DNA from: Raillietiella orientalis | Lineage: Eukaryota | Direction of reading: 5' to 3' | Length of the DNA: 64,000 nucleotides | NCBI GenBank assembly: GCA_036172245.1 | Contig: JAYWIR010000032.1 | Location: forward strand, 2,170,001-2,234,000 | Shown: positions 1 through 64,000 of the stretch, in pieces | How the letters are laid out: each line of letters begins with the position of its first letter | How positions within the stretch are numbered: the first letter of the stretch is position 1 | Program-made: the position numbers and the translations under genes | The notes under the pieces: model-generated | Told to the model about the DNA's origin: nothing | Databases searched by the model: none | What the model saw: only the letters and a program-made list of their open reading frames with translations

Positions 1-1784
1 AATTTCAAGAGTTTGTTTTTGCAGCCATGTTTTTACGCAACTTGTTCTTACAAATACACTTACCTTTTTGAATTTGCTTAGAAAAATAAACAGTCAAATC
101 TTTCATGACACTTACTTGTAGTATTTTCTATATTTATTGAGCACAGTAAACTACAACTATGAATCCAAAATTCTGGATTGGATTTTAGGTAAACTATTGG
201 AAACCCTGCATTTTCTAATCAATTCTAGTCAAATTTAAAGATGGCAGTCTTTAGTGTGCTTCATGCAGCTAGGCTCTTGAAATTCTTGAATATCACTGAA
301 TTTATAGTAATTCCAGGATGCTTACCCTTTGAATTTTAAGTGTCCGCTAACTTCTTCTAACAGTAGATGTGAAAATTACATATCTACATGTGAAAATCAC
401 ACATATTCTTGGTCTTTTGTGCATGATCCAGGTTTGTACTGTCTTTTTTTACATCCAGGTTTGCTGATTTCATATCTTTTACAGATTATTTTAAAGTAAT
501 TTTATTTGGGGAGTTTTCATGGAGAGGAGCAATTAAGGCCGTTGCTAAGATTGGTCAAAGTAAAAAAGATGGGATGAAAAATTTTTAAAGGAATTTGACA
601 AAGTGCGGCAGCTCTTAAACTGACTACGGGAAGATGTTGAGGCTGCAGGCTCTTCTTAAAGCAATTCGTTATGTTCAACATGATTACTGGCTCTCATTTT
701 TTGCAGCATGTTCGTATCGAAATGACGATTTTGCAATAAAATATGTGAGTAACCATACGTTTGAAAGAAACTTTCCATCTGTATTACCACTCTGAAATTC
801 ACTAACTGTAACAAAGCCACTATGAGCATTTTAGGTGACTTACTGAAAATCTTGTCTATTTCACAGTAAACCTGGAAAAATTTAAAAATAGTAATTCATC
901 TCTGTACATATGAATCTGGTTTTATTCAGAGTAGATAAGTGATTGAAATTCGCCTATTTTCTCTGAATTAACGAATCGTAGTGGGCTCAAATTTAAGTGT
1001 TCGCGGACTTTTTTAGTATAACTAATAAGTTGTTGATATTCCCTCCCTTTTTAATTCCTAATCCACAGTTCGCCTGAAATAGTAAAAATATTATATTTAA
1101 ATTAGCTTTACTCAAGTTATATATTGTATATAATATATGACCTGTCAAGCTAAGGGGTAATACGCAGACAATAGGACACGTTGTGGGATCTATTAGCGAT
1201 GAGAATGTTACACCTGAGCTTCCTGGATCGGTAAATTTGCAGCAGCTGAATCCAGGATGGAAGCATCGTGACGAATGTCGGATTCTTGAAACTGACAGAA
1301 TAGATTTAGTTGATTGTCGGTCGTTTGTGAATGGAACACGTGACAGCGGAGTTTTGCGATCTTCGTCGGAGACATGAAGCTGAGAAGATTTCCGACACAC
1401 ATACAGAGCTGTCAGATCGAAGCAAAATGGATACGGATGTCAGGGCTTTGGATTTAGACGATAATGGTTACTATTATCCTTTTGATTCAAATTATCATTA
1501 CCTTCTCAGCCCAAAGGATTTGGCTTCAATCAACCTCTATCTTACATTAAATGAATATAAGAAGATTCTAATTGACTCATTTCGCAAAGAGTTGTCCCAT
1601 GTAGCAACGCAGAACGATAAGGACTACGTGGTTAAGCATGAAAATGCTACAAATAGTGCTTCGAACAGCAGAAATGCCGACTGCTACCACTTGAGATGAT
1701 GATGGAAATCCTTCTTTTATGTCTTCGCAACTCTTTTGCACTGTTCCACGGCACTTGAGGGTGCGTGTGATTTTTCAAGATAGG

Positions 1785-2262
1785 AGATACCCCGAGATAG
1801 GACCGCCCTATGAATCCAGGAAGGGCTTGGAGTCCGTTCCTCTCACTCCTGGGAAAGAATCCCCGAAAATGGAGATCACTTGCACCCTGGTTGTCTCCGA
1901 AGGAGAACTCCCGAAGGGAATCTTCTTCCTTATTCTCTCCGAAGGGACTCCTGAGGGAGTCTGCTCCGGAAACGATCCACTGTCAGGAATTTCTACTCCG
2001 GAGGAGTCTGCATGGAAACCGCTCCTTGTTTCTTCTTCTTCTGAAGATAACCTCGAATGGGCGCTTCCTCATTTTTCTCATAAGAACGCTGCTTTCTCAA
2101 AGGGATCGACTTGCTTCTCTGCACTCTCTGGAAAGGTGATGGCGACACACCCATCCAATCAGTAAGACGCGGAGAGTCCCCCCGGAATGGGGGTCTGCTC
2201 CTTTACAACCGGAGGGGAACTCCCATTCCTTAATTCCTAAAAGGAGCCGAAGGTCGACTCCC
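1785..2262 (+). repeat. Dispersed repeat family A, copy 1 (probable retroelement gag-like region)
   Basis: Shares ccgccctatgaatccaggaagggct..tccgttcctctcac with 17110-17190. Homologous in reverse orientation to 38170-38630 (shared peptides IFFLILS.GT and DPLSGIS; gtcgactcccat end). Confidence 0.75.
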
Positions 2263-2749
2263 ATTGTCCCTGTTCTCATCGGAAGCAACCGGTTTCTGCG
2301 ACTACCAGTACTGCACCCGGATGGATAGAAGCCAACCAGCGTCATCTTGCGGGAGGAACTCGAACCGACGACGCACTGCGTCGATTCATTCATTTCGGCG
2401 ATGCTTGTTGGTGCCACGCGCGTAGACCGTAACCACACGGCTTCTGACGTAAACGGGTCTTCGCTAGGAATAACGAGCAGCTCGCCCCAGCGTTGTAGCC
2501 CTCGTGGAAGGGCACTTTGGAAGGTCGCTCCATCCGCCATCTGCCCCGTGGTATCCAACCACTTGTTGTCTTCCTCCTGCTTGCGATCACGCAGGATGTT
2601 CCCACCTCGGTAGCTGATGACTGTCAATTGTCTTCCTCAGGGAACATCACTGCAGCAAAGGGGGTCATTTCTACCAACTCGCTGGGACTCATTAGGATAG
2701 GTCTTTTGCAGAAAGTGGCGAGCGGTGGGCGTACATGCCAAGACGCAAG

Positions 2750-3400
2750 CAGCTCCACACTGACGCTGAGCTGGGCTCATGCAACTTCGTTCACGTGCCA
2801 ACAGTTTCTTCTAAGCAGGCGCTAGAGTCGGCGAGGTAACAGATCATCCAGAGGTTTTCCTTCGCCGAAGTTACCATGCGTGCCAAGAGAAGATCGCAGC
2901 TACTCACTTTTCGGCCGGAGCACAAAATGGTAAGACGGAAATCCTTCTGCTCCGGGACACTGGGCTGGCGATCCAGGAGCTCCACTAGAAGTTCCTTGTC
3001 GGCGCGATCGAAAGCCTTGTGCAAGTGGACTGCGACCTCGAGAGCTCTCATTTCCTTCCGAGCTTCCCGTCTGAAACCGATGGAAGACCCGGACTTCGGA
3101 CGGCCGATCGCCCTTCCCTTGCTGGAACTCGAACCATTCGCTGCTGAACAGCAGGAATCGTTTCCATGCTTCATCCGGAAGCAGAGTACTGTATCTCTGT
3201 TCCGGCCCTACGACGAATTCTGCCACCCGGCCTGAAAGCTCAGCCCAATGTCTTGCTAGCAGCTTGGCGTCCGCGGTGATCAGATGCCAGTTGCTGATCT
3301 TCCTAAAGTCTCTTCCTTTCCGAAGGAAACGCACTTTTGCTGATCGGAATAAGGCGGGTACATCGCCAGTCTACCGAATCAGCAAGACTACGCTCTGCAA
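2750..3400 (-). mobile_element. Degenerate L1/Tx1-like LINE reverse-transcriptase fragment
   Basis: Frameshifted minus-strand pieces read FLRKGRDFRKISNWHLITADAKLLARHWAELSGRVAEFVVGPEQ (compare PK..D....NWRPISLLN.D.K.LA..LA.RL..V....Q) and EVAVHLHKAFDRADKELL (compare xDxxKAFD motif). Confidence 0.75.
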
Positions 3401-6400
3401 CAAGGTGCTTGCTCAGCCGCGAAGCATTAATAAACGGGCAGGCCGACCTCCCCTCGTGCTTTTCGCCTCTTGAGCTTCCCGATGGTGGTGGTTACTCATC
3501 AATCGTGAAGGGCTCGTTGAGGCTTTTCCTCTTTTCCTCCCCTTATCGCCGGAGCACCATACGGCAGCAAAAGCCGTTGGAAATCCTGGTCCGGCGGTGC
3601 TCTCGCGTAAAGTGAGGAATGAACACCCCTCACGAGGCGTGTGACCAATTCGAGTGGGTGCAGCTATTCGTCCTGCACAGAAAACAAAGACTTTAGCCAC
3701 AGAAAAAAATGATTTAGGCGACCGTGTGCCGGGTCAGAACTCTTTCAGGGGTATCTTAGCAAGTGAAGCAGATTTCAAAATGGCGATTTTCTTCCCCCTT
3801 TCTCTGGGCATTCACTAGGCTATTCCTCCGAAAGCTTTTCAGTTCCTGAACACCTGCTCCGCTAGTTGGCGTTCTAGAAACATCGCCTTCTTTCCCAGGA
3901 ACACCACAATCTCTCATCGTTTCGGCACCAAGTTTTCGGGGCAAAAAGGGTGAAGTCGATGTTTGCCAAGTTTCGTCTGGAGAGGCCATTGCATCAGTTA
4001 TTTCTTTCGGACCAACGAGTTTGCCACCCTCTCTGAAAGCCCACTACGTTGCTGTCCTTTGAAAAAGGTATGTTATGAAAGCTTCCTCACGTGATGGTGA
4101 AATCTTCATAAAAGAAAGATTTGGATTTGAGGCGGTTCGCAGAAACCACCAACTTTCGCAGTGGAGAGGGAACAGTGCTTCTTCATTTTCTGCAGGTTGA
4201 TTCAATTCCATCCATCTGATAGCTTCCTCAGCGCTTGCTTTCGATTGCAACGGACCTTCGTGACTTCATGGATCTGTATATGTGCATGTGTGTTTCGTCT
4301 GCTCAACGCGTGTCCTGAGCCATGTGTGCCCGCGAGCAGTCATGAGGACCGTGCACTCTTTGTGGAAAGCAGCGCGGGTGGCTCGTGGATTCCCTTCACA
4401 CTTCCTGTGGGTGAGCATCAAACGGTGACTCCGAGGATGGCAGATTACCGAGAATCTGAGGCTCCCTTACAGAGTTCTAAAGGAACCAAGGAGTGCGGTT
4501 CGGCTATTCATGGCACTTTAATGCACACTTCCGGGATGTTTCGTGCCGAAAGTCGTGCCCTCCCTCGAGAGCGGGCATCCATTCGCACAGTGCGAACGAT
4601 CTTCGGGCACTCCCCTCTTCGGAAGAGCTATCGACACGACGAATTGTGGATATAAGCAGCGATGGGCATTGATCGCCTACAGCTTATAGGAACAAATTCT
4701 CACACAGGGAGACAACCTCATCATGCAGATGAACCTGGAGGACCCAAACTTTGAAAGAAGCGCACTGAGAGCCTTTATGGTGGGAGAAAAGAAGCAAACT
4801 CAGTATGAGATGCAGATTTTTCGCAAAGCCGGGCTCGATGTTTTGATTCTTCTGTTTTAGAGAAGACCAGACGCAAGCGTGCTGCCAATTTCCAAGGCGA
4901 TCGAGAAGCAAAAAATTAGCATGCGGGATATCTGGAGGAAGCAGAGAGAATTCATAAGAAAGAATCCATCCTCCTTTATTCAGACTGTCTCTTTGATATC
5001 TGCCTTGTAAGCAGACCCAGTGTTCTTGAAGCACCCGTGCTCAAGAATTCGAAAGTCACTGATCCTACTTGGAAGAGCAGCGGGATCCGAGACAGAAAGT
5101 GAAAATGCCAGAGCTTCCTAAAAATGCAGCCATCTACTAAGGAAGATTGCGCGCAGCCATCAAGGAGCGAAAGTCCTGACCCTGTTCTGAGGCAAAGGGT
5201 GTTCGCAGCTTGGTTTCCTTGGGAAAGAAGCAGTCCCTCCTGATGAAAAAAGAGGAAAAGTCCATTGCCCACCATCATTGTGCAAGTCTTAAAAGGCGGG
5301 AGAGGTGGGCATCGAGGAACCTCAAGAGATGATTGAGTCCTAAAAGAGAAGGTACATGAAGGAACTACTGTAAGCAATTGGAAAATCCTGATGGTAGACG
5401 CTAGAGTCCGGCTCAATTGAGTAAGGAGGTGCATAGCTGGAAAAAAAAACGAAAGTTATACTTAAACTCAGAGGCGAGTTGTAAGAGAGGAGAAAAAGCA
5501 GTCAAAGATTCGGAAACTGGATATATATATCTCCTCTTAGAAGGAAAATAAAAATAAAGAGACTCATGGGAATTCATGGCGAATAATTAGAGCGATATCA
5601 GAGCAGTGGATGCAGTCCTGTGAGGAAAGATCCATCCACTGTCGGTCGCACATGGCCGATGACTGAACATTACACGGTACCGAAATGATTCCCGGGACGC
5701 TATCAGCGGATGAAAACCCAGAGAACTTCGTTCCCGGCTATTTCTAAAGTCTGTATGTTCCACGTTTGAAGTTGTAAAAAGATTCTCAGACGTACTTCGG
5801 TCTGTCATCGTCTACACAGAAGATCTGTATAGCAGTTCTGGCGTGTGGTCTGACTCTCTCGATCTCTTAACTTGTATTCATCGGTTTCGTATGGAATCTC
5901 GGACCTCCTTCTGTTGATTCCTCCGCGTGAATGTTGCTCCCCACTGTCTGATTGGCAGGATTTGTCATCATGCAACCCAGCTTAAGATGGTTGGAGCCGA
6001 TAAGATGTCCACAGGAGCCACGCAACGATGCTTGCTTTCTCTTCTCGCTTCTAGCACCCTGCCATCGAAATCAGCTCCCTCCTTCTTTAGTGATAGCTAC
6101 AGTCTTGCGGCTTCGTCCGGTAAAGCTCTTTTCCTGTACGCTATTCACTTTAGCTCTAGGCGGCATCGCGTGTTCGAGTCATCCCAGGTCTCTGGAGTCC
6201 TTCAACATCTTAAGAATTTACGTAGAGAAACCATGGGACTTATGGACCGCAGACACGATGAGCTCCTCGAGATAGGTGTTTCGATACCTTTGGTGTAGTT
6301 TTCTGAGAGATGAAAAAGATTACTCTTTTTTGTCATCCTCTTAGTCAAAGAGGCAGGTACTAGAGACCTCTAGCTCCACAGGAAAAAAAGTGGTTCTATC

Positions 6401-9400
6401 TTTCAAATGAACGGATGAGGGATTAAAGGCAAGAAAGAAAAATAAAGGATTCAGCGTACACTGATCAACCGTGGACTGCAAGAGGCCTTCTCAGGGGATT
6501 TTGAAACACTGATCTCCAAAATTCATGCTTTGTTTGATACCTCCGCAGTTCCAACATAGCATCTTCGAAAATGCTACTTTTAATGTGATTCCCTCTGAAT
6601 TGTAGGACTCGATAATGAGCTTTTGAAGTCTCAAGCATTGCTTGAGATTCAGCAGGTCACTTGCGATTTATTATTTTGTGCTTCTTCTTTGAAGACTGAC
6701 TCGCTCTCGCACTTTCCAGATTTTTGGAGGTCCCACGCGAGTCCAGTTACCTCCTTCTTATCCTTCTCATTGCTATCATTAACGCTTTTGGATGCTGCTG
6801 CTGCTTTTGGCGTGAGGATTATAGTAATGATCATTTAATGACTAAATAAGGTTCCAATAGTTCTGCATCATCGCGTGTAGCATGGAAGGGAAATCTCCAA
6901 ACAAGGAACATCCGATGTGGACGACACAACTCAAGGTGCCGTGGTTTCGCTAAAACTGACCTTCTTCGCCCAAATAACCACGGATTATTCCAGGAATCTC
7001 TTCAGCCACTGCATCAAAATAGTTGACTCCCCGAAGGATAGCGTGGACGCGCTCTTCACAGGCTGCATGCACGTTCGTGAGTTTTCTAATACTCGAGGAA
7101 GAGCAGAGGAATCTCAGAGAGGAGTCCCAGATTTCCATCCAACAGGCAACACGTGCGATAGCAGCTCCACGTTCTTGTAAATGGCAGGCTCTAGAAGTTC
7201 TCCTACTCGACGATCTCCGTGGGCGGAGCGATAAAGCGAGCAGCTCTTTAGCGAACCCGAGTCAGGAAGAGCAAGGCTCCACACGGTTCGCCACCATCAG
7301 CACAGGTGACAGAACTGAGGGGGGCAAATTCTGTACGGTTTTCCAGCTCTGCTAGGACCTTAGTAGATTCTCTTTCGCAGCGCATCCTGCAGAGTCCAGC
7401 AGAGGAGTCGCATCTAAAGCGAACGAAATAGTTGAGCTTTGTCTCGAATTTCCAAGGTTCCCGATCCTGCCTTTGGATTTTCGTGGGAACAAATGGGAAG
7501 CGACCACATTCGTTTTGGATCCTCGGAAGGCCATCTTCAGAACTTCCGTAGTCAAAGTCAAGGGAACCGATTGCAGTGTTTCCATGCAACTCATTCTCTC
7601 CAATACAGGACCCAGCTCCACAGAAGGGATGACCAAGGCAACTCGATTAGATAGTTGTCGGTAAGGGAATTGTTCCTTCAGAACTCCACGAAGGGACTGC
7701 ACCTCGACAGGAGAAGGCTCATTAAAAGGTCACGAAGAGAGTGGCTGCCATTACGTTCTTACTTTCCTCTTGCTGCTTCCCTGTTCCCACTCCAGTAAGA
7801 ATGCAGTTTTCTTCAGTCGGGCTTTCGGAGTTTCCTGCTGGAACCAACAGCTGTTCCGGCTGATCTTTAATTGAAGCATCCTCACCTCATTAATGGACGT
7901 ACAGTACGATGCGTGTCATGAATTTCCCAACATTCCAATGGAAAATTACGTTGGTCATCTCATCTCGTGAACGAAGAGCGAAGGATATTAAGCAAAGGCG
8001 ACTCTTCTTCAGGATTCCTCCATTTTGAACAATCCTCTTGAATAGAATAAAGGCTTTTCATTGGTAGCAATTCGTTTGTCGTAGAAACTCCAAACTTATT
8101 CTGGGAGCTTAATTTCTCTCCGCCGAGGCATTTTTCATTTTTATTTCTTTCTGCCTACTTTGAAAACTCCCAGACGCATATCAAGTTTGATTCTTCCTGT
8201 TGCAAAGAAGATGAGCATGTGTCAACAGAGAAACAAAGCATGGCACACATCGAGTATGACAAGAAACAACAAGATTTCCCGCGGCTGATCTTGGATGCTG
8301 GAAAGGTTTCGATAGAAACTTGTATTTCGCAGACGCCGCAATGGCTGCTGACACTTTAGGGTTCATTGCTTCAGAGGTTAAAGTAGTCAAAAACGCATGC
8401 AAATTTGCACCGGAATGACGACCTCCGAGAAATGATCCCAAAATGACTGTCTCCGAGAAATGATCCGAGTGCATGAATCTCGGATGGCACCTGCTTGCAA
8501 TGTGCATTCGCATGTCAAGGGTGGACCCACCGTTGGAACGCGCGCTCAGCACGTGCTACCCATCAGTAAGGAGTTCCTCGTTATGACGAAAACAAAGGTG
8601 CTGCATTTTGTCCAGAAGCTGGACGAATGAACTTTCCCTTCTGCCCACTATGAACATTTGGTGACGTTCTGTGGAGTTCACCGCGTTTCTGAATTTCCCA
8701 CTTGGAAGACTGAACTCCAAACGAACTGACCTATTGTAACCCACGGTCGGTGTAGATTGATAGGTCGGGTCTTCAGTATTCTTCTTTAAAAGGAAGTGCC
8801 GATGCGTCTCTTTTCGTTCTGTGCAAAATCACATATAGAAACGAATGAAGGGCAACAGCTGCTCCTAAAGAATTTCTATTCACGCTTTAGTCATGTAGGA
8901 GGTATGTTTGATTGAAGATGCAACCATTGAAGACGGGGATTCTTCTTCATGTGTCGGTCATCCTATCTACCCAGCCCTCTGGACAAGGCCCAATGAATTG
9001 CTTATGGCATCAGGTGGTCTAAGTATTTACAAATCCAGTATGTGATTTGTAAACACTGGATGTTTTGAACACTCTTTTTCTCTTCTCGGATGCTCTGTTT
9101 GGCTCTGAGGGATTTTCGGTGCATCAGCACCGCGCTGTTCTTTGGCTCTTAGGAATTCCTCGGGATCCCGAGTATCTGATCCCAAAGAGACAGGATTAGT
9201 GAAGTTGCTAGCTTTGCGCGTTTACTTCCCTATCCCTGTCTTGCACCGTCCAGATCTCTCGCTGGCAGCTCTCAAAAGATCAGGGCACATCGAGTGCAAT
9301 CACTCTCTGCGAGACCCGGAACAGCGAGTCGAGTCGACCTCAGGTGTTGTCGAATTGAAAGCCACCAACCGATAGTGTTATTCAGCAGCTCTTTATGGAT

Positions 9401-9599
9401 TGGTCTAGTAGGTCTTCACTATAAAGAAGAGACTCAACTACCTCGCAAGAATCAGTTGATGTGTATTTGTCAATAATCAAATGAGTTGCTCAGTTGCTGT
9501 CGATGGGTACAGAAAACAGTCTCTGGTGTGATTGTCACGAATAGGGAACGATGGAGACGACTCTGTATGGAACCAAATTGATACGCTCACCTGATTATA

Positions 9600-11400
9600 G
9601 CTCCATGGACTCCTATTTTCCGAGAGACACAACATGCGTCACTGGACCTCGGTTCGAAAGAAGACGATCTGAATGCTGACAACCGCGCCCATTAGAATCA
9701 AGACATGCAAATTATGCACTTGGATTACCTTAATCACACCATGCGGAAGGATCAGATAAACACAATTGATACAGGATGCACACCACGGCCACTGAAAATG
9801 ATGGAGATTCATAGATGGAGGAAATGAAAGGACGGAGACAAAATTGCCGCCCATAGCGGTGGCTGGTTCCATAGAAAGAACACGGATGGCGCTGAAACGA
9901 AAACCTGCTATAAAAGACTTCTTACCTCAGTTAGATGTAGATGGAGGAATTGAATTCCGAGAGTTGAGTAGCTCGAAAGACGTAGGATGGGGAAACCACG
10001 AAATGCCTTGTCTAAACCAACAGAAAAAGTTCCCACTACTTCTTGGAATTAAAACTACCAAGGATTATGCCAAGAAGGAAGCAAAGTACCAAGATTATAC
10101 CGCGTCAGCCCTCGAAGGGAAATCCTTGAGGTAATGGACACTCATTGAAGGATCTTCCTTGAGGCGGTAAAAAAGATCTTTATTCACATTTTCGAGGCAT
10201 TCATAAAGGGTTTATAGATCCCTTGATGCCAGAAAAGATCGAGGTAGCGTTGCCTCTCGATTAACGCCGCGCCATTCAAGACAGGCATGTCGTGGGGATA
10301 TGAAACAAAGGAAGAAACTCGTCTTTAGGATCCGATTGATCCTCCTAAGGTTGATTCGAGCAGGTGGATTGGTCTAGGAGGCAGCAGTGTTGATATGCTT
10401 CCATAGAATGCCTCAAAATTAGAAGGCACACTGGAAGCATCCTCGGCAATGCTACTTCTCAAATCATCCTCGGCATCGGAGAGAATCACCGAGTGAAAAT
10501 CAATGTCCTTTGTCGATTGCATTCACTGCCTCCATCGAAATGCTCGTTAGAAGACTCAGGGAATGGCACGCTGGTAACCAGGTCACCTGAACGAAGCTAA
10601 AGGATTTCCTTGACATGAATCCTGAAACGTAACTTCATTCAGCATACTAATTCGACGACCTTAGAAGATCCTCATAGGACTTCTGTATTGTATCCTCAGT
10701 TCTAGAGAGTGTATTTTGAAAAGAACTGTTGCAAGGGACCCTGAAAGAAAATAGAGTGGAAGAATATTCGAAAACAGAGTCACGGACCTGCATAGGGGTG
10801 CAGGTCAGGTGGAAAACACTAGGGACATCAAGGTTCATCGAGGAGTGAAGCAGTGACTCGGCCTTAGCTCCCAGCTACTTACCCGTTGCCAAGGGAACCC
10901 CTTTCACGGAACATAGGAGAGTCATTTGAAGGAAACTTTATTCTGGCCATGCGCAAGCCATCTAATGTTGATGGCATAACTGAAGATTGGCTTTGAGAGC
11001 ACCTCAGTAGGCTCCATGACCTAGGGCAAGAAGGTGGACATTGGTGCTCCTTTGCTAGAAGCGGCACTTTGAAGCTACAGACCCAGAAGTGTATAGAACC
11101 CTGCTGTGAGGATAGGGGTAGAAGGGATTCTCCTTATTGGGTTCTAGCGAAACGGACGAATACCTGCATACCCGAAACTGCATGAGCCATGCAGTTTCGG
11201 GTTGTTCCCATCGGAGCAAATCGAACAACGAAAGAGGTCGCCATGAAGAATCGCGGATTGCCCCCATTGCACTGCTTGGATTCCATAAGAACCCTTCTTG
11301 ACCTTCTTGGCCCAGTGCACAACGAGGTCTGATAACACTTAAGAAGATAGGATGTACGTTGGTCAATAGAAGGCAGAGAAATGCATCAGGACCTCAAAAA
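9600..11400 (-). mobile_element. Highly degenerate L1/Tx1-like ORF2 (endonuclease end, linker, RT remnants)
   Basis: Minus-strand remnants in the expected order: APE C-terminus-like PIFLS(D)..GFLWNPS (~11280-11360), linker QVRDSVFEYSSTLFS...EDLLRSS (~10650-10800), SVGLDKAF (~10000-10025), VLSMEP (~9865-9880). Many stops and frameshifts. ORF1 and a 5' region may extend to ~13650, but this is unverified. Confidence 0.5.
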
Positions 11401-14154
11401 GGGAGACACAAAGAGACTCACGCGCTGATAAATCAGCAAGATGTCGCTACCTGGCCAAACCTATAGCTCGGCTGCTGATAGTTGCTTTAAACTGAGTATC
11501 TCTTCGTTTTCCGCAGTAAAGAATCTTCCTTAGGGAACGTTGCTCTCGATGTTGGAGAAGGAATGGTTGCAGATACCACTGAATAAGTATTCAGGGACTG
11601 ATCCTGATGTGCCCTGCCTCTCTCTAGGCAGTTATCACTTCGTCGTCGGCCGGATCCTGTAATCCCGAAGACCTGACAAAGATCGCTAGAGCTGACAAAA
11701 AGCGTTTTTATGATTATCTGGAACCATCTGCAACGTTCACGCGCTTCCTATGTGCTCGCAACCAAAGGAGAGTGTGAAAGATCGATGGCGAAGAGAGATC
11801 TGAAGAGTAAGCATTATGAAGATCGCTGCCATAGGAAGTCATCAGAAAACAGGAACCGGAAGGGGAGATGGAAAAAAGTGACTTTGAGTCAGGAAGGGAA
11901 TAAAAAAAGAAAGGCATAGATTGTGGTCTTCAGCACAAAACGAAAAGCTCTGGATCATCATGAAGACAGGATCCTCGGATGCAATGCAGGGCATCATTAC
12001 GAGACCTTTAATCGTAACACGAGAAATGCAGGTTCTGCAGCTTCTGAGTTCGCATTTCCGCGGTGAGGTGCACCTAGAGAAATTACAAGAATGCCTATGT
12101 GCACTTTTCGAGGTTTCATCCAGGAATTTCGAACATCGTGTCAGACTCAACCGATGGAGTTCGCTCAGGGGACGGGAAGAGAGTGAACGGGTGCCCAGTG
12201 AGTGACAACTTTAAGGTCTTCGGGATCGGATGCTGGAATCGATCCAAAACCGACTGAGTAGATGAAAACCGTGAATGTCGCTCGTGAGCATGGAGGAGGC
12301 ACCAGGGAGACCACACACACATAAGTTATTAGTATCTGCAGCTGTTGCTTAATAGTAGCTGATGGCATTCACTTCTGCCATACAAATAGGAAGTGCTCCA
12401 GAAGAGTTCAACGCATCTTCCATGAGTGGACCTCTTTACTGACTGCGGGTAATTTCCTGATGTACGGAACAAAAGATTCAGTGTGTCATTCGGTCCATGT
12501 CGATACATGCACTCGTGATTTCTTGACTTCTTGTTTGCTTTCTTTTTTGTCCGAACACCGTTCCAAACTTCCTCATCGCCAGAAGACCTGAAGGAAATAG
12601 AAAGCGCAACTGGAAGAACATCAGAAGACTCGGGACTCTGAGCCGAATACTTCCATGGGATACTTGGGATTCCTCAGGGCGAGAACACCACCTCCACAAA
12701 GATGCTGTGAGAAAGAGGAAGAAGCTCCCCAGAGAGCAATCTGCTTTTTTTTTGCAGCTGCTACGAAACGTTCAACTCGTATTGAAGGGAAATTTATGGA
12801 AATGATGAAAATCCCTTCCTGTGTGCTGTGCCCTAATTCCTCATCCACATTCCTCTTCCGTATTCTTTCATTGCAGGCACTGACCATAGCTGGCCAGCTT
12901 GTCTTGGAAAGGTGTTCTTGATGGTTCTTAGTGCACCGCTTTTGCGGTCTGTGCGCAAGACGCAAAGATGCATTCCGACGCGGTTCGAATTCCATTTCTA
13001 CCCGCGTCAGCCAGCATCTAGGGTCAAAGACACATTCAGACTCTTTACGTGAAGTTGTGCTGACTTCACTCCTATTCCTTTCCTGTGGGTTTACCCTATC
13101 TAAAGTACTATTGATTTATGATCGCACCTATGAGGATGTGTTCTTCCTTTCATTCGCTTTCAATTTTCGTGATTTTTCGAAGCTGCATTGCCAGACGTTT
13201 TACTTAGAGAACTTTCTTTGTTGCTATTCCAACTGTCATCGAGCACAGTTGTCCGTTTCTCGAACTACTTTTGAATTTTCGAGGGGACGTTTCCAAAGGT
13301 GAACTCGCTGTTCATTCATGCAGGAATTCTGCAATTCTTTTTTCTTCCTCTCTCCCCTGCTAATCCTATGGAAACTTTCCGGCCAACCATCCTCCTCTTT
13401 CTCCTCCAGCGGCTGACTGTTTAGGTCCAGGGGGCTGGTCCTACTCTGCCTGGCGCACCCCCGCGCTCGTCGGTGCTCTCGGGCTGAGAAACGAAATTCT
13501 CTCTGCCTTCGAAAAAATCACAGAGGTCCCTGCGATTCCGGGGGTTGCCACCCGGGTTCGCCCGGGGCGTTTATTAAAACTCTACCAGAAACGTGGTACC
13601 AGCGATTCCGGGAGAAGGAGGGCGAAAGGAGGAGGAATATCTCTTAGCGTGGTGTCCTGCAAATTGCAGTATCAGTGTTCATCATCTTCCAGTTCAAGCT
13701 TTTGGTTCCTATTTTACCTATTCACTTGTTTTGTATCCATTTTGAAGTATTCCAAGTATACCCAACGCTGCGATGCGTAAATTCGTTGCGAGGGCTCCAT
13801 TTGCGACTCCACTCCTTCCACGTTCTACGGAGCGATCTCTTGACGTTAGGAAGTTGGGTGTTCTCTCGAGCTCGAGAGAACACCGAACGAATCAGACAAA
13901 TCACACGAAGCAGACGGGCCGATCAGAGAATGAATGGCTGCTGAGCAGTACAGAAAAGGCTTGAAGCTTTGGTAGTCACACTTAAGCTCAGGCTCTGGTT
14001 GACTTTCGTGCAGGCGTCGGACAAGAGCGCATAGGCTGCCGTTTCTAGCTCGATATCCACAGTGATCGTGGGCATTTTGTTTTTTTTGACTAGCCTCACG
14101 AACGTTGTTGAGTGACCTTACACCAGCTAGCCCATTTATTTACGGGCTTCTCGG

Positions 14155-14240
14155 GCGACTCGAGAGTAATGAATCGACCCACTCGAGAGTAGTTGACCCC
14201 ACCTAACCTACCTAACCAATTTAACCTGACCTGACCTGGA
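14155..14240 (+). repeat. Short tandem duplication (actcgagagta..gaccc x2) plus degenerate (AACCT)n/(GACCT)n microsatellite
   Basis: actcgagagtaatgaatcgacccactcgagagtagttgacccc followed by acctaacctacctaaccaatttaacctgacctgacctgg. Confidence 0.6.
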
Positions 14241-17109
14241 AAGGAAGTGGAAAAGAAGTATCATCTTGCACGGTGATGCTTGTCGGTGAAATTCCTTCGG
14301 GAATCTCGAATCGGTACACCGTGGTCCACGCACCAAGATCATGCTGACGAGCTCATTGGTCGCAGGCAGGGAGATGCACATACCGTGTTCTTCGCATACT
14401 GCCCGGAACTGATGTTGTGCAGAAGACATTCACTCGAAATTCACACACTCGCAAATTGGAATTCACGGAACTTGCGTTGCCTCCGTGCCAGAATGAGCGC
14501 ACTGATCCGAACGAAGGGAATCGTGAAGGGAATGACGCGAACACGTGTGCCATGTCCACGTGGACCCTTCAGGAAACGGAAAACGCATGCTTTCGATGTG
14601 GTCTCTGACCAACTCCGTTGCCAGCGTACAGCGTACTGACTGACGACGAATCTACCGATTTACGGAACCCCCGAAAAAAAAAAAAAAAAACAGAGACAAG
14701 CGAGAGGAACGATTTGCGATAAGTTGAAAAGAAAAAAGAAAATACAAAAGTTACGGTTTTGTTAGTGAAAAATTAATCATCTTTTCGCCATTCCGGATAT
14801 TTCTGTGTATCACTTTGCAGTGCAAAAGAATGAACCTTCACTTGCGAAAGCATTTCTTGAGTCTTTCCTCACAGGATTGTGATGCTTGTCATCACGGCCA
14901 CCCATGTGTTCCGCAACGATGCTTGTTGCTTAGCAAACGATAATCTTTCTTACGAAAGAAAGCTGTGCTCATGCGTAGTTGGGTAGCTCGAAGGGTCGCA
15001 ACATCATTCTATTCCTGGAGAAAGTCCGAATCCAGTCAGCATTGCTTGTGAATTCGAAACTTGGTACCAGATAATGAATCCAATCCTGCAGTAATGCTGT
15101 ACATCTGTGAATCCGAAGCTTCGTATTTGCTTCCGAGGTCCATCCCAAAGCGAATGTCCTTGCTCCTCAATCCGAAACACAGTGTCGTACCTCCAAGGTA
15201 TCTCTGAAGTATTTCTGTATTGTCAATTCGAAAACACAGTTGCGCTGCTGAAGCAGTAAAGCACAAGAGAAGCAAAGCATAAGTGAGATAAGTGTTTATG
15301 AGAATGTCTTAAATGACGCAGGTTCCAGATAGTAATCAATGCCTTGTGCATGGCTTCCAGGTTGAGTGAATTATATCTGTGAATTCTTCTGAGCTGTGGT
15401 TGATTTGATTCCAAATGTGATGCGACTGTGTTTCGGGAAAGCGAAATCCAATTCCGTGAAGAACAAAAGTTTGCATCCGACAGAAGGAACTCAGGTGCTG
15501 TTTGGAAAGTCACAGGATGCTAGCGTTCCTTTTGACAAACATGAGGAGAACAGGGAAGAGCCCTACCTCCTGGCTATCAGTGAGTCCTCCCAGGTTAATT
15601 TGAAAACATCTCATTTCTTCACTACAAAGAAAGGTGAGCATAAGTTGAACGAAGTGGACGAAGCGGGAAGCACTGAAAGCGAAGGTTCGAGAAGCCTGCC
15701 CGACTACTGAAAAAAGTTCCGAGAAGCCCGAAGAAACTACCTTGCTCTTTAAAGAAAGCTCCCTGCCAGAGGGAAAGAGAGATGGAAGAGCTATTAAGTA
15801 AGGAGGGGGGCGACACAAGAAACTGGTAGAGAAACGAAAGAAGAAGAAAAAGAAAGAAGAAGAACAGCAAGCGAAAGAGGAAAAGAAGCAAGATGAGGAG
15901 GAACTCAGAAAGAAAGTAGGTCAAAGTAAACTCAAGCAGCACGCAGTGAAAAAGCCAGAAGATCAGGTTGACCAGCAAAAGAAGGGACGCAGACCTGTGA
16001 AGGAGAAAATCGAGATTGTTGCGAGTGGAAAGAAAGAAGCATCAGAAACCAGTGTTTCTCAGGAAGGTCATAGGGATGCTGAACAAAGCAAGACCAAAAA
16101 CAAAAAGGTCACAAAACGGAAAAGCATGCTTTGCTTCCGATTCTCCAAAGCAGAAGAAAATGAGTACCGAACAACCGGAACTACAAGATGGGACCCTGCT
16201 GTCATTGCGAATGAACAAACGACTGAAACTGGAAGAGTCGGGCAGAATGCTTCTTAAAGACATAAGGGGGAACGTAACTCTGGTGAAGGAATTGCAGAAA
16301 GTTCCAAATTTTTACCAGATGCTCCTGACGGCACTCAAGGAAAGTAAAGGAAACGACCCCCCTTCCCCTTTCCCCCCTATTTCACGTAAGTCAGTCGATT
16401 CACCCGAGATAACACTGTCTCATCGAGATGTGCCTATTGGCAGAGGTATCCTCGAATACCGAAGGAATTTGGCAAAAATTTGCTTGAAGTGTTCTTCAAA
16501 AACATGCCTTCCTCTCAGACCTGTCCTTCATGAGTCGTGGAGTGCAATGCGACTTTGGAGATTCGTTTCATCAGTTCGGAGAAGGTTGGTAAAATTGGTT
16601 CTTGTTTTCATTCCTCCGGGACGCTTTACACGGATGCTGAGAAGAATTCGATGTAGCTGTGCGTCTACCTGTGCATCTGAATATGCACCATTGAGCACAA
16701 GCATGTGTTCACCTATGTGTGCTGTGTGTTGCGCATGAATGCGTGTGTCTGTGCACATACTGTGTGCGCAAGCGCTGCCCTGCTTGTGTGGCTAATAGGA
16801 ACAAAAAAAAAAGGAAAACGAAACTTTTGTTATGAACTGAGTCGATGGAATCGGATGACGATGATGATGTTCTCAGAAAACTGCATGCTTGTCTTCACCC
16901 CTCGTGCATCAGTGCTGGCAATTTGTTCTTGAAACGCTTCCAAGGCAAAGCAGGGATTTGTCTGTCCGAACTTGTCTTCAGTACTTTTCGAGCAGAACCT
17001 AACGGTTCCGGGAGGTAACAAATTACAGTTTTCAGGCAAATGATGGAAATTCTTCTTTTCTGTCTTTGCAGTTCTTCGACACGGTCCCACACCACCCGAA
17101 GGTGATAAT

Positions 17110-17190
17110 TCTTCAAGATAGGGGTGCCCCGGGAGAAGTCCGCCCTATGAATCCAGGAAGGGCTCGTACTCCGTTCCTCTCACGCCGGGG
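17110..17190 (+). repeat. Dispersed repeat family A, short copy
   Basis: cttcaagataggggtgccccgggagaagtccgccctatgaatccaggaagggctcgtactccgttcctctcac aligns to about 1775-1848. Confidence 0.75.
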
Positions 17191-17562
17191 ATAATCGCTG
17201 AGCCACCTCTTCGTGCGTAGAGCGTTGCCATGAGCTGGGTGCGTGGCAACCGTTTGCCGCAAGCGGGGGACAGTAGCGGCATGGAACGCCTCACGAAGAG
17301 GTCAGCCCGACAGAGGTGCTATCCATTGGACGAAACTTTTTGAGAATCGCCGCGAGATGGCCTCATTGGAGAACTGACAAACACTAACCAGCCAGCATCC
17401 TCCAGAGGATGAACAGGCCGTCGGAAGACACATTGGAATCCCTTCCCAGCCTCCTCCCCCTTCCCCGAACAAAGAACTTACAACTTTCACATTTCTTTTT
17501 GTTTTGCCTTTTCCCATCCCTTGTGTCTGAAAGATCCCAAGGAGCAACACGAGGAAATCTCC

Positions 17563-17746
17563 TCCTCCAATCCACGTTTCTGGGGCGATGTTCCTGAGGC
17601 AGCCGCGGATGACGGGAAACCCCTGGCGAACGCGGTGATGCAGACACACGTAGCCCGAAGCTGTCAACCGGCACTCTGCTGTAAGGTAAGCTGCCTTTCT
17701 TCAAAGGGGTTGATGAGGCCGCCGGGAAGCAAGCCAAAAAAGAGTG
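17563..17746 (+). repeat. Direct repeat B, copy 1 (~185 bp)
   Basis: Near-identical to 21098-21281 (ctccaatccacgtttctgg...gccgggaagcaagccaaaaaagagtg), about 90-95% identity by eye. Confidence 0.9.
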
Positions 17747-20700
17747 AAAAGAAACTGCAAAGTAGGTGGCTCACCGCTGGTGTTGCCGAAGCTCGAGCGA
17801 GTGGCGGCCTTAGATGATGGCGCGGATGCAGCACAAGGTCGTGATCACTGCTGCAGACGAGAGACTTCGCGAGAGAAATCACCGCAGTGGTTCAGCTCGC
17901 GAATCCTGAAGATGCAGGGTGGCTGAAGCCATCCGCTCCCACAGCCGACAAAAGTCACCAGAAGATGCGGGGGTGGCGATTTTCTCGCCCTGCACCCTGC
18001 TAACCTCGGGAGTGACTCTCTCCCCCTCGTCACAGGTACAGGCGCTTGCTGTAAGAGAAAAAGCACCACATTGTGTTGCCGCCTCAGGGGTCAGCATGGA
18101 ACCGTCCAGGGGAAGGACGCGCAGTTCTTCCGGGGGCACACTCAAAGGTTCAGCTCGACCGCGGAGTCCCTTCGTTTCCAAGCAGGGAGTGCCGTCCCGG
18201 CCAGCACTTTGGTGACGCACCTCCTAGGAGTTTTTCCGCTGCTTGGATGGTGCACTGTATCCGCTCCACGCAGGTAGGCAACTGCCGTTGCTTCCCTATG
18301 TTGGAGACAGTGCTGCAGCCAAAGGTGGGGCGGTTGCGCCGGCCCACTCGAACGATTCCTTGACGATTCTTCGCGGGAATATCCTGCTGAACCGCTGGAC
18401 GAGCACAAGATCATGCGGACTGGTGCTCCTCAACCACGTCGACTGCACGGTGCCTCCTCGACTCGGCATCGAGGAGGCACTGTGCATTCTTGGCATCCAC
18501 TCTTCGTTTGCCCAGAGGGCAAGCCCCCCGATGTGACCTCCTTCGTTGCACCTTGTGCACTAAATTGTAAGCCGCTGCCCTGATGCAATTTGTGGTTCTT
18601 CTTGTCGTGGGTCTAGTTCTGCTCTACAATAGGTCTGCTTGTTCTGTGGACTTTACGTTTCCAGTCGTCAGGCATCCATCTACACGGGCAAAACCTGTCG
18701 TTTTGCCCGTGTAGAAATTCGAAACCATCGATCGCGGGGACTTTGATCTTGGTAGCTCAATGCTGGAGACTCCCCTCTTCTTCTGCTGGACGGGGGAGAG
18801 TCACCACTATGGGAACTTTGGATTCCGGGAACTGATGCTGGAGCCTTCAATTCGCCTTCTGCCACTACGTCAGCATCAGCGGCCGATTTGCAGGACGCTG
18901 TCGTCGAGCAGCTGGAGCGCACTTCGCTTGGAATCTGTATTAGTCCCACTCGCTCATCCGCTCAGTGAAGGTCCTTGAAAAACGTCCCTGAGTGTTTCGG
19001 TTCGTTACAGAAGTACTCCAGTTGGCAGCACATCGGGGCGTCCAGGAAACGAAGAGGTGTGCAACAGGTCTTCGGACATTCGGACACGGGGGAAACGTGA
19101 CCACGCTCGTGCGCAGCCGATGCAGGCGATGGGGAGCAGTGCAAGAGGAGAAAATGGAAACGACGAAGAGACGAGACACGCGGTCGGCAAGTCCGCTCCC
19201 GGAATGATCAGCGCCAGAGTCGCCTGCTGGCTCGCATCCCTCAGCCCGCACGTAGAAAGGCCGTTCCATCACCACGGCAGCGCAGCCGGTATTACTACTG
19301 GAAGCAGCATTGATTCGCAGCGGAATCACCAACAGCAGCAGATTCTGGTTGGTAGTGTTTCGACTTCAACCAGGAGACGCCGGGATGTTCACGGAAAAAA
19401 GGAACCAACCTACAAGTCACCGAATCTTTAGAAAACAGCAATAACAAAACAAAGCACTTTAGAGAAAATGACCACCGGCACGCAGGACGACTTCCAGGGA
19501 AGTCCGGAGCTGGAGAGAGGGGACATTGAATAAATTTAAAACAGGAAAATGTACAGGGTCTTTTCTTTCAGCCATTCCTTCCTCCCATGAGCGGATGCTG
19601 TGTGCTGGAGATCTCTCTAGAGAATTCTTTCTGGAGACGAAGTCATCACGTCAACTGTCCTCATCACGACATCTGCCATCCACATGGCCTGTGTTCGCTG
19701 AGCCGGGACTCCATCAATTGGCAGACTAGGAGAGGACGCGGGTGCAATGTGTCTTTGAGATCACGGTGTCTGTAGCGAGTCTTCCTCGCATGGAGAAATG
19801 CTGTAACAAATTCATTAATGCGTCCTCCGGTCCGCAGGGTAACAAACGCAGCCACCTCCAGCGCTCCTGAAAAGCACCGCAAGCCATCAAGGGTGCGAGA
19901 ACCCCTGGCACATTCAGGGGATGCAACACCCCCGGCAACCTGGCACCTGCACTGCTGGCATCAAAGTCCCTGGTTGCAGAAGCAAAAGAACATCCTGTTT
20001 CCGCCTCAACGGAAGCACCATGCTGTCCATGATAATGGAGAGGTTACGAGTTCTTTGGAAAGTGCACCAAACAGGTCGCTGCAGCGAAGGAGTCCCCTCT
20101 GGCCAAGAACGAGAGCTCATCAACTCGCTCGTCTTCCATCCGTCAAGGACTTCCTCGACTCCTACAGTTTTGCAGGAGAACTTCCATCCGCCAGGTCATG
20201 ATGTGCTGTCGTTGCTTACCCTCAGAGAACACGCTGCTGCTGCGGACAGGGGTGTGATGGACATCCGAAACCACTGGATCCAGTCCTGGAGGGTATATCC
20301 CGGAGGTTTGCAAAGGAGTCTCCGCAGGGGACGAGTTTCTTCCGGGAGCACTTGGAGAAAGGATCCTAGTGCCTTCATACATTCAAGTTATTGGAGTGGA
20401 AGAAGATCAAAGAAAGGGCTCCCACGGGCAAGGACGGTTGCCCTGAGGGAGGAGCTGGATCGCGTCATGCTGAATTGGTCGTGCGGAAATTAAACTGAGG
20501 CAAGCAATTTGGCAAAGAGCGTTAGCAGACGGAACTGCGCCTGCAGCCTCATTTTATGGGTTGTCAAAAAGTGTCGGAAAGTCACCAAGTCTTTCAGGCA
20601 GATCTGGGGACCTTGCAGCGCCACACGGGTCTTTCCCAAGGAGCTCCGGGGCACGGACCTGTACCGAATAAAAGGGAGGACAAAAGAAACACCAGGGACG

Positions 20701-21097
20701 GAGGAAGGGGGAGACAAGGGCCTCACAGACAAATGAACATCTCTGCAAGGAGGAGCTGCTACCAAGGGACGGGCGCAGAGGTTCGCAACCCTCTGAGGAG
20801 GCGGGCATATTTTTCGGGCGCTCCGCAGAAGGGGATGCGCCCGCCTTCCTTCTCGAGTCGGTGACCCGAACGAGCAGCGCTCCAATGGGTCACTGACTCG
20901 CAAAGTGCGTTGCACCTTTTCGACGCGAGTAGTTTCATGAGTTGACGGTCGTTTGCAAGTGGTTAAGTGGGTAGTTTGGTCCCAAGGAATGGGCAAGAAG
21001 CCACTTCCGACCGCGAATCCGTCCATCACCACACCCGTGGCGAGACGACCCGCCCCACAGGATGGAAACCGGGAGAGCTCCAAGGGGACGAGAAAAT

Positions 21098-21281
21098 CTC
21101 CTCCAATCCACGTTTCTGGAGCAATGTCCCTGAGGCAGCCGCGGATGACGGGAAACCCCTGGCGAACGCGGAGATGCAGACATACGTAGCCCGAAGCTGT
21201 CAACCAGCACTCTGCTGTAAGGTAAGCCGCCTTTCTTCAAGGGGGTGATGAGGCCGCCGGGAAGCAAGCCAAAAAAGAGTG
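21098..21281 (+). repeat. Direct repeat B, copy 2
   Basis: See 17563-17746; ORFs 17302..17667 and 20490..21203 share their N-termini. Confidence 0.9.
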
Positions 21282-24089
21282 GACGTCTGCAGAGAGGACC
21301 TACAGTCCCTCATCATCCAGGAAGGGAGCGACGGATAGGAGGCGATCTGCAGAAGTGCAGAATTCGCCCAACATCTTCTCCCCACCCTACTGAACATCGC
21401 AGGACAGTGCGTCTCCCCCGCAAAGGAGGATCGGTCCTTCGTCCTCCACCTCAAGGCCTTCGAGTGTTTCTGCGACCGCGACGTCCTTACCGCGTAAGCG
21501 GATCGCGCCATTGTGCACGCCCTATGTCGGAAAGCGGATCCCACGAGGGGCATCCACTGAGGACGTCTACGATGTGCTCTCCGTGGCGCGCGTTTCCCCC
21601 CAAAACAGACGAAAATCTCGCACAAACCGGACATCGGCGGAAGACTCCTGGGTCTCTGGTTGGTGATCAGAGCGGAGGTGCGCGGCGAGAAGCGGCGGCC
21701 GAAAAGAAGAAGTCCGGAGGTCGAGTGCGGCGAATGCATGCAACTGGGGCACATCGGGTGCGCACGCCCTGCACTGGCAGCGGGAGCTTCTCGCCCAGCA
21801 TCCTGCGATCCGCCACGTGGGGAGGATAGGCCCGCGAATCCAAGCATCGCCGAACGGGAACTCGATAGGACTATCCTCGATGGCAGCGACGCCCCTTGGA
21901 CAGTCGGCATGCATGCAACAACAGGTTCCCTTCTGCACGCCCTCTCCAGATGCGCACGCGTTTTCGCGCGGCTGCCCTCCAGAGAAGCGCGCCGTCGTGT
22001 CGGGGAGAAACGTTTCGCTTGGCTGCTGGGACAGCACCACGCCGGTGGCTGCCTTACTGTTTCAGTGGCAGAGACCAGATCGCTCGGATCGATGACGACC
22101 GTGGATGTGTGGCTGGCGCGAAAACCTTCTCCAAGTTCCTTAGCAAAGTGGTTTTCTCGGTACTCCACCTTTGGAGGAAGAGAGTTGAGGGGAATTCGAG
22201 GGTTGTTCAAGTTCTATCCTGTCCCTACGCATCCGACCATCCCTCTCCGGTGTCTCTGTGATTACCTACGGAAGCTGTAGATGACGTTGCCATTGATTAC
22301 CCTGTTGCCGCTACGGCAGCTAGGGACGCTGCTTTCGTGTCCGCGGTCGCATGTAGCGTAGCCACCATCGTATCGATCGTGCCACTAGGCAACCGTGATG
22401 CCTTCGATGCTCCCCGTTGACGTCTCACTGCTTTCTGGCAGCAGACATCGTCAACCTGCATGCTCTTCCGCGACGCTTACTCGCTTGGGGCACGAACGCG
22501 CGAGAAATTCCAGTCTAGGACACTCGAACCAGGGGAGCCACTGCGAAGACGAGATGTTCCTCCCAGGAAGAATTCTCCACCATCAGGATTTGCCGTGCTT
22601 CTAAATATCCAAGAATGCACATGAATTCGGTGTCAGCACCCGCTACGCAGCACCCCTCCCGCCCCCCAAGAGTCAATTAACGCCTAGACTGCGAGACAAC
22701 ATAGGCTTTAAGGACAAGGGAGACATCAGCGTTCCAGGATAGCACGTGGCCACGTGGCCGCAGAAACCGTGCCCTCCCTTTTCTGAACCTGTGGAAATCT
22801 CGAACCAATTCCGGAAGAGAAAACGTCGATGCAATGCCGGATATTGCGCCGGTCCAGCACCTCTCAAAGCACTCCTGATCGTGAGAATGCGTGCACCCCT
22901 GTCTCCGACGGTCCAGGTTTGTCGGTCCCAACCACACCGACAACCTACACACCAGAACTTTTCCTGAAGAAGAAAACGAAGAAACATTGCTGCGGAGGAA
23001 GGAACGCCGAAGAGCAAGGTCGGCGTTGTCCGACATAACCAGGAAGAGAAGGTGGCGCTTTCCTTAGCATAGTGAGTTGAGCACACCACCGCAGCCTCAG
23101 TAGCAGACAACGAACGTGTCCACTTAACTGCTTGCACAGCAGAAGACAGTCACTCGGAGACCAGAAGAGCAAGACGAATGCTCCTCCTAATTCAGGGACG
23201 ATGCTCCGGAACAGACGCCACGCCCGAGACCAAGAAAAGTGGTGCTTCCCACCCGCAATACGAGCCACGGTATGCCCCATCTCTCGCTGGAGGCTAGAGG
23301 TGTCAGCCTCCTGGATGAACGCCGCCATCCCCGTGCACACTGGAAAACGTTCGCTCTTCATCCCAAGGCACTCCCGCGGAAAGGTGGCGGGCAAAGCGAG
23401 CTGCGGGAGCGGACCCGCAATAGCGCGCGCCTGAAAGGAGAGAAGTGCCGGGCGAGCAGCGAGGCGCAGCTCTACCGTCGTGCCAGCAAACAACGGGCGT
23501 GCGCACATGGAGAGGAGGGAAGCCAAAGACATCATCACCAGCACAGTGGCACTCCTCAGAAGGGAACGACCGCACTCTGCACTGCAAAACGACGCCTTCC
23601 AGCATCCCTGACGATGAAGTGTTGCTCTCCATCTTCCGTTCCTCATTACTTGTCAGCACCGTTTCGTGCGACCAGCGTCACTCCTGGGTGGCACCTCTAT
23701 GGAACTCGTTCTCGCGTGAAGCCATCCCGCTGCAAGACCGCACTCATCGCCTTCCCAAGCGCGCGCTTCCTTTTTCCCTTCCGAAGTAGGAAGGCTGCAA
23801 ACCGCCCACGCTTTCGAACGACACTCGCCGCTAGAAGCAGAATTTCAAACAACGGATGTTTGCCACCTTGCCAGGTCCACACGCCGTTTGTCCTGTGGCT
23901 GCTACGTGGGTAAACGACAAACGAGGAACTCCTAGGTTGGTGATGCACCATTGGCATGAGAACACCGCTGATCCGGAGGCAGCGCCCGATGACGCGATCT
24001 CTCCTGAGATCTCCTGACTCGCATCCACGGAACTCAGACTTTGACGTCATAAACCTCTGCCGATATTCCCGGAACAGAGAAATGAACAG

Positions 24090-24159
24090 TGCAGAACACA
24101 GCAAAAGACATGCGCAGAGAGCGTTTCGAGAGTACGCGTGTGCACCTGGACTTGCAGAG
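24090..24159 (+). repeat. 70-bp internal direct repeat C (second copy at 26768-26837; mirror copies ~45853-45922 and ~43175-43244)
   Basis: tgcagaacacagcaaaagacatgcgcagagagcgtttcgagagtacgcgtgtgcacctggacttgcagag matches 26768-26837 with a few mismatches. Confidence 0.85.
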
Positions 24160-27100
24160 CCACCCCAAGCTTTCCGACGCTTTGCCCCTCCACGGATGGA
24201 GAAGACGTCGTTCTTTGGCAACTCTGCCTCGTGCAGAGCGACCTCTTTCCCCGGTCCCCCTTGCGAAGCGCAGTCTCTTCCATTCGCCAGCCGAGCAAGC
24301 GCCTTCGCGCTCCCAGAGGCGCGTGGAACGCGTCCGCACCACGCGTCCAGCCTACGGAAGGAAGGCGCAGGCGCACGGAATGCGCCTGCGTACGCCGGCA
24401 CAGCCAAAGCCACGGACGGCCGCCGTTGCGTTTCGCCGCGTGATGGTCACCAGTGCAGTGCAAGCAACACGAGCTCTCCCTTCCCGGAGGATGCTCCGGA
24501 ACAGCGACGCGACCAGCGGCTCTCGTGGAGGCAGATCATTCGTTTTCCTCTTCGCGAAACCGGAAACGCCGAAGTCGCTCTTCGCAGCGGCTGCTCCCGG
24601 TCGGCCGCCGCTCGAAGGACAAACCACGGCAGCCACGAACGTACCAGGAGATTGTCGTTCCCAGCACAGGAAAGAGAATAAACGTTTGCAGAGGAACCAA
24701 CCCCAGGAACGTTCCGGCAGCATACCCCGAAAGGAAGGTCGTCTCCTTTTGGCTTCTGCACGGGAACCGCGGAAGCAACCCGGAAACCCCTGGATGCGCG
24801 CAGACATCCGGCGTAATCACTTCCAATCCCCGCTAACGAGCGGTTGCATCCGGTCGTCGACCACGCACACCTGTCATTCGGGTGGCACACCCCCAAGCCC
24901 AGCAGATCAACGACGACCTGCGGTGTGACCCGAAACCCGCGACGCACTTTTCACCCTGGGCGTTGACGCTTCAAGAGGATTCGAACCCGCAACGCTTGGT
25001 GACGTGCTCGGCCAGCAGCAGCAGTCGCACGGCCTGCACAGCGGACACGAGAGTATCCTTACCGCCTTCCGGCTCCGCTCATCCCAACCGCCCCCATCCG
25101 CGATCGCAGCATCGCCGGCCAGGGAGCTCGTTCGTGGCGCGCGCCTCGAGCATCTGCAACCAGCATCCCAGGGGCGATCCGCACGTCAAGGCGCTGCTGA
25201 CGGCCTGCAAGACGCGAGCAGCACAGCAGGACGCTGCGGCGCGGTGGACCACCCGCGTCTCCGCGTTCCATATAGAACTCTGCGTGGGCGGAGAGCGCGT
25301 GCTCGAATCCATCGATCCACAATCCACGCAGTGAATTTAACGGACGCATTTGATGGGCGGCTCGTGGCCTGCGAGCCGTTGTCATGGAGCATCTGCCTCT
25401 TCACGGTAGCCGTTGCTCCTCGCGTCAGTCAGACGGCGAGAAGCGCACGCGTCCCGGGCTCGCCGGCGCCGGCGCTCCGCATCGCCAGGCGGCAAGCGCA
25501 CGGCAGAACGCTGCCCCTTGCGCCTCGGGATCCGCGCCTCTCCATACTCGCTGCACCCTCCCAAAGGCGGCTAGAGACCCGACGGCGAGGAGACCGGTTG
25601 CGCGGTCAAGCGACCACAGCCCGATTCGCTCTCTGTTTCCACGTAACCTTGCGCCAGAAACGTCGTGACCACGAAAGTGCGGCTCACGAAGAGAACGAGC
25701 GGAGTGTGAGCTGCTGTAGAAGGAAGCAAGGGCGTCGCTGTAGCGCCCTGGAGATGACCTCACTTCCGGGTGGTCTCCGGTACACGGCTCTTGCGAGCCG
25801 CCTTGCCGCGCTGAAGACGGGGTCTCCGCAATTCCGAGGACATTCCGGATCTGCGCATTGCCACGCGACGCGACGCGGCATACGATGAGAGAGGAGGAAG
25901 TGTGGTCCCTCCCGCAACTGGTCCATCGCTACGTCCATCAGAGTGCACGTCGCCTTTCAGCAGCGACGCCGTGGAGGATTTCCTCATACGAGATGAGATG
26001 GGTTCACCAACGGAAGATTGGCGCGGGCGAGCCGACTGACTCGCGTCCGAAGCGTGACAGTGCGCGTGTGCACTCGGCGCGGCCGTGTCTTCCTTCCGGT
26101 CCAGCTCCCAGCTTGCCGCTAAAGAGAGAGCCGTCGGACCGCAACCGCCAGCAGCTCCTGTAAAGCCAGGCGAGCGTGCGGATGGCGTTTAAGCCTTCTC
26201 GGTCGAAGGGGTGGCACCCGCGGCGATGAGGAAGGCAGGCCGATCGTCCTCCCATCCGAGGGCAGCCTGCCGATCCGCCATTGCCCTTCCACAGACCTGC
26301 CTACCCGTTCCCCTCCTCCTGAGTCACCTCAGAAGCTGCGGAACGAAGGGGTCGCGCCGGCGTCGACCTGGGGCGAGCTTTATTTCCGCGTTCCGAAGTC
26401 CAGCGGCCTTTCCTGGCGTCCTCCTGCGTCTCGACCCGAGGTCCAGCAACGGGATCGTGTCGCCACCTGACGTCACGTCATCGGAATGCTCCGTCGTCGC
26501 CTGGAAGCAGCCTTCCGCTGGCGCCAGCGGTCTCGAAGCCAGGGATCCACCATGGTCCTCCACCCGACTTGCCCAACGGGCACCGGTACCTCGCAGGAGC
26601 CGCGTGACCCGTGGCAACCGCAGCGGCCGTCCTGCTACCACGTCGGCGTTCCTACGAGGGTGCCAAGAATCCCGCGCCACGAGGCTGGAGGTCGCAGCAG
26701 GCGGTCTCTGAGTGGACCATGACTTCGAGAAATGCACGCTGATCTCATCCAAGCCGAGTCTGGACAATGCAGAACACAGCAAAAGGCGTGCGCAGAGAGC
26801 GTTTCGAGAGGTCGCGTGTGCACCTGGACTTGCAGAGTCAGTCTTCCCCTGGGATGGCGTCGCCGGCTCGGTTAGGGGGGTAGCGCCTGGAGAGCGCAGA
26901 TCCCACCGGAGTGGACGTGGCTCCCGTCCTCCTGATCGCCCGAACGACCCCCACAGCAAATCCGGAAGGCGCGCTGCCGACTGCCCTGTAGGCTCCGTGG
27001 CCCACGCGTGGACCCGCGTAAACATCTGGCGTGGAGGCCTTTCGGGGACTCCGCGACCGGGGGGAGATCGCCGTGTGCCGCAGCATCCGGGACGCGAGCC

Positions 27101-27430
27101 CCCTCGCTGGCGCTGATCCTAGCCTCGCCTGGCCGCCTGCATCGCTCTCTCTCTCCCCCCTACCCCCGGGAAGGAAATTTCGCTCCCGCGGTGTCGTCGG
27201 GCGCGGGTCTCGGAAGTACTGGACGAAGCCGTCCCGCGCGCTGAAGGCGCCGCATCCTGAAAGCACCCGCTCACGGCAGCGAGCCTTCTTGCCCTCGTCG
27301 ACCCGTCCGCGACGCACCCGCGGGCTGCTGCGACTGACAAGACGGCGGGGGACGTGCCCTGTGCGTTGGGATGCTGTATTCCGGACAATGGGACCTGCGG
27401 TGAGAGAGGCGGGCGGCGCCTCGTCCGCGC

Positions 27431-29707
27431 CTACGACCGCGTCCTGGCGAACGTCACCGTCCACGTGACCAGGTCCACCAGCGTCTTCACCTTTTCCAGC
27501 AGCATCGTGGAGATGCTGAAGACGCCCTCGCCGCCGTCGTCCACGAACTTCAGCAAGCAGAGGGTGGAGTTGACCTGGACATGCGAGGGTCACCACGGGC
27601 GCGCACGACCTCGGCGTCGCCCTTGCGCGCAAGTTGCCGCAGGCTCCCGGCGAGAGGGCAGGCAGACCCGCCCGCGCCCGCCGCAGGCAGACGCGGCTGC
27701 CGACGGCACCGACAGCGATCGCTGAACCGGAGGAGCTCCGTGTGGCGCCCGGGGAGCCGCGCGCACGTCCACTCGGGACGCGGCAGCACCGCCGGCGCCT
27801 TGATTTCCCCGTCCTGCTCCTTCCGCGCGCGCCGTATCCTCGTCCTCCTCGTTCCGACGCCAGCACTCACCTTCCAGACGTAGTCCTTCTTCCTCAGGAT
27901 GACCCGCACCTTCCTCCCGAAGTCGTAGACCACCTTGGGCATCCTCCTGCCCCTGCAGGCCACCTGCGCGGGACGCGTGCGCGTGCGCAACGGGAGGGTC
28001 GCGCGCTCGCGCCTCACCTCGTACGCCATCGGGTCGAAGGTCGCCTTCTTGGCCCGCGTGTCCTCCACGATGCGGTCCACGAACTCCTTGGGCGCGCCTG
28101 CGAAGAACGTGCTGGTCGTCAGGATGCCCAGAGGGTTGGCCAGCGTCCACCGCTCGTCGATGAGCACCCTGAGGCGGCGCGAGCCCTCAGCACTTGCCCT
28201 CCCCCCCCCCCCTCAGCCGCCGCTGAACCGACGGACTTTCCTCCCAGGCAGGGCCGCTGGCGCCCACCCGCTCACCTGCAGAAGAAGAACCGGAAGTCCC
28301 TCAGTCCGGACGTCAGCTTCAGCTGCGATCCCCTCTCAAAGCCCTTCGTCTTCCCGAAGACGATCCTCCCTCCTTTGTTCCTGGACCGGGACGTCCAGGC
28401 AGTTCCAGAAAACCCGCGACCGTGCTCACCGTTTGAAATGCAGGGTCACCATCTTCTCCGTCAGCAGAGACGTCACGTACTCGATGACCACCGTGGGTCC
28501 GAACGGGAACGCCCCCGAGAACTCCAACCCGTTGACCACGCTCTCGGGGCCGGGGTCGTACAGCATTTGGCTGATCTTCTGGGTGGAGCCGAGGACAGGC
28601 TGCTCGCTGGTGTTGACCTGCATGGGGGCACGGGAGCGCCACGTCCAGAGTCCGGGAACCCCGCGGGCGCCTCCCCCTCCTCCTCGTAGTCGTCGTCCCC
28701 CGCTGCCTTCGTCCCCTAGAGCCCCGCGGGTGAGCGCCCGCGTTCTTCCACCAGCTGGCCGCCGCTCGCGTCCGAGCGGCGCCGCCGTCGCCATGTGCGG
28801 CCGATCCGCGGGCGAGCCGCAGCGATCCCTATGACACGCGCGTCGCCAGCGTACCGGCGAGCGCACCGAGCGACGGCGCTCGTTCGCTGGCTTCGCCAGC
28901 GAGGCGACAACGACCGTGCTCGGAGATGGAGCGTGCGCGAAAGGCGCGGACGCGCCGGTGCGCCTCCAGCCCGCCGAACTAGGGGCCCAGGGGGGCGCCG
29001 CCTGGCGGAAAGCGCGTGCGATTTTCGGAGCGAACCGCGCGCCACCCTACCCGGCCGCAGCGCCGACAGCGCGCTCTCTCTCGACACGGACAGCCGGCCG
29101 CGAGCCGGAGGGGTCAGGCAGGATGGGCGGGGCCCGTCACCGCGGTGCTTCCTTGCCTGCAGCATGTCGGTCCCCTTGTTGCCGTACACCAGCGTCCCGT
29201 AGAAGTAGGTGGCTGCCCTGCCGTGCAGGCTCTGGTAGGTCTCGGACTCGTCGACCTTGAACTCGGGGTGGCGTGCTGCCGGGTGAGGTGCGGCAGCGCG
29301 CCGTGTGCACGAGGTCGCTTCGGGGCAGCTTACCGCACCAGGAGGTCGTGCAGTTGAAGGGCACCCACACGGTCGACTCGTTGGCGTGGACGGTCATGTT
29401 GAACGCCTGCTCAGGGGTGCCAAGTCCCACGGACAGGAAGTACAGGTGCTAAGGCGACGGCTCGCGACGGGCGGCTGGCGGCACGACACCGCTCGCGTAC
29501 CTGGTCGTAGGTCAGCAGCAGGGTCGGCGCCTCCACCCAGTTGCAGCTGCGATTCCGGTCGGGATCGCGGCATCCCGGTCGTCCGTCCTCCACCTGGCAG
29601 CGCACGACCGTTTCCCGAGCTGCGTTGTGCGTCGCCACCAGCACCAGCGCGGCGGGCAGACGTATCAGAGGAAGAACGAGAGCTGCCAACAACCGCACCT
29701 TCGCCAT
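27431..29707 (-). CDS. Secreted pepsin-like (family A1) pseudo-protease, copy 1 (mirror of 40307-42581)
   Basis: Exons 29707-29501, 29448-29334, 29275-29157, 28617-28430, 28380-28276, 28168-28018, 27963-27871, 27574-27431. The coding sequence appears identical to copy 2. The only difference noticed in the gene is a 2-nt poly-C length change in intron 5 (about 28201). Confidence 0.9.
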
Positions 29708-32482
29708 GGTCCACGAATGACGGCGACGGCAATCGGCACCTGCAGCTGCTGGATGCGCGCGCGACGCACGCGCTGCCGCTCCGCGTGCTCAGCGCCAGCG
29801 CGTCGAGCGATGCGCATCTTCTGCAGAGGGAAAAGCCATGCTGCGCACCGCGGCCGTCCTCCCGTTCGTTGTCATCCCTTCCTCTTCCCCGGACCGTGCG
29901 AAAGCGGAGCCCATCCACCCGAGGGAGATGCGTCGCGCGCCTCCGGCCTTCCCTCACCTCCGCTTCCCGGGGACGCCCAGGAGGTTTCGTACTTTGCTTA
30001 TCCTGCGGTGGTCGGGTCCCCCTTCAGGCCACGAGTCCCGGCAGCCCCAGCCGAATCGTGGCGTTCGCGCGTGCGACCTACCGAACGCCCGCACGTTGTG
30101 GGCACCGGGAGGGAGACGGGGCGCGCGCCGGTGGGACGCGTCGTGGGTACGCGGCCGGTGTGGATGCCGTGGCAACCGCAGGATGCGGGTGACAAAGAGA
30201 AAGGGAGAGCTGTTCCGTGGACGGAAGGCGAGGGTTGAAGGATGCGCGCGACCGCAGCGGGCAGGTGGTGACGGCCGTGCTCCCGCCTCGAGGGCGCTCG
30301 AGGGCCGGCCACGAGACGATCACTGCGTCCGGAATCTCCGTGACGATCGTTCCTCAAATAGATGTGAACAATTTTTCCTTCGTCCTGCAGGGTGCAGGGT
30401 CACTTGATATTTAGGGTGAACCTTCATTTAGGTGGTTCAGCTAGTGATTTGTTCATGCTCGCGTGCAGGATTTTCGGCGTGAATCCTGCCCAGATGCCGT
30501 AGACGGGCGAATGTTGGTTGTTATTGAATTGCACGAAGTCTGGCTGCTATGGGGGGTACGCGGTTGCGTAGGTGATGTTCTTTTTCTTGTGATAGGGGTT
30601 TGAGAATATGTCGCTGGTTGTCGCATTTTTCGTAAAGGAAAGGGGGCTTCAGTGGGATGCTGAAGAAACTAGACGTGGCTGTTTACTTGCACGTCATGTA
30701 GCTGGTTCGAGAAGAAATGGAGAAGACTGCGAGAGTGTCTTCTCGATTTCTTGGTGTAGGTTGCTTCTGTCTCTAACTGCTTCAGATCTGTTTCTCTGCA
30801 ACCGCGAATGTCCTCTTCCGACGCGCAGCTGAAAAAGGAGATCGGACTCCTGTTTCAGGACCTTGGAAGGAGCCCATTGGCACTCTCGGATCTTCTGATG
30901 AGCCCGTGGGTTGGTACCGATAGTGAATGGTAATTCGCAATCTGTCTGGGATTGCTGATTCTGCGTTTTGTTTGTTGCTAGGTGCTTTGGTCAGTAGCCT
31001 GAAAGCAATACTGCGCTTCTTGCATGTCGATGGACCGCGGAGACATCTTGCGTTTTGGAATGTGTAGGAAGCGTCGATTACTCGAAGGGAAGCGCTGGAG
31101 GCGTCCAGGGTTGTTGCGCGGAACCATCAGCCGCCTTTTCAGGGTTGACATGCTGGGTGATGTCGCGCTATGGGGGACATGAATTTCCAGTGAGAGCCAT
31201 GCTGACGAGAGTAGCGAAACCGCGCCATCTTGTGTCCCCTCGTTCGGGAATGCGACAGCGCAACTGCGTGCGCACCGTCACTTTCGGTCGCTGCTCGCAA
31301 CCCCTTTTAACCTTTCGGTTCCAACAGCGCGTTCTCTTTCGCAGCCTGGGTGTTCCTGGTGACTTGACTTTGTTTGCTGCTAAGTGAGGGCATCGGCTGC
31401 CGGGCGAGGCTTCGACGCCGGAAGCCCTTTCCGACGACCTTGAGGCTTGGGCTGTGCTTCTCCGTCATGTGCGGATGGGTGCGCGCCTTAGTCGGCACTG
31501 TGTGGCGGCTGGTGTGTCGGTTGTTCCGTTGTCCTCGGAGCCAATTTTCCCCGTCAGTCGCGCTTTCTGATAGAGCTGTGGTGAGCAGCATTGTGGCCGG
31601 TGAGCCTCCCGAAGAGTTTGGCACAGACCGGTGAGTGTCACCCCGAGCAGGCAGCTGCTGCAGTGACCCTTTTGCTCCGCTTGTTGCCCAAGTGACTGCG
31701 GCTCCCCGCGCCGACCTGCTGTGTTTCTTCCCGTAGCTCCTGCTTGGCGCGAACGGCCTCTTCCTTAGGGATGTGGCGGGATTCCTCGTCATGCTTTGAT
31801 GCGGCAGCTGCGTGAGGATCGATAGCGATGCCTGCGTGCCTCTGTCACGAAGCGGCGACCTTTCCTAGAACGCGCGACGCGCCAGCGTGCCCCTTCTGTA
31901 GGACAGCGAGTAGCCGGCTCTAGAGCTTGCTACCCTAAGGGGAGTTTCCTAGGTGGAAGCTACTGCTGTGGTCACTGCCGTTGGAGCAAAGAAGGGTGCG
32001 CCGGAAGGTGCGGCTCTCTTGAGGACATGTGCGATGGGAGCAGATGCGCTGCACTTGTTGGTTTCAAAGTGGAAGACGCGTCCTGAGGGCGGTGTTCTCT
32101 CCGTCCCCGTGAACCAGTTTTGTGCGACAAGTTGCCGTGCCAAGACTGCTAGAGTCTCCCACGACTCATGGTCTCGCGCTGTAGTGAAACTCGCTTGAAT
32201 CTTGTCACGGCCGCTTAAAACCTTGCGCATCCCGGCTTGTCTCCTCCGATGCCTTTCGTGGTCTGTGTGATTCTTCCTTCCGCGGTAGCTGAGCTGCGGA
32301 GCTGGGTGGTCAAACGCAACTCGTGATCCGCGCGGCCTGCGGTGCTCAAGCCTTCTCTGTGGACGCAGCCCTGTCGCCTAACGGGGGGGCCTTCTCTGAA
32401 CGGTGTCTGCAGCATCAGTGAGAAATCCCCCGTTTCTTTTCCTAGGATTTGTGGAAGACGCTCCCAGCTTCCACATTTTGCG

Positions 32483-35073
32483 ATGAATAAATGCAACCTG
32501 TGCAGCGATGAAGCTTTGCTACGCTGTAGCTCTTGCAAGAAAACTTGGTACTGCTCGAAAGAGCACCAGCGATCCGACTGGAAGAAGCACAAGAAAGAAT
32601 GCTGCAAGTACATAGTGGAGATGGACGAGACAGTAGGCCGCCACCTGATCGCCTCTCGGTTCCTGAAGGCGGGGTCTGTCGTGATGACGGACGAACCGCT
32701 CACAGTATGGCGGCCTGCGGGAGAAGCTTATTGTCTGGGTTGCTTGGTCGCTATCACAGTGGTGAAGCACCGCTGCGAAATCTGCGGCTGGCCTCTCTGC
32801 AGTTTCCGCTGCGGACTCAGCCCCCTCCACCAGCCAGAGTGTCAGATGTTCTGCAAATACAGAGCGCGGTATTCTGCGTTCTCCGTGGATGACTACTGGA
32901 TGATCCCTCTGCTGCGCGCTTTCGCGTTGAGGGATCGAGATCCCGTCAAGTGGGAGCAGATGCTCAACATGGAGAGCCACTATGACAGCTTGGGAAAATT
33001 TTTTTCTTCCTGGAGATCCATGCTGTTGAAGTTTTACTCGTTCTTCCCTATTGAGGATTTTCCCGAGGAGATCGTCAGGACAGTTTGGAGCATCCAGACC
33101 ATCAACAGCTTCGAGCGCCCCTTTTCCTCCGTTTACAGAACCAGGGTGCGCTGCTTGCTGATTAACGGCTCTCTGTTCGAGCACAGCTGCTATCCGAACT
33201 GCATAGTCAACACCGACGACCAGAACCAATTCGTCTTCTACAGCGTCGTGGACGTGCAAAAGAACGAGCACCTCAGCATCAGCTACGTCGACCCCTTCCT
33301 GCCGACGAGACTCCGCCGGAAGTTCCTGCAATATAAGTGCTTCGTGTGCCAGTGCCAGCGCTGCAGGGACCCCACAGAGTTGAAATCCCACATCGGCACC
33401 GTCAAGTGCCCGGAGTGCCTCTCGGACTACCTGATCCCCACGGAGTGCCAGAACACAATCTCCCTCTGGAAGTGTCTCGGGTGCATGAAGCACTTCCCGC
33501 AGTCGGACGTTGAGTGGGTCGACAGGGACCTGGACGATAAGTTCTCCCAGCTGCAGCTCTCCGCGCGCCTGCTTCCGATGTCCGACATCTCCAGCGACTG
33601 CGTCGGCTACCTGGAGAAAAAGACCCTCGGCTTGCAGAGGTTTATCCTGGACGCTTCATCCCGGGTGCACCCGCATTACTTCCTCGTGGTGAATGCCTTC
33701 TTCTATCTGCAGAACTTGTTGTTCAGGATTCTGCGTTTTCGACACCTGGACCGCAACGAGCTCTACTCCGCGATCTTCGCTTGCAGAAGCTACCTTGAAG
33801 TCGCGCACGTTGTCGAACCAGGTACGGCGCGCGAGCCAACCGAATTCCTTCCAGGACCCAGACATTGGCGCTGCTGCTGCGATCCTCACCCCCCCCCCTT
33901 CCTTGACCGTCTGCGAACCATCGGATTGGCCTAACGCAGCGACGACCTACCCTCTCACCTCTCTCTTTCAGCTCTACTAGGGGAGCCACTGCGCAGAAGC
34001 AGCGCCGCCACCAGTCGAAGTTCAAGCGCCTGGTTTTCCCCAGAAATCCAGCGGAAAAGACCCGGGCAGTGAATTTTTTTTTCTTCCCACAGGGCTTCAT
34101 CCGTACCACGCTGAGATAGAATACAGAAGAGTCGTGTTCGAGAGGATGCTGTTCATGCAACTGACCAAGACGCACTCTCGGAGGAGCCTTCCTCTAAGTT
34201 TCGAGGTAACTGCGAAACGAAAGGTCTCGGGAACGCGACGTAGAAATGCAGGCGGTTGGGATGCCCTGCCAGGAAGCCGGCGGGATCCCAGCAATCCCTG
34301 CGGCATCCCAAAAGCTCCTGTTGATTTCCCCCCCTTCCACACAGTTCCTTAGTTCCCTTTCTCATCTGCTTTTGCTTCACACGTGACCGCGGTGCGCATG
34401 CGTGCGGAGAACTCGGAAGTTGCCGTACCGAGGTCACCTTCGCTAACATCGAGCGCATCCTAGATCCGTGATCACCTGGCAAACACCAAATTCATTTTCC
34501 GACGGGATTCCGCACAGCGCCCGCGCTCGTGACCTGACAGCCAGCCAGCCACCGATGACGCATCTGACCGCAGCTCACCGCGGGCGGATTGCGCTGAAAA
34601 CTCGCAGGTGCTGCCTCGAAGGAACGCATCCCTGCACCCGGATGGACGCAGGAAATCTACGCGCGGCCCGAAGAACCACGTGGCCATCGAGCAGATTCCC
34701 TCGCTCGCAGTAGATGCGTCCGATTCCATCCTCAGCACCCCCTTGCGACCACCTCCAGACTCGTTCCCCCCCTTGCCGCTCCCTACTTCCTCTCTGCCAT
34801 GGACACCACGGACCGAGCTCGCGCCACTTATCCACGCGTGGAGCGACGAGGGCGCCGGCCGGCGTTTCCCAAGATCACTGAAGAGCAGTCCAACCGCTCT
34901 CTTTCCAGCGACGGCTGCGAAGAGAACATCTGCAGGCACTGAGGAGCACCCTTGAGCTTCTGCAGTATGAATCCACTTACCACTTCGACGATAGAGGAGT
35001 GATACACGAAGAGATCGAGAATACACTCTTGGAGTGCCTGATGGAAGACCTGCGCTCGAACAGCATCTCCTGA
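32483..35073 (+). CDS. SET and MYND domain protein, arthropod SmydA/msta-like lysine methyltransferase, ~538 aa
   Basis: ATG at 32483 follows an acceptor-like tttcttttcctag (32445). N-terminal MYND finger (CNLC..CSSCKKTWYCSKEHQRSDWKKHKKEC), SET-N (VGRHLIASRFLKAGSVVMTDEPL), second Cys finger (CLGC..CEICGWPLCSFRC..H.PEC), SET core (INSFE..SLFEHSCYPN..EHLSISY), post-SET (FVCQCQRCRDPTEL). Exons 32483-33821, 34093-34205 and 34909-35073 with GT-AG sites in phase; the C-terminal exons are inferred. Confidence 0.9.
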
Positions 35074-36699
35074 CGACCCCAGCATCCCGCTGAAGTGCCC
35101 GATTTTTTACGAAGAATGTGACAACCAGCGGATTGGTCCCTCAGACCACTTTGACAATAAAATGCACGTTACTCAGGCAACGGCGTACTGCTTCCAGCTG
35201 CCAGTCGCCTTGCGACTCCGCCCGTGGATCGCATCTGAGCTGGAGCTACCCCGAAGACCCGTGCGCGCGACTGCGACCTCAAGACCACGTAGTTTTTCGG
35301 CGGGACGCTGCGGACACGCCTCGTGACCAAGAGCTGACAGCCAGCGGGTTGAGAGACATGGGGGCTCGCCGCTAGGCGGGTGGCAGGGGTAATGGGGGAT
35401 TGCCCTCACCCTCGCACGCTCCTGCCGGCGCCCTCGCGACACGCTGTGAGCGTCGGCGCGACTGCAGCCGTTCGGACTGTGACCGTCTGCGCGACTTCGG
35501 TCCCCGCCAGAAGAGTGCGAGGGGCGCGGCTCAGGCATTACCGAGGGCTCTGTCTGTGGACAGGTCGCGGAACGCTGGATCGCGTTCTCATTGGCAAGAG
35601 GGCCTCGTGTAAGTTGATGCGCGCGGCCCGAGCGAAACGCGGCGAGTGCAGGATGCAGACCAGTCTCCGCCCATTGCGACCAACCTCCGGAGGCCGCAGA
35701 AAGCCCTGGAAGTGACGCAAGCTGGACGGGGCGGATCCGCCGCGGCCGACTACGGAAAAGCGGACCGCAGGCCCTGCGGCTGGGTGCGCAATCCGCGTCC
35801 CTTGAAGGCGAATCCGCGCTGCACAGAAGGAGCGCAGAAGTGCGGCCGCGTACGCCGACGGGAAGTCGCCCGAGGGAGTAGGGCGGATGCGCGTCTCAAG
35901 GAGGCCGACCCGTGGCGTCCGGTCCCTGCTGCCTAGGAACTGGACGCCTGAGGCATGCACGTCCTCAGTCACGAGGCGCGCAAAAGAGGGATCTACACAG
36001 ACGCCCCTAACATTAGGCAGGAGGCGCGCGAAAGACATGCACGCGATCCGCGGACGCGACGGTTGCTGATCGACCGCAGCGCCGGAAGGGAAATAGGAGC
36101 GCGCGAGGAGGGGCGGTAAGAGATGGGACGTGGCGAAAGAGGAAAGGGCACGGGAAGCCGCGATGACCACCCCTGGGCACCCGAGTGAAAACGGTGCTCA
36201 CCGGGCGAAACACGGGCTGGAGGGATGGCGGCCACACGGAAAGCGGCGGCGCCAGAGATGTGCCGGTGCAGGGGGTGTCCGCGACCCGGGAGGGGGCCTC
36301 CCCCAGGAGTCTGGGACGCATCCCAGGGAGTTCACACTTCCCGAGGAATCACGCTGGTGAGCAACCCGCAGCACGTGTGCGCGGCTGTTCGGCTTGGACA
36401 CCGACTCGAAATATGGCACGCCACCATCGATGAAGTCGTGAGCGAGTTTCAAAGTCGGCTGGCGTAAACCCGAAGTGCGCATGCGCACGGAACGCTGCCC
36501 AGCGGAAGAACCTGAGAGCACGCCCGTGTTATGAGGGGACTTCACTCCTATAGCACTGGAAGGTTGACCTCGATGCGCCGCGTCGCGATGGCCACATGGA
36601 AGTTTGCGACGACCGCAGACGGGAACGGAGCGACCGGATCGCACCCAGTACCTTCTACAGGAGGTCCACTGGATCCCCTGGGAAGAAGCACGCAGTGTC

Positions 36700-38630
36700 G
36701 AAAGAGTAATAGGCTAAAGAACCTGGTGCTAGGGAAGTCTCCTAACTCCCGAAACCGGAATCAGGGATGCCTATGAGGAACGCGCCTTTCGACGACGAAG
36801 GGCGAATTGGGCAGGTCTCCTTGGGGTAGTGGCTGGAAAACATAGGCCTAGTGAGGACGAACACATGGACTTCTCCAGCCGACGAGACGGCAGTCACGTT
36901 TTGTGGGACCTTTGAAAGGAATGGCTGAGTTGTCACCCGGGTGCGCCTAGGGCGTTTATTTGAGATTGTCAACGTTGTGCTGGGGGCAGTACTCTGAATC
37001 CTCTGTAGGATGCAGAGGCGAAGGTCTGGCTGATTGGAGTTGCCTCTTCGAGAAAATGGAGGTCCCGCCCAACAGGGGGGAGCTGCTTCCGCTCTCGTCC
37101 TCGCGAACTGCTCGCTAACGGCACGGTTAGGGAAGACTGCAAGTTATTTGATGTGCCCGGCGCGATCCCATGCGCCTCCCGGTCGAAGCACGGGATCGAA
37201 CCTTTTCCCGGCGCACACGTGGTTCCAGGTCCGAAGAGGAACCCCCAGGAGGGAATCAATCCGAGAGACGGAAGCGCCCAATGCATGGAGATTCCCCGCA
37301 TCAGAACCTCCGGCACGGAGACTCCAGCCCTCACATCTCCTCGGTCCCCTCACACCTCCAGTTGTTTGCTCTTCTGCCGGCTGAAGGCTTATATCAGCGT
37401 TTCGTCTCGGCCGGTGCGCCTGCGGCGTGCCGGTCAGAAGGGGGTCAAGCAAGGAGACGGCACAAGCCGGTTCCCCTTCGGCTGCTGCTCAGAAGGTCCA
37501 CAAGGCACTAACAGACCCACTGCCCTCCAGCCGCCACACAGTGGGACTCGGCATTTGCAGGCAACCCGCTCCCCCTCCAACTCCGGCAGGCGCGCTGGAG
37601 GGGTTCCCTGGGGGACTTTAGCAATGAACAGGATCACGTGCGAACAGGGAAACGTGAGCAAGGCGGTGCTTTCGGGAGCAGACGGCAGTCAAAACACGGA
37701 CTGGTCTTCGCTGGGAATATCTCTGGGGGACCACCTCGGATACCTAGGTGCCCTCATCGTCCCAGTAGCAAAGAATAATTGACCCCCTCCGAGGTTGGCA
37801 GGTTCCTCCCGCCCGAGCGAGTGGCTGTTTAGTACACGTCTGCGGTCTCACCCGGGAGACTACGTGAAAAAGGAAATGTCGAGGTGCTCCAGATAGGCAA
37901 AAGCTGCTTACCCGAGCGAGTGGCCGTTTGGTACACATCTGTGGTCTCCAGGGTGAGCAGTGCACGCCCCTTTCGGATGCCATTTGACTGCTGCGGTCTC
38001 CGAGCGTGCCTTCAACAAATGTAGCGGGTTCGAATACTCCGACAGAAATCGAGGCAGTGCGTCGTGGGTTCGAGTTCCTCCCGCAAGATGACACTGGTTG
38101 ACCTACATTCATTCGGGTGCGGAACTGGTAGCGGCTCAAACAGGATGCACCCGATGAGGACTGGGATTAATGGGAGTCGACCTCCGGGTCCTTCCAGGAA
38201 TCAAGGAGTAGCAGTTCCCCTCCGGTTATGAAGGAGCGGATCCTCATTCCGGAAGGACCCTCCGCGTCATACTGATAGGGTAGGTATCACCAGCACCTCT
38301 CCAGAGAGTGCAGAGAAGCGAGCCAATCCCTTCGGGGAAGCTGCATCCTTCTGAATTTCGGAAGTCTCCCTTCTGGGTTCTCTTTAGAGGAGTAAACAGG
38401 AACGGATACCTTGCGGGTTCCCTAAAGAGAAGAAATTCCTGATAGTGGATCCTTTCTGGTTCCCTTCGAAGATGAAAAATGGAGCGGACCCCCGGACAGG
38501 GTTCCTCCGGACAGAATAAGAAAGAAGATTTTCTTATGGGTTCCCCTATGGAGACGACCAGGGTGGAGCTTCCCTTGCGGGAACCTCCCCAGAAGTGAGA
38601 GGAACGGACTCCGAAGCTTCCTGGATTCGT
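36700..38630 (-). mobile_element. Degenerate DIRS-like retrotransposon relic (includes repeat family A copy at 38170-38630)
   Basis: Minus-strand LPPVGRDLHFLEE...SYRGFRVLPP (~36980-37085) resembles the DIRS1 RT N-terminal PVGGRL..F...W......GY...F...PP motif. It lies downstream of the family-A segment. No intact RT or tyrosine recombinase was seen. Confidence 0.35.
37812..37950 (+). repeat. Imperfect ~38-bp tandem duplication spaced ~99 bp apart
   Basis: cccgagcgagtggctgtttagtacacgtctgcggtctc (37812) versus cccgagcgagtggccgtttggtacacatctgtggtctc (37911). Confidence 0.75.
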
Positions 38631-39623
38631 GATGCAACAGTGCACCTGTAGCAGCGGAATACCTGCCTGTTATCAGGGCGACATCAGGAGGGGAAAAAAT
38701 CTCCCCTTAAAGGAAATGGCTGCAGCCCAAACCTCGGCCGCCGACCAGGCAGTCACAAAGCGGATGACGTCACTGAAGTTTTGGCGCAGAACCGAAAGAA
38801 GGAAGAACCGAAACGCGCGATGAAGACTGCCTAGCCTCGAGGGACTCTCCTCCACTGGAGCAACAGAAGTAGAATATGCAGAAGGCACGACTGAAACGGC
38901 CAGAGGCGAACCCTTGAGCTTTCGGAGCTGATTCCCTGCAGCCTGCGAGGCGGACTGCAGCCTGGCGACCTGCGGGCAAAGTCCCCCGTGGACAGATGCA
39001 GGCCCAGCCAAATCCCACGGGCCGCGCAGGGAAAAAAAGATGCGTCGAAGGGAATGAAACGGCCCGTGGACGTCCTGGGAATTTGGGAGGATGTACTACA
39101 AGTCGCACACGCCGATCTGTTTGGAAGAACATCTCCTTTCCCTCACCATCCACTGGGACCTCCTCAAGAATGATCTGCTTCACTGCTCCAGGGAAGAGTA
39201 AACCCAAGATGCAAAAAATGCGAAAGGGATCCGACCTTCCCACATCTCTTAACAGTGAGCCCCCAATATGGATGAAGGGAAATGCCGCAAAGCACTTTCC
39301 ACCCATACCCGACCACCGACGTTCTGCTAAGGCGGCCTTTCCAAAAGAAAAGTTGCTCCAGAATAGCGGTCTCCATCATAGAGTTTATCCTTCGGGTCGC
39401 CATGGTAAACAAGCACATTCCAGCACATGAAAAACGGAACGCCAGTGTGCTCCAGATAATCAAAAGACTGCTCATTACAGCGCGCAATCGTCACATCCGA
39501 GAGAACTAGACATGAGCACAAGCGTCCGAAAACCCACACCCTCACCCTCATCCGCCATCCACCCAACTCCCCACCAAACCACCCCTCACTACAGGTGATG
39601 AGATAATAGAATGATCCCTAACT

Positions 39624-42600
39624 CTGCAGGACGAAGGAAAAATTGTTCACATCTATTTGAGGAACGATCGTCACGGAGATTCCGGACGCAGTGATCGTCT
39701 CGTGGCCGGCCCTCGAGCGCCCTCGAGGCGGGAGCACGGCCGTCACCACCTGCCCGCTGCGGTCGCGCGCATCCTTCAACCCTCGCCTTCCGTCCACGGA
39801 ACAGCTCTCCCTTTCTCTTTGTCACCCGCATCCTGCGGTTGCCACGGCATCCACACCGGCCGCGTACCCACGACGCGTCCCACCGGCGCGCGCCCCGTCT
39901 CCCTCCCGGTGCCCACAACGTGCGGGCGTTCGGTAGGTCGCACGCGCGAACGCCACGATTCGGCTGGGGCTGCCGGGACTCGTGGCCTGAAGGGGGACCC
40001 GACCACCGCAGGATAAGCAAAGTACGAAACCTCCTGGGCGTCCCCGGGAAGCGGAGGTGAGGGAAGGCCGGAGGCGCGCGACGCATCTCCCTCGGGTGGA
40101 TGGGCTCCGCTTTCGCACGGTCCGGGGAAGAGGAAGGGATGACAACGAACGGGAGGACGGCCGCGGTGCGCAGCATGGCTTTTCCCTCTGCAGAAGATGC
40201 GCATCGCTCGACGCGCTGGCGCTGAGCACGCGGAGCGGCAGCGCGTGCGTCGCGCGCGCATCCAGCAGCTGCAGGTGCCGATTGCCGTCGCCGTCATTCG
40301 TGGACCATGGCGAAGGTGCGGTTGTTGGCAGCTCTCGTTCTTCCTCTGATACGTCTGCCCGCCGCGCTGGTGCTGGTGGCGACGCACAACGCAGCTCGGG
40401 AAACGGTCGTGCGCTGCCAGGTGGAGGACGGACGACCGGGATGCCGCGATCCCGACCGGAATCGCAGCTGCAACTGGGTGGAGGCGCCGACCCTGCTGCT
40501 GACCTACGACCAGGTACGCGAGCGGTGTCGTGCCGCCAGCCGCCCGTCGCGAGCCGTCGCCTTAGCACCTGTACTTCCTGTCCGTGGGACTTGGCACCCC
40601 TGAGCAGGCGTTCAACATGACCGTCCACGCCAACGAGTCGACCGTGTGGGTGCCCTTCAACTGCACGACCTCCTGGTGCGGTAAGCTGCCCCGAAGCGAC
40701 CTCGTGCACACGGCGCGCTGCCGCACCTCACCCGGCAGCACGCCACCCCGAGTTCAAGGTCGACGAGTCCGAGACCTACCAGAGCCTGCACGGCAGGGCA
40801 GCCACCTACTTCTACGGGACGCTGGTGTACGGCAACAAGGGGACCGACATGCTGCAGGCAAGGAAGCACCGCGGTGACGGGCCCCGCCCATCCTGCCTGA
40901 CCCCTCCGGCTCGCGGCCGGCTGTCCGTGTCGAGAGAGAGCGCGCTGTCGGCGCTGCGGCCGGGTAGGGTGGCGCGCGGTTCGCTCCGAAAATCGCACGC
41001 GCTTTCCGCCAGGCGGCGCCCCCCTGGGCCCCTAGTTCGGCGGGCTGGAGGCGCACCGGCGCGTCCGCGCCTTTCGCGCACGCTCCATCTCCGAGCACGG
41101 TCGTTGTCGCCTCGCTGGCGAAGCCAGCGAACGAGCGCCGTCGCTCGGTGCGCTCGCCGGTACGCTGGCGACGCGCGTGTCATAGGGATCGCTGCGGCTC
41201 GCCCGCGGATCGGCCGCACATGGCGACGGCGGCGCCGCTCGGACGCGAGCGGCGGCCAGCTGGTGGAAGAACGCGGGCGCTCACCCGCGGGGCTCTAGGG
41301 GACGAAGGCAGCGGGGGACGACGACTACGAGGAGGAGGGGGAGGCGCCCGCGGGGTTCCCGGACTCTGGACGTGGCGCTCCCGTGCCCCCATGCAGGTCA
41401 ACACCAGCGAGCAGCCTGTCCTCGGCTCCACCCAGAAGATCAGCCAAATGCTGTACGACCCCGGCCCCGAGAGCGTGGTCAACGGGTTGGAGTTCTCGGG
41501 GGCGTTCCCGTTCGGACCCACGGTGGTCATCGAGTACGTGACGTCTCTGCTGACGGAGAAGATGGTGACCCTGCATTTCAAACGGTGAGCACGGTCGCGG
41601 GTTTTCTGGAACTGCCTGGACGTCCCGGTCCAGGAACAAAGGAGGGAGGATCGTCTTCGGGAAGACGAAGGGCTTTGAGAGGGGATCGCAGCTGAAGCTG
41701 ACGTCCGGACTGAGGGACTTCCGGTTCTTCTTCTGCAGGTGAGCGGGTGGGCGCCAGCGGCCCTGCCTGGGAGGAAAGTCCGTCGGTTCAGCGGCGGCTG
41801 AGGGGGGGGGGAGGGCAAGTGCTGAGGGCTCGCGCCGCCTCAGGGTGCTCATCGACGAGCGGTGGACGCTGGCCAACCCTCTGGGCATCCTGACGACCAG
41901 CACGTTCTTCGCAGGCGCGCCCAAGGAGTTCGTGGACCGCATCGTGGAGGACACGCGGGCCAAGAAGGCGACCTTCGACCCGATGGCGTACGAGGTGAGG
42001 CGCGAGCGCGCGACCCTCCCGTTGCGCACGCGCACGCGTCCCGCGCAGGTGGCCTGCAGGGGCAGGAGGATGCCCAAGGTGGTCTACGACTTCGGGAGGA
42101 AGGTGCGGGTCATCCTGAGGAAGAAGGACTACGTCTGGAAGGTGAGTGCTGGCGTCGGAACGAGGAGGACGAGGATACGGCGCGCGCGGAAGGAGCAGGA
42201 CGGGGAAATCAAGGCGCCGGCGGTGCTGCCGCGTCCCGAGTGGACGTGCGCGCGGCTCCCCGGGCGCCACACGGAGCTCCTCCGGTTCAGCGATCGCTGT
42301 CGGTGCCGTCGGCAGCCGCGTCTGCCTGCGGCGGGCGCGGGCGGGTCTGCCTGCCCTCTCGCCGGGAGCCTGCGGCAACTTGCGCGCAAGGGCGACGCCG
42401 AGGTCGTGCGCGCCCGTGGTGACCCTCGCATGTCCAGGTCAACTCCACCCTCTGCTTGCTGAAGTTCGTGGACGACGGCGGCGAGGGCGTCTTCAGCATC
42501 TCCACGATGCTGCTGGAAAAGGTGAAGACGCTGGTGGACCTGGTCACGTGGACGGTGACGTTCGCCAGGACGCGGTCGTAGGCGCGGACGAGGCGCCGCC

Positions 42601-45600
42601 CGCCTCTCTCACCGCAGGTCCCATTGTCCGGAATACAGCATCCCAACGCACAGGGCACGTCCCCCGCCGTCTTGTCAGTCGCAGCAGCCCGCGGGTGCGT
42701 CGCGGACGGGTCGACGAGGGCAAGAAGGCTCGCTGCCGTGAGCGGGTGCTTTCAGGATGCGGCGCCTTCAGCGCGCGGGACGGCTTCGTCCAGTACTTCC
42801 GAGACCCGCGCCCGACGACACCGCGGGAGCGAAATTTCCTTCCCGGGGGTAGGGGGGAGAGAGAGAGCGATGCAGGCGGCCAGGCGAGGCTAGGATCAGC
42901 GCCAGCGAGGGGGCTCGCGTCCCGGATGCTGCGGCACACGGCGATCTCCCCCCGGTCGCGGAGTCCCCGAAAGGCCTCCACGCCAGATGTTTACGCGGGT
43001 CCACGCGTGGGCCACGGAGCCTACAGGGCAGTCGGCAGCGCGCCTTCCGGATTTGCTGTGGGGGTCGTTCGGGCGATCAGGAGGACGGGAGCCACGTCCA
43101 CTCCGGTGGGATCTGCGCTCTCCAGGCGCTACCCCCCTAACCGAGCCGGCGACGCCATCCCAGGGGAAGACTGACTCTGCAAGTCCAGGTGCACACGCGA
43201 CCTCTCGAAACGCTCTCTGCGCACGCCTTTTGCTGTGTTCTGCATTGTCCAGACTCGGCTTGGATGAGATCAGCGTGCATTTCTCGAAGTCATGGTCCAC
43301 TCAGAGACCGCCTGCTGCGACCTCCAGCCTCGTGGCGCGGGATTCTTGGCACCCTCGTAGGAACGCCGACGTGGTAGCAGGACGGCCGCTGCGGTTGCCA
43401 CGGGTCACGCGGCTCCTGCGAGGTACCGGTGCCCGTTGGGCAAGTCGGGTGGAGGACCATGGTGGATCCCTGGCTTCGAGACCGCTGGCGCCAGCGGAAG
43501 GCTGCTTCCAGGCGATGACGGAGCATTCCGATGACGTGACGTCAGGTGGCGACACGATCCCGTTGCTGGACCTCGGGTCGAGACGCAGGAGGACGCCAGG
43601 AAAGGCCGCTGGACTTCGGAACGCGGAAATAAAGCTCGCCCCAGGTCGACGCCGGCGCGACCCCTTCGTTCCGCAGCTTCTGAGGTGACTCAGGAGGAGG
43701 GGAACGGGTAGGCAGGTCTGTGGAAGGGCAATGGCGGATCGGCAGGCTGCCCTCGGATGGGAGGACGATCGGCCTGCCTTCCTCATCGCCGCGGGTGCCA
43801 CCCCTTCGACCGAGAAGGCTTAAACGCCATCCGCACGCTCGCCTGGCTTTACAGGAGCTGCTGGCGGTTGCGGTCCGACGGCTCTCTCTTTAGCGGCAAG
43901 CTGGGAGCTGGACCGGAAGGAAGACACGGCCGCGCCGAGTGCACACGCGCACTGTCACGCTTCGGACGCGAGTCAGTCGGCTCGCCCGCGCCAATCTTCC
44001 GTTGGTGAACCCATCTCATCTCGTATGAGGAAATCCTCCACGGCGTCGCTGCTGAAAGGCGACGTGCACTCTGATGGACGTAGCGATGGACCAGTTGCGG
44101 GAGGGACCACACTTCCTCCTCTCTCATCGTATGCCGCGTCGCGTCGCGTGGCAATGCGCAGATCCGGAATGTCCTCGGAATTGCGGAGACCCCGTCTTCA
44201 GCGCGGCAAGGCGGCTCGCAAGAGCCGTGTACCGGAGACCACCCGGAAGTGAGGTCATCTCCAGGGCGCTACAGCGACGCCCTTGCTTCCTTCTACAGCA
44301 GCTCACACTCCGCTCGTTCTCTTCGTGAGCCGCACTTTCGTGGTCACGACGTTTCTGGCGCAAGGTTACGTGGAAACAGAGAGCGAATCGGGCTGTGGTC
44401 GCTTGACCGCGCAACCGGTCTCCTCGCCGTCGGGTCTCTAGCCGCCTTTGGGAGGGTGCAGCGAGTATGGAGAGGCGCGGATCCCGAGGCGCAAGGGGCA
44501 GCGTTCTGCCGTGCGCTTGCCGCCTGGCGATGCGGAGCGCCGGCGCCGGCGAGCCCGGGACGCGTGCGCTTCTCGCCGTCTGACTGACGCGAGGAGCAAC
44601 GGCTACCGTGAAGAGGCAGATGCTCCATGACAACGGCTCGCAGGCCACGAGCCGCCCATCAAATGCGTCCGTTAAAGTCACTGCGTGGATTGTGGATCGA
44701 TGGATTCGAGCACGCGCTCTCCGCCCACGCAGAGTTCTATATGGAACGCGGAGACGCGGGTGGTCCACCGCGCCGCAGCGTCCTGCTGTGCTGCTCGCGT
44801 CTTGCAGGCCGTCAGCAGCGCCTTGACGTGCGGATCGCCCCTGGGATGCTGGTTGCAGATGCTCGAGGCGCGCGCCACGAACGAGCTCCCTGGCCGGCGA
44901 TGCTGCGATCGCGGATGGGGGCGGTTGGGATGAGCGGAGCCGGAAGGCGGTAAGGATACTCTCGTGTCCGCTGTGCAGGCCGTGCGACTGCTGCTGCTGG
45001 CCGAGCACGTCACCAAGCGTTGCGGGTTCGAATCCTCTTGAAGCGTCAACGCCCAGGGTGAAAAGTGCGTCGCGGGTTTCGGGTCACACCGCAGGTCGTC
45101 GTTGATCTGCTGGGCTTGGGGGTGTGCCACCCGAATGACAGGTGTGCGTGGTCGACGACCGGATGCAACCGCTCGTTAGCGGGGATTGGAAGTGATTACG
45201 CCGGATGTCTGCGCGCATCCAGGGGTTTCCGGGTTGCTTCCGCGGTTCCCGTGCAGAAGCCAAAAGGAGACGACCTTCCTTTCGGGGTATGCTGCCGGAA
45301 CGTTCCTGGGGTTGGTTCCTCTGCAAACGTTTATTCTCTTTCCTGTGCTGGGAACGACAATCTCCTGGTACGTTCGTGGCTGCCGTGGTTTGTCCTTCGA
45401 GCGGCGGCCGACCGGGAGCAGCCGCTGCGAAGAGCGACTTCGGCGTTTCCGGTTTCGCGAAGAGGAAAACGAATGATCTGCCTCCACGAGAGCCGCTGGT
45501 CGCGTCGCTGTTCCGGAGCATCCTCCGGGAAGGGAGAGCTCGTGTTGCTTGCACTGCACTGGTGACCATCACGCGGCGAAACGCAACGGCGGCCGTCCGT

Positions 45601-47388
45601 GGCTTTGGCTGTGCCGGCGTACGCAGGCGCATTCCGTGCGCCTGCGCCTTCCTTCCGTAGGCTGGACGCGTGGTGCGGACGCGTTCCACGCGCCTCTGGG
45701 AGCGCGAAGGCGCTTGCTCGGCTGGCGAATGGAAGAGGCTGCGCTTCGCAAGGGGGACCGGGGAAAGAGGTCGCTCTGCACGAGGCAGAGTTGCCAAAGA
45801 ACGACGTCTTCTCCATCCGTGGAGGGGCAAAGCGTCGGAAAGCTTGGGGTGGCTCTGCAAGTCCAGGTGCACACGCGTACTCTCGAAACGCTCTCTGCGC
45901 ATGTCTTTTGCTGTGTTCTGCACTGTTCATTTCTCTGTTCCGGGAATATCGGCAGAGGTTTATGACGTCAAAGTCTGAGTTCCGTGGATGCGAGTCAGGA
46001 GATCTCAGGAGAGATCGCGTCATCGGGCGCTGCCTCCGGATCAGCGGTGTTCTCATGCCAATGGTGCATCACCAACCTAGGAGTTCCTCGTTTGTCGTTT
46101 ACCCACGTAGCAGCCACAGGACAAACGGCGTGTGGACCTGGCAAGGTGGCAAACATCCGTTGTTTGAAATTCTGCTTCTAGCGGCGAGTGTCGTTCGAAA
46201 GCGTGGGCGGTTTGCAGCCTTCCTACTTCGGAAGGGAAAAAGGAAGCGCGCGCTTGGGAAGGCGGTGAGTGCGGTCTTGCAGCGGGATGGCTTCACGCGA
46301 GAACGAGTTCCATAGAGGTGCCACCCAGGAGTGACGCTGGTCGCACGAAACGGTGCTGACAAGTAATGAGGAACGGAAGATGGAGAACAACACTTCATCG
46401 TCAGGGATGCTGGAAGGCGTCGTTTTGCAGTGCAGAGTGCGGTCGTTCCCTTCTGAGGAGTGCCACTGTGCTGGTGATGATGTCTTTGGCTTCCCTCCTC
46501 TCCATGTGCGCACGCCCGTTGTTTGCTGGCACGACGGTAGAGCTGCGCCTCGCTGCTCGCCCGGCACTTCTCTCCTTTCAGGCGCGCGCTATTGCGGGTC
46601 CGCTCCCGCAGCTCGCTTTGCCCGCCACCTTTCCGCGGGAGTGGCCTTGGGATGAAGAGCGAACGTTTTCCAGTGTGCACGGGGATGGCGGCGTTCATCC
46701 AGGAGGCTGACACCTCTAGCCTCCAGCGAGAGATGGGGCATACCGTGGCTCGTATTGCGGGTGGGAAGCACCACTTTTCTTGGTCTCGGGCGTGGCGTCT
46801 GTTCCGGAGCATCGTCCCTGAATTAGGAGCATTCGTCTTGCTCTTCTGGTCTCCGAGTGACTGTCTGCTGCTGTGCAAGCAGTTGAGTGGACACGTTCGT
46901 TGTCTGCTACTGAGGCTGCGGTGGTGTGCCCAACTCACTATGCTAAGGAAAGCGCCACCTTCTCTTCCTGGTTATGTCGGACAACGCCGACCTTGCTCTT
47001 CGGCGTTCCTTCCTCCGCAGCAATGTTTCTTCGTTTTCTTCTTCAGGAAAAGTTCTGGTGTGTAGGTTGTCGGTGTGGTTGGGACCGACAAACCTGGACC
47101 GTCGGAGACAGGGTTGCACGCATTCTCACGATCAGGAGTGCTTTGAGAGGTGCTGGACCGGCGCAATATCCGGCATTGCATCGACGTTTTCTCTTCCGGA
47201 ATTGGTTCGAGATTTCCACAGGTTCAGAAAAGGGAGGGCACGGTTTCTGCGGTCACGTGGCCACGTGCTATCCTGGAACGCTGATGTCTCCCTTGTCCTT
47301 AAGGCCTATGTTGTCTCGCAGTCTTGGCGTTAATTGACTCTTGGGGGGCGGGAGGGGTGCTGCGTAGCGGGTGCTGACACCGAATTCA
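39624..47388 (-). repeat. Right arm of the large inverted repeat
   Basis: Begins ctgcaggacgaaggaaaaattgttcacatc at 39624 (reverse complement of 30361-30390) and ends near ccgaattca at 47388. About a dozen substitutions and 3 small indels versus the left arm, seen by eye. Confidence 0.97.
40307..42581 (+). CDS. Secreted pepsin-like (peptidase family A1) protein, both catalytic Asp lost (pseudo-protease), ~373 aa, copy 2
   Basis: Manual 8-exon model: 40307-40513, 40566-40680, 40739-40857, 41397-41584, 41634-41738, 41844-41994, 42049-42141, 42438-42581. All phases fit; introns are GT-AG except intron 3 (GC-AG). Kozak-like ccATGg and hydrophobic N-terminus (MAKVRLLAALVLPLIRLPAALVLVA). Pepsin landmarks occur in order: LYFLSVGLGTPEQAF, VWVP..C....C..H, ESETY, FYG, EFSGAFPFG, GGRIVFG, AGAPKEFV, YEVAC..MPKVVYDFG, DYV, CLLKF, VDL...TVTFA. 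Confidence 0.9.
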
Positions 47389-48817
47389 CGTGCCTTCCGA
47401 TGGATTTAGAGTGTTTCCCTGTTCGTGTCCGTGAAACTGCGATTTTTGTGGCGGGAACTAAGCGCACCGTGTCCTTGTGTCCAGCGCTTTTCGGCCTTTT
47501 GGCTAATGTCAAAGTGCCCAAGTGGAATCTTTTACTACGGCACACCATTCTCTTGCTTTCGTTTCTCTTCGGGAACTCTCGGCTTGAGGTAACGGGTTTT
47601 CGTGAAGAAAAAAGAGTACTTGTCTCCTCTGTTTGGTTGGGCATCCCGTTTCCGAACTGGGAGAAATTCTTCTATGTGCAGGCAGATGTGGTCAGTGAGC
47701 TCTCATTTAGTTCTTCGCCTTCTATTACTTCGAACTGTGCCTCTTGCTTTACAATCTCGTGGGTGTCCGGCGCTCTTGTCAGCGAGGTCTTAAGCAGGTG
47801 GTTTTCCGTACGTACCAGGTGTGTCGCCAATAGCGTGCTGGCGTTGGCCATTTGTTCTTCGTAGAAGCACGGTTTCAACTCGTTTTTTGTCTTCCGGTTT
47901 CCTTTCCTGTGTTGTCAATGCCCTCCGAATATTAACATGTGATCTGTGGGGTCGCCAGTGCATCGGTCTTTTGTTATTACTGCTGATCTCTTCTTCTGCG
48001 TTGTCTTGTTCCTCTGCAAGTGTAGTTTCTTCATCTGAAGACTGGATGCTTGCGCATTTCATCATCAGACGGAGTGTTCACCTTTTTGCATTCTCGAGAG
48101 AATCCAGATCACGGTTCCCACTCAACAAGTCTATCTGCGAAACCGTAGCTGTTGAATAAGGGCCTATGCCATGTGCTCGGCTTGATTATCTTTTTACGGC
48201 CGTAGTCTCCCACGTCAAGTGTTTTATGACGACGTAAGATTCCAGTCGCTGTTCTGGAGAGCCTGAGGGTCCGTCAGAATCGACATTTCTTCTTAATGTC
48301 GCATTTCTGGCGGAGAGTTTTCCCCGTCATGGCTTGTTCTTCCTCTCTTCTTCTCGGAAGGGAATGTCGGAGACATACGTCGATTTTGCTCTGACTGCTT
48401 CTTGAGGATGGATCAGTTTTTTCAAGAACAGACAGTTCTTCTGGGCGCGCTGAGCCTTTCATTCGGCGGAATTCGGGGTTGGACTCCGTGGTAGACCTTC
48501 ACACAGGTTTCCCGACTTTCGTGAGCGGCAACGTCTCTCTCCCAGATTTCCCTTGGAGATGCGCCTTTTTTGGTTGATGAAGAGACCGGAGGCAGCTCTT
48601 GTCGCTATTGGCCGCTTTCTTCCCATTCCGGTTTTCCTTCCAGTCTCGATGATCCGAGTTTGCATCCCCATTTCGAATGTTTCCAGAGAGCGATTCGCAC
48701 CCCAAGGTCGAAGAGGCCCGTCATTTGCTTTGATTTCAAGGGAGCTGTTACGGCGTAGCGAAATGGGGTGCCAGCATGGGCGGTAGCACTGGTGCAAAGC
48801 TTTCCTCTCTGGTGCAA

Positions 48818-49800
48818 TTAGAAGGCCTTCTTTTTCTTAAACAGTAAAACGATCTCCTGGTGCTTCTCCTCTTCTTTTTCTGCTCCTGAGAGACAAGATA
48901 CCTCTTCGGTGTTTTCGAACGGGAAAGAAACTTCAAGTATGACCTTGTTTGTCCTCTGCAGCTCCAGATCAGGCCTTAGACTGGAGTCACAGTCAGGCAT
49001 TGTCTTGTTATCGTCCACCGGCCTGCACCCTACACTGTTTTTTGCCGTTTCCGGCAATCTTGCCAATCTTTCAAAAAGCAGTTTAGTATACTGGCCCCCA
49101 GATGCGTGACGCATCAGATGTTAGGCTAATAAGGACAGATTTATTTCGAGTATTTGGTCACTAGATGACGTGAGTAGCTCTGTGGTGCTCCCCTTCTCTG
49201 TCAACGACTGGTGCGATGCTTAAAGGAAATCTCCTGAAAAAGCTGCTGCTCTTCCTTAGGGCTCGGAATTCCCGTTCCGGGCTTTCTTCAAGAGTAGATT
49301 GTTCGTGACATGAAAATATCAAAGAGTATCCTCACTAAGATGGCATTTGAGGGGAAAAGGCACCATAGGAAAACATCTCTAGATCTGTTTCTCGTTGGCC
49401 CATTCACCGACGAGGTTGATGGGGCTACGCGGAAAGTATCGGACATCACGGGCAAACAAGAAGGCTCTGTTGGTGACTTCCTCTGCCACGTTCGCGTGTG
49501 GTTTTTGGAGTCGCTGGTCTGTCGACCTTTCGAAGGCAACCATCATCATCTTAAAGCTGTGTGGGGAGGGGCATTGAATGTCCTGATAGTTCCAGGTACT
49601 GCATTCTCGTTTGCCTTCCGCGATTGCAGGCCTCTTCGTAACCACAGCAAGGAATCCAGGAAACCGTATGGAGCAATAGGTCAAAGGTCTTTGGTCGCTG
49701 CGTTGTGTCGTCGCATTCTCTAAGTTCATTACTACAAGCTCCATCGAGTGAAGGGAGTGCTGACACAACGAGATCACGGATGCGACTGTTCGTTGCATCC
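48818..49800 (-). mobile_element. Degenerate NeSL/R2-group non-LTR retrotransposon 3' fragment (restriction-like endonuclease)
   Basis: ORF 48818..49114 reads DNKTMPDCDSSLRPDLELQRTNKVILEVSFPFENTEEV...EKEEEKHQEI, matching the RLE motif RPDL...(D/E)V..PFEN....K..KY. The upstream part (to ~49800) is less certain. Confidence 0.75.
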
Positions 49801-50499
49801 AGTGCAACAGCCACTACGACTCCCATACTCACAGGACGTTCTCATGGAAGTCGCGTGCGCGACTGCGCCCGCAAGGGTGCCAAGATCCACGTCAGCGTCC
49901 GTCTGCACGTCGTCAGGGAAATTCGCGTCCTAGACCACATCAGTGTCTGCGCACACTCCGAGATCGGCTGCACCTGCCTCGCGCCAGACGACATCTCCGT
50001 TTCAGGTTCTTTATTCTGCTACACCAGAGGTTCGTCCCTCTGTCGCTCTTCCACCGGCGATTCGACGAGCAGCCTGCCACGCTGATTGGTGCGTCTGTTT
50101 CGGGCTCTCCGTGCTGCTCCTAGCTTATGCTTGATCTGAGGACGAGGAAGGTTCCCTACCACTAGAGCCCCCGGCAGAGACGGCTAACAAGACGCCGTCG
50201 GGTGCCCCAGCGCCTTCGGTTGGGAGCAGCAGTCAGGCGGGAAGTGCGCTCTCCGTTGCCTGAGTGGCAGTGTCGGTTGGGCCGCTCACGGATAGTTGTG
50301 CGTGTTGCACTCGGCTGCCCTATAACTCGGGCGACCTCGCTCGTTTCATAATGTTACCGAAGAGCGCTCCAGGAGCGGAGACGCCAAAACCCAATTCCGC
50401 GGGCGAACCACTCGGTGTGTTGACGATGATCTTCCGTTTCCCGAGCAGCAGCAGCAGCGGAAACCGGTCGCCGATCTTGCTCTACCCCGTCCTTGGATG

Positions 50500-51440
50500 G
50501 ATTCTGCGGAAGCATTCCGAGTGATGCAACTTAAGGAGGTGCTGCAACCACCTTCGGATGATGACCTTGGAAGGTTTCGATCTGGCGACGCTTCAGGCAA
50601 CTTCTCTCGGATCAGTGGAGACGTCATGAGCCTCTGGACCACAAGAAGACAAGCCTCCCTCCTCTCGTGGGCAACTTGGAACTTCGATGATGGAGAAAAC
50701 AGCATCCAAGTAGGGGATCTAACATTCGATGCAGCAACGAGGAGGAAGCTCACTACGGCGATGTGCAACGCACAACAAGAACGCTCATGGCTGGAAATGA
50801 TCAACCAACACCCAGATCAGGAGAAGGCTTTACAGGCTATGCGATTTACAGGACTCTATCGCTCATGTTTATCCAGTTATTTTCAAACGACTGCAGAGCA
50901 TCTTCATCCCTCTGATTTCCGCTTTATCCATTCGGCAAGATCGAACCTGCTGCCGATCCGGGCGTAGCAAGGAGACCCCAAGGAGAAAGATCGTGCTGCC
51001 GCCGTGTGGCTTGGGACGAGACTTTATCGCACATTTTTTGCCACTACATGAGGCCTTCTCACCTATGCACAGCTGTACATCACGCCAATCGTGGCAAGAT
51101 TGCCGGCAGCGGCATGACACTGCAGGGTGGAGGCTGGTGGAGGAAAACAAGAAAGTCTGTCTACTTGTGGTCAACTATTCACACGACAACACCGGAGAGG
51201 TATTTGGTCTCAAGAGCGGAAAGCGAAGAGGAGGAGTCCAGGAAACTGCTCTACTGTTGAGGGAAAAAGGACTTCAGACTGAAGTAAGAGCAATCATAGT
51301 TGGCGCATTAGAAACCTGGAACCCACGGAATGATGGGGTGATTCGCGAGTTAAGTATGCTGCAACAGAGACATTGAAGCGGTTGATGCTGGCCTTGTGCA
51401 TCCATTACGGCAGGGATATTTAATGAGCGCACCGCCTAGG
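50500..51440 (+). mobile_element. Degenerate NeSL/Utopia-like (R2 group) non-LTR retrotransposon C-terminal region
   Basis: FRSGDASGNFSRISGDVMSLWT, HPDQEKALQ, DFRFIHSARSNLLP, CCHC remnant CRR..DETLSHIFCH, then RAIIVGALETWNPRNDGVIREL..YGRDI. This is the typical NeSL-clade C-terminus, with stops and frameshifts. Confidence 0.8.
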
Positions 51441-53271
51441 ACATCCTCCGTCTGACGCCATCAATCCATGAAAAGAAGAAACGGCTGCAAAGTAAGAAAG
51501 TTTCCCATCGAACTCATGAAGAGTGGAGAACCCGCAAGCGTTAGATGGAGAGATGTGTCAGAGCCACTTAATATTTTTATGTGACCTGATACTTGAAATA
51601 AACCTGTTCTCCTCAAGTAAATTTCCGTTGGGCCACCCGTCTGGTGGCCAGTATGTGGAACTACTTTTTGAAAATGGATAGGATGTTTGGAGCTTGCTCC
51701 TATCCTGTGGCAGGTTGACCCGGAGTACTGCAGGAGCTCCGGCATCGGTCCATTACTTTCCTTTCCAAGAGGACAGCTACGCAGATGCAAAGACGCGATC
51801 CACGTTCTGTGCTCTCCCGAAATGATGGTCTGCTGCACTGTGGATGTCGGATGAGAAGCTGTGACAAATCAATTTCTTCCGAGAGCGCGAAACAGCCCGA
51901 AAATGCAGTTCCGCACTCTCGGTCGGCTGCAGCGACCGTGAGTGGTGGCGCCTGCGTCGGTGTGGCGGGCGCCTGTGAGGGGTGCACGCACCCATGACGA
52001 TCTGCGCTTCACGCGCCAGCATTGAGAGCGGGGAGCAGCAGTAGGAGAGCTGGCAGGGGCGGAATGGGATGAGCCGGATCAGGAAAAAAGGGAGTAAAGC
52101 AGGAGTGATGCGGGGTGAGTGGAGTGAGGTAAGGAAACCGCATATGATGATGAGTGGACGACGGCGGATAGCAGAATGGGAAGGAGTGGGGGATGGAAGA
52201 GACCTCTGGTGGTAAGAAGCTAAGGGGGTGGGAACAGAGTTGGATGGATTGGCATGGATGATCTGCTTCCGCGTGTGATGGGGAAGAGATGAAGCTGGAT
52301 GGTGGTAGTAGCGGTAGAAGTGGCGTGGAAGGTAGAGTCAAGGGGAAAAGGATGAGGACACAAAGGTGAAAATGCAGATTCGGACGGAATCGAGGAGAAT
52401 CCAGATGGGAAGTGTGGGGATGCAATATGAAAGCGCTCCAGGATGGACACGAGAATGGGCTCCTATAGGGCCTGGCACGTAATGGGGGATGATCTTGGAC
52501 GAGGGACGGCTTACGTGGGATGAGGAGGCCTGGGAGAGCGACCGAAAGAAAAGGCTGGGGCTGTTGATGACTGCCCGCCGTCTTAGGCAAATACCGCTGC
52601 TGAGGAAGCGAGACTTCTTGTGGTCGACGTCTCCACCGAGGGGGAACACCACCGCGCGCCTCCGCGCTGCTCGTTCCGCTCTCCTACGGAGGGCCCGGCG
52701 ACCCAGCCCCAACCTTAGAGCGTTCGCCCTCGAGAGCTCGAGAGTTTCCCGAGGCAGCCCCGTGTTCCAGCTGAGGGCATCAGCACGGAAGGGCTCAGGA
52801 ACGGAGGTGGAGCGAGCTGTGGCTGTAGGAATCCGGGAAGACGAGAACGGTGCATGGGAGGTCCCCAGCTGGGCTAAAAGGTCCCAGCAGAAGCAGACCC
52901 GGTGGCTGAGGACGACGCGGGTACGAAGGGAGAACGGCAACGAGGATGGGGCAGGGTGAAGAGCAACGGCAGGCAGACAGCAGGGAGAGAGATTTCTTCG
53001 GAGACAGAGACGCCACTTCTTCGCCCGCTGCGGAAGGAACGTACCATCAGAAAAAAGGGTCAGAAAATCATCAAAAAAAAAAAAAAAGGAAAAACGGGTC
53101 CAGGTGTCACCGGTCCCGTGCAGCTCATCGGAGACACCCTCTGGAGACGAAGTGTTGTTCCCGATGCTCACGTTCTTATGGAAGCCGCTGCGCTCAGGCA
53201 CGGTAGACGGGAAATTTATTTGAGGGAGGGGGGATGCGCGGTTGCGCTCGATTTCTGGGGTAACGCCGACA

Positions 53272-56200
53272 TCACCGGGAGTCAGTAGTGTTGTTCTGGT
53301 GGTCGTTCCCGCTGCTGATGATGACTGGGAAGCGGATGGTGCCGTTCCTGCCGTCCCCTAGGTCGGGCACTTTGTACACCGCTCTGGTGAGCGACTCGAT
53401 CCACGTCTGGTACTTGGCCACGTTGGTGTACACCCCAGGAATGTCCGAGGTGGCGCACTGCTTCATCCCGAAGCTGACACATCCGGCTAGGAAGGACGTC
53501 CCGTTGTTCGTTGTGCATATTAGAGGACCTCCGGAATCCCCCTGCTTTCCGGGATGGAAGGCGTAACCCTCGTTCCTGACCCGCTTTTCCGCCGACCTGA
53601 CCTGGCACGAGTCCGTGTCACCTCCCCCGTAGCACAGCATCTCCTCCGTTATCCTCACCGCTTCCTGGAACGCGTCCCGGCACGCCTGGTGGTCAAAGTG
53701 AGGCACCCAGGCGTACAGCAGATAGCGGGAAGCCTCGGAGACCTCCGTGTAACCCCAGCCGCTGACGATGCAGTCTCCTGGAGGCACAGCGATCAAGGGA
53801 AAGGGAAGAGGCGGATAGGGGCGCGCACTACGAGGATCCTTCCCACGGGCGCAATGGGCGCTTCCGACCCCGCGCATGCGTTACAAGATGCACAACTCGC
53901 CAGCGGAGGATCGCTGCTGCCGCGAGCGGGAGACTCGGTCCATCCGGAGAGCTCCCTGAGAACGGGAAGGGAGGCGGTCCTCTGCCGCTTCCTTTCCCGG
54001 ACCGAGGCGCCCCCACTCATCCTCCGCAGAGTCTTGCGCAGCTCTCGGCAGTGCACATCCTACTCCGTCCCGCCGGGGATAGCCTGGCTCGGAGGCTCCA
54101 GCTGACCAGGGAGGAGCCGAGATTGGCGAGACACCTGAGCGTCTGGCCGCAATCCGCTTAGGGGCTTCCACGTCCTGCCTCTGGATTCCGCGTGACCCTG
54201 CGCGAGGCATCCGGCCGCTCCCGAAGGACGTCCATCCGTCCCCAGAGTTTGCGAGGACAAGCACCAGCCTCGCGAGGCACTCGCATCCGCACGTGCGCAG
54301 TTCGCTAGCGGCGCCAGGATCTTCGTCGTCCCGTCGCGTGGACTGCTGCCTCGTTCTTATCTCCATGGAAGCAGTGCTTTCCCGGAGACTGCTGGGCGAG
54401 TCTGAAGGACCGTGGGGAGTTAACAGCGGAAAAAAGACAGGAAGTGGGAGAGGGTCCGCTGATGAGCTTCCCAGCAGCCATGCAAATTGCAACGGCGCTC
54501 CCTCTTCCGGTGAGTGGGCTCTCCCATTCTGCGAGCCCGTGGAGAGAGGAGCGAGACTCGGAAAGCTAGCTGACTCCATGTTGCCTTGGGCGCAGTTGCA
54601 GTCCCCTTTTTTTCTTTCCTGTCTTTTTTTATTTGGCTACCGGCTCGCCCTCCAAGAGAGGAGGCAGCGAAAGGAGGTAGGGATGTCACGGGAAGAAAGG
54701 ATAGAAGGGGTGGATGGAACAGAGCTCAACACCCTCTGACCTGACACGTGCACGTCGCTCCTGGGCAGGGCTACCATGTTCACATGAGATCGGGCCCCCA
54801 ATGCTGACAGAGCTAGGGACTTTGACAGCTCCAGCAGGGCGATGTCGTTGTACGGCCTTGAAAGGAAACCCAGACATTCAGAGGTTCCCTGGTGTCCTGG
54901 TGCCAGAGAAGCGGCCGAGCCTGTCCGGCGGGCATGCCGGGACAGAGCGACGCGGGTGAGGATAGCCTGAGGCAAGGGAGGGAGGGCAACTCCTATCCCT
55001 CGCTCCGAATGCAGCCCTTCTGGTGCGCCCGGAAAAAAAAGCAAAGCCCCTCGGCTTCCAGTGCTGGCAAGATCGAAACGAGGGGCAGAGCAGCTGCGGG
55101 AAGGGGAAGAAAGGGTGGGAGGAAACGGGGACGCACCCGAGTGGTCGCGCTCGAGCCCACGCGAGAGAAACGGATACTCACTTCCGGTACTTGGGATGGA
55201 TGATGATCCTCTTCACGGAGCTTATGGTCCCATTGGAGTCGTGCAGGTCCACGATCCCCGTCTTCACGTAGATGTCATGGGAGGACACGCGCTCCACGCA
55301 GTGGGCCGCAGTGACGATAAAGCGCGGGCTGATGACGGTGCCGCCGCAGTACGACGTGCTTTCAAACCTGCCGCATATCGCTGCCTGCCACGGGAACTGG
55401 TCTATGCGGGGAGAGAAGAATGGGCCCGTGAGGAACGGGCTGGACAACCCTCTGCGAAGCACCCGACGCGGCAGCTGCTGCCGGGGAAATTCGCGGGCAG
55501 GATGGTGGCACGATGGCGGGAAAGAGGAGGGAGAAGGGGGGGCACGTTCTCGTCCTCTAGATGACAGGAGGCGCGAAACTTCTCCCGGAGATCTTCCCGG
55601 CACACACCGAACTTCTCTTCACGATTCACGCAAGGCGTCCACTCGCCGTCGCGTTCCGCCTCTATTGCCGTCCTAGGCCTCCCCTTCCCTGGCAACATTG
55701 TTGCGTTTCCTTGCGTAGGCGCTACGGCTCCCGCCCGCAGTCGAGTGCAGCTCCCGCGCGCATTGTTGCGTCACCGCTTTCGTAAGCGCCCTCGGATAAG
55801 TCCGCTATTGGCCACGTATCCTCCTCCATGTTGATTTACGTGACGTATCCCTTCCCACGTGTTCTGGACGCTGCGGCGCTTTCGGCGCAGCAAAGCATTT
55901 CCGACGGGCTGTGAAAACGCCTTCAGCCGAAGAGGGAAATCTCCCTGCTGCCGCTGGACTAAAATCCGTGCGCATGTTTAGCGGCAAAATCGTCCGGGAT
56001 ACTGCGAAACCACGAATTCTTGAAGATTTGCAGTCTGGTCGAACGGACACATCAAATTGTGAAGTCAGATTGGGCTTTTCCTGTCTAAAGTTTGCCACGA
56101 GCTCTCTCCTCGGAGTGGGGTACAGGAGGCCCGCAGGATGGAGCGAAAGTGTCAGGGGCTCAGGCCACTTTTCGGGGGGGCAGCCCGTGAGCCCCGAGGA

Positions 56201-57605
56201 TGCGTCCCTGCGGGAATATTTCCGGCTGGTGTCTCCGCAGGATGGGTGAACCTCTGGCGTCTCCAGAGCTTGCGATGTTTCCTCTACGATGCGCGATGAA
56301 TCCCTCCTTTGCGTCGCCAATGGCAGCAGTCGCTCGCGGTCTTTCCCTCCGTGGTGTCTCGCCGTCGTGGCCTCGGCTGCTCGAGGATAGGCCGCCGCCA
56401 CCGGAGTGCCGCCCACAGCCGTAACGAGATGGGCGGCTCCATCGCCCTCTTTCTCCCGGAAACACCGTGCCTAGGCACCTCGCGAACCCGTGGGGGCGTC
56501 AAGATGGCAGGCGCCGCCTTCGCCACCGGTCGCAGCCACTCTCCAGGACGAGTAGCTTTCCCGGTGTTCCCATGAGGAGGACGAGCGTCCGCCGCATCCC
56601 CGGTCGCGCCCATTGGCGTCATAGCGAAGGGAAGAGGCGGATCGAAGCCCCTTCACCAGGAGTAGACGCGTTTCCACGGAGACGTGCGTGGATGTCTTCC
56701 AGACGTGGGTCCCAGCCCCCGTGGGTTGCATGAGATCGAGGCGGTGAAGCAGCAGACTCCGGGGTGAAGGCCAAGGGCATCGCTCCTTTCCTGGGGAAGG
56801 CGGCGAGGGCTCCTCCAGCTGCCCTGCCACCGGTGTCCCGAGGACACATCGTCACGCGAGCACTCCCTGAGAGTCTCGCAAAGACCCCAGCGAGAGGCTC
56901 CCGGCTCCTCTGCCTGCTCTCAGGCCCCCCCATGCGGAGTGGCACCGTTTCCCTTTGTACGGCAGCTTCCGCTCGGAAATCGCGCGAGGGCGCTTCTGCA
57001 CCAGGGGGGGGAGGAGCGACCCCGTCTGCTCGAGAGCCGCCGCTTCTCCTCGCTGCTTCCCTTCCCTTCACGGTCCCGCTTGAAGCACGCGGAGCGAGTG
57101 CACCGAAGAGGCTCCCGGGAGACGCGCATCACGTATTTACCGAAAGAGGGGGGAGGACGGTCTCTCCGACCGCCATCGAGTGTCCCCGCCGCTTCGCGGA
57201 GAAAACAGGGTTTTCCAAGGAAAGCGCCTCGCCCCCCTACCTCGGAGAGTGGATCGCGACCGCGATAGTGACCACTCTTCTCAGGGTGTCGTGAACGTCG
57301 CAACCGCCCGGAGACACGGCGGCACGCAGGTGATCCGGAGAGAAGAGCTCGCCTCGACCCCTCCCTCTTCATCCCATACCGTCTTCCCGGGGAATCCCTC
57401 CTCTCGGTGGAAGGACTCGCGCCCTCCACCTCATCCCCGGGCGGGGACGAATGTGCAAGAAGGAAAAGTACGAACCGATGGCCGCCCGCTTCCCGTTGAT
57501 GACCTTGCTGTGGACCTGCCCGCTGGCGCTCTCGGGACGCATCGCCCACACGACGACCAGGTGCACGCCGGCGGGCAGGAGGAGCGCCCTCAGCTTCCGG
57601 AGCAT
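53272..57605 (-). CDS. Secreted trypsin-like serine protease (family S1A), ~303 aa
   Basis: Manual 5-exon model: 57605-57476, 55401-55182, 54856-54741, 53777-53602, 53541-53272, all GT-AG and in phase. Signal-like N-terminus, activation site SK|VINGKRAAIDQFPWQAAI, YCGGTVIS, TAAHC (His), NDIALL (Asp), CIVSGWG, DSCQGDSGGPL (Ser; Asp189 indicates trypsin specificity), PGVYTNVAKYQTWI. Confidence 0.93.
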
Positions 57606-60600
57606 TCTCGAGAAAAGGAAAGAATGGCCCGGGTCGCTGCGGCACCGGTCTACCCACGCGCGCGCGCACTCGGGCGCACGCGGGAGCGCGAGCTGCGAGG
57701 GCGGCGGGTGGAAGGACGGGATCCGCCCACGCAGACTACAGGAGGCTCGCGAGGCAGGGCGATGGGTGGCTCGGCGACGACCGGCGGGCGCCCCACCACT
57801 GTACTCCCTTCTGAACGTGCTTGCCGGGGAGGTGAATTCGGCAGCGATACTCGCTCCCTCCTCGACGCAGCTCTTCCCTGAGCAACGGCTGCTTTGCTCC
57901 CAACCCCTTCTGCTGGCTGGGACCTTTCGCGACCTCGCTGACGATCCGCGTGCAGGCCGACCGAGAGCGAAGGGGCGGATACCTGGCGAAAAAGGGGTGC
58001 TGCTTTCCCGCGGACTGCCAGAACAGGCGCTCTCGAGCATAGCTGCCTGGGGCGACGAGTGCCACGGTTGCCATGCCGCCGGACGGGAGGAGGAGCAGCG
58101 ACCGACGGGCCGCAGGGGTCGGACGGAGAAAAATCAGGAGGGTCGCAGTGGGTGGCTTTCGGTTTTGCCTCCGCGGGCGAAGGCAGCGCTGCTACACCCC
58201 TACCCGTCCTCGAGAGTCCCCTCCTACAACAGATTCCACTGCTAATCAGGCACTCCTGCTCCAAAGGACGTCCCTCTAATGGATCGACCACTCCTGCGCT
58301 CCGGCTGAAGGATGGCTGGCTTTCCGGACATCCGTGTCAAAGGTGACGCGATTTGGATCCAAGAATTTTCGAGGGAGGGGCTGGAAACGAACGCGATGTT
58401 CGGGTGCTCCACCGATCGGAGCGCGAGCAGCCCTCGGAGCCTCCTTGCAGCATGGCTCTCATAGGCGGTGGAGCTCGTGCCGCCTCGTGAGGCGAGACAC
58501 GCATCCTTTCCGAAGAGGCTGAGCTCGTAAGCCGGCGCCGCAGTCGCGTTAGGAAAGCATCTCGCAAGCCTTCTGAGGATCTATAAACTCGAGCAGGATG
58601 ACGCCTTTCCTTTGCAATAGCGTTTGCTCGTCTACATTTTCACGCGGAAAATCTTCGCCAAACTGCGAGTTGATCGTGGCAACAATGACGCGGGAAAGCG
58701 CGCGAAGCCTACGGCGCGCGCCTCGTAAAACGCTCTCCAACGGCTCGCTTCAGTATGGCAGCCGGCGAAGCCCGCCATACTAAACTCACAAACTTGCGCG
58801 GCCATCAAAGTGAGCTTGTTGAGCTCGTGTGTTTACGAGTAATAATCGCAGCAAGTTCTTCAAGGAAAACACTCACACGCACACACTCTTGAGGAGGCCA
58901 CAAAATACGGTTGCATGTGTTCACCCCAAATTACCGACACCCGTGTGGTTAATTTTCATTTCGCTGCCATAAAAGCCTTCCTTTGGTGCCATCACTTTCT
59001 CTGCGGATCACTCTCTCTCATCTACAGAGGAATGTACGTTTTCCTCGATTCGCTCTTGTTTCCCTCGACTGAGACAGGGACGTGTTCTACACTGCTATCG
59101 TTAACACGAATGATGAATTCTATATTTCCAGCAGCCATTTTGAATCCTTACGATTTTGGATTGTCTATTCCGAAGGAGGTGCAAATTTGCGTCACCCGTA
59201 GATAAACAGTAAGCAGTGGCAATAGAAAGAGGTGCACTGCCATCCTTTGGAAAAAGGCAAATGTTCCTATTTTGATCTCAGCTGCGACATTCAATGAAGA
59301 AAGGGCAAACCTTTTACCGACTCCCTTAGTCACCCCATGTTCCCTAATTACCACGCATCTAACAGGAGCACTAGAAACCTACTCTGCATAGCTGGTAATA
59401 TGAAAATCTCGATCTCCTCCTTGATCGACCTAGCAGTTACGATTGCCATTTGGGGAATAAGATAGGTCCGATGGATAATCCAAAATCTCTCCATCTCTGA
59501 TGTCCTATTGCTGTCATCGCCCTAACACTGGATATCCATAAATTGCTCTTGACGCTCATCAATTGCTCATCATTTCCAAGATCCTTCCTTTCCCTGAGTA
59601 TTCACACCTACCCTGATTCTCTCTAGAAACCTCTAAAGGGAAAGTCCATCAGCCCGACAACACGAGCATTCCTAAATTACCCTCAAAACCCCTGAACACA
59701 TCCTCACATTTCCCACATCTCACAAATACCACCCCGTTTCATCGCCTTCGCAAATCAATAACTCCGCACATAAAAATATTGAGGATGGTTGTACTGCATC
59801 AGTCAACAGTTGGTGGTATACCAATACCCAATTCCCATAAACATGTCTTAATAGTAGCATGAGCATCATTTCCAACCCTCTCCATAATTCCTAAATACCC
59901 CATGGTCACCATTCCAATGTAAACCATAACTCTTCTAATCATTCCAGCCTCGACGAATAGAATGGATTCCTTGCAACAGTAACCAACGTAGTGGATGCAC
60001 TAAAACTGGAAACGGAACCGGCACTGAGACAGCCTCTGGCAATCGTGCGCCAGATGGCCCTCATGCTCTCGGTTATTCTGATGGCTATTCAAGAGTGTTA
60101 CATACCAACACCCGCACACATAAAATCCTAGAAACCTCTCATGATGAATCATCCTGCTTCCATCAGTAAAGTTCTGGTCTCGAGTGCAATTACTTAGAAA
60201 TGGGATGAAGGAAGTAAATTGAGATCCATACAAAGAACAGCTATACGATAAGAAATAATTCATAACCTGCCCCAAGGCAATGTTTTGTTTACCAGGACAG
60301 TTACCAGGATGCCAAAGTGATCCAATTGCCGGGAGCAAGATGCCGCTTCGTTCATCTCATACATTTCCAGCTTTTGGGTTCCACTTCCCAATGCAGAGGG
60401 AGCATGAAAGCACGTTCCGCGATTGACCCTCTATAGGCCGGTGTGACTTTGGGGTCACCTCCAACCTTGATTACGCTGTCCCTTGCGTCCCATGGAGAGG
60501 GCAGCACTGGAGTCACATACTAACATATCGGTGTTTTACTGGGATATTTGACTTTTTACCTCAAGGTGGCATATACAGCTTGTTGTATAACCTCTCCTTG

Positions 60601-60779
60601 GTAGCCAGTAACAGTCTTGGTATGGGATATCGACTGTAGCCCGAGGTATCGAGGTAAACGCTTCTGCGAGCTGTCTATAGATAAAAGTTGTATAAACCAT
60701 CCTGTGCAGTTGTTATTATTTTTTGTTCCATCGGTGTTTTCATAACGAACAAGAAACAGGTTTATCAAAACAAGAAAAA

Positions 60780-61315
60780 GCCTATGTAATAGCTCTTGGT
60801 TTGCATATCAATAATCTCTTATTTGTTTGCGTTTAAGCAACCATTTTGTTATTATTTCCAGACGATACAGCTTTGTGATTCTTAAGTTACAATGAGCTGT
60901 ATTCGGTGTTTTAACTGCTGTAGATGAATAACTAGAAGAGGAGAAGAAAAGGGGGATGGGTGCAGCACTTCCAGTGAGATGCGAGAAGATGAAATCGCAC
61001 ATTGGCCACTGTTTTCGGATAAGAAGGGAGGATGCAAAAAGCTGAGATGCAAAGCAGTTCCACAAACAAAATGTTCGAAATACAATGTGTACATCTTCGT
61101 TGAACGCCAAGCACAAACTGTTTTATGGAATTCCATGCTTGAGCTTTTCTTACACGCGCAAGTGCGTTGTACAATGCACGCCGTAGCAATCCCAAAGTTA
61201 CAAAGCATATTCGTTGTAATAAAATCACTCCAACTACTGAATTCATCAATAATTTGTAATTAGGGGTTTACATTCGTTCATTTCACGTTACTTGATTTTT
61301 TTTTATAGAGGGTTA
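60780..61315 (+). mobile_element. piggyBac transposase C-terminal remnant (PGBD2/3-like Cys-rich domain)
   Basis: CNSSWFAY (compare NAWxLY), KKRGMGAALP, MREDEIAHWPLFSDKKGGCKKLRCKAVPQTKCSKYNVYI (compare R.D...HWP.....RC...C...T...C.KC.V.LC). A possible degenerate terminus agggtta lies near 61309-61315. Confidence 0.7.
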
Positions 61316-62399
61316 CCGGGCAGCTGCATTCTGAAACACTAACCAAAGCACCAAGTCCGAATTCCCAGCTGTTCCCCTTGCGCTTGGAAGGGAACATCTT
61401 CATCGTCGCTCACGCTGTCATCAAGGAAGTCTCCCAAGAAATTCCCCACGCCTCCACGTTCAAAGCTACCGTGCGTTTTCGTCCTTCAAGTGACGACGAA
61501 CAGAGAAGAGCAAAACATGCCTAGGATGGTATCCATGGGCATCACAAACCATCATCCCTCTCCCGCCAGCTCTAGAAATTAAATCCTAGAAATCGCCGTA
61601 TTACTTCAGCTGCCGCACACAAAGCAATCGCAAACAAATCGTACCCGTTCGTCTTCAACAACCTTAGACCACGAAACACAAATCTGATCACACGTGTTCC
61701 GTAGCCACCTCTCAACAGATGTGCGTGCGTGGCTTCCCCATGAGTATAAAAGGGGGAGGTATAAAAGAGTACCTCCTAGACCTCGGCTTTTCTAATGGTG
61801 AATTTAAGAGCCCTTTGGGTATATGGATCCACCTCCCAATCCTCCATACGTCAATCGACGCAGGCGAGGCATCCCCATGGACCCCTTTATGGACGAAAGA
61901 TGCTTATTTATTCCGGTCTCGCCACCAGCTAACCAACAGCCAATCTGGTGTGGCACTCGTAGTGGAATCGGCCATGGTCACCTCATGATGGGACTGACGA
62001 GATGACAACAGTGTCTTTGTTGCAACACCCACTGTAACAACTCTCAGAGTCAAAGCCTCGGGCATTCTATTCACGTGTTTCCTTTCTCTTTTTAAAAGGC
62101 TAGTAGCGACCTGGAAGGGAGACCGTTACTACTGTTCCTGGATGATTATCATCCGCTTATGAAGAAGCATCTATTACGTTAAGATGATGGGAACCACAAA
62201 CATATAGTTTTGTAGTAGAACCGTTGGCTCTACCACGTGCAGTGAACCTGTCGAGGAGCGGTGCACAACTGGCGAGGACCTCTTCGGCAGGAAGAGGGAG
62301 GGGAAAACAAAAACACACCAAAAAAAAAACACAAAAAAACAGGAGAGGGGGAATTATACGCGGGGAGCGGGAGGGAGGGGGACCGAGGAAGGGATCATA

Positions 62400-64000
62400 T
62401 AGTACGCTGCCAGGAGTCCCCTGTTCAAGATGCCAGCAAGTTCCGTCCGGATAGCGCTCAGGTGTAGCCATCTCGAGGCAGTCCTTAGGAAGATTTGCGT
62501 CCAGTGGATGTAGCCCCTGCCATTCTGGCCTCTTCTCCCCTTATTCCAGGCTACCATGATCCCGCGAACGCAACAAAGGACTTCGAGGAACGCAGCTGGT
62601 GGCAAAGCGGCACGAGAGAAGAGGAGTTTCCAAATGTCCATGGGGGGCCGTCCGCTGGGATTCCTAGGATCGTCGCGAACCGATCCCAAAGGGGTCGAAG
62701 GACAGCAAAGTTCAACAGGTATGGGAGAATCTCCTCTTTCCCTCACCTGTCGCACTGAGCGCCCACGCTCCTCCCCGTGTCCAGTGGTGAAGGCGCTCTT
62801 TGCACGGGATTTCCCCATGCACCACCAGCAACTCCGACTCCTGCCGCTTGAGAGGGAGGGTGCCACTGCTCCAGCACGCTCGAGGCCACTTCACCTCTTC
62901 CGGAGGGATGCCGAGTAACTCTCTTTAGCGTACAAGTCCGTGGGGTGTGAGATACTCGGGGATGCAGTGTCCGTCACATGTCCCTCCTTCTTTGCTACTA
63001 TGCAGCAAGTCACCTCCAACCTTGATTATGCTGTTTCTTGCGTCCCTTAGAGAAAGCAGCACTGGAGCAAGGGGGATAGACGAGGCCCACTGCATCTTCT
63101 GCAGGTTGCGAACGATTCCCCCAACGACTTGCGAGTGTTGATGCCTCGTTGCAGGCAGGCGTACCCCGCTTCGCCATGGATCTTCCCCCAGGTGAAGATC
63201 GACTCCTGGAGCCAAGCAGTGCAGTTCGCGGGGAGGCAAAAGATCCAGGTGTTCTCCTCTATCAAAGCAACCATCTGATATCCGCAACGCCTCAGCAATC
63301 TCTCGCGAGTGACGAGGAGGGATGTGAGTCCCTCTTAGCCTGTTGCTCTCTTTACAAGGAGCTGCGCTGGTGCGCACAAGGGTGTGGTCCATAACCTCGC
63401 CGCGAGAGCGAGTCTTCTGAGTTGGAGCTGACGCTCCATCCCCTCCAGCGTAAGGAGGCCCAGTCTGCCATCCTTACGCGGAGCACACAAGTCTTTGAGT
63501 CTGACTGGACCTCCCTTTGTCTCACAGGACTTTCCTCTGGAGGTCCTCGGTCTTCTTGACGTTAGGTGGAGCGGAACAAACAAAAAGCAGGGAGCGTAGG
63601 AGGGAAGCCGCAAACGAGTTCCACACCGCGACCCTTGGTTCCAGCAAGCAAGACTTGCCCTTCTGGAACGGGCTGAGCACCATCTCTACTTTTTGGAGAC
63701 GGTCGGACCAGGCTTCTGCTATGCAGAATTCTCCCAAAGCAACGTCAAGGTACTTGAAGTACCCTTGGATCCCCAAGAGAATCCAGTCATTCCATTGAGC
63801 TCACGTCTTATTGACCGGCAGCAATGACGACTTCTCCCTGAACTCCCCGGAAACGAGGTGAATGCGCTGATTGCAATGGAAACCCCAATGCAACAGCAGA
63901 AGCGCGTCCTGTTTCCATGGAAGGGGGAATATAGACGTGTTCACGCACGAGGGAGGGACCACAATTTCTTCTGGGGGACACACTCAGGAGATCGCTCCAC
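62400..64000 (-). mobile_element. Degenerate L1/Tx1-like LINE ORF2 C-terminal region (continues beyond the window)
   Basis: YFKYLDVALG..AWSDRLQKVEMVLSPFQ..LLEPRVAVWNSFAASLL and LCAPRKDGRLGL (compare KYLG...W.....K......GR....N...S and P...GGLG). T-rich tract on the minus strand at ~62305-62340. Confidence 0.7.

Follow-up and report, generated by a model that had tools for sequence, protein, structure and literature searches.

The window, i.e. the whole stretch of DNA that was analysed, comprises 64,000 nt of the forward strand of contig JAYWIR010000032.1 (positions 2,170,001 to 2,234,000) from the assembly GCA_036172245.1 of Raillietiella orientalis, with no N at any position; all coordinates given below are counted from its first nucleotide. 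The window contains a palindrome of 24.8 kb in total: a left arm (22622-30390, 7769 nt) and a right arm (39624-47388, 7765 nt), each being the inverted, reverse-complement partner of the other, are located on the two sides of a spacer of 9233 nt (30391-39623). Palindromes with a spacer are a well-known and fairly common type of structure, and the present one is not of a new type.

The two arms are approximately 99.7-99.8% identical over 7.77 kb, and their global alignment contains 12 mismatches and three indels (CTC, C and CC). The near-identical inverted arms that an earlier note on this DNA had described are thus recovered, with ends that are exact in the global alignment, and the two other methods that we have used are in agreement: the repeat finder splits the arms into four pieces (4849, 2200 and 186 nt long with 100% identity, and 586 nt long with 97%), while self-BLAST returns one alignment (22613-30402 against 47397-39612, 99.69% over 7792 nt), which is one of only two non-self pairs at E<=1e-10 in the whole window.

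The arm boundaries and the spacer

Outside the arms, the comparison of 4.6 kb from each side by BLAST has revealed no similarity between the flanks other than a 38-nt overlap at the boundary, and the gapped local alignment of the 150 nt that lie past each boundary scores no better than shuffled sequences (P = 0.17 and P = 0.96). Just outside the outer boundary, positions 22598-22621 bear a partial, in-register similarity to positions 47389-47412 (14 of 24 positions match, P about 7e-4 for a length that was picked post hoc, the gapped 150-nt test giving the P of 0.17); this similarity would represent either eroded duplicate sequence or microhomology at the junction. The EcoRI-like site GAATTC, located near the same boundary, has been set aside as a coincidence, since the similarity runs on outward beyond it.

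At the inner boundary, the left arm ends exactly on the self-complementary hexamer CTGCAG (30385-30390), whose mirror (39624-39629) opens the right arm. Self-complementary hexamers take up 1.6% of the positions of the window and CTGCAG is frequent in the region; as a trace of the origin of the palindrome, its placement at the inner arm end is suggestive only. Fold-back priming at breaks has been proposed, in the available part of one report (PMC10622511), as a route to inverted duplications, and the locus resembles such an event in that the inner homology ends exactly on CTGCAG, where a 3' end could self-prime, although the coincidence with a hexamer of this kind would arise by chance in about 1.6% of cases; the locus differs from a fold-back in that its 9.2-kb spacer far exceeds typical loops, and in that it needs one more join, with the right flank.

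The spacer has no long self-similarity: its internal repeats are limited to a 109-nt inverted pair with 73% identity (30556-30662 and 35080-35188) and a 38-nt direct pair, in keeping with the unique 9.2-kb spacer of the earlier note. The one intact MYND-SET gene that had been placed there is also present, and is the sole such locus in the window. It is a single-exon open reading frame on the forward strand (32483-33934, with 483 codons if counted from the first Met, and the stop codon), with a zf-MYND domain at residues 56-92 (44.2 bits) and a SET domain at residues 104-320 (35.2 bits), both above the Pfam cut-offs; the SET domain is split by the MYND zinc finger, which is the defining arrangement of the SMYD proteins. 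Among its 13 relatives, all seven that carry a name are insect SmydA-8/msta proteins, the best identity being 35%, and we refer to it as SmydA-like; according to the title of the study that describes it (PMC5459927), the SmydA clade is arthropod-specific.

The claim that the spacer also holds relics of transposable elements has not been borne out at the protein level. The protein domain search has found no transposon domain in the 150 open reading frames of at least 70 aa from the arms and the spacer, nor in 61 of the 71 spacer frames of 42-69 aa (the other ten overlap the SET frame), and only non-coding dispersed repeats are present, e.g. the one at 38047-38628, which is 74% similar, in inverted orientation, to positions 1812-2386. 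These searches also bear on the possibility that the whole structure is a large mobile element with the 7.8-kb arms as its terminal inverted repeats, a layout of inverted ends and internal segment that resembles some DNA transposons. We have dropped this reading as hardly credible, with neither a transposase nor, at the outer ends, a target-site duplication (5-12 nt) being found; integrase and reverse-transcriptase domains are likewise absent from the arm and spacer reading frames tested, the window contains no further copy, and the arms bear an ordinary spliced gene of host type.

The eight-exon gene of the arms

Each arm had been described as carrying one intact, outward-pointing gene of eight exons, and we have found all of the exons in both arms. 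The right copy is located on the forward strand (40307-42581) and has an open spliced frame of 373 codons, with exons at 40307-40513, 40566-40680, 40739-40857 (followed by a GC donor), 41397-41584, 41634-41738, 41844-41994, 42049-42141 and 42438-42581 (ending with the stop codon TAG); its introns, 49-539 nt in length, comprise six of the GT-AG type and one, intron 3, of the GC-AG type. The left copy is located on the reverse strand (27431-29707), with exons 1 to 8 at 29501-29707, 29334-29448, 29157-29275, 28430-28617, 28276-28380, 28018-28168, 27871-27963 and 27431-27574; all eight are the exact reverse complement of those of the right copy, and the two coding sequences are identical. The exons of this gene, together with the SET frame, give the strongest codon-position GC signals.

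The earlier note had labelled the gene a pseudo-pepsin. Of the exons, exon 2 alone is A1-like in sequence, with the catalytic motif missing, and the others contribute nothing to the label. With the exons scored singly, exon 2 matches the Pfam family Asp (PF00026) with 17.3 bits (E = 0.0034), below the cut-off of 19.9, and the remaining seven exons and one read-through have no Pfam match. In the comparison of exon 2 with solved structures, the best E-value is 0.0011 and the same 30 residues are aligned every time; all 32 chains at E<=0.052 are renin, cathepsin D, cardosin, pepsin or pepsinogen, proteinase A or phytepsin, and histo-aspartic protease is found among the weaker matches. The alignment covers the first active-site region of the A1 family, with His-Ala-Asn located opposite Asp-Thr-Gly, and the catalytic motif D[TS]G is absent from all 373 residues. 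The protein, as predicted, begins with a signal-peptide-like segment and contains six N-glycosylation sequons.

In histo-aspartic protease, a histidine replaces the first catalytic aspartate, and inactive homologues of the A1 family include the cockroach allergen Bla g 2, the ruminant pregnancy-associated glycoproteins and the wheat xylanase inhibitor. As in these inactive members, exon 2 aligns at the first catalytic motif with Asp-Thr-Gly substituted; unlike them, the gene has exons beyond exon 2 that match neither Pfam nor a structure, and our searches have found no close relative. Specifically, exons 3, 4 and 8 and the read-through of exons 6-7 have 0, 0, 1 and 1 matches, respectively, among the solved structures, both matches being unrelated (E>=0.67), and the look-up of exons 6-7 in the Atlas gives a best score of 0.77, which is a lead only. 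The search of exon 2 against 1.84 billion representative proteins has returned five matches, in multiple stretches of proteins of 593-4267 aa, which we have judged uninformative; the word-indexed search for longer related proteins has returned none at E<=10, neither of these two very large collections yielding a close relative. It is plausible, but thinly supported, that the product of the gene is a non-catalytic, pepsin-like (A1) protein, if it belongs to the A1 family at all. To our knowledge, the roles of catalytically inactive pepsin-like proteins in arthropods are mostly unknown.

Distribution of arm-to-arm differences

The differences between the arms are unevenly distributed, and the arms can be divided into three zones. 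The inner zone (left arm 26497-30390, 3894 nt; partner 39624-43515), which includes the gene together with 683 nt of upstream and about 0.9 kb of downstream sequence, contains none of the 12 mismatches, and its sole difference is a C10/C12 run in intron 5 (28201-28202 and 41811). The outer zone (left arm 22622-23183, 562 nt; partner 46827-47388) contains seven of the 12 mismatches and the CTC indel. The mismatch rate is thus 7/562 (1.25%) in the outer zone, 5/3313 (0.15%) in the middle zone and 0/3894 in the inner zone, a gradient that is read from one sequence pair and just 12 substitutions. The probability of at least seven of the 12 mismatches falling in the outer zone is 5.9e-6, that of none falling in the inner zone is 2.4e-4, and the mean distance of the mismatches from the centre was reached by 0 of 1e6 uniform permutations (P<1e-6).

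Regarding their type, eight of the substitutions are transitions and four are transversions, and the indels affect a CTC repeat and runs of C. Seven variant sites are G/C in the right arm and four in the left arm, a count that is unpolarised and comes from one sequence pair. The GC content, which is 0.575 at the outer end of the arm, climbs to about 0.71 close to its inner end, and differing mutation rates along the arm could add to the gradient.

This change in composition is one of the points in favour of a very young, real duplication that has never been converted, in which the outer, less GC-rich part would mutate faster and the gene region would be constrained; the low overall divergence (12/7769) also agrees with it, as does the presence of the gene and its likely promoter in the identical part. 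We consider this explanation unlikely, because it needs an eight-fold gap in rate between adjoining non-coding stretches, i.e. the outer and the middle zone (P = 5.4e-4), as well as zero changes in the 2772 non-coding bases among the 3894 of the inner zone, for which 4.2 to 8.6 differences would be expected (P = 0.015 to 2e-4). Since these identical bases are non-coding, selection on the coding sequence cannot account for the gradient; moreover, just one of the 12 differences is located at a CpG, which gives no indication of a hot region driven by methylation. The steep gradient points, if indirectly, to conversion between the arms rather than to a young, untouched duplicate, and the notion of arm-to-arm conversion that the earlier note had brought up gains support from this strongly uneven spread.

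The gradient also bears on the question of whether the assembly is correct. The genome may contain a single copy of the arm, in which case the inverted second copy would be a misplaced haplotype or the product of a chimeric join, and the overall difference of 0.15% would be heterozygosity. The four junctions are seen in the assembled contig; in metagenome contigs, two exact 34-nt patterns, taken close to the inner end of the arm and from exon 2, have no match. The difference lies inside the range of heterozygosity of animals. False haplotype duplications are mostly direct or located at contig ends, whereas the copy that we describe is inverted; an artefact would, in addition, require two precise wrong joins within an uninterrupted, N-free contig, in which the flanks outside the arms and the two ends of the spacer are all unique, and there is no reason for the differences between alleles to be arranged according to how far they lie from the centre of symmetry, as those of the arms are. 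We regard such an artefact as quite unlikely, while surveys, in the parts available, warn that lists of palindromes from assemblies contain mis-assembly false positives (PMC7953838). The presence of two new junctions, two distinct unique flanks and a unique spacer of 9.2 kb rules against one chimeric or fold-back read, and the argument that had previously been made against a fold-back artefact from the long spacer and the arm differences stands, both flanks being unique and the differences biological in appearance (8 transitions to 4 transversions).

Origin of the palindrome and comparable systems

With a probability of roughly two in three, the palindrome is a real inverted segmental duplication in an arthropod chromosome, homogenised by gene conversion from arm to arm. 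A 7.8-kb segment would have been copied in reverse beyond a 9.2-kb stretch that bears a SmydA-type gene, the likely route being a template switch during replication or repair, and intrachromosomal gene conversion would later have passed sequence between the arms. The most recent overwriting would have affected the inner halves, leaving the gene and its 683-bp upstream region without substitutions, while the outer edge drifted to 1.25%; the outcome would be two identical gene copies, divergently placed, with a predicted product that is secreted, N-glycosylated, catalytically dead and pepsin-like. In the human Y palindrome P6, according to the available part of the report, conversion tracts are multi-kilobase in length and paralogous variants are located near the outer arm boundaries (PMC3723533).

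There is a slim chance that the palindrome is instead old, with polar conversion from the spacer side (e.g. by hairpin-templated repair) in a non-recombining setting that preserves the gene pair; the 3.9-kb core with the pseudo-protease gene would then stay identical while the outer edge erodes, and the setting would be, for instance, a chromosome limited to one sex or an asexual lineage.

The duplicated and converted locus that we favour has counterparts in the palindromes of primate and mouse sex chromosomes, whose gene-bearing arms are >99% identical around a unique spacer, and for which, in the available parts of the reports, the identity is ascribed to conversion and rare crossovers are described as flipping the spacer (PMC3723533, PMC8327919, PMC8981503, 10.1101/800185). 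The locus shares with the human Y palindromes P1-P8 and the X palindromes the arms of >99% identity, the unique spacer and the protein-coding arm genes; it differs from them in the length of the arms, 7.8 kb as against tens of kilobases to megabases, and in that conversion is here deduced from one sequence pair. The class of "large" palindromes has been set, in the part of the source available, at over 10 kb (10.1101/800185), a criterion whose intended length is ambiguous for a locus that measures 24.8 kb as a whole and 7.8 kb in each arm.

Palindromic blocks of collinear genes, possible substrates of conversion, have been described in the springtail Folsomia candida and in other parthenogenetic animals; these blocks contain several genes and have a wide range of Ks, and in the available parts of the reports the authors saw no general concerted evolution (PMC5490193, PMC7953838). 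The present locus is similar to the blocks of F. candida in being a gene-bearing inverted duplication inside one arthropod scaffold, and dissimilar in that, in place of gene collinearity, there is one gene per arm and the DNA is near-identical.

Provided that the assembly is right, the locus is a compact arthropod palindrome with a readable trace of conversion, i.e. a three-step gradient of identity across 7.8 kb, and it doubles the gene for a predicted secreted, pepsin-like protein that lacks both catalytic motifs, a doubling that may itself be of relevance. The dosage doubling or self-repair, and the inversion of the spacer by recombination, that the earlier note put forward for the locus are conjectural. 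As one arm and both of its junctions fit in one long read, this is a handy locus for the study of conversion outside mammals, where tract length, direction, GC bias and inversion of the spacer can be measured.

In the surroundings of the palindrome, no tandem repeats have been found in positions 20000-50000, and the window contains no Rfam family at the gathering score and no tRNA. A neighbouring gene is trypsin-like, with 50 taxonomically uninformative matches of 28-39% identity from birds, insects, a mammal and a bacterium.

Architecture and gene content of the palindrome

Global alignment places the two high-identity arms at 22622-30390 and 39624-47388, i.e. at the coordinates where an earlier note had reported near-identical inverted arms, on either side of a spacer of 9233 nt (30391-39623). 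Self-BLAST of the window joins them in a single inverted alignment of 7792 nt at 99.69% identity (22613-30402 with 47397-39612), while a repeat finder tiles them with four collinear inverted pieces of 4849 nt (100%), 2200 nt (100%), 586 nt (97%) and 186 nt (100%). A 7.8-kb match at such identity is far beyond chance; at E<=1e-10, the 64 kb yield just one non-self pair besides the arms, a direct repeat of 185 nt in the left flank (17562-17746 and 21098-21281, 95% identity). No long internal symmetry has been found in the spacer, and no similarity between the two outer flanks past the boundary itself. Inside each arm there is also a direct repeat of 80 nt (91% identity), at 24083-24162 and 26761-26840 in the left one and, mirrored, at 43172-43251 and 45850-45929 in the right one; it is probably a dispersed element of short length.

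The arm gene has been modelled in the right arm by combining a three-frame reading with a reading of the DNA: its eight coding exons (40307-42581, + strand) splice into a frame that is open over 373 codons and ends with a TAG stop, and the left arm (27431-29707, - strand) repeats all eight exactly in reverse complement, in agreement with the description of a full 8-exon, outward-pointing gene in each arm. Each start codon is 683 nt away from the inner end of its arm, therefore both 5' ends face the spacer. The coding sequences of the two copies are identical, and the sole difference within the gene span is a run of C10 versus C12 in intron 5. Six of the introns, which are 49-539 nt long with an overall GC content of 74.5%, are of the GT-AG type and one is GC-AG: the GC donor (CAG|gcaagg) belongs to the longest, intron 3, of 539 nt (40858-41396; left arm 28618-29156). 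The window holds no further paralogue of the arm gene, all other tblastn matches having E>=0.25.

A relationship of the arm gene with the pepsin family is suggested by exon 2, whose 38 residues match 56 chains of solved structures at E<=10 (best E 0.0011); the 32 chains at E<=0.052 are all renin, cathepsin D, cardosin, pepsin/pepsinogen, proteinase A or phytepsin, and their alignments all cover one and the same stretch of 30 residues at the first catalytic motif, where the Asp-Thr-Gly of renin is aligned with His-Ala-Asn. In Pfam, exon 2 alone scores 17.3 bits for Asp (E 0.0034), under the cut-off of 19.9, and 17.5 bits for TAXi_N (cut-off 30). No Pfam family is matched by the other seven exons or by the in-frame exon 6-7 read-through, and no related solved structure by exons 3, 4 and 8 or the same read-through; on visual inspection, the later exons seemed to be collinear with proteins of the pepsin family, which we take as a lead only. 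The predicted protein, for which searches of two very large protein collections found no close relative, lacks a D-T/S-G motif over its whole length and has six N-X-S/T sequons, eight cysteines and a hydrophobic N-terminus that, as judged by reading the sequence, resembles a signal peptide. The earlier label of "pseudo-pepsin" fits exon 2, which matches A1-type structures, and the missing D-T/S-G motif, but finds no support in the other exons; with moderate confidence, we predict a secreted, glycosylated, non-catalytic pepsin-like protein.

In the spacer, the single intact MYND-SET gene that had been noted is borne out by a reading frame (32327-33931, + strand; 483 residues from the first Met, at 32483) with zf-MYND (44.2 bits) and SET (35.2 bits) domains above their Pfam cut-offs, the sole one over a cut-off among 150 ORFs of at least 70 aa at 22.4-39.7 kb. 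Thirteen relatives are found at E<=1e-3, and the seven that are named are all insect SmydA-8, SmydA-8-like or msta, with a top identity of 35%; the SmydA relatives map onto this locus only in the window. SmydA genes are called arthropod-specific in PMC5459927, and the source of the window is therefore most likely an arthropod, one without a close relative in the collections. The "TE relics" also ascribed to the spacer have not been recovered: no transposon-type domain occurs in the same 150 ORFs or, among the 71 spacer ORFs of 42-69 aa, in the 61 that lie clear of the SET frame. The spacer also carries a non-coding repeat of 0.6 kb (38047-38628), inverted relative to 1812-2386 at 74% similarity, as well as two short ORFs (34882-35070 and 39058-39198, both +) whose codon-position GC signal is moderate and which match no Pfam family; they may be small exons, or what is left of something unrecognised.

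The GC content of the palindrome region is 0.57-0.69 per 2 kb, versus 0.38-0.55 in much of the flanks, and because of this richness meaningless long ORFs abound (276 of at least 60 aa). In a scan for GC excess at third codon positions, the top ranks are taken by the arm-gene exons and the SET frame, and the outer 4.8 kb are without a comparable signal in both arms. Third-position GC is very high in the coding sequences (arm gene 0.91, SET gene 0.77). Window-wide, GC is strongly uneven (0.376 to 0.686 per 2 kb), and the left 22 kb are almost without coding signal.

Distribution of the arm-to-arm differences

In full, the arms differ by substitution at 12 positions and by three indels (CTC, C and CC). 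Counted from the outer edge, an outer segment of 562 bp has seven substitutions (1.25%), a middle segment of 3313 bp five (0.15%), and an inner segment of 3894 bp none (0%). Against a uniform spread of the 12 substitutions, the probability of at least seven in the outer segment is 5.9e-6 and that of none in the inner segment is 2.4e-4; outer and middle segments differ with P = 5.4e-4, middle and inner with P = 0.02, and the mean distance of the substitutions from the centre was matched by none of 1e6 uniform permutations. Protein constraint fails to explain the identical core, since most of it (2772 of 3894 bases) is non-coding, where 4.2-8.6 differences would be expected at the rates further out. 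The substitutions (eight transitions and four transversions, one at a CpG) look biological.

Surveys warn that mis-assemblies occur among palindromes called from assemblies (PMC7953838). A missed adapter or a fold-back chimeric read does not produce the present layout, which requires new junctions at two places, each next to a different unique flank, together with a unique 9.2-kb spacer, and the contig runs uninterrupted, with no N in the window. Nor do the differences resemble those between alleles, as their arrangement follows the centre of symmetry. The earlier argument that a long unique spacer and arm differences speak against a fold-back artefact is upheld. On these indirect arguments, the duplication is very probably real. 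Two exact-pattern scans of metagenome contigs gave no match.

The gradient is most simply read as gene conversion between the arms, in kilobase tracts; the earlier note had mentioned arm-to-arm conversion for known gene-containing palindromes. The arms would have overwritten each other more than once, in events that would always have taken in the inner part and rarely the outer edge. The graded differences and the identical non-coding core favour conversion, but come from a single sequence pair with unpolarised sites; we give a real duplication homogenised by conversion a probability of roughly two in three. GC per kb is 0.575 at the arm's outer end and rises inwards to ~0.71 close to the inner end, which fits GC-biased conversion but proves nothing, the region of a trypsin-like gene in the right flank also being GC-rich. 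At the 12 unpolarised sites, the G/C state is in the right arm at seven and in the left arm at four.

Junctions of the arms

Both boundaries are sharp within ~25 nt. Just beyond the outer boundary, 14 of 24 positions match in register (P ~7e-4; 0.007 over 32 nt and 0.006 over 40 nt, the lengths having been picked after looking), and this short stretch might represent duplicate sequence that has eroded, or else microhomology that served to join the copy; at the inner boundary the register match is weak (P ~0.03). For the 150 nt that follow past either boundary, gapped local alignment does no better than with shuffles, and no target-site duplication lies beside either arm or the whole unit. The self-complementary hexamer CTGCAG is located exactly at the inner end of homology (30385-30390, mirrored at 39624-39629), where a 3' end could prime on its own strand in the manner of the fold-back models of inverted duplication treated in PMC10622511; because hexamers of this sort occupy 1.6% of positions, with CTGCAG itself common here, its link to the origin of the duplication is only suggestive.

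Comparison with known palindromes and the neighbouring gene

The palindrome belongs to a known type of structure: it is similar in structure, and probably in behaviour, to the mammalian sex-chromosome palindromes described in PMC3723533 and to the gene-bearing inverted blocks reported from a few animals, Folsomia candida among them (PMC5490193, PMC7953838), but differs in its small arms (7.8 kb) with a single gene each. Ks ranges widely among the Folsomia blocks, for which the authors inferred no general concerted evolution, whereas the present arms are nearly identical. The further suggestions of the earlier note, namely dosage doubling, self-repair, spacer inversion, and sex linkage or asexuality, are candidate properties that would be reasonable for this class. 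The locus is so compact that single long reads could measure both conversion tracts and spacer inversion.

The palindrome adjoins another gene of the secreted-protease type, since a multi-exon trypsin-like serine protease gene is located at 53275-58133 (- strand), with Pfam Trypsin matches in ORFs 53275-53880 (78.3 bits) and 55181-55618 (51.9 bits), a signal-peptide-like start in ORF 57372-58133, and relatives at 28-39% identity only.

Follow-up and report, generated by a model that had tools for sequence, protein, structure and literature searches.

A pepsin-family gene with both catalytic aspartates replaced, possibly encoding a secreted binding protein, in Raillietiella orientalis

We describe a gene of Raillietiella orientalis, found in a window of 64,000 nucleotides (the whole stretch of DNA that was analysed), whose spliced product is, judged by its sequence, a homologue within the pepsin superfamily (MEROPS A1 / PF00026) and carries histidine and threonine at the positions of the two catalytic aspartates. 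The gene and the loss of its motifs had been noticed in a preliminary description and are confirmed here, while the interpretation offered there is partly supported. The reading that we favour, with moderate confidence, is that the product would be a non-catalytic secreted pepsin-fold binding protein, an arthropod pseudoprotease maintained by selection.

The model of the first copy of this gene, which we call copy A of the pseudo-pepsin gene (Table 1), joins its exons into 1122 nt that encode 373 amino acids with no internal stop, and this stop-free spliced model bears out the gene span and the intact reading frame and splice sites originally proposed. The introns measure 52, 58, 539, 49, 105, 54 and 296 nt; 6 of them are GT-AG and one is GC-AG (donor CAG/GCAAGG at 40858), and the donors and acceptors of all 7 match the consensus, with consistent phases. 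When the 11 choices of in-frame stop-free donor for exon 3 were scored with our profile, the GC donor reached 47.2 bits, compared with 42.0 bits or less for the others. A scan for bacterial promoters and terminators upstream of the gene, which is inapplicable to a eukaryote, returned nothing, and neither Rfam families nor tandem repeats were found across the window.

Table 1. Features of the two gene copies and of the inverted repeat that contains them (positions in the window)
Feature	Position	Strand	Description and evidence
Pseudo-pepsin gene copy A	40307..42581	+	8 exons, 7 introns, product 373 aa; ATG at 40307, last base of stop codon 42581
Exon 1	40307..40513	+	Start codon, hydrophobic signal-like N-terminus, 3-Cys extension (C37, C46, C55), sequon N52; translation and hydropathy
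Exon 2	40566..40680	+	N-lobe psi-loop region GTPEQ...VHANES..WVP, C102/C107 pair; Pfam, PDB and Atlas matches
Codons H90-A-N-E-S94	40626..40640	+	In place of first catalytic motif (consensus DTGSS); alignments and codon check
Exon 3	40739..40857	+	Flap region (YFYGTLVYG), GC donor at its end; donor scoring
Exon 4	41397..41584	+	Remaining N-lobe and inter-lobe region; inside single profile domain
Exon 5	41634..41738	+	GGRIVFG segment (consensus GGeLvlGG), extra Cys C244; profile alignment
Exon 6	41844..41994	+	C-lobe psi-loop region, GILTTSTFFAGAP; profile alignments
Codons T262-T-S-T-F266	41893..41907	+	In place of second catalytic motif (consensus DsGTS); alignments and codon check
Exon 7	42049..42141	+	C-lobe, C298 on conserved Cys column; profile alignment
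Exon 8	42438..42581	+	C332 on conserved Cys column, C-terminal strand segment on consensus wILGDvF...vgfA, stop codon
Pseudo-pepsin gene copy B	27431..29707	-	CDS identical to copy A; exons 29707-29501, 29448-29334, 29275-29157, 28617-28430, 28380-28276, 28168-28018, 27963-27871, 27574-27431; tblastn and arm alignment
Inverted repeat, right arm (with copy A)	39612..47397	.	blastn of window against itself
Inverted repeat, left arm (with copy B)	22613..30402	.	Self-blastn and arm alignment

The presence of two copies, as had been claimed, holds for this assembly, where they stand as mirror images with identical coding sequences in the arms of an inverted repeat and differ within the gene only in intron 5, by a 2-bp indel in poly-G. 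A search with the A1 profile described below over every stop-to-stop ORF of 15 aa or more in the window returned these two copies and no further A1 paralogue. The remaining matches of that search had E values of 0.08 or weaker and looked like noise on inspection. Self-comparison of the window with blastn gave arms of 7.8 kb with 99.7% identity, separated by a unique spacer of 9.2 kb (30403-39611) that lies between the two gene heads. It is possible, though we think it doubtful, that only one copy is real and that the repeat is artefactual, produced in assembly by a fold-back or a haplotype join, a reading that concerns copy number only and fits any view of the protein. The near identity of the arms would agree with it, as would their inner 3.9 kb, which include the whole gene and hold no substitution, and the location of the indels in homopolymer-like runs, which resembles sequencing errors; however, the 14 substitutions and additional indels distal of 43516 exceed what a purely fold-back read would be expected to give, and the unique spacer bears an intact SmydA-like ORF, whose four named best matches all come from insects, with two of these bearing the name SmydA-8-like. 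An apicomplexan, algal or fungal origin, which the GC content and the short introns had brought to mind, was set aside in view of these matches, with which an arthropod origin agrees.

Homology to the pepsin family was assessed with a home-built profile of 52 full-length A1 aspartic proteases, and the 7 of these reference ORFs that were tested all match PF00026, at 297-418 bits. Against this profile the spliced protein scored 47.2 bits (E 8.4e-17, Z=1), compared with 4.0 bits for the best of 2000 shuffles, in one colinear alignment of residues 62-337 on profile positions 71-357 that spans both lobes, and the pepsin homology first suggested is thus upheld. Scored by itself, the C-lobe (residues 210-373) still reached 13.0 bits, where 500 shuffles gave 4.3 at most, and it fell on profile positions 279-393, TTSTF lying over DsGTS. 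From these alignments a pepsin fold is predicted for the spliced protein. The divergence is nevertheless extreme, since the references themselves score 396-558 bits on the profile and share a median identity of 40% with one another, whereas identity of the protein to them is 16-22%.

Comparisons made with single exons gave their clearest result for exon 2. Its phmmer search of the PDB retrieved 56 different sequences at E<=10, almost all of them A1 proteases, with renin at the top (E 0.0011) and renin and cathepsin D as the best matches, and its first Atlas match (0.97) was an Asp/TAXi_N cluster. In Pfam, exon 2 matched Asp over profile positions 2-31 (E 0.0034) with 17.3 bits, to be read beside a gathering score for PF00026 of 19.9 bits that applies to a whole protein. 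No Pfam family was matched by the other single exons or by read-through ORFs, including that of the C-lobe. The C-lobe read-through found no A1 chain in the PDB at E<=10 (phmmer; its one match was an unrelated acetyltransferase, E 1), and its top Atlas scores, of 0.87, were to clusters without a family. Exon 1 (69 aa) had no Pfam match at E<=10, hence no A1_Propeptide, and the profile alignment begins at residue 62, so that a zymogen propeptide is not recognised.

Searches for closer relatives used exon-sized queries of 62, 99 and 42 aa, which have low power and from which relatives below about 45% identity would escape. With this sensitivity, exon 4 (62 aa, against longer proteins) produced 16 word candidates and none at E<=0.01, the 99-aa read-through of exon 6, intron 6 and exon 7 had no match at E<=0.001 among 1.84 billion representatives, and exon 2 with 4 intron-encoded residues (42 aa) gave 1 candidate and none at E<=10. 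The suggestion of an undescribed arthropod subfamily fits these results, together with the low identity to the references and the insect-like neighbour gene.

The alignment also indicates which parts of the scaffold were kept. Of the highly conserved columns of the A1 profile, 21 of 66 are retained, and the catalytic ones are lost; the structural columns that remain include GTPxQxF, W-V-P, two Cys pairs and several Gly and Pro. The conserved cystines of pepsin are C45-C50 and C249-C282, with C206-C210 as a third, loop cystine. The columns of the first two are kept by C102 with C107 and C298 with C332: C102, C298 and C332 occupy columns where 45-51 of the 52 references have Cys, and C107 lies five residues past C102, which is the C45-C50 spacing of pepsin. 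The loop cystine just ahead of the second catalytic motif (C206-C210 in pepsin) is absent from the protein, and the earlier statement that all Cys positions are intact therefore stands for the two conserved cystines and fails for the third. The N-terminal extension encoded by exon 1 is unlike an A1 propeptide. Its hydrophobic N-terminus, noted by eye, and a hydropathy scan suggest that the protein is probably secreted, and six N-glycosylation sequons were counted in the pepsin-type body.

Such a diverged gene might also be a decaying or never-expressed pepsin-family pseudogene, its frame open by chance, that was copied in a recent segmental duplication, and we regard this as improbable. The extreme divergence and the lack of relatives in the exon-sized searches would agree with decay, as would the composition of the locus (68% GC), which carries many long spurious ORFs on both strands; in DNA of such high GC, long open frames arise by chance more commonly than usual. 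However, GC content by codon position is 0.55/0.43/0.91 in the exons, so that second positions fall far below the 0.70/0.79/0.75 of the introns, which lack such periodicity and have a higher GC overall (0.745 compared with 0.63 in exons). This periodicity, flat in introns, argues for a constrained coding gene over an old pseudogene. Of 20000 shuffles of the CDS matched in composition, not one was free of stops, the donors and acceptors of all seven introns fit the consensus with consistent phases, and the structural columns have been kept along with both Cys pairs; divergence of this degree with no frameshift or stop is hard to square with neutral decay.

The catalytic columns are those of D32 (DTG) and D215 (D-T/S-G) in pepsin numbering. 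HANES aligns on DTGSS both in the phmmer alignments of exon 2 with PDB chains and in the A1 profile alignment, which places His90 in a column where all 52 references have D (these having been chosen by this motif), and Thr262 stands in the second column, where again all 52 have D. Replacement of both aspartates had been the central claim, and it is matched by the alignments; the codon check found CAC for His at 40626 and ACG for Thr at 41893, exactly where they had been located. The possibility, raised at the same time, that alternative exons restore the DTG motifs found no counterpart, and no D[TS]G-type alternative exon was present in any frame of 39600-43200. The residues around the active site have changed too, with T33, G34, S35, G217 and S219 (pepsin numbering) replaced together with the ILGD segment, and N92-E-S within HANES doubles as an N-glycosylation sequon. 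In the flap, which has Tyr75-Gly76 in A1 enzymes, the profile alignment sets F132 and Y133 in the two columns of this pair, and a one-residue shift would bring Y133-G134 there instead. The flap is apparently one residue shorter. With both catalytic aspartates and most of the positioning residues gone, peptide hydrolysis by the general acid-base mechanism of pepsins would be impossible.

We judge it highly improbable that the protein has remained an enzyme or holds a metal, with His90, Glu93, Thr262 and Thr265 forming a new catalytic or metal-binding centre. In favour of this, the H-x-x-E spacing is directly visible, His90 and Glu93 stand where pepsins have Asp32 and Ser35, two residues with touching side chains, and Plasmodium HAP, chains of which are among the exon 2 matches in the PDB (E 0.1-0.15), gives a partial precedent by working with a His as its first catalytic residue. 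Against it, HAP keeps the second Asp where Thr stands here, the two psi loops have lost their Gly and the ILGD segment is gone as well, so that the active-site geometry has probably changed, and a glycosylation sequon lies inside the motif. We give equally slight credence to a wider proposal in which His90 and Glu93 would face Thr262 and Thr265 in a re-tooled metal-binding or catalytic centre, or in a cleft closed by an Asn92 glycan, within a lineage-specific arthropod family with a disulfide-tethered extension and a gene-converting palindrome pair.

Returning to the non-catalytic binding protein that we favour, the 373-aa precursor would begin with a signal-like hydrophobic segment, followed by the 3-Cys extension replacing the zymogen propeptide and then by the two-lobed pepsin-type body. 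The extension may be kept attached through disulfides with C244, and the sequons may be glycosylated. By analogy, the protein would most likely work by binding an extracellular ligand (peptide, protein or small molecule) through the two-lobed scaffold and cleft that it has retained, with Bla g 2, Per a 2, Lma-p54, the pregnancy-associated glycoproteins and plant TAXI/EDGP as models; the pregnancy-associated glycoproteins and TAXI/EDGP use the pepsin scaffold for ligand binding. The role of binder or inhibitor proposed previously would rest on the same analogy.

Comparison with known systems places the protein next to the A1 peptidases and apart from them. With cathepsin D, renin and pepsin it shares colinear homology over both lobes, the GTPxQxF...WVP residues and the two Cys pairs, but its catalytic Asp and most of its active-site network are replaced, its propeptide is unrecognised and its identity is low, and it should be filed among the A1 non-peptidase homologues, not the peptidases. 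Plasmodium HAP resembles it in the His at the first catalytic position but retains the second catalytic Asp and is an active enzyme, so that the protein, with Thr there, falls outside the HAP type. The plant proteins TAXI-I, EDGP and basic 7S globulin are non-catalytic secreted pepsin-fold proteins with mostly intronless genes, and their likeness to the pseudo-pepsin would lie in working mode at most, not in membership. Membership of the plant TAXI type was dropped, as TAXi_N reached 17.5 bits (E 0.0048) on exon 2 only, below its cut-off of 30 bits, and TAXi_C was unmatched on the C-lobe pieces.

Among arthropods, the known pepsin-fold pseudoproteases are Bla g 2, Per a 2 and Lma-p54, secreted proteins of cockroaches that are described as inactive, with a function still unknown or in binding (PMC9541408). 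No chain of Bla g 2, which the PDB contains, was found among the 56 PDB sequences matched by exon 2 at E<=10, so nothing in these exon 2 matches points to membership of the Bla g 2 group. Bla g 2 keeps both Asp, in altered triads, and has extra disulfides and a zinc site, whereas the pseudo-pepsin has neither Asp.

Non-catalytic pepsin homologues are already a known kind, of which the pseudo-pepsin is a further example that raises no new question, and pseudoproteases turn up repeatedly as allergens, inhibitors and secreted binding proteins. It is a far more diverged case, in which both Asp and the surrounding network have been lost while coding constraint is visible, and the gene could help to reveal which elements of that fold are retained for binding in pepsin-like proteins.

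Copy A of the pseudo-pepsin gene resolves into an eight-exon splice model whose joined CDS is free of internal stops, and all seven introns (52, 58, 539, 49, 105, 54 and 296 nt in order) have consensus splice sites and consistent phases. Six of them are GT-AG and intron 3 is GC-AG (donor CAG/GCAAGG); among eleven in-frame, stop-free donors compared, this GC donor gave the best score against a home-built profile of pepsin family (A1) proteases, 47.2 bits, with alternatives at or below 42.0. The extent, intact frame and intact splice sites proposed in the preliminary description therefore hold in this model, as do its His codon at 40626 (CAC) and Thr codon at 41893 (ACG). Alternative exons restoring a DTG motif, which that description had also raised, were looked for, and none of the D[TS]G type is encoded in any frame of 39600-43200.

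Features of the window discussed in the text
Feature	Position	Strand	Description
Inverted repeat	22613-30402 vs 39612-47397	opposite orientation	7.8 kb, 99.7% identity
Pseudo-pepsin gene, copy B	27431-29707	-	
SmydA-like ORF	32327-33934	+	single exon, 535 aa, zf-MYND + SET domains, in unique spacer
Pseudo-pepsin gene, copy A	40307-42581	+	8 exons, 1122 nt joined, 373 codons
Copy A, exons 1-4	40307-40513, 40566-40680, 40739-40857, 41397-41584	+	
Copy A, exons 5-8	41634-41738, 41844-41994, 42049-42141, 42438-42581	+	
Trypsin-like S1 serine protease gene	about 53275-55618	-	two ORF pieces vs Pfam Trypsin

Single-exon scans placed the pepsin signal in exon 2 (38 aa), which matched Pfam Asp (E 0.0034, 17.3 bits, profile positions 2-31) and TAXi_N (E 0.0048); no other exon matched either family, and exon 8 had one weak unrelated match. 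Against PDB sequences, exon 2 gave 56 distinct matches at E<=10, nearly all A1 proteases, including renin (best, E 0.0011), cathepsin D, pepsin, saccharopepsin and the Plasmodium histo-aspartic protease HAP, with HANES aligned on DTGSS, and in the language-model Atlas it lay at 0.97 beside an Asp/TAXi_N cluster. The C-lobe read-through (exon 6, in-frame intron 6 and exon 7; 99 aa) matched neither a Pfam family nor an A1 chain of the PDB, and its Atlas neighbours were of no use.

For a whole-protein comparison, A1 reference genes were gathered with a degenerate DNA pattern for the N-lobe motif, which returned at least 124 loci, 4 from prokaryote assemblies and at least 120 from metagenomes. Among the 124 loci listed, the motif was present in 54 ORFs of 300 aa or longer, and 52 of these were retained, which also had a second D[TS]G[TS], extended for 280 residues or more from the motif and contained fewer than 5 X; the references being picked by their catalytic motif, the presence of D at the first motif in 52 of 52 follows from selection. 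All 7 references tested of the 52 belong to PF00026 (297-418 bits). The search also met eukaryote-type A1 coding sequence on short contigs filed as bacterial assemblies, namely a full 397-aa ORF on a 1251-bp Glycocaulis profundi scaffold, a 372-bp Nocardioides humilatus contig and an exon-like piece in a Rhabdochlamydiaceae MAG, which is probably contaminating eukaryotic DNA or cDNA.

Against the profile of these 52 ORFs, the spliced protein scored 47.2 bits (E 8.4e-17 for one sequence; best of 2000 shuffles, 4.0) in a single colinear alignment of residues 62-337 on profile positions 71-357. Residues 210-373 alone scored 13.0 bits at positions 279-393 (best of 500 shuffles, 4.3), and the protein minus exon 2 kept 16.7 bits (best shuffle, 3.0); both scores exceed those of shuffles, so the two lobes are A1-like, each on its own evidence, and the pepsin homology first proposed is borne out. 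Pseudo-pepsin is nonetheless a far outlier of the family, with 16-22% identity to the 52 references (median 18.9%) vs a median of 40% and a minimum of 31% among the references themselves.

In the profile alignment, VHANES falls on the consensus FDTGSS and GILTTSTFFAGAP on aivDsGTSllagp, so that His and Thr occupy the two D columns, as the preliminary description had claimed. Pseudo-pepsin keeps 21 of the 66 highly conserved columns (those where 85% or more of the 52 references share a residue), among them the GTPxQxF and W-V-P signature, Cys C102, C298 and C332, and a number of Gly and Pro; the spacing from C102 to C107 is that of pepsin. The first motif has lost its D, T, G and S, the second its D, G and S, and the DGILG segment its DG. 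Of the 66 columns, the final ten lie beyond the local whole-protein alignment; a C-lobe-only alignment shows 2 of them kept, with SIST in place of the ILGD segment. The flap seems to retain a Tyr-Gly pair and to be one residue shorter; the profile alignment sets F132 and Y133 on the Y-G columns, and moving it by one residue would give Y133-G134.

The second copy that had been announced is present in the assembly, head to head with copy A about a 9.2-kb unique spacer. The two CDS are identical, and the genes differ solely by a 2-bp indel in the poly-G run of intron 5. Differences between the arms, compared over 39624-47397 and 22613-30390, are one-sided: the inner 3.9 kb, whole gene included, has 0 substitutions, and the outer 3.9 kb holds 3 indel events and 14 substitutions, which, the inner alignment edge aside, all lie distal of 43516. 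Conversion between the arms close to the spacer, duplication in two steps or an effect of the assembly may have produced this distribution. As a whole, the arm pattern is compatible with a recent duplication, with gene conversion that homogenised a palindrome, or with misassembly; that copy B is an assembly artefact, a matter separate from how the protein is read, we consider rather unlikely. The window also contains a 185-bp direct repeat (17562-17746 and 21098-21281, 95% identity) that may be a small interspersed element.

The SmydA-like ORF had five matches above threshold, and the four named ones all come from insects. Identity is 35% to a hypothetical protein of Apolygus and a SmydA-8-like protein of Ischnura, and 26% to two proteins of Thrips palmi, one of which is named SmydA-8-like. 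SmydA is an arthropod-specific class, and the arthropod setting assumed for the gene thus holds. The two S1 pieces matched Pfam Trypsin at E 9.8e-22 and 1.2e-13, and their PDB matches are ordinary chymotrypsin-fold proteases.

Since their CDS are identical, copies A and B give no dN/dS. Searches for relatives returned no orthologue for exon 2, a short query blind below roughly 45% identity, none for exon 4 in a word-indexed database, where a short query misses relatives below about the same level, and 0 matches for the 99-aa read-through among 1.84 billion representatives, again blind below roughly 45%. Within copy A, GC at codon positions 1/2/3 is 0.55/0.43/0.91 in exons vs 0.70/0.79/0.75 by position in introns, and overall GC is higher in introns (0.745) than in exons (0.63); exons thus resist regional GC drive at amino-acid-determining positions. 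Moreover, 0 of 20000 shuffles of the CDS were stop-free. Together with the consensus sites and phases of the seven introns, this internal evidence favours constraint, and a relic pseudogene is improbable: a long-dead gene of such divergence should have picked up stops or frameshifts. By arthropod standards the locus is an unusually GC-rich island; GC per 2 kb varies between 0.376 and 0.686, with CpG observed/expected of ~1.

Residues ~1-26 are hydrophobic after a short basic start and look like a signal peptide by hydropathy. Residues 30-68 contain three Cys (37, 46, 55) and matched no Pfam family, hence no A1 propeptide was recognised. With C244, four Cys lie beyond the two conserved pairs, so the N-terminal extension may stay in place, linked to the body through disulfides, instead of being removed. 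There are six N-x-S/T sequons (N52, N86, N92, N101, N149, N328), N92 being the Asn within HANES.

In pepsin-type catalysis, two Asp carboxylates hold the water molecule. With these replaced by His and Thr and the supporting network gone, we judge pseudo-pepsin non-proteolytic, in line with the preliminary description. A His/Glu centre re-tooled for metal binding or another catalysis seems highly improbable. HAP likewise has His at the first site; at the second, it keeps its Asp, where pseudo-pepsin has Thr. Narrow word searches of the literature found no arthropod pepsin homologue lacking both Asp, though one may exist in print. Membership of the cockroach group (Bla g 2 type) is unsupported, with no Bla g 2 chain among the 56 exon 2 PDB matches, as is membership of the TAXI family, the exon 2 TAXi_N score being under cut-off.

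Non-peptidase A1 homologues include the TAXI/EDGP proteins of plants and the pregnancy-associated glycoproteins. Passages of PMC9541408 describe Bla g 2, Per a 2 and Lma-p54 as inactive, with a function that is unknown or binding. As a homologue, pseudo-pepsin is, on sequence grounds, a member of the pepsin superfamily; it lacks both residues that define the enzyme. It is a new, very diverged case among these already known non-peptidase homologues, which by analogy its working mode would most resemble, and its most likely role, which we regard as reasonably probable, would be that of an extracellular binding protein working through the retained bilobal scaffold.
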